The notes: a model not told the origin generated them from the letters alone. A DNA stretch of 46,501 nt from Planctomycetia bacterium (GCA_009924545.1 RFRL01000003.1:1-46501), one strand, 5' to 3'; shown: positions 1 through 46,501, counted from the first letter of the stretch. Program-made: numbers and translations.

Positions 1-81
1 CGCGACCGCGTCCGCCCGCGCCGTGCCGGTGGTGGAGCCGTGATCCGCTGATCGGATCACGGCCGGGGGCAGGTCAACCGC

Positions 82-3000
82 ATGCCCAGCCCCGCCCGCC
101 ATCATCCGTTGCTCCGACATCGCAGGCTGCTGGCCCTGGTCCTGGCGCTGTGCCCCGGCGGGATCACGCCCGCGGCAGAGCCGGCTGCGGCGCCGCCCGT
201 GATGGTCCGGATCACCTGGGGCGGGGGCCGCCCACGGAGCTGGAGTGGATCGATCGCCGTGCGGGGCGCGGACGGATCGGGCCGACCGTTGCCCCAGTGG
301 CGGCCGCTCGCCACCGATGGCGAGGCGGTGGCCCGACTCCACGGGCGTGGCGACCGCCTGCAGGTGGTGCCGGCCGGGGAACCCGTGGTCCTCGACGGCG
401 TCGAACTGGCGGTCGCCGACTGGTCCACGGAACGCATCGAGGTGACCCTCGCGGCGGAGGGCCACGCGACCGGTGCCACCACTGTGGCCGTCGCCGACCT
501 GATCACGGCGCCAACGATCGAGCCCCTCGACGCGGAAGCCAACCGGTTGTCGCTGGAGCGGGCGCCGGGAGACGAACTGCGGGTGGTGTTCGACGACCCC
601 CCAACCGCGAGCCGGGCGGAAGGGGCCGGCAAGGCGCCGACGCTCCGGCGCCCCGGGGAACCGCTGCGCCTGTGGGTCCATCCCCTGCTGCCCGGCCATC
701 AGGGGGCGGGCACTTCGGTGGAGCTCCGGGCCCGCATCGTCGGCACCTCCGATGGAACCACCCACGGCTCGACGGCGGTCCTCCTCCACGAGGTCACCGC
801 CGCCGAGGATGTGCCGTCGGCGCGCAGTTTCGTGGCTGTCCCGGTCGATCTCGCGGTCCCGGCGCGCGAGGCGGCGTACGACGTCGTGCTCGAGGTGGTG
901 GAACGCTCGGGCCTGCGCTGGTCGCGGCCGATCGCCAGCCGCACCGTGCAGTGCGTGGCCGTGTCGCCGATCGCCCCGCCGGCGCCGCCCCTGGAGTGGA
1001 AGGTCGTCTGCGAGGTCGATCCCGCCAGCCCGCGACTCCTGGAACGCCTGCGGAGACTGCCGGGGATGAGCCTCCCGGGAGTGACGCCGCCGGGATTCCC
1101 GCTGGCGCCGGGGACGCTGCCGAAGATGCCCTTTCCCACCCTGCCGCTGCCGAAGCTGCCGCCCGTCGGGGAGATGGTGCCGCGGTTCGCGGGGCTCCTC
1201 GCCGTCGGGCATTCGACCCTCGTGTCGCACCCCGCCGGAGCGCTCCTGCGCCTGCCGCCGGCGCCGGGGCCCGACGAGCCGTCATGGGAGGGAATCGCCG
1301 TCTCCGGCCTGCAGCCCGGTCACCCGCACGTGGTGGAGATCGATTATCCCCTCGACCAGGACGCGATGGTCGGCCTCACGGTCCTCGAACAGGTCGGCGG
1401 CCAGGTGCAGGCCACGGCGGCCGGGGGGTTCGTCGTGGAACGCGGCACGCTCGCCCTGACGTGCGACACCGCTACCGCGGGCTTGGGGCGCCAGCGCTTC
1501 GCCTTCTGGCCCCACACCCGGGCCGGGGTGGTGGTTGTGTCGAATGCGGCGCTTCGCGGCCCGCTGCACGTCGGCCGGATGCGCGTGCTGGCGGGGCCCG
1601 AGCGCCTGCCACCTGCGCCCACCGCGCACGCGGGGCGCCGGTTGTTGGCCCTCGTGCCGGAGCCGGAGGTGAGCCGTTACGGCGGGGCTCAGCGAGTCGA
1701 TCCGGCCACCGGGCGCGGGACCACCGATTGGCAGGGGCTGCTCGCCGGGTACCGTTCGGTCGCCCAGTGGATCGCCGCGCAGGGGGGCGACGGAGCGGTG
1801 GTCACGGTGGTCGCCGACGGGGGGGCGGCGTGGCCGGCCGAGAGCCTGCGGCGCAGCCCGCGTTGGGACAGCGGCGCGTCGTTCGTCGGCCGGCTCGACC
1901 CGGTGCCGAAGGATGCCCTGGCGCTCGCCTGCCGACTGTTCGCCCGCGAGGGGCTCACGCTCGTCCCGGGGCTGGCCGGCACGGGACCGCTCCCGTCGAT
2001 CGAGGCCCTCCTGGCCGAGGAAAGCGTCGACCGCACCGGGCTGTTGTGCGTCGGAGCCGACGGTCGGCCCCGGCGCGGGCGCTCCAGCGCCGGTCGATAC
2101 AACATCCTCGATCGCCGTGTCCAGGATGCCTGCGCGGAGGTTCTGGTGGAGTTGGCGGAGCGCGTGCGCGGCGAGCCTGCCGTCACGGGACTGGCCCTCC
2201 TGGTGCCGCACGACGGCTGGCTGCACTGCCCCGGGGTGGCCAGCAACCTCGACGATGCGACGTTCGCCCGGTTCCTTGCCGCCGCCGGGCCGGTGGCGGC
2301 GGGGGTGGAGCCCGCCGGTCAGCCGGCCGGACTGGAGCGCTTCGCCAACCGTGCACGGCTGGTCGAGGGGCCGCTACGGGAGCCGTGGCTGGAATGGCGG
2401 GCGGGGGAGATCGCGCGCTTCCAGCACCGGCTCGCCGACGCCATCCGCGCCGTGAATCCCGACTGGACCCTCGCCGTCTTGCCGACGACGCTGTTCGCCG
2501 TGGGCGAGCAGGCGGCGCGCTTCCGCCCCCTCTTTCCCGCCACGGCCGACGATGCCGACCTGCTCCGCGAGGTGGGATTCGACCCGGCCCTGATCGCGTC
2601 GCACGGCGGCATCGTCCTCGGCGTCCCCCAAGCGACGGCGGCCACGGCCGACATCGTGGAGTCGGGTGTCGTGCACCGGGCCAACCGTGCCGTCGCCGGC
2701 CAGCCGGCGGTGGCCCGGCGGGCGGCGGTGCTGGTGTCGCAGCCGCGTCGGCTCGATCTCGCCGCGGCGCTGCCGCACATGCCGCTCAAGGGCGAGGTCA
2801 CCGCGGTGGCGGTGGAGACGCGGGCCGTTCTCGCCGGACCGCAGGCCGGGCGGCCCCTGGCTCACGTCCTCGGCGGCGGGGACGTGGAGATGGTGCTCGA
2901 CGAGTCGCTCACCGCCGTCGCTGCCGACGACAATCTCCTCCGTGACCGGCGCCGGATCGCCGTGCTGCCTCCGATCGCGCTGGCCGCGCTGCCGCGGATC

Positions 3001-4065
3001 GCCGCGCCGCTGGTGGCACGGAGCGGTCAGGATGCCGGTGCCACGTGGGTGAGCATCGTCAATCTGGCCGGTGAGCCCTGCCGGGGCGTGCTCACCGCGG
3101 CCGAGGCCTTGCCCGCTGGCGAGGATCCCGCCTCCACCGAGACGTTGCCCGCCACCGGGAACACGCTCACCGTGCCCCTCGGACCCTGGCAGGCACGCAC
3201 CGTGCGCCTCCCGGGCGCGGTGCGGCTCGAGCGCGCGACAGGGGCTTTCGACCCCGCGGTCGCGCCGCTCGTCGACCGGGCCGTGGCCGGCTTGCGGCGG
3301 CGGCGCGCGGTGTTGGAGACGCCGTTGCCGCTGGCGGTGCTCGACAACCCGTCGTTCGAACAACCGGAGCTCGGCGACCGGGTCGCCGGTTGGGAGTTGC
3401 TCGAGCCGCACCGCGGCACCATCCGCGGCATCGCGGCCGGGGCGCCTACCGGCGGGCATGGGGTCGAGTTCGCCACCGTCAACGGCCTCGCCACCCTGCG
3501 CAGCAATCCCTTCCCGGCCCCCGCCACGGGACGCATCAGTGTGGCCGTGTGGCTCCGGCTCCCCGCGGACACCCGCCAGCCGCCGCTGCGGATCGCCCTG
3601 GAGGGGCTCCATGCTGGGCGCGGGTATTACCGCTTCGCACCGGTGGGGATGGCACCGGGGGCGATGCCCCTGGGCCGCACTTGGTCGCAGTTCGTGCTCC
3701 AGGTGGACGATCTGCCCACCGAGGGGATCGAGTCGCTGCGCGTCCGCCTCGACCTCCTCGGCCCGGGGGCGGTGGAACTCGACGACGTACGCGTCTTCGA
3801 CCTCGCCTTCGACGAGGCGCAGCGTGTCCAGCTCACCAAGCTCCTGGCGCTGCTCGATCACCATCTGGCGGTGCCCGATCTGGGGGCCTGCCTCGCCGAG
3901 ATCGACGATCCTTGGGCCCGCTTCCTCCTCACCTTCGTGTCGGAGCCTGCGGGCCGCGTGGCCGACGACCCATCCGCCGACGGGACCCGTGCGGCCCCGG
4001 CCCGCAGCGCCAGGCAGCCGGCCCCCACCGGCATCCTCGACCGCTTCCGGCAGTGGTGGCGGTGA
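82..4065 (+). CDS. Large secreted hypothetical protein, possibly with a central glycoside-hydrolase-like TIM barrel and a C-terminal carbohydrate-binding-like module
   Basis: 1327-aa ORF with a signal-peptide-like N-terminus (RHRRLLALVLALC...) and a Pro-rich linker. The central region (YNILDRRVQD, LDDATFARF, WLEWRA) resembles GH-like proteins; the C-terminal NPSFE..GW..LDDVRV pattern resembles CBM4/9-like folds. The function is inferred. Confidence 0.6.
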   Translation: MPSPARHHPLLRHRRLLALVLALCPGGITPAAEPAAAPPVMVRITWGGGRPRSWSGSIAVRGADGSGRPLPQWRPLATDGEAVARLHGRGDRLQVVPAGEPVVLDGVELAVADWSTERIEVTLAAEGHATGATTVAVADLITAPTIEPLDAEANRLSLERAPGDELRVVFDDPPTASRAEGAGKAPTLRRPGEPLRLWVHPLLPGHQGAGTSVELRARIVGTSDGTTHGSTAVLLHEVTAAEDVPSARSFVAVPVDLAVPAREAAYDVVLEVVERSGLRWSRPIASRTVQCVAVSPIAPPAPPLEWKVVCEVDPASPRLLERLRRLPGMSLPGVTPPGFPLAPGTLPKMPFPTLPLPKLPPVGEMVPRFAGLLAVGHSTLVSHPAGALLRLPPAPGPDEPSWEGIAVSGLQPGHPHVVEIDYPLDQDAMVGLTVLEQVGGQVQATAAGGFVVERGTLALTCDTATAGLGRQRFAFWPHTRAGVVVVSNAALRGPLHVGRMRVLAGPERLPPAPTAHAGRRLLALVPEPEVSRYGGAQRVDPATGRGTTDWQGLLAGYRSVAQWIAAQGGDGAVVTVVADGGAAWPAESLRRSPRWDSGASFVGRLDPVPKDALALACRLFAREGLTLVPGLAGTGPLPSIEALLAEESVDRTGLLCVGADGRPRRGRSSAGRYNILDRRVQDACAEVLVELAERVRGEPAVTGLALLVPHDGWLHCPGVASNLDDATFARFLAAAGPVAAGVEPAGQPAGLERFANRARLVEGPLREPWLEWRAGEIARFQHRLADAIRAVNPDWTLAVLPTTLFAVGEQAARFRPLFPATADDADLLREVGFDPALIASHGGIVLGVPQATAATADIVESGVVHRANRAVAGQPAVARRAAVLVSQPRRLDLAAALPHMPLKGEVTAVAVETRAVLAGPQAGRPLAHVLGGGDVEMVLDESLTAVAADDNLLRDRRRIAVLPPIALAALPRIAAPLVARSGQDAGATWVSIVNLAGEPCRGVLTAAEALPAGEDPASTETLPATGNTLTVPLGPWQARTVRLPGAVRLERATGAFDPAVAPLVDRAVAGLRRRRAVLETPLPLAVLDNPSFEQPELGDRVAGWELLEPHRGTIRGIAAGAPTGGHGVEFATVNGLATLRSNPFPAPATGRISVAVWLRLPADTRQPPLRIALEGLHAGRGYYRFAPVGMAPGAMPLGRTWSQFVLQVDDLPTEGIESLRVRLDLLGPGAVELDDVRVFDLAFDEAQRVQLTKLLALLDHHLAVPDLGACLAEIDDPWARFLLTFVSEPAGRVADDPSADGTRAAPARSARQPAPTGILDRFRQWWR

Positions 4066-4086
4066 GGGCGGCCGGGACGGACGCCG

Positions 4087-5532
4087 TCAGAACGTGGCGT
4101 TGGCACGGATCCCGTAGACGAAGGCGTTGTCGGTGGCGATCGCCCCGAGGCCGGGGCGGATCCACTGCATGTCGGGCGTGACGTTGAGCCACGGAGTGAC
4201 CTGGACGTTGTAGAACCACTCGACACCCTGACCGTCCCGCGGGCTGAAGAGGGCCATGGGCACCGGGCCGAACTGGTCGCTCGCCCCGACGAAGAACCAG
4301 CCGATACCGAAGGTGTCGCCGCGCACCCGCCCCAGCGGGCTGAAGCCGCCCAGGCCGGTGCTGAGGAAGTAGCGGATCGGGTTGGGGTTGCCGTCGGAGA
4401 TCGACGCGCGGCCGAAGAGTCCCCAGCCGCGGTCGGGATTGTCGCGGAACAGGTCGACATACTGGTCGAAGCCGCAGTACAGCGTGTAGGAGTCCCACAG
4501 GGTCGCCGGGCCCGGCGCCGGCGGCTCGTAGCCCGGCCCCGGCGGGATGAAGGCGAAGCGCAGGTCGAGTTGCTCGTCGTGCTTCCACACCCCGCCCACG
4601 TGCTGCTGCCCGGGCAGCCCGAAGAAACCCGTTTTGCGTTTGATCTCGGCGCCGATGATGATGCCCTGGTTGAACAGGTCGCCGAACTGCATGAAGTCGG
4701 CGGTGCGGTTCTTGGGATCCATGACGAACATCGCCATCCCGCCCCACTCGCGCGGTGAGACGATCCCCGCCGTGAAGAACGAATAGGGCATCCCGAGGAG
4801 AAACGAGGGGTTGGCGATCAACGCCTGGTTGACGAACTGGTCGGTACCGTCGCCACCGGCGAAGATGTCCTGGTCGAACGACCCGAGGACGTCTTTCTTG
4901 CCACCGAACACGACCCAGTCGGGCGACAGCGGCTGCGTGAAGAGGAAGTTGGTGATGTACGGCACGCCGGCGTCGTTCGGCCGGGGGGGCAGCAGGGCGG
5001 GGAACACCGTTGGCGTGAAGGAACCTGCGCGGAGCGACACGTTGCCATACTCGCCATACCACTGCTCCGCGCGCACGAGCAAGCGGCCGTGGGGCAGACC
5101 GCCGAACTTCTCGAGATCGAACACCGCGTCGTACTCACTCCGCCCGGTGTAGACGAATCCGCCCCCCTCCCCGAGGGGCGGCAACACGGGTCGGTCGATG
5201 CCGCCTGCCAAGCCGAAGCCGAAGTGGGTGATCCGGCCTCCGAACGTGACCCCCGACTCGCGCGTGGAGAACAAGCGATCGAAGGCGTCGCCGGTCACCG
5301 TTTTTCGTCCGAACGCCACTCCCTCCGCGGCCGGCCCGCGCCCGGGCGTGTCGGGAGCCTCCGCGAACGGTGCCGGCGCCGGGTCGTCGGGGAGGAGATC
5401 GATGGAATACGGATAGGCCATCCGCTCGGTGATCACCTGCTCGGCGGCGCCGGCGTCATCCTGGGCGACGCCGGTCGTCGGCAGCGCCGTCAGGAGGAGG
5501 GCGACGAGAAGCGGCATGCGGGTGGGGAGCAT
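4087..5532 (-). CDS. Carbohydrate-selective porin, OprB family
   Basis: Signal peptide; OprB-like segments (FDLEKF..G, GLFGRASISDG, EWFYNVQVTPWLNVTPDMQWI.PG, GIRANATF); C-terminal Phe typical of beta-barrel outer-membrane proteins. Confidence 0.85.
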   Translation of the reverse strand: MLPTRMPLLVALLLTALPTTGVAQDDAGAAEQVITERMAYPYSIDLLPDDPAPAPFAEAPDTPGRGPAAEGVAFGRKTVTGDAFDRLFSTRESGVTFGGRITHFGFGLAGGIDRPVLPPLGEGGGFVYTGRSEYDAVFDLEKFGGLPHGRLLVRAEQWYGEYGNVSLRAGSFTPTVFPALLPPRPNDAGVPYITNFLFTQPLSPDWVVFGGKKDVLGSFDQDIFAGGDGTDQFVNQALIANPSFLLGMPYSFFTAGIVSPREWGGMAMFVMDPKNRTADFMQFGDLFNQGIIIGAEIKRKTGFFGLPGQQHVGGVWKHDEQLDLRFAFIPPGPGYEPPAPGPATLWDSYTLYCGFDQYVDLFRDNPDRGWGLFGRASISDGNPNPIRYFLSTGLGGFSPLGRVRGDTFGIGWFFVGASDQFGPVPMALFSPRDGQGVEWFYNVQVTPWLNVTPDMQWIRPGLGAIATDNAFVYGIRANATF

Positions 5533-5541
5533 GGGTCTGGC

Positions 5542-7005
5542 TCAGTAGGCGGCGACAAGCTGGGTGCGGATGAGGAGCCCGGTCTGGCCGGCCACGAACC
5601 CGGTCCGGTTCTGGCCGGCAGGTGAGTGCTCCAGCCAGGCGGCATCGAAGGTGAAGAACAGGTTGTCCTTGCCCGGGATGAGGAAGCGGTTGAAGCCGCC
5701 GCCGAGCTCGGAGCCCGAACCGTAGGCTCCGGTGACGAACGAACCGCGGGCGTAGACCTCGGTCTCACCCGGGACGAGAAACACGCCCCCCTTGATGAAT
5801 CCGCCGAAGGCCGAAGTGGAGGCGAGCGGCAGCGGGCCGGTACCCCGGAGCCCGAGCAGGTTTTGGAAGTAGATCTCCGTCGACAGCCCCAGGCCCCGGT
5901 ACTTCCAGGCCGCGTCGAGCGCCGCCAGCGAAATGTCGTACGACGTCAGCGTCACGCCGGGGGCGAGCGCGTCGGGTGTCGTGACGATCGTGCCGTCGGA
6001 GAGGCGGACGGGAGAGTTCTCCACCGCGTCGCTGGCCGACTGGCTGCCGCTGCCGAGCGCGTAGGTGTAGCAGCCGCCCAGTCGGACGACAGGCGCGCCA
6101 TGGTGCTGGAGGTCGGAGTAGCCGCGGCCGAAGTCGCCCCATGGTTCCCACCAGGCCGAACCAGACCAGGCGAAGCGGTTGTTGAGTGCCTCGGGCTGCA
6201 GGTTGAGCGTGTTGAAGCCGTTGGACACCATGGCGTGGTAGTGGACGTCGTCGAGCGGCGTACCCGTGACCCACACCCCCTGGCTGAGACTGGGGCGGAA
6301 AAAGGTGGTGGCCATGGTCCGGTCGGCGCTCTGCAGCGGCGCGAACGCGCTTTCGATCCACTCACGCGATCCCGGCACCTTCGATTGCCCGACGAAGACT
6401 TCGACGGCGTCGCTGTACCGATAGCTCAACCAGAACGCGCGGAAGCCGATCGGTTGGCTGGTGACCGAGTTGTAGTCGATGTTCAGCAGGTAGGAGAGGT
6501 TCGGCAGCAGACAATTGCCCGCGAAGATGAGCCGTCCACGCGGGATGCCGAAGTAGTTCGAGTTGTTGATCGGCAGTACGTTGCCGGCGCTGTCGGTCCA
6601 GGAGGGCTCGGCCCGGGCGAAGCCGTCGTACCGGAACATGTTCTGGTTGCGGATCGTGAGCGAGAACGGCGTCTCCTCCGGGGCGACGGGGAGGATGGCG
6701 AAGCCATCGTCGTAGTCCACGCGGAATCCGTCGGCCCACCGCCGGTGTGCGCCCGGCGGGCAGTCCGGACAGTCCGTGCACGATCCCACCGGCGCTGGTG
6801 CGTCGGCCGGCCAATCGTCGGGCAGGGGGATAAGCCCGGTCTCCGGCCAAGCCTCCGCGTCCGTTCCCACCTCCACGGGCGCCACGGCGGGCGCGGCGGA
6901 ATGGGCCAAAAGCGCGCTCCACGCCCCGACGAGAAGGCACGCGGCCACCGCGAGCCGGCCGCGGATGGCGCGGGGATGGGATCGCGTTCGCACGGCAAGC
7001 GGCAT
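5542..7005 (-). CDS. Outer-membrane beta-barrel porin (phosphate-selective porin O/P-like)
   Basis: Signal peptide after ATG 7005 (the ORF extends to 7053); amphipathic strands, GQSKVPGSREW and DRTMATTFFRP motifs; terminal aromatic residue (Y). It ends 9 nt upstream of the OprB gene start. Confidence 0.7.
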   Translation of the reverse strand: MPLAVRTRSHPRAIRGRLAVAACLLVGAWSALLAHSAAPAVAPVEVGTDAEAWPETGLIPLPDDWPADAPAPVGSCTDCPDCPPGAHRRWADGFRVDYDDGFAILPVAPEETPFSLTIRNQNMFRYDGFARAEPSWTDSAGNVLPINNSNYFGIPRGRLIFAGNCLLPNLSYLLNIDYNSVTSQPIGFRAFWLSYRYSDAVEVFVGQSKVPGSREWIESAFAPLQSADRTMATTFFRPSLSQGVWVTGTPLDDVHYHAMVSNGFNTLNLQPEALNNRFAWSGSAWWEPWGDFGRGYSDLQHHGAPVVRLGGCYTYALGSGSQSASDAVENSPVRLSDGTIVTTPDALAPGVTLTSYDISLAALDAAWKYRGLGLSTEIYFQNLLGLRGTGPLPLASTSAFGGFIKGGVFLVPGETEVYARGSFVTGAYGSGSELGGGFNRFLIPGKDNLFFTFDAAWLEHSPAGQNRTGFVAGQTGLLIRTQLVAAY

Positions 7006-7430
7006 GGCGCGGAACTTCTCCCGAGCACCGCCCCGCGGGCGCTGTCCTGGCAATGTGGGTGGGCCGGGGGCCGGTGGGGGCCTGGGCGCAGACCTCCCTC
7101 GGCGGCCGAGGCAGAGCCTCCGGACTACTCATCGGCCGACCGTGCCGATCGCGTGGGAAAATCCGGTCGGGGGAGGTGTCCGACGTCAGGTCGGGGGAAG
7201 ACCTCCGTGACGACGCCGACCCGCGCACCGCCCGCTCTCCAAACGAGCTGTTGCTCGAGCGAAGCCGGCGACTGCGGCACGATTGCACCGCCGACGATGC
7301 CGCCCATCCGACGCTCGCCGAGGAGCCCGACTACCCGCTGATCACCGGCGGCAGGCCGCTCGCCGCGGTGCCCGGTCATCGCGTGACCATCGAGCTGTTC
7401 ACCGGATACCGGGGGTCAGTGGCACCCGCG

Positions 7431-7772
7431 TCAGCCGGGGGGCCAGCCGAGGGCACGGCCGCCGAGGAGATGGACGTGGATGTGGTCCACCGACTGGCCA
7501 CCGTCACGGCCGCAGTTGACCACCAACCGGTAGCCCCCGGCGAGCCCGAGCCGGTCCGCGATCCGCGTCGCCACCAGCACCAGGTGCCCGATCAGCGCCT
7601 CGTCGCCGTCGACGAGGGCCGTCAGCGCGGGGATCGGCCGCTTCGGGATCACGAGCACGTGCACCGGTGCTTGCGGTGCGACGTCGTGGAAGGCGAGGCA
7701 GCGGTCATCCTCGTGTTCGATCCGCGCGGGGATCTCGCGGGCGATGATCCGACTGAACACCGTCTCGGCCAT
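7431..7772 (-). CDS. hinT: Histidine triad nucleotide-binding protein (HIT/HinT family)
   Basis: [16 protein letters not shown]...[18 protein letters not shown]...[22 protein letters not shown]; HxHxH triad intact. Confidence 0.92.
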
Positions 7773-7804
7773 GGCGTTCCTCGCGGGATCGGTTCCGTGG
7801 TCCG

Positions 7805-8179
7805 TCAGCCCGCACTTCCGATCGCGTCGGTCGCCGCAGGCTTCGGGGTGGTGCGCCGCACGCGCTGCCGTGGGGGACGGGGCAGCGACCACTCCTTGGT
7901 GATCGTCTCGAACACCTCGGGGGTCTCGTAACGGACGATGTCGCGGCCTTCCGGCATCGGGCCCACCAGCGTGCGGAACACCGGGGCGCCACGCAGGTCG
8001 AGGTCGGTGCTACAGTCGTCGGTGCCGATCTGCAGGTGGGACCGCTGGATCCCCTCGGCAGAGTCGAAGTCGCGGATCACGAGTTCGCCGGCAGCATCGC
8101 GGGTGACGAGGCGCCAGGTGCGTTTGGGCATGGGGAGGGTTCCGGCCGGGGGGAGGGGGCTGCGTCGGGGCGGTTTCAT
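7805..8179 (-). CDS. Small hypothetical protein
   Basis: Protein-like C-terminal part of the 7805..9202 ORF (WRLVTRD...[27 protein letters not shown]...RYETPEVFE). A GGAGGAG RBS precedes ATG 8179; alternative start at 8131. Confidence 0.65.
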
Positions 8180-8286
8180 GACGCCACGCTCCTCCGCTTC
8201 CATCGGCCCTGCATCCGGCCCGGCTGGAGCAGGGGATCGGCATGCCCGTGCGACCCGCGCCACGGCTCCCCGGCGGTATCCCGCGT

Positions 8287-9443
8287 CTATCCCGCACAAG
8301 CGCCGCAGGTGGACTCCGGCAGCCGCCAGGTCTCGGGGCGCCGGCCAAATTCGCACTCGATGGCAAAGCGTGCCATCCTCAGGAGCGCGTCGTGGTCGAG
8401 TTCGGGGCAGGGGATGTGCCCGGCGTGGGCGGCGGTGGCAGAGCGGTCGAATTCCGGGTCGCTCCGCAGGTAGCTGCGGTAGACGCCCAATTGCGAGCGC
8501 ATCGTGTCGGCGAACCAGCGTTCGTCGCGCACGTCGGGATCGTCCGGGGAGGCCGACGGCGAAAACCGCTCCACGGCCTCCTGGGTCACCCGGGCGATGA
8601 GTTCGGTCGGTACCGGCTGGGGGTGCGTGAGGTGATAGGTCCGGCCCTGGGCCGCGGGCGTCCGCAGGACATGGGCGATGACCGCCGACACCCAGTCGAC
8701 CGGTACGAAGTTCTTCCGGTCGCGGGCATCGATGCCGAGGATGCGGAGGAGGGACTTGCTGCTGGTGGAACCGATGACCATCCGCGGCAGCATGGTGTGC
8801 CCGAGGCGCACGACGGCGAACAGGCCGTGGTACGTGGAGGTGTAGCCCGTCCGCGAGTCCCCCACGATGATCGAGGGCCGCAGCACGGTCAGCGAGCGGA
8901 TGTGGGAAGCGCGGCGAACGACTGCCTCTGCCTCGACCTTGCTGCGCTCGTAGTCGTTGCCGTAGCGCTGGCCGACGTCGAGTTCGGTCTCCATGATGCG
9001 ACCCGTCCGCAGGCCGCACACATAGGCGGTGGAGACGTGGTGGAACGTGCCGATCCCGGCGGCGCGGGCCAACTCGAGCACATGGGCCGTACCCATGGCT
9101 CGCCGTCACGGTCGGCCCCGTGGAAGGTGAGCGAGGCGGCGTTGTGGACGATCGCGCTGCAGCGGTCGCCGATGGCCCGGACCGTTTCGGTATCGAGGCC
9201 ACAGCATGGAACCGTCAGGTCGCCGGCCACCACCGTGGGACGCGGCAGGCTCTCCCCCAGGGCCGCCTCCCAGCCGGCCACCATCGCCTCGATCCGGGCG
9301 GCGGGGTCGCGCTTCCGGTCGGGGCGGACGAGGACCATCGGTCGTTCGCCCGCCAGCAGAAGATCACGCACGAGATAGGAGCCGAGCAGCCCCGTCGCCC
9401 CCGTGAGCAGCAGTTGCCGCCCGCTCGACACCTCGGGGCTCAT
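8287..9443 (-). pseudogene. Frameshifted extended SDR (NAD_binding_4 / thioester reductase-like), paralog of 22345..23886
   Basis: The N-half (LLLTGATGLLG...IVHNAASL...DGEPW) is in the 8889..9683 frame. The C-half (GTAHVLEL...HHVSTAYVCG...YERSK...RPSIIVGD...NFVPVDWV) is in the 8287..9096 frame. The junction near 9090 lacks the xxNVx segment present in the paralog. Confidence 0.8.
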
Positions 9444-9585
9444 TTCCGCCGGACCGACGATCATGGGAGCGCGTGCGATCCTGCAGCCAAGCCACCACGG
9501 CCGTCCAGAGCGTCCGGCGGTCCGCGACGCAGGCAATGTAAGGTGATGATTCCCGGCCCGCAATGACCGCTTCGCGACGCTCCCC

Positions 9586-10956
9586 TCAAGGCGGGCTGTC
9601 CGGAGGTACGGTTGTAGCGATGGTGGCGGCGATGTCGGCGATGGCGTCGCGTAGCTGGGTGGCGAGGGACGCGGCGGCCCCACGGCCGAGGCTGTGCTCG
9701 TCGGCCATCACCGACAACCGCAGCTCGCCGGCGTAGGTCATCACCCCCACTGCCGCCCGGGTCCGGGGCCGCAGCGGGGGCACGCCAACCAGCGCCGTCA
9801 GGCGGACGTCGCGGGGGGCATCGCAGCCGTCCACCCTCGGCACGTCGGCCCGCATCCGTGCGCCGACGTTGCCGACGTTGCTCACGACGGCCGACGAGAG
9901 GCAGGCGGGCAACCGGGTCAGCAACCAGAGCAGGCCCGGCACACGCTGCAAGGCTTCCACGGCGTGGAGAAACTGTGCCGCCGCCCCGGTGTCCTGGATC
10001 CAACGACTGGCGGCGGCGAGCGACCGGACCAGTTCCACCGGTTCCCCGCAGTCGGCCACTGATCGATCGAGGAACGCATAGCCGACGTGATTGCCGGCGG
10101 GGAGACGGGCCCCGGCCGGCCGCAGGCTCACCGGCATGTTGATGCGGACATGCCGTGGGCGCTGACCGGCGGCGGCGTTCCACCCCAGTACCGTCCGCAT
10201 CGCGGCGGCCACCACGACATCGTTGACGGTGACGCCGCTTGCGGCGGCGGTGGTCCACAGCCGGCGCGTGGCGTGGCGATCGAACTCGACCGTGTCGTAC
10301 GGGGGCCGCAGCCCCGCCGCCGTAGCGGGGCGGAGCCGGTTCGGGAGCGGGGCCAGGACCGTGGGCCGGAGAAGCGCGAAGGTACTCGAATCGCGGGCCA
10401 ACCGCGTGCTACCGGCCACGGGGGGCGACGGCGCGATCGGCTGCGCCGCCGTCGAGCCTGCGGGATCCTCATCGCGTGCTCCGCGCGGACCCGGGTCGCG
10501 GAACCGGGCGGGGCGGCCTCCGTGGTAGAGCGTCCACATGTCGCCGAGCCATTCGATACCGGCCAGGCCATCGCACACCGCGTGATCGACAACGAGGACG
10601 ACACTCCAGCACGCCGGTCCCGGCCGCGGCCGTTCGCGTTCCAGGGCCACCACCCGGATCCCGCTTTCCGTGGTGAGCGAAAACGCCCGCCAGGGGTCGG
10701 CGGCGGATCGGTCGCGGTCGAGAGGCCACCATTCCACGACCGGGGAGCGGTCGGGGGGGAGCCAGACCCGGCGCCCGGACCGGCGGCCGAGGCGCATCCG
10801 GGTGCGCGGGTGGCGCTCCGCAGCCGCGGCCACGGCCGTCTCGAGGCGTCCCCGGTCGAGCGGCCCTTCGAGACGTACCTCGACGAAAAAAGCCATCGGG
10901 AACCCGGGCCGCCGGTCGGTGACGGCCAGTGTCTCGAAGGCGGACAGCGGGGCCAT
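9586..10956 (-). CDS. Stand-alone condensation-fold (CAT-like) acyltransferase, PapA5/WS-DGAT/NRPS-C-like
   Basis: HxxxDG motif (VVDHAVCDGLAG), LEGPLDRGRL..A..A...HP, GVTVNDVVVAA, MPVSLRP, AVVSNVG; start ATG 10956 chosen within the 9586..11577 ORF. Confidence 0.8.
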   Translation of the reverse strand: MAPLSAFETLAVTDRRPGFPMAFFVEVRLEGPLDRGRLETAVAAAAERHPRTRMRLGRRSGRRVWLPPDRSPVVEWWPLDRDRSAADPWRAFSLTTESGIRVVALERERPRPGPACWSVVLVVDHAVCDGLAGIEWLGDMWTLYHGGRPARFRDPGPRGARDEDPAGSTAAQPIAPSPPVAGSTRLARDSSTFALLRPTVLAPLPNRLRPATAAGLRPPYDTVEFDRHATRRLWTTAAASGVTVNDVVVAAAMRTVLGWNAAAGQRPRHVRINMPVSLRPAGARLPAGNHVGYAFLDRSVADCGEPVELVRSLAAASRWIQDTGAAAQFLHAVEALQRVPGLLWLLTRLPACLSSAVVSNVGNVGARMRADVPRVDGCDAPRDVRLTALVGVPPLRPRTRAAVGVMTYAGELRLSVMADEHSLGRGAAASLATQLRDAIADIAATIATTVPPDSPP

Positions 10957-11083
10957 CGGGTGCCTCGTGGGGTGCACGGACTTCCCCGCCAAAAGCCGGG
11001 TGCGAAGGGGGCGGTGGGATTGTCCGCAGCGGATGCAACGGTCGAAAGGGGGTGGGGGCCGCGCCCATGATTCCTGGCCTTTC

Positions 11084-11111
11084 TTGACACTCAACCCCGC
11101 CAATCCATACT
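11084..11111 (+). promoter_or_regulatory. Putative sigma70-type promoter for the PKS operon
   Basis: Perfect TTGACA (11084-11089), 16-nt spacer, CATACT (11106-11111) in a locally AT-richer stretch of the divergent intergenic region. Confidence 0.5.
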
Positions 11112-11178
11112 CAATCCTGCGTCGGTACCGGCATCCAGGGCCGGGCCCACCGGGGCTGCCCGGGGGGGTGGCCGCCGC

Positions 11179-11207
11179 GGGCGGCCCGGGGCCGCTCCAT
11201 TTTTTTT
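11179..11207 (+). terminator. Intrinsic-terminator-like hairpin inside the PKS 5' leader
   Basis: GCGGCC-CGG-GGCCGC stem-loop (11181-11195, extendable by G-U/G-C pairs) followed by T8 (11200-11207). Confidence 0.45.
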
Positions 11208-11410
11208 CGCGATCGAGGCCGGCGCGGTTCCCCGCGGTGGCCCTGAGCGGCAATGCCCCCGTCCGATTCGGTGGAGGGTGTGTTGTGCGGGCCCCAGGGA
11301 TGGGCGTGAGTCGCCTTGGAGGCACGACCCCCTTTTCCCATCGACAGCCCGTTTCCGCCGGCGGCCGCGCCGGCCAACGCACTTTCCCTCGCTCGTGGTC
11401 CGGTCCGCCG

Positions 11411-11428
11411 GTGCCACGATCGTGGCAC
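11411..11428. promoter_or_regulatory. Perfect 18-bp palindrome, candidate operator
   Basis: GTGCCACGATCGTGGCAC equals its own reverse complement and ends 28 nt upstream of the probable PKS start. Confidence 0.45.
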
Positions 11429-11456
11429 AGCCAACCGCCAAGGACGAGGATCAGCC

Positions 11457-14400
11457 TTGCAGGAACCACTCGCAATCGTCGGCATGTCCTGCAGACTGCC
11501 GGGTGCCGACGGTCTGGATGCGTTTTGGCGGCTCGTGGAGTCGGGGGGCACCGCCTGGGGGCCGCTTCCGGAATCACGTCTGCCCCGCGATCTTTACTTC
11601 GACCCGCACAAAGGCCGGCTCGGTCGCTCCTATTCGGAGATGGGGGCCGTCGTTTCCGACCGCGACCCCGACCCGCTCACCTGTCCGCTGACGGCGGAGA
11701 TGCGGCAGCGATACGACATCGCCCACCTCGTGTTCCTCGAGGTGGCCTCGCAGGCCTGCCGCGACGCCGGCCTCGATCCGTTCGCCATGCCCGGTGGGCG
11801 GCGCACCGGCGTGTACGTCGGCCACACCGGCGGCAGCACCCGGATCGGTGACCTCGTGTACGCGACGGGCATCGACGAGAACGCGGCCCTGCTGGAGGAC
11901 GTCGAGGTGGCCCGTCGGCTCCTCGGCGCGGAGGTCGCCGCGGTCGCCGCCGAAGTCGCCACATCGGTCCGTGATCGATATCCGGGCCGGCGTCCGGGAG
12001 AGCGACTCGATCTCAACGCCCTCGGCGCCGCCCGCATCGTCCAGGAAGCGCTGCGCCTCGACGGCCCGTATCTCGTGGTCGACGCGGCGTGCGCGTCGTC
12101 CCTCCAGGCCCTGGCGATCGCCGCCCGGGCGTTGGCGGAAGGTGGCATCGATCAGGCGATCGTCGGGGGGGCGTCGTACTGCAAGTCCGACAGCCTCGTG
12201 CTGTTCTCGGCGGCACAGTCGGTGAGCAACACCGGCTCGTGTCCGTTCGGCCGTGACGCCGACGGGCTCGTGACTGCCGAGGGCTACGTGGCCCTCGTCG
12301 TCAAGACGCTCTCGCGGGCCCGCGCCGACGGCGACCGGATCCGCGCCGTGATCCGCGCGATCGGCGTGGCCAGCGACGGGAAAGGGAAGAGCCTGTGGGC
12401 CCCGCGGCGCGAAGGGCAGATGCTCGCCGTGGAGCGGGCCTACCCCGATCCCGCCGACATCGCCCGCATCGACTACATCGAGGCCCATGCGACCAGCACG
12501 CAGGTGGGCGATGCCACCGAACTGGGGGCACTGGCCGGACTCCTCGGCCGGCACCTTCCCGCCGGCCGACGCATCCCCATCGGCAGTGTGAAGGCCAACA
12601 TCGGCCACACGCTGGAGACGGCGGGGTTGGCGAGCCTCGTCAAGGTCGTCCTGGCGATGGAGCACGGCGTCATCCCACCGGGTTCCACCTGCGACGAGCT
12701 CAACGAGGAGTTTCCCTGGGACAACGGGCCTTTCATCGTGCCGCGCACGGCGCTGCCGTGGCCGCACCGGGCCGACGGCGGTCCGCGGTTTGCCGCGGTC
12801 AACGCCTTCGGCATCGGCGGGCTCAACGTCCACCTGTCGCTGGCGCAATCGGCCGATCCCCCCGTCGTACCGGCGCGACGCCCCACGGCGCCCGACGACT
12901 CCGCCATCGCCATCGTCGGTGTCGGCTGCGTGCTCCCCGGGAGCCTGTCGGCGGCGGCGTTCGGCGATGTGCTCGACCGCGGCACACCGGTGTTCGTCGA
13001 GGTGCCGGCGGAGCGCTGGAGCCTGCGCCGGGCCCTCGACCGCTCCGCGGCGCGCACGTGGCGGACGGTGGCGGGGCTGGGTGGCTTCGTTGTCGGGTTC
13101 CACTACGACTGGCGTCGGCACAAGGTACCCCCCAAGCAGATCGCCGCGGCCAATCCGCTGCAATTCATGCTCCTCGAGGCTGCCGACGCCGCGATCGCCG
13201 ACCTCGGTGGGCCGGCACGGCTCGACCGGACCCGAACCGGCGTCGTGGTCGGGACGATGTTCGGGGGTGAGTTTTCCAACGACCTGCAGATGGGGCTGCG
13301 CTTGCCCGAGACCGCGGTCCACCTGCGCACCGCCCTCCGCCGGCGGGGGCTCGAGCCCGGGCAGGTCGACACCGTCAGCGCCGCCTTCGACAAGAAGGTG
13401 CTCGAGGAGATGCCGGCGCTGGTCGATGAGACCGGCAGTTTCACCAGCAGCACGCTCGCCAGCCGACTCACCAAGTCGTTCGACCTGATGGGCGGGGCGC
13501 TGGCGCTCGACGCCGGCGACTGCTCGGCCCTGTCGGCGATCGCCGCCGCCGTCGACATGCTCCGGCAGGGGAATTGCGACGCGGTGCTCTGTGCCGCGGG
13601 ACAGCGGGCGATGGACCTGATGGCCTTCGAGGGGATGTCGCTGGAAGGGTCGCTCGCGTCCGCACCGCGGGCCCCGTTCGATGCCGCGCACTCCGGCCGC
13701 CTGCCGGCCGAGGGGGCGGTGGTGCTGGTGCTCAAGCCCCTCGTCGCGGCCCGCGCCGCCGGCGATCCGGTCCGGGGAGTCATCCGCGGGATCCGCATCG
13801 GGTCGGGGGACGCGGTGGCACCGGTTGCCCGGCGGGTCATCCACGAGGCGACCGAAGAGGCCGGCGTGCCGGTCTCGGCAGTCGGAGTGCTGGAACTGGC
13901 CGGCGCTGGTGCGGCAGCGATCGACAACGCGCTCGTCGCAGGGGTGGCGACGGAGTATGCAGCCGGTGCCGGGGCCAGGGCTGCCGGGTCACTCGATACC
14001 CTCATCGGCCACTGCGGAGCGGCCGCCGGCGCCGCCGGAATCCTCAAGGTGTCGCGGGCCCTGTCCAGCGGCATCCTGCCCGCCACTCCGGGCGTGGCGG
14101 AGGGCACGAGCGTCGCCCCGGGAATCATCGCGTCCCCACGCCCCTGGCCGATTCCGGCGGCGGACGAGGTCGGGTACCGTGCTGGTGCGGTGACCACCGC
14201 CCACGGGCCGCTCGTCGGCCACCTCGTGATGGACAACGGCCTCCCGGTGCCGCAGTCCGCCGTTCGGCCAGCCACGCCGGCGCCAGCGCCCGCCCAGCCT
14301 TTGGTGGCGGCGCCGGTGCTGACGGCCGGCGTCACGACGCGTGCTGAAACCGCGCCGGCCATCGGGCCGGCCGCCGGTGTCCGACCCCTCGTGGCCGCGA

Positions 14401-17400
14401 TCTTCCCGGGGCAGGGGTCGCAGTACGGCGACATGTTCCGCGGTCTGGTGGCCGAGTCGCCGGTGGCCGCCGAGGTGGCCGCCGGTCTCGACACGCTGGC
14501 GAGCAGCGTGGGTCAGCCGACGCTGGCGGAAACCGCCTGGCGCACCGACCATGCCCTGGGTCTGCGTGTGTGGGACACCCAATGGTCGATGTACCTCGGC
14601 GACCTGTTCGCCTGGCGGATGCTCGAACGCATGGGCTTCGCCCCCGACATCGTCGCCAGCCACAGTTTCGGCGAGTTCCCGGCGCTTGCCGCGACTGGGG
14701 CGTGGCGCCCGGAAGACGGCGCCCGCGCCACGCGTGCCCGGGCCGATGCGGTTGAGCAGGAGGGGCCGCGCGGTGGGGCGATGCTCTCGGTCATTGGTGA
14801 CGTGGCGCGCGTCCGCGAGTTGGTGGCGCCGCTCGCCGGCGCGGTGTGGATCTGTGCCGAGAACTCCCCCGAGCAGCTCGTCGTCGGCGGTACGGTCGCC
14901 GGTGTGGACATGGTGGAACGGGCGCTGGAGCCGCTGCGACTCCGCTCCAAGCGATTGGCGGTGCCGAGCCCGTTCCACACCCCGTTGCTCGCCGCCGCGG
15001 CCGATCGTCTTGCCGGCGTGCTCGCCGGCCTGCCGATGGCCGCGCCACGTCTGCCGATCATCAGCAGCACCACCGTGGAGGCGCTGGTCGATGCCGCGTC
15101 GATCCGCGCGAGCCTCGTCCGGCAGATGACCGAACGCGTACGCTGGGTCGACGTCGTCCGGCAGCTCCATGCCCGGGGCGTACGGACGTTCGTGGAGGTC
15201 GGTCCGTCGGGCGTGCTCACCGGCCTGGTGCGCCGGATCCTCGACGGACTGCCCGGCGTGACACTCGTCCAGTTCGACCAGCGCGGTCAAGCGGCGGCCG
15301 AGCAGTGGGCCCGGTTGCGGAGTCAGTTGGCGGCTGCCGGCGCGCTGCGGGGGGGTGCCGCGGCGCCAGTCGTGCCGGCCCGGGACGTCGGGGCGCCGCC
15401 GTCTCCTGTCCTGCATTTCGACGCGACCGGCCGGCGCCGGGCGCGGAACCGTGCCGGTGGCCAAGCGGCGCTTGTCACGGGAACGGGAGCCCGGCCGCAG
15501 CCGGTGGGGACCCCGGCGGCGGCCCAGCCCGCTGCCGGGCCCACGGAGCGGCCGCCGCACGGCGAGCCCGTCTCCGTGGTGCCGGCGGTGGGCCACGTCC
15601 AGCCGGGCAACGGAATGAATGGCCATCACGGTTACGGTCGGAACGGATCGCACGACGGTGGTGATGGCTCCACCGCCTCGCCCGCTCCTGCCACGCCCCT
15701 CCTTTCGTCGGGGTACGCGGCGGCCGTCGGCGCGGTGCCTCATGGCAACGGATCGGGTCATGGCCCGGGGACTGGCAAGGGTCACGGCGTGAATGGCAGC
15801 GGCCAGGTCGCCATCGACGCCACCCCGCTCGCCGCGGCGGCACGGCTGCGGACGGCTTTCGGCAGTGAACGACCGCTGATGCAGCCGGTGGGGGGGCTCG
15901 AGCAGATCGTCGCCGCACTGCTGACGGAGCACGCCGCCTGGTTGCCACTGCGGAGTGCCGGGCCCGCCGGGCGCGACGTGCTCGATGCGATCGAACACCT
16001 CTTCGAGGCGCTACCGCGGCAGCGTGATGCCGTCCTCGCCGCCGCCACGCTCGATGAACTTTGCCGCTTGCTGGCGGCCAGCGGCGGCAAAGCCGACTGG
16101 GTGCACAGCGTTGCGGCGGCCCCGCCGCCCGCGTCCGCCCCGGCCGAGACCACTGGTAGCGCGGCGGCGGAGCTGGAATCGTTCGTGGTCGGGTTCGTGG
16201 TCGAGCAGACGGGGTATCCGCGGGAGATCGTGGAACTGGATGCCGACCTGGAGGGTGACCTGGGGATCGACAGCATCCGCAAGGCACAGCTCTTCGGCGA
16301 GATCGGCCAGCGCTACGGCATGAGTGCCGACGCGAGCGTGTCGCTCGACGACTTCCGGACGCTGCGCCACCTGCTCGATTACATGCTGCCGCGCGTCGGT
16401 GGTGGGGCGGCGCCCGGTGCGGCGGCTGTGCCGCCCGTGGCGGAGCCGGCACCGAGTCCGGCGTTTCTCCGCGGTCGCGCCGCAGGGCAGCGGCACGAGA
16501 CCGCGATCCGGCGCTGGTGCCGCGATCTGGTGGCGGCCGGTCATGCCGGCGGTCGGGTTTCCGCGATCGACGCCGAGCACGCCGCCTTCCTGGCGGGTGT
16601 CGCCGACGCGGTCGGGATCGACCGCAGCGTGCTCGAGGCCGGCATGGCGGCCCCGGCGCGGGCCCTGGGCGGCCTCGACATCGTCGTCGACCTCTCCGGT
16701 GATGATTTTCCCGGCATCCTTCTCGGCTTCGGCCGGCACGCGGAACCGGTCGTGCGCGAAGCGGCCGGCGGGGCGACCCTCCTCGCCGTGGCCGGTCTCC
16801 CCGATGCGGTGGCCGCGTGGAATGCAGCGGGGATCGTGGCACTGCTCACGTCGACTGCGGGGGCCGTTGCCGCCGCAGCCCTGCCGCGCCTGGTGGAGAG
16901 CTGCAGGTCCCTGGCCGATGTCGATGCCGCTGGACCGTGGCCCGAGGGTGTCGTCGTGATCAGCCTCACAGACACCGTTCTCCTGGCGACCGATGGCTCG
17001 GGACGACTCCAGCCGGCGCCGCGCTGCCGGCGCGAGGCGACCCCTGGGTCGGCCGTCACGCGGATCCTCCTGGCGGCGGCTCCTGACCGGCCCCTGTCGG
17101 CATTGTTCACCGACGCGGCGGGCGGTCTCCCCGCCGCCCTCTCTGCTGCCGCCACGTGGCTGGCCGTCGGCGGTGGGGCCGGTGGCCCACGGTCACTCGC
17201 CGGAGGTCCCCTCGGCGCGGGGGATCTCGTCACCGCGGCGGCGTCTCTGGCCCGGGTCCTCGCCGATCATCCACTGCCGCACGGGCCGGTTCCGCAGGAC
17301 GTCGCACGGCAAGCGGCACCGCGGCCGGTGACCGCCGGTGACGCCGGCATCACCCGGCGCTTCGGTCTGACCGTTCGTGACGTGGCCCCGACCGGGGGCT

Positions 17401-19751
17401 TGGACCTCGCCGGTGAGCGGGTGCTGGTCCTTGGTATCCTCGGGATCAGCGCCGGTGCCAACGCCTGCGGCGACCGGATCCGTGCCGCCGGTGGCATCCC
17501 CATGGTGGCCGGTGCCGGCAGCGTGGCGGAGGCCGTGGCGGCGGTGCAGCAGGCGGAGTCGGCGGGGGCGGTGCGACACCTCGTGCTCGTCACGCCCACG
17601 ACCGCTGAACCGGGCTGGTCGACCGATGGCGCGGCATCCGTGGCGGCGCTCTACGCGGCCTGCCAGCGCTGGATCACCGCGCGGATCGCGGCCGGCGACG
17701 GCGCCCGATCGACCCTCACCGCGACGACCACCCTCGGTGGCGACTTCGGTCTGTCGGGAGACATCGGCTGGGTCGGTGGCGGTGCCATCACCGGACTGTT
17801 CAAGAACTTGGCCCACGAGTTCGCCGAGCTCCGCGTGCGCGTGGTCGACGTTCCCCCGGCGGCAGCACCGGCCGAGCGTGCCGAGTGCGTCGTGGCGGAG
17901 ATCGGTGCGCCCGGGCCGGTGGAGATCGGCTGGCGGCAGGGGCGGCGTCTCGAACCGGTCCCGGTCGCGGGCGGTCCCGTGGCTGGCGCCCGGCTCGCCA
18001 GCCTGCGGCCGGGGAGCGTGTGGCTCGTCACCGGTGGGGCACGCGGCGTCACCGCGGCCTGCGCGCTGGAGCTCGGCCGGCGGCACGGTCTGCACCTGGT
18101 ACTGGTCGGATCGACGCGTCCGGAGCCGGTGGATCCGGCCTGGTTGCAGGCCGACGAGGCGACGGTCCGCGATCTCAAGGGACGGATCATGATCGCCGCC
18201 AAGGGACGCGGCGCCGATCCGCGGCAGGCGTGGCGGGCCGTGGAGAAGTCGATCGAGATCGGGCGGTCGCTGCAGGCGTTTCATGCAGCCGGTGTCCGGG
18301 CCCGCTATGAGCCGTGCGATCTGGGCGATGCGGCGGCGGTGCAGCGCCTCGTCGATGCCGTCATCGCGTCGTCCGGTCCGATTCGCGGCATCGTCCACGG
18401 GGCGGGCTGGGAGTCGGCCTGCCGGTTCGAGAAGAAGACCCTCGAGGGCTTGGCGGCGACGATCGGACCGAAGTGCCTCGGGCTCGAGCACCTCCTTCAC
18501 GCCACCGCCGGGCAACCAGTGGAGGCCCTCGTAGCCTTCGGTTCGACCAGCGGCCGCCTCGGTGGCCACGGCCAGGCCGACTACTCCTTGGCCAACGATC
18601 TCCTCGCCAAACTCGTCGCCCGCGCGCGCCACGGTCGGCGCGGCCTCCGCGCCACCACGTTCCACTGGCATGCCTGGGACGAGGTGGGGATGGCCAGCCG
18701 GCCCGAGAGCCGCTTCGTGCTCGAGCAGTTCGGCCTGAAGTTCATGCCACTGTCCGAAGGGGTGGGGCGGTTCATGGCGGAGATCGAGGCGGGTCTCCCC
18801 GACGCCGAGGTGCTGGTCACCGAGGCGAAGTTCATCGACGGCGCTGCCCCCGGGGCTGATGCCGCCCCTGCCGAGCGCTCCCCCGCTGTCGGAAGCCTGG
18901 TCGCGGATGTCCGTCGCGACGACGTCGACACGGAAGTGATGTTTCGCCTCGATCCCACCACCGATCGGTTCCTCATCGACCACCGTCAGCACGGCCGGCC
19001 CTTGCTGCCTGCGGTGATGGGCCTGGAACTGCTGGCGCAGGCCGTGTCTGCCGTGGGCGGCGCCGATCCAGTGCGAGAGTTCCGGGATTTCATCGTCGCC
19101 AGGCCGATCGCCTTCCCGGGTGACGTGCCCCGTGAGGTGCGCGTCCGGGTCGGCGCTCGACCCGTGGCAACATGGCGGGCGGAGGCCTGGGCCGACGCCA
19201 TCGACACGACCGGATCCGCGTTCGGACAGGGCCGCGTCCATTTCGCCGGGACGCTGTCCACCGGTATTCCCGAGCCGATCGCCGTGAAACTCGACCCGCC
19301 GTCGCTGCCGTTCTTCCCCATGGCCTACCAGGACGATGCGCCCCTCTGGCACGGCCCCTCGATGAGGACGCTCAAAGCCACTTTCCTGGACCGCAGCGGA
19401 GGCTGGGCCAAACTCGTCGTCCCGGCGGCGGACGTCGTGGCCGCCCCACGGGGCGCGGCGGGATGGACCGTGCCGGTCGCCGTCTTGGACGGCTGCATCA
19501 TGGCCTGCGGAACGTATTCCTTCGTGATGTGCGGGTGCCGCGTGGAGATCCCGGTCGGGATCGGCCGGGTGCGGCTGGAGTCAGCGGCCGCCCCCGGTGA
19601 GTCGTGCGTGCTCAGGCTGTTCTTCCGCAGCCAGACGGCCAGCGAGACCGTGTACGACTTCGTCCTGTATTCCGCCGATCACCGGCCCATCCTCGCGGTC
19701 GATGGCCTGCGCCTCGGGGTCATGGGTATCCCGCGGAGCGGTGGTGCATGA
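11457..19751 (+). CDS. Type I PKS / Pfa-Hgl-like lipid synthase, probably iterative: KS - KS*(CLF-like) - AT - ACP - degenerate C45-like - KR - DH
   Basis: KS1: EPLAIVGMSCRLPG, DAACASS, EAHATST, KANIGH. KS2: AIAIVGVGCVLPG but DAGDCSA and ELAGAG. AT: FPGQGSQ, SHSFG, SPFHT. ACP: EQTGYP...DLGIDSI. KR: VTGGARGV, VHGAG, GQADYSLAN. DH: FLIDHRQHGRPLLP, LDG. Probable start is TTG 11457 after a GAGGA RBS; the ORF is open from 11316. Confidence 0.92.
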   Translation: MQEPLAIVGMSCRLPGADGLDAFWRLVESGGTAWGPLPESRLPRDLYFDPHKGRLGRSYSEMGAVVSDRDPDPLTCPLTAEMRQRYDIAHLVFLEVASQACRDAGLDPFAMPGGRRTGVYVGHTGGSTRIGDLVYATGIDENAALLEDVEVARRLLGAEVAAVAAEVATSVRDRYPGRRPGERLDLNALGAARIVQEALRLDGPYLVVDAACASSLQALAIAARALAEGGIDQAIVGGASYCKSDSLVLFSAAQSVSNTGSCPFGRDADGLVTAEGYVALVVKTLSRARADGDRIRAVIRAIGVASDGKGKSLWAPRREGQMLAVERAYPDPADIARIDYIEAHATSTQVGDATELGALAGLLGRHLPAGRRIPIGSVKANIGHTLETAGLASLVKVVLAMEHGVIPPGSTCDELNEEFPWDNGPFIVPRTALPWPHRADGGPRFAAVNAFGIGGLNVHLSLAQSADPPVVPARRPTAPDDSAIAIVGVGCVLPGSLSAAAFGDVLDRGTPVFVEVPAERWSLRRALDRSAARTWRTVAGLGGFVVGFHYDWRRHKVPPKQIAAANPLQFMLLEAADAAIADLGGPARLDRTRTGVVVGTMFGGEFSNDLQMGLRLPETAVHLRTALRRRGLEPGQVDTVSAAFDKKVLEEMPALVDETGSFTSSTLASRLTKSFDLMGGALALDAGDCSALSAIAAAVDMLRQGNCDAVLCAAGQRAMDLMAFEGMSLEGSLASAPRAPFDAAHSGRLPAEGAVVLVLKPLVAARAAGDPVRGVIRGIRIGSGDAVAPVARRVIHEATEEAGVPVSAVGVLELAGAGAAAIDNALVAGVATEYAAGAGARAAGSLDTLIGHCGAAAGAAGILKVSRALSSGILPATPGVAEGTSVAPGIIASPRPWPIPAADEVGYRAGAVTTAHGPLVGHLVMDNGLPVPQSAVRPATPAPAPAQPLVAAPVLTAGVTTRAETAPAIGPAAGVRPLVAAIFPGQGSQYGDMFRGLVAESPVAAEVAAGLDTLASSVGQPTLAETAWRTDHALGLRVWDTQWSMYLGDLFAWRMLERMGFAPDIVASHSFGEFPALAATGAWRPEDGARATRARADAVEQEGPRGGAMLSVIGDVARVRELVAPLAGAVWICAENSPEQLVVGGTVAGVDMVERALEPLRLRSKRLAVPSPFHTPLLAAAADRLAGVLAGLPMAAPRLPIISSTTVEALVDAASIRASLVRQMTERVRWVDVVRQLHARGVRTFVEVGPSGVLTGLVRRILDGLPGVTLVQFDQRGQAAAEQWARLRSQLAAAGALRGGAAAPVVPARDVGAPPSPVLHFDATGRRRARNRAGGQAALVTGTGARPQPVGTPAAAQPAAGPTERPPHGEPVSVVPAVGHVQPGNGMNGHHGYGRNGSHDGGDGSTASPAPATPLLSSGYAAAVGAVPHGNGSGHGPGTGKGHGVNGSGQVAIDATPLAAAARLRTAFGSERPLMQPVGGLEQIVAALLTEHAAWLPLRSAGPAGRDVLDAIEHLFEALPRQRDAVLAAATLDELCRLLAASGGKADWVHSVAAAPPPASAPAETTGSAAAELESFVVGFVVEQTGYPREIVELDADLEGDLGIDSIRKAQLFGEIGQRYGMSADASVSLDDFRTLRHLLDYMLPRVGGGAAPGAAAVPPVAEPAPSPAFLRGRAAGQRHETAIRRWCRDLVAAGHAGGRVSAIDAEHAAFLAGVADAVGIDRSVLEAGMAAPARALGGLDIVVDLSGDDFPGILLGFGRHAEPVVREAAGGATLLAVAGLPDAVAAWNAAGIVALLTSTAGAVAAAALPRLVESCRSLADVDAAGPWPEGVVVISLTDTVLLATDGSGRLQPAPRCRREATPGSAVTRILLAAAPDRPLSALFTDAAGGLPAALSAAATWLAVGGGAGGPRSLAGGPLGAGDLVTAAASLARVLADHPLPHGPVPQDVARQAAPRPVTAGDAGITRRFGLTVRDVAPTGGLDLAGERVLVLGILGISAGANACGDRIRAAGGIPMVAGAGSVAEAVAAVQQAESAGAVRHLVLVTPTTAEPGWSTDGAASVAALYAACQRWITARIAAGDGARSTLTATTTLGGDFGLSGDIGWVGGGAITGLFKNLAHEFAELRVRVVDVPPAAAPAERAECVVAEIGAPGPVEIGWRQGRRLEPVPVAGGPVAGARLASLRPGSVWLVTGGARGVTAACALELGRRHGLHLVLVGSTRPEPVDPAWLQADEATVRDLKGRIMIAAKGRGADPRQAWRAVEKSIEIGRSLQAFHAAGVRARYEPCDLGDAAAVQRLVDAVIASSGPIRGIVHGAGWESACRFEKKTLEGLAATIGPKCLGLEHLLHATAGQPVEALVAFGSTSGRLGGHGQADYSLANDLLAKLVARARHGRRGLRATTFHWHAWDEVGMASRPESRFVLEQFGLKFMPLSEGVGRFMAEIEAGLPDAEVLVTEAKFIDGAAPGADAAPAERSPAVGSLVADVRRDDVDTEVMFRLDPTTDRFLIDHRQHGRPLLPAVMGLELLAQAVSAVGGADPVREFRDFIVARPIAFPGDVPREVRVRVGARPVATWRAEAWADAIDTTGSAFGQGRVHFAGTLSTGIPEPIAVKLDPPSLPFFPMAYQDDAPLWHGPSMRTLKATFLDRSGGWAKLVVPAADVVAAPRGAAGWTVPVAVLDGCIMACGTYSFVMCGCRVEIPVGIGRVRLESAAAPGESCVLRLFFRSQTASETVYDFVLYSADHRPILAVDGLRLGVMGIPRSGGA

Positions 19752-20407
19752 TCCCGTCGATGGTGATCCCGGTTGGTGGCCGAGTCAGTCGGGTGTCCAT
19801 CGATGGATGGATCGCCGACGTGGCGTGTGCCCATCCGGACGCGGGTGTCACCGTTGCGGGAGCCGCGCGGCGGTTGGCGGAGACGCTTGTCGCCGGGTCG
19901 GTCGGCGTCGCGCCCGACGATGTCCGCGTGGCAGCGTTATTGCCGTCGGGCCGGCCCGTCGCGATGTCAGCTGCCGGTCCGATGCCCGTCTCGGTGTCGG
20001 TGTCCCATGAGCGCACGATCGCGGGTGCGGCGGTGTCGTCCGCCGCGCGTGTGGGGATCGACATCGTCGATCCCCTGACCGCGCGTTCTGCGCTCGATGC
20101 CTGGTTCCGGAACGACGAGCGGTCGTCCATGCCGCTGGCCGAGTCTCCCGGCGATGACGTCACCACCGGGTGGCGAGCGTGCCTGTGGAGCGCCAAAGAG
20201 GCCGCCTACAAAGCCGCCTCGCTCGACGTGCCCTTCGCGCCCTTGGCGGTGGTGATCGTGCCAGGGACTGGCGATCGATTCCATTTCACCGTGCAGGGCA
20301 GCCTTCGCGATGTCAGCGGTTCCGGGCGTTGCTTCACCGCGGGACGGCACGTGGTGACGCTGGCGGTCGTGGGGAGTGTGGCGACGGAGGATGGGACATG
20401 TTCGTGA
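19748..20407 (+). CDS. 4'-phosphopantetheinyl transferase (Sfp-type)
   Basis: GRP, VSVSHE, VGIDIV and WSAKEAAYKA motifs; ATGA overlap with the PKS stop codon. Confidence 0.85.
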   Translation: MIPSMVIPVGGRVSRVSIDGWIADVACAHPDAGVTVAGAARRLAETLVAGSVGVAPDDVRVAALLPSGRPVAMSAAGPMPVSVSVSHERTIAGAAVSSAARVGIDIVDPLTARSALDAWFRNDERSSMPLAESPGDDVTTGWRACLWSAKEAAYKAASLDVPFAPLAVVIVPGTGDRFHFTVQGSLRDVSGSGRCFTAGRHVVTLAVVGSVATEDGTCS

Positions 20408-21549
20408 GTGACACCCATCTCCCCCAACTCCTCCCCGTCGCGGCGTACCGCGATGCAGCATGGCATGCGCGGGAGTTGGATGGATTCCTCCGGTCGGCGT
20501 GGCATCTCGTGGCGACGACCGCGGAGTTCCCGCAGGTCGGGAGCTTCAAGACGTGCGACTTGCTGGGCGTGCCGATCGTCCTGCGCCGTCATGCCGACGG
20601 CATCGCGGCGTTCGTCAATGTCTGCGCCCACCGCTTCGCGAGGCTCGCGGTGGATTCCTGCGGTCGCTGTGAGACGCTCCGCTGCGGGTATCACGGCTGG
20701 GAATACGACGAGGTCACCGGGGCGACGCGGCGCATTCCCGACGCGCCGTCGTTTCGACCACTCGAAAAGGGGCAACTCGGCCTCGTGACCGTCGGAGTCG
20801 AGGTGTGTGGCGGACTGGTGTTCGCGTCGCTCGATGGATCGCCGGGGCAGGTCTCCGATCGCTTGGCCGCGTGTGCCGGAGACGTTCCGCGCATCCTGGA
20901 GCAATCCCACTCTTTGGGGACTCGCGAATACCATGTCGATGTGAATTGGAAAGCCGCCGTCGAGAACACGCTCGAGAGTTACCACATCGCCGAGGTTCAT
21001 CCGCGGACCTTCGGCACGTGGCCCGACGAGCGGGAGTGCGCCCATGCCCTCCGGACAGATGGTTCGGTGTTCTCCGGACCCGGTGACAAACGATCCTGGG
21101 TCCGCTCGCTGGAGGGGCATCTGCTGCACCGCTGCGGCAAGGAACGCTCGGGGGCCTACCACCACGTCCATTGGCACCCCACCTTCACGATGGCGTACAC
21201 GGACACGTTCGTCGTGGCACTGAGTTTTCTCCCGGAGTCGGCGGTCCGGACGCGGGTGTTCGTTTGTTGGCTGGCGGCCACCGGACCGCGGAACGACGTG
21301 ATCGCCCACGCCGGCCTCCGGATGTGGGCCGCCCGGCAAGCCGGGTTCTGGCTTCGCGTCATCGCTGAAGACGTGGCGCTGTTGCCGAGGATCCAGAGTG
21401 GTCTCAATTCACCCGTGATGCCCGGCGTCGGCCTCATTTCGCGACGCGAGGAGCGGATCACGCATTTCCAGCGCTGGCTGCTTGACCGCGTCGGGCCGGC
21501 GGTGGGGGCCGGCGCGGTCGCCATCCAATCCCAGGAGTGCCTCTCATGA
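20398..21549 (+). CDS. Rieske non-heme iron oxygenase alpha subunit (copy 1)
   Basis: Rieske ligands CAH...CGYHGWEY; mononuclear Fe motif ENTLESYHIAEVH...ED; GGAGG RBS; overlaps the PPTase stop codon. Confidence 0.9.
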   Translation: MFVSDTHLPQLLPVAAYRDAAWHARELDGFLRSAWHLVATTAEFPQVGSFKTCDLLGVPIVLRRHADGIAAFVNVCAHRFARLAVDSCGRCETLRCGYHGWEYDEVTGATRRIPDAPSFRPLEKGQLGLVTVGVEVCGGLVFASLDGSPGQVSDRLAACAGDVPRILEQSHSLGTREYHVDVNWKAAVENTLESYHIAEVHPRTFGTWPDERECAHALRTDGSVFSGPGDKRSWVRSLEGHLLHRCGKERSGAYHHVHWHPTFTMAYTDTFVVALSFLPESAVRTRVFVCWLAATGPRNDVIAHAGLRMWAARQAGFWLRVIAEDVALLPRIQSGLNSPVMPGVGLISRREERITHFQRWLLDRVGPAVGAGAVAIQSQECLS

Positions 21550-22310
21550 TCGACCTTTCCGGCAAGGTGGCGCTGGTCACCGGATCGAGCCGCGGGATCG
21601 GCCGGGCCTGTGCCCTGCGCCTCGCCGAGGCGGGTGCCGACATCGTGGTGAACTTCGTCACCAGTGGCCGCGAGGCCGACGCGGTGGCCGCCGAGATCGC
21701 CGCGCTCGGGCGGCGCGTGGCCTGCGTCCGCGCCGACGTCAGCCACGAGGAGGACGTTGACGACATGATCGGCTTCGTCCGCGAGTCGTTCGGTCGCCTC
21801 GACGTGCTCGTGCACAACGCCGCCACCGGTGGCTTCCGGCCCCTCGCCGCCACGTCGCAGCGCCATTTCGATGCCGCCATGCACACCAACGTCCTGTCGC
21901 TGGTCCACCTCCTCAAGGCGGCGGGGCCGTTGCTCGAGGTGGGGCCTGGGCGTGGCAAGGTCGTGGTCCTCTCCAGCCACGGAACCCACATGGCCCTGCC
22001 GATGTACGGCCTCATCGGGGGCACGAAGGCGGCCCTTACTTCCCTGGCGCGGCACTGGGCCCTCGAGCTCGGCGACCGGGGCGTGAACGTCAACATCGTG
22101 GAGGCTGGGCTCGTGGAGACCGATTCCACGCGGCGCCTGCCCGGGGCGGCGGAGATGTTCGCCGGGCGGACCACGAAGACGATGGTCGGTCCGCGGCAGC
22201 TCGAGGCCACCGACGTCGCCGATGCCGTGCTGTTCCTCGCCAGCCCCCTGTCGGACCTCGTGCAGGGGCAGACCCTGGTGGTCGACGGCGGCGCCGCGAT
22301 CCACATCTGA
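21546..22310 (+). CDS. FabL-like SDR enoyl-ACP reductase
   Basis: TGSSRGIG, HNAATGGFRP, and Y-x6-K catalytic spacing (YGLIGGTK) as in FabI/FabL-type enoyl reductases rather than YxxxK; GQTLVVDGG; ATGA overlap with the upstream stop. Confidence 0.75.
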   Translation: MIDLSGKVALVTGSSRGIGRACALRLAEAGADIVVNFVTSGREADAVAAEIAALGRRVACVRADVSHEEDVDDMIGFVRESFGRLDVLVHNAATGGFRPLAATSQRHFDAAMHTNVLSLVHLLKAAGPLLEVGPGRGKVVVLSSHGTHMALPMYGLIGGTKAALTSLARHWALELGDRGVNVNIVEAGLVETDSTRRLPGAAEMFAGRTTKTMVGPRQLEATDVADAVLFLASPLSDLVQGQTLVVDGGAAIHI

Positions 22311-22344
22311 ACCGCCGCGGTCACTTCGCGCGAGGATCCTCCCC

Positions 22345-23886
22345 ATGTCCGCCCGCTCCCCCTACCTCCTCCTCACCGGTGCCACCGGGCTCCTCGGCCG
22401 GTCGCTCCTCCGCGATCTGGCCGCCACGGGCCGTCGGGTCGCGGTGCTGGTGCGCGGGTCCCGGACCGCCGGGGCGCCGGCGCGCGTCGACGAGCTGCTC
22501 GCCGACTGGGAGGAGGTCGCGGGCGCTGCGGTCGACTGCCCGGTGGTGCTGGCGGGCGACATCACCATGCCCGGCTTGGGACTCGATCCGGAGGCCACGG
22601 AATGGGTCGCGCGGCACGTCGACGAGGTGGTGCACTCGGCGGCGAGCCTGTCGTTCCAGCGCCGCGAGAGCGACGACGAGCCCTACGCGAGCAACGTGCG
22701 CGGGACGGCGCACCTCCTCGAAGTGTGCCGTGCCGCCGGCATCCGCCGGCTCCACCACGTGAGCAGCGCCTACGTGTGCGGGCTGCGCGAGGGGCGGATC
22801 CTCGAGACCGAGCTCGACGTCGGCCAGACCCCGGGCAACGACTACGAGCGGAGCAAGATCGACTCGGAGAAGGCGGCGGTCACCGCCCCGTTCCTCGACG
22901 TCGTCACCGTGCACCGTCCGAGCATCATCGTCGGCGACCTCGTCACCGGGTTCACCAACACGTTCCACGGGTTCTACAAGCCGCTGCGGATCGTGCAGCC
23001 GTTCGTGGAGGCGTTCGTCCAGGCGCGGCTCGCCCCCGGCAGCCTCCTCGACGTGCTCGGCATGTCGGGCCGCGAGGCGAAGAACCTCGTGCCGGTCGAC
23101 TGGGTGTCGGCGGTGATGACGCGGATCATCGGCGACCCCGGCGCCCACGGCCGCACCTACCACCTCGCTTCCAACCATCCCACCCCGTCGGGCCGCCTCT
23201 GCCGGCTGTTCGAGGAACTCGTGGTGGGGATGGCGACCGAGCGGGCGGCGGGCCGCGGCGCGACGGGCACGCGGACGAGCCCCTTCGACCCCGCCACGCT
23301 CGGTCGGCTGTTCGGCGACCAGATGCACGTCTACCGGGCCTACTGGCGCGACGACCCGCGCTTCGACACCAGCCACACCAGTGCCTTCGCCCCCGACCTC
23401 CCGGCGCCGCAACTCGACGACGAGACGATCCGCCGGCTCTGTCGGTTCGCGATCGGCAACAACTTCCGCTGGCCACCGCCGGGCCGGCCCACCCCGGGGG
23501 CGACCGCGCGCGACCTGCTCACGGCCCGGCTCGGCGTGCCGTCGTGGGCCGACAGCCCCGGTGGTCCGCAGGTCGGTCTCCTGGTGGCCGGTGCGGGAGG
23601 TGGGCAGTGGACGCTGGGCCCCGGGCGCGGCGCCGTGCCGGCGTGGCACGTCGGCCTGCCGCCAGCCGACGCGCCGGTGGTCCGCGTGTCGGCGGCCATG
23701 CTCGGGAGGGCGCTTGCCGCCGGCCTTCCCGTCACGGAGTTACTCGCGACGGCGCTCGTCGAAGCCCCTTCGGCAGCCGATCGGCGCCTGGCGGCCGAAG
23801 TGGTCGGCGCGGTCATGAACGCACCCGCACAGCCGGGCGATGGTCGCCGGCCGCCGGCCACGCGACCGGTCGCGGTCGTGGGGTGA
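22345..23886 (+). CDS. Extended SDR, NAD_binding_4 (thioester reductase / fatty acyl reductase-like) with a C-terminal extension
   Basis: LLTGATGLLG, GDIT.PGLGL, VHSAASL, NVRGT, HVSSAYVCG, YERSK, RPSIIVGD, NLVPVDWV; GAGGA RBS. The C-terminal GAGGGQWTL segment is reminiscent of SCP2-like lipid-binding domains. Confidence 0.85.
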   Translation: MSARSPYLLLTGATGLLGRSLLRDLAATGRRVAVLVRGSRTAGAPARVDELLADWEEVAGAAVDCPVVLAGDITMPGLGLDPEATEWVARHVDEVVHSAASLSFQRRESDDEPYASNVRGTAHLLEVCRAAGIRRLHHVSSAYVCGLREGRILETELDVGQTPGNDYERSKIDSEKAAVTAPFLDVVTVHRPSIIVGDLVTGFTNTFHGFYKPLRIVQPFVEAFVQARLAPGSLLDVLGMSGREAKNLVPVDWVSAVMTRIIGDPGAHGRTYHLASNHPTPSGRLCRLFEELVVGMATERAAGRGATGTRTSPFDPATLGRLFGDQMHVYRAYWRDDPRFDTSHTSAFAPDLPAPQLDDETIRRLCRFAIGNNFRWPPPGRPTPGATARDLLTARLGVPSWADSPGGPQVGLLVAGAGGGQWTLGPGRGAVPAWHVGLPPADAPVVRVSAAMLGRALAAGLPVTELLATALVEAPSAADRRLAAEVVGAVMNAPAQPGDGRRPPATRPVAVVG

Positions 23887-23917
23887 GCGGGCCCGGTCGG
23901 GCGCGAAGGCCGGCCGT

Positions 23918-25039
23918 TCAGCCCGGCTCGGCGGCGGCCGCAGTGGCGCGCTTGAGGTAGGAGTGGAATGCCCAGATCCGCTCCTCACGGGTGCCGATGC
24001 AGCCCCTGAACGGCGTGGCGGCGATGCCGCGTTGCTGCGCCTCGAAGACGCTGGCATCCTCGCGCTGGATGGCGGAGTTGGCTTTCACGCCATGCCGGGC
24101 GACGAGGTGGGCAACGATCCGGGCGAACGGTCCGCGCTTCGTGCCCTCGAGGCTGAACATCCACGCCCATGTCCGCGACGTGGTCGGACCGGTGGGGAGG
24201 TAGACCTGGGCGTAGGTGAACAGGTCGCTGAAGGTGAACACCAGGTTGGGAAAGATGTGATGGTGGACGTACTGGTCGTGGCACGGCGGCCCGCCGAGTT
24301 GGCGTGACACCTGGCGCTGCTTGCGCACCGGCTCGCTTGCCGGGTCGAGGGCGTAGACGAGCGTCGTCGAGCGATCCTCCAGCCAGTGGGCCTGCGCCTC
24401 CTCGGGGATGAGGCCGAAGCCGCCGAGCGTGCTCGGGTGGATGAAGGGGAGGTGGTACGTCTCGACCGTGTTCTCGACGGGGATCTTCCAGTTGCAGGCG
24501 AACTCGCGGTCGTAGGTCCAGTTGCAGTGGTAGGGGGGGGCGAAGGCGGCGGCGATCCTGGGGAGGAACTCGCCGAGGTGTTCCGCGAGGCCCGGTCCTT
24601 CGGGGGCGAGGCGCACGAACACGAGGTCGCCGCAGGTGTCGACGGCGAAGCACTGCAGCCGGGCGTTCTCCCGGTCGAACGGTTTGAAGCAACCGCCGTC
24701 GGGGACCTTCGCCACCTGGCCGGAGGCCGCATACTCCCAGCCGTGGTACTGGCACACGAGGCGCGGGTCGTGCCCCTGCGGCTGGTGGGTGAGCTGGCAG
24801 TGGCGGTGGGAGCAAACGTTGAGGTAGGCGTGAAGGCGCCCTTCGTGGCGGCGGACGAGGACCGGTCGGCCGCACAGGTCGAACGTGCGGTAGTCGCCGT
24901 CCGCCCGGAAATCGCTGCTCAGCGCGACGGGATGCCACGCGGCGAGGAACAGGCGATCCACTTCGGCGCGGGCGGTTTCCGCGGAGAGGTAATCGGCGGC
25001 GTCGAGCTGGTAGGCGAGCTGTTCCTTGTGGACGAACAT
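23918..25039 (-). CDS. Rieske non-heme iron oxygenase alpha subunit (copy 2)
   Basis: CSH...CQYHGWEY, NWKIPVENTVETYHLPFIH, REDA, REERIWAFH; collinear with copy 1. Confidence 0.9.
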   Translation of the reverse strand: MFVHKEQLAYQLDAADYLSAETARAEVDRLFLAAWHPVALSSDFRADGDYRTFDLCGRPVLVRRHEGRLHAYLNVCSHRHCQLTHQPQGHDPRLVCQYHGWEYAASGQVAKVPDGGCFKPFDRENARLQCFAVDTCGDLVFVRLAPEGPGLAEHLGEFLPRIAAAFAPPYHCNWTYDREFACNWKIPVENTVETYHLPFIHPSTLGGFGLIPEEAQAHWLEDRSTTLVYALDPASEPVRKQRQVSRQLGGPPCHDQYVHHHIFPNLVFTFSDLFTYAQVYLPTGPTTSRTWAWMFSLEGTKRGPFARIVAHLVARHGVKANSAIQREDASVFEAQQRGIAATPFRGCIGTREERIWAFHSYLKRATAAAAEPG

Positions 25040-25122
25040 GGGGGCCGACCCTACTTGCCGCGGAAAAACCAGTCAAACCGGACTCCCGCGTTCGGCCCTC
25101 CGGCCGGTGGGCGCAGCCCAAC

Positions 25123-25151
25123 TTGAGCGCCGCCCGACCGTTTTCTACATT
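25123..25151 (+). promoter_or_regulatory. Putative sigma70 promoter of the tRNA gene
   Basis: TTGAGC (25123-25128), 17-nt spacer, TACATT (25146-25151), ending 7 nt before the tRNA 5' end. Confidence 0.6.
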
Positions 25152-25158
25152 TGTCCCC

Positions 25159-25241
25159 GGAGGGTAAGCGAATTGGCCAGCGGTCTGACTCGAAATCAGA
25201 TGCCCCGAAAGGGGTTGCGGGTTCGAATCCCGTGCCCTCCG
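25159..25241 (+). tRNA. tRNA-Ser, anticodon CGA
   Basis: Acceptor stem GGAGGGT/GCCCTCC plus G discriminator; anticodon arm TCTGA-CT CGA AA-TCAGA; long variable arm GCCCC-GAAA-GGGGT; T arm GCGGG-TTCGAAT-CCCGT; CCA not encoded. Confidence 0.9.
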
Positions 25242-25267
25242 CTCTGAAAAACAAGGCGAAAACGACG

Positions 25268-25295
25268 AAAAGAGCCCCGGAAACGGGGCTTTTTT
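25268..25295. terminator. Bidirectional intrinsic terminator
   Basis: AAAAGAGCCCCG-GAAA-CGGGGCTTTTTT between the convergent tRNA and helicase genes. Confidence 0.85.
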
Positions 25296-25375
25296 CATGC
25301 GCCGATCTTCGTGGTCGCGCCGGTCGGCCGCGGGCATGATCGGCGCCCGGCCGCGCGGGAATGAGCTCCGCGACG

Positions 25376-28300
25376 TCAGCCCAGGGGCACGACCTGCCCC
25401 GAGCGCATGAAGACGAGCGTGGTCGTGACGTGGGCCTCGGGGATCCCCAGGAGACCGGCCACCGCCGCGCGGTACGACTCGAGCTGCGGGGCATAGAACG
25501 CCGTCTTCTCGCGGAGGATCCGCGGGTCGGGCGCCCCGCCCCCAGGCGCCGTACCCATGCCGTCAAACTTGAAGTCGATCACCTCGGCGGCCACCGGCCG
25601 ACCGTCACGGTGCCATTCCACCAGCCGGTCGATCACCCCTTGCACGACGCCTTCGTCGTCGGCGAGGGCGAAGGCCCGCTCCCGGCGCAGCACGGGCGTC
25701 GCCGGGCCGACCGGCACTCCGGCGCGCACCAGCCGCTCGGGCAGGATCGCCGCCGGTTCCGCCAGCACCGCCGCCACGGCGGGGGCGGCGCACATCGCGC
25801 GGAAGTCGGCGCGGAGCTTCGGAACCTGATCGGCCACGAGGGGATGCTCGCGCGCGATGCGCGCGAGCACCGTGTCGTCGGGGAGGATCGCCGGCCAGCC
25901 GACCTGCTCCACCCAGGCGTGGAGGAGCGTGCCCACCGCACGGGCCGTGAGCGAGCCGGCGTCGAGAAGGTCGGCGGCGGCGACGGCGCTGCCCCCTTCC
26001 TGTTCCGAGGGGGTGCGCTGCGCGGCACCGCGGCGGCGGCCACCCGCCGGTAGCGGCGCGAGGCGCACCAGCCCGTCGGCGGCGACCACCGGAGCCACCG
26101 GGGCGGCGGGGGAGGCCGACGCCGCCAGAGGCACGTGGTCGACGGCGGGATCGGCATGGTGGCCGGCGCCGAAGAGGATGGTGTCGGGCGTGCAGGGAAC
26201 GTCGGCTGCCAGGGTCGAGCGGAGGATGCCGGCCAGCGTCCGGGGAACGCCGCGCTCGGACCGCGCGGGGGCGATGACGATCTCCATCCCCTGGATGGCG
26301 CGAGTCAGGCCGACGTACAGGGTGGCGATCGATTCGCGGATGATCGGATCGGTCGCGCGGGCGTGGCACTCGGGCCACGGCGGCGGGAGGAGCGGGGCGA
26401 AGTCCTGCGTGACCCCGGCGAGCAATCCGCGGATCGGCGGCAGGGCCCGGCCGGCTGCGGGAGGCCGATCGACGGTCACGCGCGGGTGGTGCGGGACGAG
26501 CGCCCGGTCGAGGTCGGTGAGGACGACGAGGTCGAACTCCAGCCCCTTCGCCTTGTGGATCGTCATCACGCGGATGGCCGCCGGCACGGGGTCGGCGACC
26601 TTTTCGGTGCGCACCCGGGCCACGAACGTGGCGGTGCGGACGAGGCCGTCGGTGCCGCCGACGTGGAGGTCGTGATCGCGGGCCATGGCGAGGAGTTGTT
26701 CCAGCCGGCGCCGGTCGCGGGCCGAGCCGGCGGGCCCGACGACCCCGGCCCACGCGCCGAGCACCGCCGCGTAGCCCTCGTCGACGAGCCGGCGCCGGAT
26801 CCGGTCGAGCGCGGCGCGGCACGCGGCGGGGGGCTCCGCGGCCACGCTGGCCGCGGCTTCGAGCCCGAAGGCCTCCGCCAGCGGGGAGGTGGCCAGATGG
26901 AACCGGGCGATGCCGTCGGCCGGGTGGTCGACGAGGGTCAGGCCCGAGAGCAGGAGCTCCACGGCGGGTGAATCGGGCAGTGGCTGGCCCCCTTCGGCGC
27001 TGGCGGCGATCCCCTGGCCCTTGAGTCGGGCGATGACGCGCTCGGCGCCGGCGTTGGTGCGCACGAGCACCGCGACCGACCGGCCGGGGTTGGCTGCGGC
27101 CAGCGCCGCGGCCCGGTCGGCCGCGTGGTTGAGGATCACCCGCCGTGCTGCCGTCGTCCCCTCGGCCGCCGGACCGGTGCGGAGGCGGACCCAGCCGGGC
27201 AGGTCGCGGTTGCGCGGCGCGGCGATGTGGTGCTGGAAGACCGCGTTCCACCCGGCCACCACCGCACCCGAGTCGGCGAGTTGCGGGCAGGCGGCCAGGC
27301 TGCCGCAGACGGTGTTCACCACGTCGAGCACTGCGGGGCTCGATCGCCAGCTCTGGTGGAGTGGGAATTCGCGGAGTGGCACCGGCCCGGATGCGAAGAA
27401 GGTTCCCAGGGCGTCGAACAACCCGGCTTCACCGCCCCGCCAGCCGTAGATGGCCTGCTTCGTGTCGCCGACGGCGAAGAACGTGCCGCCGGAGGTGACG
27501 GTGTGTTCGGCGAGTCGTTCGAGCACGCGCCACTGGCCCAGCGACGTGTCCTGGAACTCGTCGAGGAGGAGATGCTTCGCGAAGGGAATGCCGCGCCAGC
27601 GGGCGGCATCGAGGGTGCCGTCGGCGGCGGCGTCACCGACCAAGCGGGTGACGTCGTCGAACGACACGATCCCTGCCGCCCGGGAGATTCTGTCGAGCGT
27701 GGCGGCATGGCGGTCGAGCAACTCGCGGATGGCCCGGGTCTGGTCGGCGATGCGCTGGTGGATCGCCGTCCGGGCGACCGCGATGAGCACCTCGTAGCCG
27801 GCCACGACGGCCGGGGGGAGCGGTTTGCGGGCGAAGGTCGGCTCCCCGGCGAGCACCTTGGGGGCGATTCCCTTGGCGAGGAACTCCTTCCACAGACCGG
27901 CCGTGAAGTTGGCCAGACCCTGGTCGCGGGCCTTGGTGGTGGTGTCGTTGGCACAGTCGGCGGCGCCGATCGTGGCTACCGCGGCCGCGACCTCGGCATC
28001 GGTCGGGCGGCGCGGCACGGGGAGCCGGTCCCAGGCGGTGGGGTCGGCCTGCCGGTGGAGCGATGCGAGGTCGGTGATGATGTCGGTGACCGCCTCCTCC
28101 AGGCCGCGCCCGGTCTTGCCGCCGGTCACCTGCACCAGGAGCGTGGCCATCGTCGCGGCGGTCGCCGTGGAGCCGTCGCCGAGGGCGGCATGGATCGCGC
28201 GGCGGCGCTGCGCGGCGAGCTCCGACTCGCTCCCCACCATCCAGCCGTCGGGTAGCCCCAGTTCGTAGCGCGCCGCATCGGCCGCCGCCACGAAGAAGGC

Positions 28301-28654
28301 GTCGAGGGTGCCCACCGCCACGCGGCCAAGCGAGCGCGTGAGGGTGGCGAGGAGCGTGCGGAACGTGGCAGCCGTGGCCCCCGGGGCACCGATGTCCGAG
28401 GCCAGCGTCGCCGTGGCGCCCGGGAGAGCGGGATCGGCGGCATCCGCGAGGCGGCGCAGCACCCGCGCGAGAATCTCCCCGGCTGCCTTGCGGGCGAAGG
28501 TCGCGGCGAAGATCTCCTCCGGCGGCGTACCGTCGGCGAGGAGAGTGATGAGCCGGGTGGAGAGGGCATGGGTCTTGCCCGTGCCGGCGCTGGCCCGCAC
28601 CGCCACGAAGCGGTTCGTCGCCCCGTTTCCCGTCAGTGCCGCCGATCCGCTCAT
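25376..28654 (-). CDS. addA: AddA/RecB-like UvrD-family helicase-nuclease
   Basis: ASAGTGKT, ATFARKAAGEI, LLLDEFQDT, VGDTKQAIYGWRG, SWRS, MTIHKAKGLEF, LYVGLTRA; C-terminal nuclease motifs GVIDRL..VIDFK..QLESY; ATGA overlap with the upstream gene. Confidence 0.85.
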   Translation of the reverse strand: MSGSAALTGNGATNRFVAVRASAGTGKTHALSTRLITLLADGTPPEEIFAATFARKAAGEILARVLRRLADAADPALPGATATLASDIGAPGATAATFRTLLATLTRSLGRVAVGTLDAFFVAAADAARYELGLPDGWMVGSESELAAQRRRAIHAALGDGSTATAATMATLLVQVTGGKTGRGLEEAVTDIITDLASLHRQADPTAWDRLPVPRRPTDAEVAAAVATIGAADCANDTTTKARDQGLANFTAGLWKEFLAKGIAPKVLAGEPTFARKPLPPAVVAGYEVLIAVARTAIHQRIADQTRAIRELLDRHAATLDRISRAAGIVSFDDVTRLVGDAAADGTLDAARWRGIPFAKHLLLDEFQDTSLGQWRVLERLAEHTVTSGGTFFAVGDTKQAIYGWRGGEAGLFDALGTFFASGPVPLREFPLHQSWRSSPAVLDVVNTVCGSLAACPQLADSGAVVAGWNAVFQHHIAAPRNRDLPGWVRLRTGPAAEGTTAARRVILNHAADRAAALAAANPGRSVAVLVRTNAGAERVIARLKGQGIAASAEGGQPLPDSPAVELLLSGLTLVDHPADGIARFHLATSPLAEAFGLEAAASVAAEPPAACRAALDRIRRRLVDEGYAAVLGAWAGVVGPAGSARDRRRLEQLLAMARDHDLHVGGTDGLVRTATFVARVRTEKVADPVPAAIRVMTIHKAKGLEFDLVVLTDLDRALVPHHPRVTVDRPPAAGRALPPIRGLLAGVTQDFAPLLPPPWPECHARATDPIIRESIATLYVGLTRAIQGMEIVIAPARSERGVPRTLAGILRSTLAADVPCTPDTILFGAGHHADPAVDHVPLAASASPAAPVAPVVAADGLVRLAPLPAGGRRRGAAQRTPSEQEGGSAVAAADLLDAGSLTARAVGTLLHAWVEQVGWPAILPDDTVLARIAREHPLVADQVPKLRADFRAMCAAPAVAAVLAEPAAILPERLVRAGVPVGPATPVLRRERAFALADDEGVVQGVIDRLVEWHRDGRPVAAEVIDFKFDGMGTAPGGGAPDPRILREKTAFYAPQLESYRAAVAGLLGIPEAHVTTTLVFMRSGQVVPLG

Positions 28655-31600
28655 GCCGCCTCCCCGTCTTCTTCGTCGTCGCCGTCGAGGATCGCGTGCG
28701 TCTGGCAGATCGCGTCGAACTCGGGAAACGACCGGGCAGCCTCGGTGACGGGGGGCCAGAAAACGCCCGCGCGGATCCCGCGGACCACCGCGCGGGCCTT
28801 CTCGATCGCCGCGGCGTGATCGGCGGCGGTCCACTCGGCGAGGCGCACCCCGGTGTCCTCCGTCCGGGCCGGGAGGTTGAAATACCCGACCCGCACCTGC
28901 TCCGTGTCGGCGGCGGCCGCGAGGCCGGGAATCCCGGCGTGCGGGGCGAGGAGCCGGTAGAGCGGCAACTGGAGATCGGCCCACTCACCACGCACGAGGT
29001 GGATTCGGTCCGGGGATTTCCCCTGGGCCGACGTTTTGTAGTCGAGGATCTCCCACGCTCCGCTGCCGGGATGGTGATCGACGCGATCGAACCGGGCCGC
29101 CAGCCGCGCGGGCACGCCATCGACGTCGAGGTGATCGCCGCCGACGTCGAGTTCCGCAGCCACGATCCGCCAGCCGGCGGCGGCCCGGTCGGCCTGCACG
29201 GCGGCGAACCGGATCAGCCGGCGGCGGGCGAGGGCCGCCTGGATCCGCACCGCCGGCAGCGCGGCGGGGCCGTAGCGGGCGGCCACCATGCCGTCGAGAA
29301 GGGAGGTGAGGGCGGCAGCGATCGCGTCGGCGTCGGTCGACGATGCCAGCGCCGCGTCGGTGGCGAACCGCTCCAAACAGTGATGCACCAGCGTGCCGAA
29401 ATCGGCGGGGCCGAGTTCGAGGTGGGCGTCGGTGGCGGACGCCAGCCGGAGCCGGTGCCGCAGCCACCACCGGTAGGGGCAGGCGAGGTAGTCGCGGAAG
29501 GCGGTCACGCGGAGCACGAGTGGTCGCTCGGGGAGGAAGGGGGCGACACTGTCGGGAGTGGGCACCGGCAGCCGGGTCGCGACGCTCGGCGTTGCGCTCG
29601 CGGCCCCGGTGGGAAGCGGCGCCGCACACAGCCGCCGGACGGTGTCCACGAGGTCGCTCTCCGGTCGACGGAACAGCAGGCGGCTGGGGACGGCCACCGC
29701 GCCATCGACCCGGTGCCGGGGCACGACCACCAGGAGGGCCGCGCGGCAGGTCGCCGCCAGCCCCAGGCTCCAGGCGTCACGGGCCGCGGTCCGGCCGGTG
29801 TCGGGCAGGCCGAGCGCCTGGCGGAGCGGATCGGGGAGGAGCGGATCGCGCCCCGCCCCACCCGGCAGCACCCCTTCCACGGCGCTCGTCACGGCCAGCG
29901 CCGGCGCATCGTCGAGCGCCACCTCGAGCCAGCCCACGATGGGGATCGCCCCCGGATCGGGCAGCGGGGGCACCACGCGCCGCCCCCACCCGGAGAGCAG
30001 CAGTCGCGCCAGGCCGGCCGCCCCCGCTGCGGCGGCCAGCTCGTCGGGCAACGTCTCCATCTCGGCGAGCGCCTCCCCCAGCGACTCGAGTGCCACCACG
30101 ACCGTCCGTTCCGCGTCTGCGTTGCGGTCGAAGACGTGCGCGCCAAGCGCATCGCGCATCACCCCGCGCACCGCCGCGACCCAGGCCGCGGCCCGGCCGG
30201 TGGCCGGCCTGCCCGTGGAGGGCTTCCGCGGCACCCGTTTGGCGATCGCTCCACTCGCCGTTCCGAGGCCGGCGAGCCAAGTGTCGGCGGCTTCGAGGAG
30301 GGCGAGGAACCGACCCGCGTCGGTGTCGTCACGGGTCCCGCCGGCGGCACTGGCATCAAGGTCGGCGGCCCGCGCCAGCAGGTCCCGGTCGATCCCCAGC
30401 GGCAGATGACGGGCGGCCACGGCGTCGGCCACGGCGGCCGGCAGCGCCACCCCCGTACGCGATCCGAGCAGGTGCGCCGCATCGGGGCAGCGGAGGAGCT
30501 GGGCGAAGGAGGCGAAGTCGCCCCGGGCGACCCAGTCGAAGATGGCGTCGAGCAACTGCCACGGCGTCGAGCGTTGCACCGGACGGCCACCCGCGGCCCG
30601 GCCGGAGAGCCCCAACGACCGGAGCCGCTCCTCCAGGTCGGGGATCAGCGCGGCGTCGGGGGCCGCGATCGTGATCTCGTCGGCGGCGTAACGCCCGTCG
30701 AGATCCCGGAGCCACGCGACGACGGCGTCGGCCTGCCCCGCCGCATCCTCCACGACCACCATCCGCTCGAGTGCGATCGGGAGCGGCACCGACTCCCACG
30801 CCGCGGGCACGATGCAGCCGAAGTCGTCGAAGGCGGCGTCGACGTCGGCGGCGCTCATCGTGGGTGGCGCGGCGACGAGGGCATCGCAGCCCTCTGGCAG
30901 GGCGGCCAGCAGGCTCCGTTGCAGCGGGTCGAGATCGACGGTGGCGACCAGCACGATCCGCCGGTCGCAGCGCACCTCGTGGTTCTCCAGTGCCCTCCGC
31001 CGCGCGGTCTGCCGGTCCCAGCGGTCGAGGGCGTGGAGCCGTGCCAGGTACTTTTCCTCGAGTCGGGCGAGGGCCTGCCAGCGATCGTGGTCGCCGAAGG
31101 CGGGGAGTTTGGCCTCGGCGGCCATGGCAAAACCGCTGAACCCCAAGCCATGGGCCGCCAGTTCACGGTGCAGGGAAACGATCCCCGCCGCCGTGTCGAT
31201 CAGCCGCTCACCCGACGGTTCGGCCGTCGTGGGGTCGTCGAGGCCGGGGGCGAGGAGGGCCCGGTCGTGCGGCTTGGCCGTGGCGATCGCGCCGGCCCAG
31301 CAGAGGGTTTCAAGGAGGGTGTCGGTGAGGGGTTTGACTGGCGTGTAGAAGAACTCCGGCAGCTCGCCGGGCGTGGTCATGCGCGGCGGCACGAGCGTGA
31401 GCCGGCGGCAGGCCGCTTCCGCGATCAACAGTTCCACGAGGCGCTGGCCGGCGGCCCGGCCCGGGAGGACCACGAGATACCCAGACAAGTCGGCGCTGCC
31501 CGCCGCGGCGGAGCGCTCGCCGGCGGGGCGGCTCCCTGGGGCCGGGGCGTTCCTCACGGTGGCGTCGTTCGCGGTGGCAGCTTCGAGGAGCCACGCGGCC

Positions 31601-31701
31601 GCGGCCCGGAGGACTCCCGTGGCGGTGTCGAGGCGGTGCCTCCGGCAGGCGCCGCCGGGGGGAGACTCCGTGGGGGGCGCGGCGGCGTTTTCGGCGGCCA
31701 T
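28651..31701 (-). CDS. addB: AddB-like inactivated-helicase / PD-(D/E)XK nuclease subunit
   Basis: VVLPGRAAGQRL N-terminus, PSRLL, DYLACPYRW, FGTLVH, RFDRVD..ILDYKT..LQLPLY; translationally coupled to the AddA-like gene. Confidence 0.75.
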   Translation of the reverse strand: MAAENAAAPPTESPPGGACRRHRLDTATGVLRAAAAWLLEAATANDATVRNAPAPGSRPAGERSAAAGSADLSGYLVVLPGRAAGQRLVELLIAEAACRRLTLVPPRMTTPGELPEFFYTPVKPLTDTLLETLCWAGAIATAKPHDRALLAPGLDDPTTAEPSGERLIDTAAGIVSLHRELAAHGLGFSGFAMAAEAKLPAFGDHDRWQALARLEEKYLARLHALDRWDRQTARRRALENHEVRCDRRIVLVATVDLDPLQRSLLAALPEGCDALVAAPPTMSAADVDAAFDDFGCIVPAAWESVPLPIALERMVVVEDAAGQADAVVAWLRDLDGRYAADEITIAAPDAALIPDLEERLRSLGLSGRAAGGRPVQRSTPWQLLDAIFDWVARGDFASFAQLLRCPDAAHLLGSRTGVALPAAVADAVAARHLPLGIDRDLLARAADLDASAAGGTRDDTDAGRFLALLEAADTWLAGLGTASGAIAKRVPRKPSTGRPATGRAAAWVAAVRGVMRDALGAHVFDRNADAERTVVVALESLGEALAEMETLPDELAAAAGAAGLARLLLSGWGRRVVPPLPDPGAIPIVGWLEVALDDAPALAVTSAVEGVLPGGAGRDPLLPDPLRQALGLPDTGRTAARDAWSLGLAATCRAALLVVVPRHRVDGAVAVPSRLLFRRPESDLVDTVRRLCAAPLPTGAASATPSVATRLPVPTPDSVAPFLPERPLVLRVTAFRDYLACPYRWWLRHRLRLASATDAHLELGPADFGTLVHHCLERFATDAALASSTDADAIAAALTSLLDGMVAARYGPAALPAVRIQAALARRRLIRFAAVQADRAAAGWRIVAAELDVGGDHLDVDGVPARLAARFDRVDHHPGSGAWEILDYKTSAQGKSPDRIHLVRGEWADLQLPLYRLLAPHAGIPGLAAAADTEQVRVGYFNLPARTEDTGVRLAEWTAADHAAAIEKARAVVRGIRAGVFWPPVTEAARSFPEFDAICQTHAILDGDDEEDGEAA

Positions 31702-31749
31702 GGATCCTTCCAGCCGGGGTGTGGACGGGAGTATAGCGGCCCCCGGCGA

Positions 31750-32709
31750 TCACGCCGGCACAAGCGCTGCGATCGCCTCCCCTTCGTCGGGCAGGAGCCG
31801 CAGGTCGGCCGCCGCGACCAGGTCGCCGAGCTGTCCGGGGCGGCGCGCGCCGACGATCGCCGCGGTCACTGCTGCATGCCCCAGCACCCAGGCCAGCGCC
31901 ATCGCGCCGACGGCGACGCCGCGGTCGGCAGCCCGCGATCGGAGGCGCTCGACGAACGCGAGATGGGCGGAGAACCGCGGTTCCTGGAAAAGGGGATTTT
32001 TCTCTTTCCGCCAGTCGTCGGCCGGCAGGTCGCGGAACCGCTCAGGCGACCAGCTGCCGGTGAGCAGGCCCGACGCCATCGGGGAGTAGGCGAGCACGCC
32101 CACGCCGTGGGCCTGGCACCACGGGAGGATCTCCCCCTCGATGTCGCGCCGCAGCAGCGAGTAGGGGGGCTGGAGCGAGGTGACCGGGGCGATCGCTGCG
32201 GCGCGCTCGAGCTGGGCGACGTTGAAATTGCTGACCCCGATCCACCCGACCTTGCCGGCGGCGCGGAGCCGGGCACATTCCGCCCACCCCTCTTCGATCT
32301 CGTCGTCGGGTTCGGGCCAGTGGATTTGGTACAGGTCGATGCGCTCCACGCCGAGGCGCCGCAGGCTCGCCTCGCACTCGGCGCGAATGCTCGCCGCCGT
32401 GAGCCGTTTGCCCACCTCGCGCCGGTCGTTCCACACGCGACCGCATTTGGTGAACAGCAGCGGCCGGCGCGATGCGGGCACCGCGGCCAGCGCCCGGCGA
32501 ATCACCTCCTCGGCATGGCCGAGCCCGTAGACCGGCGCCGTGTCGATCCAGTTGATCCCCAGGTCGAGGGCCTCGTGGATGGCGGCGATGCTGTCCGAAT
32601 CGTCCTGGTGGCCCCAGGCGAACGGCCAACCGGCCCCGCCGATGGCCCAGCTCCCGAAGCCGAGCGGGGTGATCATCAGGTCGGAGCTGCCGAGGCGCCG
32701 GGTGTGCAT
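31750..32709 (-). CDS. Aldo/keto reductase
   Basis: LGFGSWAIGG, GINWIDTAPVYGLG, FTKCG, SLRRLGVERIDLYQIHWP, IGVSNF, SLQPPYSLL, YSPMASGLLT. Confidence 0.95.
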   Translation of the reverse strand: MHTRRLGSSDLMITPLGFGSWAIGGAGWPFAWGHQDDSDSIAAIHEALDLGINWIDTAPVYGLGHAEEVIRRALAAVPASRRPLLFTKCGRVWNDRREVGKRLTAASIRAECEASLRRLGVERIDLYQIHWPEPDDEIEEGWAECARLRAAGKVGWIGVSNFNVAQLERAAAIAPVTSLQPPYSLLRRDIEGEILPWCQAHGVGVLAYSPMASGLLTGSWSPERFRDLPADDWRKEKNPLFQEPRFSAHLAFVERLRSRAADRGVAVGAMALAWVLGHAAVTAAIVGARRPGQLGDLVAAADLRLLPDEGEAIAALVPA

Positions 32710-32875
32710 GCATGTGCTCCGGGAACGATTGGGCCACTCGGGGGGTGAACGCCCGGGTGGCTGCGTCCCACCGGATGGCGGCCGCGCCACGGAGTGGCAT
32801 GACTATCATGGTGGCGGGGAATGACGCGCTGTCGAGTGGCGGCGGATTTCCCCACCGCCCACGGTAGGCCATGAT

Positions 32876-35845
32876 ATGCGTCCGTGCTCCCCGCCCCCCC
32901 GGTTTGTGACCCGGCTGCTCGTCGGGGTGGGTCTGATGCCGCTGGGCATGGTGGGAACTGTCATGGCGGCGGAGCCGGGCCGGCCCATGGCGGCGGAGCC
33001 GGGCCGACCCGTCGGGACCCGGGTGGAGTGGACGGGGTCGCGGATCACCGGCACGCCCGAACCGCCCCCACCCTATGGCCACGAGGACGTCTTCCCCGGG
33101 CTGCGCTTCGACCATCCCACCGCGGTGGTGCGGATGCCGGGCACCGACCGCCTCGTGGTCACCGAGGAGAAGGGGAAGGTCTATTCGTTCCGCGTGCCGG
33201 ACCCGGGAACGGCGGCCCGCGCCGACCTGGCGCTCGATCTGGGCGCGGTCCCCGGCCTCGACCACCTGTTCGACGTCGCCTTTCATCCACGGTTCACCAC
33301 CAACCGCTTCTGCTACGTCGTCTACGCGCTCCAGCCGAAACTCGCCGACGGCACCCGCGTGTCGCGGTTCACCGTCTCCGCCACCGAGCCGCCCACGATC
33401 GACCCGGCCAGCGAGCAGGTGGTGATCACGTGGCTTTCCGGGGGGCACAACGGTAGCGCCCTCCGGTTCGGCCCCGACGGCATGCTCTACATCTCCGCTG
33501 GCGACAGCGGTGATGCCACGCCTCCCGATGCGGCGGGTACCGGCCAGTCGATCCACGACCTGCTGGCCTCGGTCCTGCGCATCGACGTCGATCGGGAGAC
33601 CCCCGCCACCGCCACGACCCCGGCCCGGCCCTACGCGATCCCCGCCGACAACCCCTTCGTCCACCTGCCGGCGGCGCGCGGCGAGGTGTGGGCCTACGGG
33701 CTGCGGAATCCGTGGCGCATGTGCTTCGACCCGGCGGGGCGACTTCTCGTCGGGGACGTCGGCTGGGAAGTGTGGGAGATGCTCTACGACGTGAAGCGCG
33801 GGGGCAATTACGGCTGGAGCATCATGGAGGGGTCTCAGCCGGTGGTGGGCGACCGGGCCCGCGGACCCGAGCCGATCGAGCCGCCGCTGGTGGAGCATCC
33901 GCATACCGAGGCGCGGTCGATCACCGGTGGTTTCATTTCCATCGGCGACCGCCTCCCGGAACTGGCCGGGGCCTACGTCTACGGCGACTACGTCACCGGC
34001 CGGGTGTGGGGCCTGCGGTACGACGGCGAGCGCGTCACGTGGCACCGTGAGCTGGCCGACACGTCGCTGGCGATCTCCAGTTTCGGTGTCGATCATGCCG
34101 GTGACGTCCTCATCGTCGACTACGACAGCGGCACGCTCCACCGCCTCGTGCCCCGGCCGCCGGCTGCCGTGAACCGGGGCTTCCCCACCAGGCTGAGCGA
34201 TACCGGCCTGTTCGCCGACACCGCCGCCCTCGTGGCCGCGCCGGGCGTGGTGCCCTACTCGATCAGTGCCGAGGCCTGGGCCGACGGGACCTCGGCGACG
34301 CGGCTTTTGGCCCTGCCGGGCACGGCCCGACTCACCCTCTACGACACCCAAAACCCGCAGCAGGGGTTCATCCGCGGCAAGTTCCGGTTTCCCGCCGACG
34401 GCGTGCTGGCGAAGACGGTGGGGTTGGAAACGCGGCCCGGTGACGCGGCGAGCTTCCGCCGCATCGAAACCCAGATCCTCCATTTCACCGGTGCCGACTG
34501 GTACGGCTACAGCTATCTGTGGAACGACGACCAGACCGATGCGGAACTGGCGCCCGCCGGAGGGACCACGGTGTCGCTCTCCATCGGCGCTGCCGACGGG
34601 TCGGAGCGCCCGCACCGCAGGTCGTACCGCGTTGCCAGCCGCACCGAGTGCCTGATGTGCCACACCACGCGGGGCGGATCGCTCTACGGGTTCACGCCGG
34701 CGCAGCTCAACCGTCCCGTGGCCCGACCGGCGACCGCACCGGGGGAACCCGGCATGGTCAATCAGTTGCGGCTCCTCGACGAACTCGGCCTCCTCGAACG
34801 GCCGCTCGACGAGAAGGTGACGCCGCCGGTCGACCCCTCCGACCCGGCCGCCGACCTCACGGCGCGGGCCCGCAGTTACCTGCAGATGAACTGCGCCCAC
34901 TGCCATCTCCGCGGCGGCGGCGGGGCGTCGGACTTCGACGTCCGCCAGGACGTGCCCTTGGAGAAGACGAAACTCGTGGGCCTCGTGCCGAGCCACGGTG
35001 CCCTCGGGCTCGACGACGCGCGGGTCGTCACCGCCGGCGACCCCACGCGCTCCGTGCTCTACTACCGGATGGCCACCCTGGGGCGGGGGCGGATGCCGCA
35101 CGTCGGTTCGACGGTCGTCGACGAGCGCGGCCTGCGCCTCGTCGGCGATTGGATCGCGGGCCTGCCACCGGCGGACGGTGCCACGCCCGCGCAGTCTGCC
35201 ACGCTCCACCGGCCCCCCGCGGGGGCGACGCCGACGGCGGCGCTGGGGGTCCTGCGGGCCATCGAGTCGGGGTCGCTCGACCCCGCCGCGCGCACGGCCG
35301 CCATCGCCTGGGGCACCGGCCAGGCCGACCCGCAGGTGCGCGACCTGTTCCTCCGTTTCGTGCCGGAGGAGGAGCGTCCGCAGCGCCTCGGCCCGGAGAT
35401 CGATGCCGCCGCCCTCCTGGCACTCAGTGGTGATGCCACGCGCGGTGAGCGCCTCTACGCGAGTGCCGCGATGACCTGCCGCGGCTGCCACCGCATCGGG
35501 ACGGACGGGGGGGAGGTGGGCCCGGCTCTGGGTGACGTGGGGCGGCGGCTGACCCCCGCGCAGATCCTGGAGAGCCTCCTCGACCCGGCGAAGGTCATCG
35601 ATCCGCGCTATGCCACCTGGTACGTCGAGACGACCGGCGGGCAGGTGCACACCGGCCTCCTCCGGGAGCGGTCCGATGCCCGGGTCGTGGTCCGCGATGC
35701 CCAGGGGCGCGACCATGCCGTGGCCCGTGACGAGATCGAGGTCTTCGTGCAGCAGCCGCAGTCGCTCATGCCCACGCAGCTCCTCAGCGACCTCACTGCC
35801 GCGGAGGCGGCCGACATCCTCGCCTACTTGCAGGGCTGCCGCTGA
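32876..35845 (+). CDS. Secreted GSDH (PQQ sugar dehydrogenase-like) beta-propeller protein with three c-type heme motifs
   Basis: HNGSALRFGPDGMLYISAGD, IPADNPF, WAYGLRNPWR, GGNYGW; CxxCH motifs CLMCH, CAHCH, CRGCH; C-terminal GPAL...ILESLLDP...SLMP heme-binding domain. The exact start codon is uncertain. Confidence 0.85.
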   Translation: MRPCSPPPRFVTRLLVGVGLMPLGMVGTVMAAEPGRPMAAEPGRPVGTRVEWTGSRITGTPEPPPPYGHEDVFPGLRFDHPTAVVRMPGTDRLVVTEEKGKVYSFRVPDPGTAARADLALDLGAVPGLDHLFDVAFHPRFTTNRFCYVVYALQPKLADGTRVSRFTVSATEPPTIDPASEQVVITWLSGGHNGSALRFGPDGMLYISAGDSGDATPPDAAGTGQSIHDLLASVLRIDVDRETPATATTPARPYAIPADNPFVHLPAARGEVWAYGLRNPWRMCFDPAGRLLVGDVGWEVWEMLYDVKRGGNYGWSIMEGSQPVVGDRARGPEPIEPPLVEHPHTEARSITGGFISIGDRLPELAGAYVYGDYVTGRVWGLRYDGERVTWHRELADTSLAISSFGVDHAGDVLIVDYDSGTLHRLVPRPPAAVNRGFPTRLSDTGLFADTAALVAAPGVVPYSISAEAWADGTSATRLLALPGTARLTLYDTQNPQQGFIRGKFRFPADGVLAKTVGLETRPGDAASFRRIETQILHFTGADWYGYSYLWNDDQTDAELAPAGGTTVSLSIGAADGSERPHRRSYRVASRTECLMCHTTRGGSLYGFTPAQLNRPVARPATAPGEPGMVNQLRLLDELGLLERPLDEKVTPPVDPSDPAADLTARARSYLQMNCAHCHLRGGGGASDFDVRQDVPLEKTKLVGLVPSHGALGLDDARVVTAGDPTRSVLYYRMATLGRGRMPHVGSTVVDERGLRLVGDWIAGLPPADGATPAQSATLHRPPAGATPTAALGVLRAIESGSLDPAARTAAIAWGTGQADPQVRDLFLRFVPEEERPQRLGPEIDAAALLALSGDATRGERLYASAAMTCRGCHRIGTDGGEVGPALGDVGRRLTPAQILESLLDPAKVIDPRYATWYVETTGGQVHTGLLRERSDARVVVRDAQGRDHAVARDEIEVFVQQPQSLMPTQLLSDLTAAEAADILAYLQGCR
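32963..33010 (+). repeat. 24-bp tandem duplication (MAAEPGRP x2)
   Basis: ATGGCGGCGGAGCCGGGCCGGCCC followed by ATGGCGGCGGAGCCGGGCCGACCC (one mismatch). Confidence 0.85.
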
Positions 35846-35938
35846 CGGAGGACACCGCGGTACTCGTCGCCGCAGCGCCCGGTGGCCCGGTTGGTACGCT
35901 GTTCTGCTGGTGCTGTCCCCTCCTGACCGGGATCAACC

Positions 35939-38900
35939 ATGCCGATCCGCCGTCGTGACGGTCGCGTCGCCTGCTTCGTCGCTCCCTGGTTCGTGGTGGG
36001 GACGGTGGCCGCCGCCCCGCCGACCGCGTTCGCGCCGCCGGGTGTGGGGCTCGCCGCCGAACTCGCCGCCGAGGATCGTGCCGCGCTCGTGGCCGATGTG
36101 GAGCGCATCGGTGACCCGGCTCGCGGCGCGGCGGTGTTCCACACCCGCCACCTGAGCTGCCTGCAGTGCCATGTGGCGGGGAAGGGCGTGTCACCGTTGG
36201 GGCCGAACCTGGCCGCGCTGCCGCCGGGCGTGGACCGCTCCCGCCTCGTGCCCCACCTCGTCGAGTCGATCCTCGAGCCGTCGGCCGTCATCCGCCCCGA
36301 GCACCGCGGCGTGACGATCATCACCACCGACGGGCGTGCCGTCACCGGCCTCGTCGGCAGCGAGAGCGCCGTGGCCGTCGTCGTCCGCGATGCGGCGACG
36401 GGGGGTGGCGAGACGACGATCCCGCGGGCGGAGATCGAGCAGCGCGTGCTGGCCACGGCGTCGCTGATGCCGGTGGGGTTGGCCAACCTCCTCGCCGACC
36501 GCCGCCAGTTCCTCGATCTGGTCCGCTATCTCGCCGACGTGGCGGTGGGGGGGGCGGAGCGGGCCGCGGCGCTCGTGCCCGATCCGGCCGTCCACGCCGC
36601 GCCGGCGCAGGCCGCCCATGAAGCGGAGATCGACCATGCTGCTTTCCTCGCCGACTGGGACGACCCCGAGCGCGCCGCGGGCGCCTTCCGGCGCGGAGCG
36701 GCGATCTACGCACGGGTGTGCGCCAACTGCCACGGCACGCGCGACGCGCCCGGGTCGCTCCCCACCGCGCCGCGCTTCGCCACCGGGACGCTGCGCCACG
36801 GCGCCGACCCCCACGCGATGTACCGCACGCTGACGACGGGCAACGGCCAGATGGTGGCGCAGTCGTGGATGGTGCCGGCCCAGAAGTACGACGTCATCCA
36901 CTACATCCGTGAGGCGTTCCTCCGCGAGGGGAATCGGCGCTGGTACACGGCGGTCACGCCCGAGTATCTGGCGACGCTCCCCACGGGCATGTCGCGCGGC
37001 CCGGCGCCGGTGTCGCTCGAGCCGTGGCGGCTGCACGACTACGGTCCGTTCCTCGGCGGCTCGTTCGAGGCGGGCGACCGTGGCGACAACGTGGCGCGGA
37101 AGGGGCTGGCGGTGCGTCTCGACGCGGGGCCGGGGGGTGTGGGGCGCGGGCAGGCCTGGATCCTCCACGAGCTCGACACGCTGCGGATGGCGGCGTTCTG
37201 GACGGGCGACCGGTTCATCGACTGGGAGGGCATCAATTTCGACGGGCGGCACGGGCGCCATCCCCACGTCGCCGGCGACGTGCAGGCCGTCGTCCCCACG
37301 ATGCCCGGTTGGGCCCACCCCGACACCGGGTCGTTCGCCGATCCCCGCCCCCGGGGCCGCGACGGCGAGCCCTACGGTCCGCTGCCACGCGACCACGGGC
37401 GCTTCCGGGCCCTGCACCACGTTGCCACGGCCGCGGGCCCGGCTGCGGAGCCGCGCTCGGCGGTCGTGCTCGACTACCTCGTGGGGTCGACGGAGGTCCT
37501 GGAGACGGCGGCCCTGGCACCGGCCCTGGACGTCGCCGGCGCCACCGTGCCGGTCGTCACCCGCTCGTTCTCCCTCGGCCCACGGCCGAAAGCGCTCGTG
37601 GTCCGGCTCGCCGCCGCGCCGGCGGGCGACCTTGTCGCAGCCGGCGGTCGGCCCGTGCGCGAGTGTGATCGTGGCCGACGGCTTCGTCGATCTCTCCATT
37701 CCCGAGGGGGATCAGCCGTTCGACGTGGCGGTGGCCGTGGCCGTGGCCGATGCCGGAGAGCTGGCCCGGCATGTCGCCGGACTCGCCGTGCCGCAGCCCC
37801 GGACGCTCGTCGGGCGCCCGGCGCCACTCCTGTGGCCGACGGTCGTGGAGACGGCGCTCGTGCCCGGAGTCGACACCGGACCCTTTGCCGTCGACACCCT
37901 GGCGGCACCGGAGGCGAATCCCTGGCAGGCGCAGATGCGGTTCTCGGGCCTCGACTTCACCGGCCCCGATGAGGCGGTGCTGTGCACCTGGGACGGCGAC
38001 GTGTGGCGCGTCGGTGGGATCAAGGGAGCCGGGGGACCGCTCGCCTGGCGGCGGATCGCCACGGGGCTCTTCCAGCCGCTGGGCATCAAGGTGATCGGCG
38101 GGGTGATCCACGTCGCCTGCCGCGACCGCATCGCGAGGCTCGTCGACATCGACGGCGACGGGCTCACCGACCGCTACGAGACGTTCAACGACGACCACCA
38201 GGTGACCGAGCACTTCCACGAATTCGCGATGGGCCTGGAGACCGACGCGGCGGGGAACCTGTACTACGCCAAGAGCGCCCGCCACGCCCTCCCCGCCGTC
38301 GTGCCGCACCACGGGACGCTGCTCCGTGTCGCCGCCGACGGCTCGTCCACCACGATCGTCGCCAACGGCTTCCGTGCGGCCAACGGCGTGTGTGTCGAGC
38401 CCGACGGCACGTTCTGGGTGACCGACCAGGAGGGGCACTGGAACCCGAAGAACCGCATCAACCACGTCCGTCCCGGCGGCTTCTACGGCAACATGTTCGG
38501 GTGGCACGACGTCACCGACTCCAGTGACGCCGCCATGGATCCCCCCGCCTTCTGGATCACCAACGCCTTCGACCGCTCGCCAGCGGAGTTGCTCCGCGTG
38601 ACCAGTCCGCGCTGGGACCCGATCACGGGCGGTCTCCTCGAACTCTCCTACGGGGAAGGGCGGGTCCATTTGGTGCTCATCGAGCCGGTGGCCGGGCGCC
38701 CGGGGCTGTCGCAGGGGGGGATGGTCCGGCTGCCGATCGCCGATCTCCCCACGGGGGTGATGCGCGGGCGCTTCGACCCCGTCGACGGCCAGCTCTACGC
38801 CTGCGGCCTCTTCGCCTGGGCGGGCAACCGCACCCAGCCCGGCGGGTTCTTCCGCATCCGGCGCACGGCGCAGCCGCTGCTCGTGCCGGTCGGTCTCCAC

Positions 38901-39215
38901 GCCGCCCCGGGTGAGATCACCCTCACGTTCGCCGCGCCCCTCGATCCGGCCACGGCAGGCGCGCCGGCCGCCTGGCGGGTGCGGACCTGGGGGCTCGAGC
39001 GCAGTGCCCGGTACGGCTCCGATCACATCGACGAGGTCGGGCGGGAGGTTACGGCGGTCGACGTCTCGTCGGACGGTCGACGGATCACGCTCCGCGTTCC
39101 CGAACTGGCCGCCACCTGGTGCTACGCACTCGAGTGGTCGGTGCGGTCGGCGGCCGGGGAGCCCGTGGCCGGGCAACTCCACGGCACGCTCCACGCGCCG
39201 GGGGGGGCACCGTAG
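35939..39215 (+). pseudogene. Frameshifted (or mis-assembled) di-heme cytochrome c + DUF6797-like + beta-propeller protein
   Basis: The 35939 frame carries CLQCH, CANCH and the DYGPFL/KGLAVRLD region up to about 37642. The protein-like sequence continues in the 36909 frame (AVGPCASVIVADG...FSGLDF...ATGLFQPLG...FHEFAMGL...ANGFRAANG...RGRF) to the stop at 39215. Confidence 0.75.
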
Positions 39216-39257
39216 CTGCCCGTGGAAAAAGCGTCCGGATGTTTTTCCACGGGTTGC
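39213..39257. repeat. Inverted repeat / hairpin (terminator-like, or minimal MITE-like element)
   Basis: CCCGTGGAAAAA (39219-39230) and TTTTTCCACGGG (39242-39253) form a perfect 12-bp inverted repeat just after the TAG stop. Confidence 0.7.
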
Positions 39258-39391
39258 CCGCCGGCAGGCCGCTGCCGTGTTGCCCTTGACGTGTTGGGGA
39301 GCCGGCGCCAGTGCGCTATCATGGGCCCCGACCAGCCCCAGGCCCGAGCGATCGGCCGGGGAAAACCCGTTTTCCGGCCGAGGACAGCACC

Positions 39392-41236
39392 ATGCCCAGG
39401 CATCGCCTCCAGTTCCCGCGAGGCCGGTCGGGCCGGGCCAGGTGGAACATCCTCCCTGGTGCCCTCCTCGCGATGGGCGCGGCCGCGGTCGCCGTCGTGG
39501 GGAGCGGATGCCGGATCGCGAGCGCAGCGGACCCCGCCGCCAACGCGGCCGACGAGCTGTTGGCGGCCTTCTTCCGCGAGCATCTCGACGCCAGTTTCGC
39601 CCTCCGCCCCGTCGAGGCCACGCTCCTCGGCGACCATCGCTTCGACCATCTCCTCGACGACCTCTCCCCCGCCGCCCGGCAGCGCTGGCTCGATCACTGG
39701 AAGAGCCAGCTCGCGAAGCTCGACGCCACCTTCGGCCGCGCCGATCTCTCGCCCGACGGCCGGCTCGACCGCGACATCCTCCGCGACGATCTCGTCCGCA
39801 ACATCTGGCTCGCCGAGAACGAGCAGCCCTTCGTCCACGACGCGCGGGTCTACGGCACCTACACCACCGACAGCGTGTTCTCCCTCCTCACCCAGTCGAC
39901 GCTGCCGCGGGAAACCAACATCACCAATGCCATCGCGCGGATGAAGCTCATCCCCGCGGTGCTGGAGGTGGCCCGTACCGAGCTCACCGATCCTGCCCCG
40001 ACGATGCTCGAGACGGCGATCCAGCAGAACCGCGGGTCGATCGCCTTCTACGAGCGCCAGCTCTTCGATCTCTGCGGCGACACGCCGCAGCTTCCCGCCC
40101 TGCGCGCCGCCGCCGCCCCGGTGGTCGCGGCCCTCGAGCGTCACCAGGCGTTCCTGGAGAAGGAACTGCTCCCCAAGGCCCGCGGCCCGTGGCGGCTGGG
40201 GCGGGAGAAGTTCTCCCGGAAGCTGGAGTTGGTCCTCGACATGGGGTGGGATGCCGAGCGCGTCATCGCCGAAGCACGCCGGGAATTCGACCGGGTCCGG
40301 CACGACATGGCCTTCGTGTCGCGACAGGCGTGGCACCGCTCCTTCCCCCGGGAGCCGGTGCCACCCGACGACGAGGCCGGGCGCCGCACCCTGATCGCCC
40401 GCGTGGTCGCGGCCGTGAACCAGGACCACGGTCCGCCGGAGACGCTCGTGCGCGACGCCCGGGAGACGGTGGCGGGATTGTGCGACTTCATCCGCACCCA
40501 CGACATCCTCCGCCTCCCCGATCCGGACCGCTGCCGGATCGTCGAGATGCCGGAGTTCCGCCGTGGCAACTCTCTGGCCTACCTGGAGAACGCCCTGCCC
40601 CTCGACCCGCAGGGGGCGAGCACCTACGCCATCAGCCCGCCCCCCGCCACGTGGGATGCGGCCCGCGTGCGGAGCTTCCTCGAGGAATACAACCGGCAGA
40701 TGCTCCGCATCCTCACGATCCACGAGGCCTATCCCGGCCACTACGTGCAACTCGAATGGTCGAACCGCTGCCCGTCGCTGATCCGTCGCGTGCTCCAGTC
40801 GGGGACGTTCATCGAGGGCTGGGCGGTCTACACCGAGCAGATGATGCTCGACCAGGGATACGGCGGCGGAGATCCGGCGCTGCGGCTGATGCAGCTCAAG
40901 TTCTTCCTCCGCGCTGTCGCCAACGCGATCCTCGATCACGGGATGCACTGCGAAGAGTGGAGCGACGAGCGCGCCCTCGCCTTCCTCATGGACGAGGCGT
41001 TCCAGTCGGAGGGGGAGGCGCGCCTGAAGATCGTGCGGGCCAAACAGAGCTCGGTGCAACTCTCCACCTACTTCGCCGGCCGCACCGCCCACCATCGACT
41101 CCGGCAGGAGATCCAGCGTGAGCAGGGCGCGGGTTTCGACCTGGGCCGCTACCACGAGGCGGTGCTGGGGAACGGGTCGGTGCCGGTGAAATACCTGCCG
41201 CAGTTGGTGCGCGAGCGCCTCGCGCAGCCGCGCTGA
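39392..41236 (+). CDS. DUF885 family protein (probable lipoprotein, zincin-like)
   Basis: AGGA RBS; hydrophobic signal with a lipobox-like GSGC; ATLLGDHRFD, LTIHEAYPGHYVQ, FIEGWAVYTE, AILDHGMH, QLSTYFAG, FDLGRYHEAVL. Confidence 0.9.
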   Translation: MPRHRLQFPRGRSGRARWNILPGALLAMGAAAVAVVGSGCRIASAADPAANAADELLAAFFREHLDASFALRPVEATLLGDHRFDHLLDDLSPAARQRWLDHWKSQLAKLDATFGRADLSPDGRLDRDILRDDLVRNIWLAENEQPFVHDARVYGTYTTDSVFSLLTQSTLPRETNITNAIARMKLIPAVLEVARTELTDPAPTMLETAIQQNRGSIAFYERQLFDLCGDTPQLPALRAAAAPVVAALERHQAFLEKELLPKARGPWRLGREKFSRKLELVLDMGWDAERVIAEARREFDRVRHDMAFVSRQAWHRSFPREPVPPDDEAGRRTLIARVVAAVNQDHGPPETLVRDARETVAGLCDFIRTHDILRLPDPDRCRIVEMPEFRRGNSLAYLENALPLDPQGASTYAISPPPATWDAARVRSFLEEYNRQMLRILTIHEAYPGHYVQLEWSNRCPSLIRRVLQSGTFIEGWAVYTEQMMLDQGYGGGDPALRLMQLKFFLRAVANAILDHGMHCEEWSDERALAFLMDEAFQSEGEARLKIVRAKQSSVQLSTYFAGRTAHHRLRQEIQREQGAGFDLGRYHEAVLGNGSVPVKYLPQLVRERLAQPR

Positions 41237-41250
41237 CCGGCGGCGCGTGG

Positions 41251-41772
41251 TCAGTGCAGGGGGCCCAGGCCCAAGTCCCCGCGCTGCCGGTTCACGAGCG
41301 CCAGCGCCGCTGGTTCCCGGGCGACGAGGCGCACCAGTTGCGTGGGGCTGACGGCGAGGCGCGGGGCGGCGTCGCGGGGTTCCCACCCCGCCGCCGCGAG
41401 GCTGTCGAGGGCCTCGGCGAGAAGCGTGGCGAAGTCGAAATGCGCCGTCGCCACCGTGATCCGCCCGGCGCGGACCCGGCCTTGCCACAGGGCCGACGGC
41501 GGTGTCGTCGGGCCGGGGAGCGGGGCGGAGCGGAGCCCCACGGCGAGCTTGAGCCGCAGCCGCCCCAGGGCGACCGCGCGGTTCTCGGCCTGGCTGCGCC
41601 GTTCCGACCCCTCGGCGCCGAGCCCCGTGGGCGGATGGCGGAGGATCACGGCCGTCTCCACCTTGTTGCGATGCTGCCCGCCGGGGCCGCTGCGCCGTGA
41701 GCGCGACTCCGTGCAGGCCGCCAGGAGGACGGCGGGAGGCAAGGCGGCGGGGTGCGGGGCGGACTCGTTCAT
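41251..41772 (-). CDS. Peptide chain release factor-like protein (GGQ domain only; ArfB/PrfH-related)
   Basis: RRSGPGGQHRNKVETAVILRH.PTG...ERRSQAENR..AL.RLR; 173 aa with no codon-recognition domains. Confidence 0.8.
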   Translation of the reverse strand: MNESAPHPAALPPAVLLAACTESRSRRSGPGGQHRNKVETAVILRHPPTGLGAEGSERRSQAENRAVALGRLRLKLAVGLRSAPLPGPTTPPSALWQGRVRAGRITVATAHFDFATLLAEALDSLAAAGWEPRDAAPRLAVSPTQLVRLVAREPAALALVNRQRGDLGLGPLH

Positions 41773-41822
41773 CGCGAGGGACGAGGGGGCCGGGCCCCGG
41801 TCGCGGCGCCGGGCGACGTGAG

Positions 41823-41941
41823 CAGGCTGTGGACAAACAGCCTGCGGCACCTCATGGATGAGGTGCCGGGAGCGCAACTCCGGTGAAAACCACAGGTTTC
41901 CGTGTGGCCGAAGGCCAAGGATGGACTTTGGCCACGGGCTG
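41823..41941. mobile_element. ~119-bp MITE-like element with imperfect terminal inverted repeats and internal hairpins
   Basis: Left end CAGGCTGTGGACAAA versus reverse complement of the right end CAGCCCGTGGCCAAA (12/15 identical). Internal stems CGGCACCTCAT-GG-ATGAGGTGCCG and TGGCC-GAA-GGCCA. No coding capacity. Confidence 0.55.
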
Positions 41942-42625
41942 TCAGGGCAGTTCCTTGAAGCGCACGTTCCGCCAGCGCACCTGGTAGGGACCGGTCCCCT
42001 TGGCGATGCCGTGCACCTGGAAGCCGATGTGCCCCTCCGGATCGTGCGGCTGGCGGAAGTCGGCGGTGGGCACGCCATTGATCCAACTCCGGTAGTGGTC
42101 CCCCTCGACCACGATCCGGTAGGCGTTCCAATCGCCCTTGCGGAAGGCCTTGGTGGCAGCCTCGGTGCGGACGGCATCGGTCTTGGTGAGGATGCTCCAC
42201 CAGGTGCCGCGCCGGGCCTCGTCGTAGAAGTTGCCGGCGGTGCCGTCGATGGCGATCTCGCACTGCGGGCCGTAGAGCCGACCGGCCGGCAGCTTGCCAC
42301 CGGCTCCCTCGGGCTGCTCCCCCTCGGTGGCGATGTGACTGCGCACCTGGACACCGGAGTTGAGCTGGTCGTCGACGTTGACCTCGAACTGCAGTTCGAA
42401 GTTCTTCACCGGCTTCTTCGTGGCGAGGAACGTGTTGGGACTGCCCTCGGTGGTGCGGCCGACGAGGACTCCGTCCTGCACCACGTAAGTGGCCGACCCG
42501 CTCACCACCTGGAAGTCGTCGAGTGTGCCGTCGGCGAACCAGCGGACGAAGCCGGTGTCGTCGGCCCGGGCGCTGGCCAGGCAGAGCGCGGGGAGCAGGG
42601 CGAGGAGCAGGTGGCAGCGGTGCAT
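41942..42625 (-). CDS. DUF1080 / 3-keto-disaccharide hydrolase family secreted protein
   Basis: Signal peptide; NTFLAT...NFELQFEV...NSGVQVRS...GPQCEI...WNAYRI...WING...GHIGFQVH...VRWRNVRFKEL; AGGAG RBS. Confidence 0.9.
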   Translation of the reverse strand: MHRCHLLLALLPALCLASARADDTGFVRWFADGTLDDFQVVSGSATYVVQDGVLVGRTTEGSPNTFLATKKPVKNFELQFEVNVDDQLNSGVQVRSHIATEGEQPEGAGGKLPAGRLYGPQCEIAIDGTAGNFYDEARRGTWWSILTKTDAVRTEAATKAFRKGDWNAYRIVVEGDHYRSWINGVPTADFRQPHDPEGHIGFQVHGIAKGTGPYQVRWRNVRFKELP

Positions 42626-42677
42626 GGGGGGTCTCCTGGGGGAAGGCGAAGGGTCGGGAATGATCCGGAAGGGGCTT

Positions 42678-44174
42678 TCAGCCCGGCGGGCCGAAGCCGA
42701 ACTCGGCCTCTTCACGCGCCGCCTGCTCACGCCGCGCCTGTTCCACGCGGGCCCGCTCCGCTTCGGCAGCGCGGAGGCGGGCTTCACGGAGAGCCGCGCT
42801 GTCGTCGCCCGCGGTTCTTCCGCGGGGCTGGCTGGTCTCCGCGGGAGCGTCTCCGCCATGTCCCGGGCCGCGGTCGCGTCCGCCCCGTCGGCGGCGGGCG
42901 CGCGGCTGGTCGGTGGCCGGCTCGCCCGGTTCGGGGAACCCCGGAAAATCCGGTCCCGGCCGGTCGGTCGCCGACGCCGGGCCGGAGAAACGCTCGATCA
43001 CCAGCGGGTCGTGGGCCGTGACGTCGCCGATCCGCAGGCCGGCACGGCCGGAGAGGAGGTCGTCCACCAGGGGGCCGACCACCTCGGCGCGCCAGCCCGT
43101 GGCGAGCACGGGATCGCGGTCGCCGTTGTGGTAGCCGAGCTTCCAGGCAAGCAGGTCGCGCATGTCGCCCGCCGTGCCCACCAGTGCCGGGGCGATGGAC
43201 ATCTGCCGGCACATTCCCGTGATCGCCGTGACGAGGAACTGCCCGAGCACCGCCAATTGGGCGGGCGGGGCCCGGAAGCGCTCGCCCCCGGGGCATTCCT
43301 CTTCCGGCAGTTCGAGGCCGCGTTCCACCGCCGCGCACAGCCCCTTCATGATGTGGCGCAGGTCCGACCGCTGCATGCCGCGGATCGACCCGATACCGGC
43401 GGGGTCGGCGCTCTTCCGCTTGCACAGTTCCACCAGCAGGTCGTCGCGCAGCACCCGCTTGGGCGGCATGTCGCGTTCGGCGGCGACGGCGTCGCGCCAG
43501 TGCCACAGTTCGCGGGCCACTGCCAGTTCGCGGCGCGACAGCCCGTTGAGCCCGGAGATCCGCCGCCAGCGCTTGCGCGTGAAGCTCTCCGCCACGTCGT
43601 CCTGCCAGGTGGCCATCTCCTCTTCCATCCAGGCGCGGCGGCCGAATCGCGTCAGGCGGTCTTCGAGCCGGCGCCACACCGCCTCCAGGTGGCGGACGTC
43701 GTCGAGGGCGTAGTCGAGCTGGGCCTGGGAAAGGGGGCGCTTTCGCCAGTCGGTGCGTGTCTCCCCCTTGTTGGTCTGGACGTTGAGGACGCGCCGCACG
43801 AGGGCGCCGTACCCGGCCGGGTACTCGTGATCCACGAGCCCGGCCGCCACCTGCACGTCGAAGAGCCGCGCCGGGCGCTCCCCGAGGGCATGGAGGATGA
43901 ACCCCATCTCCTCCCGGCCGGCGTGGACGATCGTGGTCCGGTCGGGCTCGAGGAACAGCTCCCAGAAGGCATCCAGGTCGCGGACCGCCAGGGCGTCGAT
44001 CACCGCCAGGGTGCCCGGGGCGGCCACCTGCACCAGGCACAACTGGCTGCGGTAGGTGTGCTCCGACACGAACTCGGTGTCGAAGGCCACGTGGGGCTGG
44101 TCGGCGAGCCGGCGCACGATCTGCTCGAGCCCTTGGTCGGTGGTCACGTGCTCGAAGGTGGAGGAGGGGGGCAT
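42678..44174 (-). CDS. rnd: Ribonuclease D (DEDDy exonuclease + HRDC)
   Basis: VAFDTEFVSEHTY..QLCLVQVA, HAGREE, FDVQVAA, TDWRKRPLS..QLDYALDDV, WRDAVA...VLRDDLL, GWRAEVVG. Confidence 0.92.
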   Translation of the reverse strand: MPPSSTFEHVTTDQGLEQIVRRLADQPHVAFDTEFVSEHTYRSQLCLVQVAAPGTLAVIDALAVRDLDAFWELFLEPDRTTIVHAGREEMGFILHALGERPARLFDVQVAAGLVDHEYPAGYGALVRRVLNVQTNKGETRTDWRKRPLSQAQLDYALDDVRHLEAVWRRLEDRLTRFGRRAWMEEEMATWQDDVAESFTRKRWRRISGLNGLSRRELAVARELWHWRDAVAAERDMPPKRVLRDDLLVELCKRKSADPAGIGSIRGMQRSDLRHIMKGLCAAVERGLELPEEECPGGERFRAPPAQLAVLGQFLVTAITGMCRQMSIAPALVGTAGDMRDLLAWKLGYHNGDRDPVLATGWRAEVVGPLVDDLLSGRAGLRIGDVTAHDPLVIERFSGPASATDRPGPDFPGFPEPGEPATDQPRARRRRGGRDRGPGHGGDAPAETSQPRGRTAGDDSAALREARLRAAEAERARVEQARREQAAREEAEFGFGPPG

Positions 44175-44237
44175 GCGGGGTGTGTGACCGGGGGAGGAGC
44201 GGCGGTGTCACCGCGACGGCGGCGACCGGGAGACGCT

Positions 44238-45902
44238 TCAGAGGAACAGGAAGGAGACGAGGACGAAGATCGGCAGCAGCACGCCGAAGCTGTAGAGCAG
44301 GTAGCCGAAGAAACTCGGCATCCGCACTCCGGACTGCTCGGCGATCGCCTTGACCATGAAATTGGGGCCGTTGCCGATGTAGGTCATCGCCCCGAGGAAC
44401 ACCGCCCCGAGGCTGATCGCCGCCAGCCGGCCCACCTCGACGCCGGCCATCGTGGGGCCGGTGGCCGGGAGGCCCTGGGCGGCCTTGAAGAACACGAGGT
44501 AGGTCGGGGCGTTGTCGAGGACGGCCGACAGGCTCCCGGTGGCCCAGAAGAACGACCGGGCGGAATCGAGCCCGAGCTGGGCGCCGCGTTCCGCGAGGAT
44601 CGCCAGCGCCGGCTGCATGCAGACGAAGATCCCCAGGAACAGCGCGGCCACCTCGAGGATGGCGGCGTACGTGAAGCCGTTCCGGCGGCGGACGTCGCCA
44701 CTCCCCAGGGCCAGCGACAGGGCGACGAGGCCGAGGAGCACCACCTCGCGGAGGTACACCCAGGGATGCCAAGCGCTGCCGGGGAACGGCTGCGACGGGT
44801 CGAGGAGGGCCACCGCGGCGATCACGGCCGCCATCAACAGGGCGTTGGGCCACAGGCCACTGATCCGCAGCCGCGTGGCGGAGCGGACGTCGCGGCGCAC
44901 GTCGCCGAAGGTCTCCTGCGGATGGGCGATGAACGTGTCCCAGGCCCAGTAGACCGCCAGGAGGAGGCCATTGGTCACCAGCCACGGCTTCCACAGCGAG
45001 AGCGTCCAGAGGAACTCGACCCCCTCGAGGTAGCCGAGGAACAGTGGCGGGTCGCCGATCGGCAGCAGCAGGCCGCCGCAATTGCAGACGACGAAGATGA
45101 AGAACACCAGGGTGTGCGCCACCCGTTTCCGCTCGCTGTTGGTGTCGAGGAGCGATCGCACCAGCAGCATCGCGGCGCCGGTGGTGCCGACGAGGCTGGC
45201 GATCAGCCCCCCGATGGCGATGAACAGCGTGTTGACGGTGGGGGTGGCGACGAGGTCCCCCTGGATGCGCACCCCGCCGGTGATCGTGTAGAGGGCGAAG
45301 AGCAGCGTGATGAACGGGATGTACTCGGCCAACAGGGCGTTGATGAGCACGGCCCCGCCGAGGCCCCACGAAGGCCCACCCGGCGCCGGCGCGGCGACGG
45401 CGTGGGCCGGGAAATGGATGTCGAGGGGATGGCGGTGGAGAAGCGTGTAGTAGGCCAGCGTGATCAGGGCCAGCACACCCGCCACGAGCAGTTTGCTCGT
45501 GTTGTGCTCCCACCAGTGGGCCAGGCCACCGGTCAATGGGAAGACGGCGATGGCCCCCAGCAGGGCTGCGAACGGCAGCACGGTCCAGAGGGGCGGCGCT
45601 GGCGCCCGAAGGGTGTGCTTCGCGGCGTGATCCGGCCCATGGTCACCGATGGCGGCGTGACCGGGAGCATGGCCGTCGGACGCATCGGCTTGTGCGGCCA
45701 CGATCAAGTCGCGACCATGCTGGGGTATGCCGAAGACGGTGGCGACGGCATACACCGCCAGGGCGAGGAGCAGCCCGGCGAGGACGCGGGCACCCGGATC
45801 GACACTGCCGGGCCCCTGGCTCGAGGAACCCTGATGCCTGGCACCGCGGAACGGGGCGGCCGATTGCGGGGCGGCGATACGGTGTTCCGCGTCGGAATGC
45901 AT
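44238..45902 (-). CDS. Putative Na+/H+ antiporter (ion transporter superfamily)
   Basis: Many TM segments; GTTGAAMLL, NCGGLLLPIGDPPLFLGYL.G, LSAVLDNAPTY, GAMTYIGNGPNFMVKAIAE motifs. Start uncertain (ATG 45902 chosen). Confidence 0.8.
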   Translation of the reverse strand: MHSDAEHRIAAPQSAAPFRGARHQGSSSQGPGSVDPGARVLAGLLLALAVYAVATVFGIPQHGRDLIVAAQADASDGHAPGHAAIGDHGPDHAAKHTLRAPAPPLWTVLPFAALLGAIAVFPLTGGLAHWWEHNTSKLLVAGVLALITLAYYTLLHRHPLDIHFPAHAVAAPAPGGPSWGLGGAVLINALLAEYIPFITLLFALYTITGGVRIQGDLVATPTVNTLFIAIGGLIASLVGTTGAAMLLVRSLLDTNSERKRVAHTLVFFIFVVCNCGGLLLPIGDPPLFLGYLEGVEFLWTLSLWKPWLVTNGLLLAVYWAWDTFIAHPQETFGDVRRDVRSATRLRISGLWPNALLMAAVIAAVALLDPSQPFPGSAWHPWVYLREVVLLGLVALSLALGSGDVRRRNGFTYAAILEVAALFLGIFVCMQPALAILAERGAQLGLDSARSFFWATGSLSAVLDNAPTYLVFFKAAQGLPATGPTMAGVEVGRLAAISLGAVFLGAMTYIGNGPNFMVKAIAEQSGVRMPSFFGYLLYSFGVLLPIFVLVSFLFL

Positions 45903-45976
45903 GACTGGAGCGGTTGCGGGATGGTGGGGTGAGGGGAGCGAGGGGGCGGTGAGCGGTAGCCGTGCGCCCGGGGCAG

Positions 45977-46020
45977 TGGTCCGAATCTCGATGGTCCGAG
46001 TCTCTTGGGCCGAATCTCGT
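45977..46020. repeat. Three imperfect 14-15-bp direct repeats in a divergent intergenic region
   Basis: TGGTCCGAATCTCGA / TGGTCCGAGTCTCT / TGGGCCGAATCTCGT. Confidence 0.7.
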
Positions 46021-46072
46021 GGGCAGGATGCGGGGGGTCCGTCAACAGACGGCGACCCGGGGAGCGGGGCCG

Positions 46073-46501
46073 ATGACGGAGCAGCAGGCGACCACGGATC
46101 CAGATCGTACGCCTCCGGGAGGCCCCGCGGAAGGTGGAAGGGCCGTCTGGCTACGGGCCAATCCTCGGCCGGTGTGGGTGGCGACCGTGGCCCAACTGGT
46201 CGCCGTAGGGGGCGCGTGGGCCCTCGTCTCGGCCCTCGCCCGGCTGCCGCCGTGGGGGCCGTGGAGCGGCCCGGCGGTGGGGCTGGCACTCGTGGTGATC
46301 GGGTTGGTCGGCGCGTGCGTCGCGGGCGCCTGGCTCGCCCTCCGTCCGCGCGTGGAGCAACGCGCCGGTCGGCTCCGGGTGCGGCTGGCGGCAGGCACCG
46401 TCACGGACCTGCCGGTGGAGGTGGTGGAGTGCTTTTTTCTGGGATCCGATCCGGTCGTCGCCGCGCGACCCAGGGTGAACCCGGGGCGGGCACCGGGCGA
46501 C
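46073..46501 (+). CDS. Hypothetical membrane protein, 3'-truncated by the window edge
   Basis: Not in the ORF track because it has no stop in the window. GGAG RBS, ATG 46073, open to the end: MTEQQ...VWLRANPRP, two hydrophobic helices, ...LPVEVVECFFLG. Confidence 0.65.
   Translation, partial: MTEQQATTDPDRTPPGGPAEGGRAVWLRANPRPVWVATVAQLVAVGGAWALVSALARLPPWGPWSGPAVGLALVVIGLVGACVAGAWLALRPRVEQRAGRLRVRLAAGTVTDLPVEVVECFFLGSDPVVAARPRVNPGRAPGD

Follow-up and report, generated by a model that had tools for sequence, protein, structure and literature searches.

Related secondary lipid synthases

Systems described so far with enzymes of the kinds considered here include the PUFA synthases (PfaA-E), the heterocyst glycolipid synthases (Hgl; antiSMASH class 'hglE-KS'), the phthiocerol dimycocerosate pathway with PapA5, wax-ester pathways based on a fatty acyl reductase and WS/DGAT, and zeamine synthase. 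In the Hgl logic, the chain is released reductively as a long-chain alcohol. The published description of HglC gives it a KS-CLF-AT arrangement, and the same source describes the 'Type R' secondary lipid synthase of Acidobacteria, Roseiflexus and Elusimicrobium (Shulse & Allen, PMC3098273), in which one PfaA-like gene, with a domain order printed as KS-MAT-CLF-ACP(3-6)-KR, is followed by a PPTase gene; Rieske genes do not occur in the main text of that paper. Zeamine synthesis is described as involving a system resembling PUFA synthases into which a thioester reductase was recruited (PMC13291983).

The cluster analysed here is carried by an uncultured freshwater planctomycete. All genes named in the initial annotation lie within positions 8287-25039 of the window (i.e., the whole 46,501-nt stretch of DNA), and the cluster ORFs were assigned to families by Pfam and NCBIfam profile searches. 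The gene set consists of a synthase (PKS), a PPTase, Rieske 1, a FabL-type SDR, a reductase, Rieske 2, an acyltransferase and a second reductase (Red2):

8287-9563, minus strand: Red2, second thioester-reductase-like SDR, two ORFs here (NAD_binding_4 in two frames)
9586-10956, minus strand: free-standing condensation-fold acyltransferase, PapA5/wax-synthase-like, divergent from the PKS (PapA_C 31.9 bits, cut-off 30)
11457-19751, plus strand: PKS, type I PKS/FAS-like and presumably iterative, KS-CLF-AT-ACP-KR-DH (Pfam, NCBIfam, motifs)
11463-12875, plus strand: KS domain (Cys-His-His catalytic residues kept)
12900-14093, plus strand: CLF-like second KS domain (profile match; active-site residue changes)
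14400-15305, plus strand: AT domain, malonyl-type, SHSFG (Acyl_transf_1 88.7 bits; FabD model 168 bits)
16185-16382, plus strand: single ACP, LGIDSI motif (Pfam PP-binding, motif)
18018-18683, plus strand: KR domain (Pfam, motifs)
18945-19748, plus strand: DH domain, PKS-type, with HxxxGxxxxP read as HRQHGRPLLP (PKS_DH_N)
19748-20407, plus strand: PPTase, 4'-phosphopantetheinyl transferase, ATGA-coupled to the PKS (ACPS)
20398-21549, plus strand: Rieske 1, non-haem-iron oxygenase alpha subunit (Rieske and Ring_hydroxyl_A, Pfam above cut-off)
21546-22310, plus strand: FabL-type SDR, putative enoyl-ACP reductase (ER) acting in trans for the synthase (FabL model, PDB match)
22345-23886, plus strand: stand-alone thioester/fatty-acyl reductase, 513 aa (NAD_binding_4 129 bits; Thioester-redct 113 bits)
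23918-25039, minus strand: Rieske 2, non-haem-iron oxygenase alpha subunit, convergent (Pfam, ligand alignment)

The genes from the PKS to the FabL-type SDR are translationally coupled. PKS and PPTase share a 4-nt ATGA overlap (19748-19751), PPTase and Rieske 1 overlap by 10 nt with GGAGGA just 5' of the junction, and a further ATGA joins Rieske 1 to the FabL-type gene (21546-21549). The 513-aa reductase follows after 34 nt and is convergent with Rieske 2, their stop codons lying 31 nt apart. These junctions and the profile calls bore out the gene content and operon logic proposed initially. The claimed absence of a thioesterase, PfaD, a glycosyltransferase and an adenylation enzyme also held, as Pfam found none of these families among the scanned long ORFs of the window, a search for the PF00975 thioesterase gave nothing above cut-off, and the pfaD family (TIGR02814) had no match anywhere in the genome, which is 92.9% complete. 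A porin-like gene at 5542-7053, which had no Pfam match of its own, was left out of the cluster because it is not kept beside it in the genomes G003 or G011. A 36%-identical homologue of this gene comes after the reductase in locus L036 and matches Porin_O_P.

A single-polypeptide synthase related to PfaA

The PKS is 2,764-2,811 aa long, the upper value corresponding to an alternative TTG start at 11316. Its Pfam content comprises KS, a second KS-like domain, AT, one PP-binding domain, KR and PKS_DH_N, with the motifs DAACAS, HATST, NIGH, SHSFG, LGIDSI, GGARGVT and YSLAN; those of the AT, ACP, KR and DH are intact. Since Asp735 takes the place of the active-site Cys and Gly865 that of the first His, i.e., two of the three catalytic positions, the second KS-like domain is CLF-like. 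One ACP is encoded here versus two to three in tandem among relatives, and the repeat may therefore have collapsed during assembly of this genome. The PPTase scored 26.6 bits against the ACPS model (cut-off 25) and carries the motifs GIDIV and WSAKEAAYK.

Like the PUFA synthases, the cluster encodes KS, CLF, a malonyl-AT, an LGIDSI-type ACP, KR, a PKS-type DH and an adjoining PPTase, and its KS-CLF pair is of the didomain type: the solved KS-CLF protein 6riw (ORF10) aligns to PKS residues 191-715 (read from 11457), from the KS into the CLF. It differs from them in having all domains on one polypeptide, in the lack of FabA-like DH/isomerase domains (PKS_DH_N / PS-DH alone was found), in a FabL-type SDR instead of the PfaD-family FMN enoyl reductase, and in the addition of reductive-release genes, Rieske oxygenases and a condensation-fold acyltransferase. 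The domain content printed for the Type R synthase, a single PfaA-like gene with KS, MAT, CLF, ACPs and KR, is present here, as is a downstream PPTase gene, whereas the order here and in relatives is KS-CLF-AT-ACP(1-3)-KR-DH. The Hgl systems likewise have a Pfa-related synthase and a KS-CLF-AT arrangement, but they differ in their several synthase genes, in a glycosyltransferase (none among the window ORFs scanned) and in reductases with a fused ACP, and the Rieske oxygenases and the acyltransferase are present here in addition. The pairing of a PUFA-synthase-like system with a thioester reductase is shared with zeamine synthase, but the aminotransferase and the NRPS/PKS partner pathway of the latter are absent here, such features being seen in the distant variants L063 and L071 alone.

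The best NCBIfam model for the PKS was PfaA (TIGR02813), with 641.6 bits (cut-off 1010.1), and literature searches found no published description of this cluster, in agreement with the initial statement that it is not a recognised characterised one. Its designation as an undescribed pathway stands only in part: there is no close characterised match, but the cluster is a variant of the already known "secondary lipid / hglE-like" class, members of which are already picked up in planctomycetes by genome-mining tools. The planctomycete strain SH139 has one listed 'hglE-KS' cluster, with locus L060 as the candidate counterpart.

Proposed enoyl reduction, reductive release and tailoring

The best PDB match of the FabL-like protein was the enoyl-ACP reductase (NADPH) 3oic/3oid, with 175 bits versus 128 bits for the next match. 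Its segment MYGLIGGTK aligns with the Tyr...Lys of 3oic, giving a catalytic spacing of Y-x6-K and not the classical YxxxK; this Tyr-x6-Lys spacing is the defining motif of FabL. The protein scored 245 bits with the FabL model (NF005975), under the equivalog cut-off of 328, and for this reason we only infer that it acts as the trans-acting ER of the synthase. The gene is single-copy in the genome. A housekeeping enoyl reductase was ruled out, as 24 of 41 related genomes had no match to this query and presence follows the cluster; the gene occurs in the other 17, and every one of the 14 genomes in which Rieske 1 was matched at E<=1e-50 is among them.

The 513-aa reductase matches the PDB TR domains 8v1x and 4u7w. 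Both reductases match PKS/NRPS terminal reductase domains and contain TGATGLLG and YERSK motifs; Pfam gave no PP-binding match on either, i.e., no fused ACP, and a FAR 'Sterile' domain at the C-terminus was likewise not detected. Such TR-type enzymes would release the chain reductively, presumably as an aldehyde (2-electron reduction) or as an alcohol (4-electron reduction). A C-terminal extension of roughly 120 aa on the 513-aa enzyme was considered as an SCP2-type lipid-carrier domain, which was unsupported (no Pfam match even at E<=5). The second reductase was correctly placed beside the acyltransferase by the initial annotation, but it missed that the gene is broken in this assembly by a 16-nt deletion. 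The C-terminal ORF (8287-9096) covers NAD_binding_4 positions 115-258, and the N-terminal ORF, whose start lies between 9464 and 9683 and which extends to about 9093, covers positions 1-102; DNA alignment with the G003 and G011 orthologues located the deletion at 9092/9093. Because independent contigs from three runs of three studies (X1, X2 and X5) carry the missing 16 nt behind 9092, the frame split is most likely an assembly artefact. A pseudogene was ruled out, as contigs bridging the site never show the deleted form.

The two Rieske proteins are about 30% identical. The CxH...CxxH cluster ligands and the His-His-carboxylate iron site (C76, H78, C96, H99, H196, H201 and D325) are invariant among 13 sequences, and a structure model of Rieske 1 searched with Foldseek also supported the family assignment. 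No electron-transfer partner is encoded within the cluster, and Pfam detected no beta subunit, ferredoxin or reductase partner genes in the window. Elsewhere in the genome there are two Fer2-domain ORFs. The Rieske chemistry may be either hydroxylation or desaturation of the alkyl chain.

PapA5-type enzymes use carrier-bound acyl donors. In the acyltransferase of the cluster, HHxxxDG reads DHAVCDG; H132, D136 and G137 are invariant, and the first His is Asp both in the window and in G003. A sequence search against the PDB gave nothing at E<=0.1 and matches came from the fold search alone: the AlphaFold model (pLDDT 86) retrieved condensation-domain structures with Foldseek, with PapA5 (1q9j) at rank 7, and also resembled N-acylating and dehydrating condensation domains. 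Since this fold is shared and the family cut-offs are missed by far (PapA5, 22.9 bits against 396; WS_DGAT, 49.7 against 309.95), the ester linkage stays putative. The phthiocerol dimycocerosate pathway has in common with the cluster a free-standing condensation-fold acyltransferase beside a PKS, with PapA5 among the top Foldseek matches, and the wax-ester pathways share the stand-alone NAD_binding_4 reductase paired with an acyltransferase. Apart from the missed cut-offs and the altered His, the cluster differs from both in that neither a modular Pps- or Mas-type PKS nor a 'Sterile' domain was detected. Phthiocerol carries a methoxy group, which is paralleled by FkbM O-methyltransferase genes in relatives.

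Conservation across Planctomycetota

A close set was defined as loci with a Rieske-1 relative of at least 42% identity, counting only loci whose contig extends far enough. Within it, the PKS lies upstream in 22/24 loci, the PPTase is present in 21/24, the FabL-like gene is downstream in 20/21, the reductase downstream in 12/12, the acyltransferase upstream in 8/8 and Rieske 2 present in 6/10. The second reductase often accompanies the acyltransferase in these loci. As the genomes are kin, such synteny counts overstate independent support. The arrangement recurs in many related genomes and is therefore not due to chance. The co-occurrence of tailoring genes with the PKS in other genomes was thus found as initially expected.

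A looser PKS-Rieske-FabL core is found repeatedly across the Planctomycetota, and the genes that accompany it vary, being either methyltransferases or an aminotransferase and an AMP-ligase. The reductase is present in only 1/41 of the distant clusters and the acyltransferase in 5/52; since many lack both, the Rieske step is independent of reductive release. In L071, a class III aminotransferase and an AMP-binding enzyme lie beside the core, and in L063 a class III aminotransferase and an AMP-ligase are found between the reductase and a condensation-like homologue of the acyltransferase. Variants of the L063 type fit an aldehyde intermediate whose end would then be acylated.

Proposed pathway and alternative products

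We give about even chances to a conserved secondary-lipid cluster in which a long saturated chain would be released reductively, oxidized by the Rieske enzymes and converted into an ester-type lipid, presumably in that order. The PPTase would activate the ACP, and the single KS-CLF-AT-ACP-KR-DH synthase would extend the chain iteratively with malonyl units. The co-translated FabL-type reductase would provide the missing enoyl reduction in trans, and the acyl-ACP would therefore be long and largely saturated. The chain would leave as an aldehyde or alcohol through one or both stand-alone thioester reductases, and the Rieske mono-oxygenases would place oxygen functions on the alkyl chain or desaturate it. 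Finally, a hydroxyl would be acylated by the condensation-fold acyltransferase, probably from a carrier-bound donor, and the resulting neutral or envelope lipid would resemble a wax ester or a diol ester.

Other readings of the gene set can be weighed against this one. One is that the Rieske genes serve aromatic degradation, have nothing to do with the PKS and lie beside it by chance. This would agree with their best family names, which for both are aromatic ring-hydroxylating dioxygenase subunits; however, it is extremely improbable given the coupling of Rieske 1 inside the operon, the partner genes not found in the window and the Rieske/PKS adjacency in 22/24 close and 18/40 distant loci. 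The FabL-like SDR might instead partner the Rieske enzyme, hydroxylation being followed by alcohol oxidation, which would leave a KR-DH-only synthase making a polyene or unsaturated chain. Sequential Rieske/SDR pairs (dioxygenase/diol-dehydrogenase) are known, e.g., SdmA/SdmB, which give weak matches here, no other pair adjoining the PKS is as widely conserved as the ATGA-coupled Rieske and SDR genes, and the SDR misses the FabL equivalog cut-off. The Y-x6-K motif, a best match that is clearly a solved FabL and not a diol or alcohol dehydrogenase, and a synthase without its own ER in a genome without a PfaD match make this option clearly unlikely.

As for the product, we know of no genes assigned to the bound C26-C32 (omega-1)-hydroxy fatty acids of planctomycetes, and none were found in literature searches. 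These residue-bound acids, reported from Telmatocola and Zavarzinella (PMC3327967), raise the rather unlikely alternative that the product is a very-long-chain (hydroxy) fatty acid which stays an acid and is bound to the envelope. Here the condensation-fold enzyme would move the chain from the ACP to an acceptor in the envelope, with the reductases in a side role. The many variant clusters without a reductase and the carrier-bound donors accepted by PapA5-type enzymes would suit it, but the reductase is present in every close-set locus reaching far enough, often with a second one beside the acyltransferase, and the lipid reports in that source come from other families of the phylum. A zeamine-like amino lipid or N-acyl long-chain amine, formed by transamination of the aldehyde and N-acylation, is suggested by the accessory genes of L063 and L071 and, in L063, also by the presence of the reductase and the condensation-like enzyme; with aminotransferase and AMP-binding genes absent from the window and from the examined close-set loci, we judge it very unlikely for this cluster.

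Returning to the ester-type lipid, a more specific and rather doubtful extension is that the Rieske enzymes work in line with the PUFA-synthase-like megasynthase, perhaps while the chain is still bound to its carrier, and that the oxygen functions placed on a very-long-chain alkyl, O-methylated in relatives, lead to a phthiocerol-ester-like lipid of the envelope; the PKS-Rieske-FabL core could also be what makes the bound C26-C32 hydroxy lipids. The envelopes of planctomycetes are unusual, several of their long-chain lipids await explanation, and nearly all of their PKS clusters are without an assigned product. The cluster is a defined and conserved set of genes from which abundant uncultured freshwater planctomycetes may make an envelope or storage lipid, and it is uncommon to find a Rieske oxygenase within a PUFA-synthase-like operon. 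If the proposed pathway is true, secondary-lipid synthases would gain an oxygen-dependent tailoring step, and lipid biomarkers traceable to this planctomycete group would become available.

Organization of the gene cluster

The window corresponds to contig C113 of a metagenome-assembled genome (4.36 Mb in 444 contigs, 92.9% complete), and metagenomes from freshwater and lakes, sampled in several studies, contain near-identical DNA. Since the G+C content is high (~72%), most long ORFs are spurious, and genes were therefore called from third-position G+C together with family matches. The initial annotation had proposed a candidate undescribed secondary-lipid pathway at 8287-25039, and all the genes that it named were recovered with Pfam and NCBIfam.

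Genes of the cluster: position, strand or orientation, assignment and supporting database or family
8287-9096, divergent, upstream of the synthase: second reductase (reductase 2), C-terminal half, with the N-terminal half upstream of ~9093 (NAD_binding_4)
9586-10956, divergent, upstream of the synthase: condensation-fold acyltransferase (Pfam)
11457 (or 11316)-19751, +: synthase (Pfam, NCBIfam)
19748-20407, +: PPTase (Pfam, NCBIfam)
20398-21549, +: Rieske oxygenase 1 (Pfam, NCBIfam)
21546-22310, +: FabL-like SDR (Pfam, NCBIfam)
22345-23886, +: NAD_binding_4 reductase (Pfam, NCBIfam)
23918-25039, convergent: Rieske oxygenase 2 (Pfam, NCBIfam)

ATGA overlaps occur at two junctions, between the synthase and PPTase genes (19748) and between the Rieske 1 and FabL-like genes (21546). 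The PPTase and Rieske 1 genes overlap by 10 nt, with GGAGGA ahead of this junction, and 34 nt separate the FabL-like gene from the reductase. The absences first reported for this region also held, as Pfam revealed no thioesterase, PfaD, glycosyltransferase or adenylation gene among the window ORFs scanned. Across the 92.9%-complete genome, the pfaD family had no matches and PF00975 had none above its cut-off.

A 1,327-aa ORF (82-4065, +) showed a strong coding signal with no Pfam or NCBIfam match, and it adjoins a HIT gene also in G003, a genome of the same genus (67% identity), and in the related genome G011 (48%). In the window, the stretch separating the large ORF from the HIT gene holds an OprB-type porin (4087-5532, -) plus a second gene (5542-7053, -), neither of which G003 has at this place. 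The second gene had no Pfam match; its 36%-identical homologue at the related locus L036 matches Porin_O_P and comes directly after the cluster reductase. Downstream, a UvrD-type helicase-nuclease and a PD-(D/E)XK nuclease (25376-31701, -), which we take to be an AddA/AddB-like pair, adjoin the cluster, and this flank was also observed in G011 and at loci L039, L041 and L048. Because the two ORFs as listed overlap by 334 nt, the true start of the downstream one is probably later.

Conservation among related genomes

The whole order, together with the flanking genes, is kept in G003 and G011 (large protein, HIT, reductase 2, acyltransferase, synthase, PPTase, Rieske 1, FabL, reductase), and Rieske 2 is also found in G003. 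A Rieske alignment scan of one genome per species retrieved 80 loci, nearly all labelled Planctomycetota and some of them on contigs that also belong to the related genomes compared elsewhere. These comprised 28 close loci (Rieske at least 42% identical) and 52 distant loci. The compared genomes are kin, so the synteny counts below are not independent, and the close loci were counted only where the contig reaches far enough.

Genes neighbouring Rieske 1 in related loci
Synthase upstream: close 22/24 (directly upstream), distant 18/40
PPTase between synthase and Rieske 1: close 21/24
FabL-like gene downstream: close 20/21, distant 16/42
Synthase and FabL-like gene both: distant 13/36
Reductase: close 12/12 (downstream), distant 1/41
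Convergent Rieske 2: close 6/10
Acyltransferase: close 8/8 (upstream), distant 5/52

At L033 and L036, the two loci counted as lacking the synthase, its N-terminal part is present, and in L036 the KR motifs lie on a continuous ORF. From the close and distant counts, the conserved core is therefore synthase-Rieske-FabL, while the genes for release and decoration are variable. An FkbM-family methyltransferase, missing from the window, separates Rieske 1 from FabL in G003 (locus L009, 18470-19357) and in L036 (11116-11961), and the gap at this position measures 899-981 nt in 10 of the 24 close loci. Other variant genes encode LCM-type and class I methyltransferases. Distinct variants at loci L063 and L071 carry a class III aminotransferase and an AMP-binding enzyme, accompanied in L063 by a reductase and a condensation-like enzyme.

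A probable assembly error in the second reductase

The second reductase of the initial annotation is present, but that reading missed that the assembly splits it into two frames, covering NAD_binding_4 positions 1-102 and 115-258. DNA alignment with the intact G003 and G011 orthologues revealed a clean 16-nt gap in the window, which costs the protein five codons of a conserved motif before 'GT'. Independent contigs from four runs were compared over this region. A 3,423-nt contig from the probable source sample has a 16-nt insertion exactly behind 9092 and is otherwise identical to the window, and contigs spanning 9092/9093 from two further studies share the insertion (three runs from three studies in total). 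None of the bridging contigs has the deleted form. Since all of them carry the 16 nt, the organism most likely has an undamaged reductase 2 gene, and the frameshift most likely reflects an artefact of assembly or else a rare variant. The window thus probably contains at least one local assembly error (9092-9093), and other repeats, such as tandem ACPs at ~15.3-16.4 kb, may also be affected.

The synthase and its putative enoyl reductase

The first KS domain of the synthase has the full Cys-His-His set (DAACAS, HATST, NIGH). The second KS-like domain is of the chain-length-factor (CLF) type, since Asp735 and Gly865 occupy the positions of the Cys and the first His. It is followed by an AT (SHSFG), one ACP (LGIDSI), a KR (GGARGVT, YSLAN) and a PKS-type DH (HRQHGRPLLP), and no family matched the stretch of ~540 residues that separates ACP from KR. 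Relatives have two or three LGIDSI ACPs as opposed to the one in the window, and given the probable assembly error in reductase 2, the single ACP may be a collapsed repeat. PfaA was the best family model for the synthase, with a score under its cut-off. The second-best solved structure was 6riw 'ORF10', a PfaC KS-CLF didomain, with an alignment running from the KS into the CLF.

No ER domain was found on the synthase. Among solved structures, the FabL-like SDR matches the NADPH enoyl-ACP reductase 3oic/3oid best (175 bits; next, a FabG with 128). The active site of the SDR is Tyr-x6-Lys, not YxxxK, and its FabL equivalog score was 245, under the cut-off of 328. The gene is single-copy in the genome, and a housekeeping role was ruled out by its presence in only 17 of 41 related genomes (E<=1e-40), which include all 14 with a Rieske-1 match at E<=1e-50. 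Of 401 genomes sampled evenly across the phylum, 4 contained it (E<=1e-70; only six candidates scored per genome). Within the family, identity is 81-97% for the FabL-like protein versus 42-76% for the synthase. The former is far more conserved than the other cluster proteins, with 62-68% identity in distant variants.

Rieske oxygenases, reductases and acyltransferase

Both Rieske enzymes have the CxH...CxxH cluster ligands and a His-His-Asp iron site, invariant across 13 homologues. For Rieske 1, sequence matches to known oxygenases were limited to the N-terminal half. Its AlphaFold model (pLDDT 83) was nearest to Stc2 and CntA (quaternary-ammonium mono-oxygenases) and to terephthalate dioxygenase, at ~20% identity; this fold comparison places it in the superfamily and points to no substrate. 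No beta subunit, ferredoxin or reductase for these enzymes is encoded nearby, and two Fer2-domain ORFs lie elsewhere in the genome. In the related genome G020, a Rieske-1-like gene is isolated on contig C2 (L016, L073), and a FabL-like and a Rieske-2-like gene occur together on contig C37.

Both reductases contain TGATGLLG and YERSK and match terminal reductase domains of PKS/NRPS, and the ~120-residue C-terminal extra stretch of the 513-aa reductase had no family match. The acyltransferase scored only just over the PapA_C cut-off and under those of the PapA5 and WS/DGAT models. A condensation fold is seen in its model (pLDDT 86), and PapA5 ranks seventh among the fold matches. The catalytic His-x3-Asp-Gly is invariant, and in the window and G003 an Asp replaces the first His of HHxxxDG.

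Proposed pathway and relation to known systems

In the most economical reading, a long saturated acyl-ACP would come from a fatty-acid-synthase-like system that works iteratively and draws on an ER acting in trans; the chain would then be released reductively and oxygenated by the Rieske enzymes, and an acyl group would be transferred to a hydroxyl. We infer the chain length, the step order, the Rieske chemistry and the ester linkage. The variants that carry an aminotransferase speak for an aldehyde intermediate, and the methyltransferases of relatives are consistent with the conversion of hydroxyl to methoxy groups.

Three less likely rival readings were weighed against this pathway. The product might be a bound hydroxy acid: Telmatocola and Zavarzinella are reported to contain bound C26-C32 (omega-1)-hydroxy fatty acids (PMC3327967). 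Against this reading, the reductase is found at all 12 close loci that could be counted. The SDR might instead work with the Rieske enzyme and not with the synthase; in favour, it accompanies Rieske 1 at most close loci, and against, its nearest solved relative is an enoyl-ACP reductase. An amino lipid, the least likely of the three, has in its favour the aminotransferase of L063 and L071.

Shulse & Allen distinguish 20 secondary-lipid types, of which Type R is the nearest to the window cluster (PMC3098273): a single gene carries KS, MAT, CLF, ACPs and KR and is accompanied by a PPTase, with product unknown. The word 'Rieske' is absent from PMC3098273. The description of strain SH139 (PMC13190842) includes one hglE-KS cluster, which may be the variant locus L060, and gives no product. 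Two reviews, one on planctomycete metabolites and one marking a centenary, held nothing relevant. In the openly accessible article texts searched, we found no Rieske oxygenase tied to a PUFA-synthase-like cluster in Planctomycetota. The type of the cluster, a Pfa/Hgl-related secondary-lipid synthase with reductive release, is already known, and what is undescribed, as far as we searched, is the combination of a single-polypeptide KS-CLF-AT-ACP-KR-DH synthase with a FabL-type ER, Rieske oxygenases and a condensation-fold acyltransferase. The cluster itself is a real, conserved biosynthetic unit.
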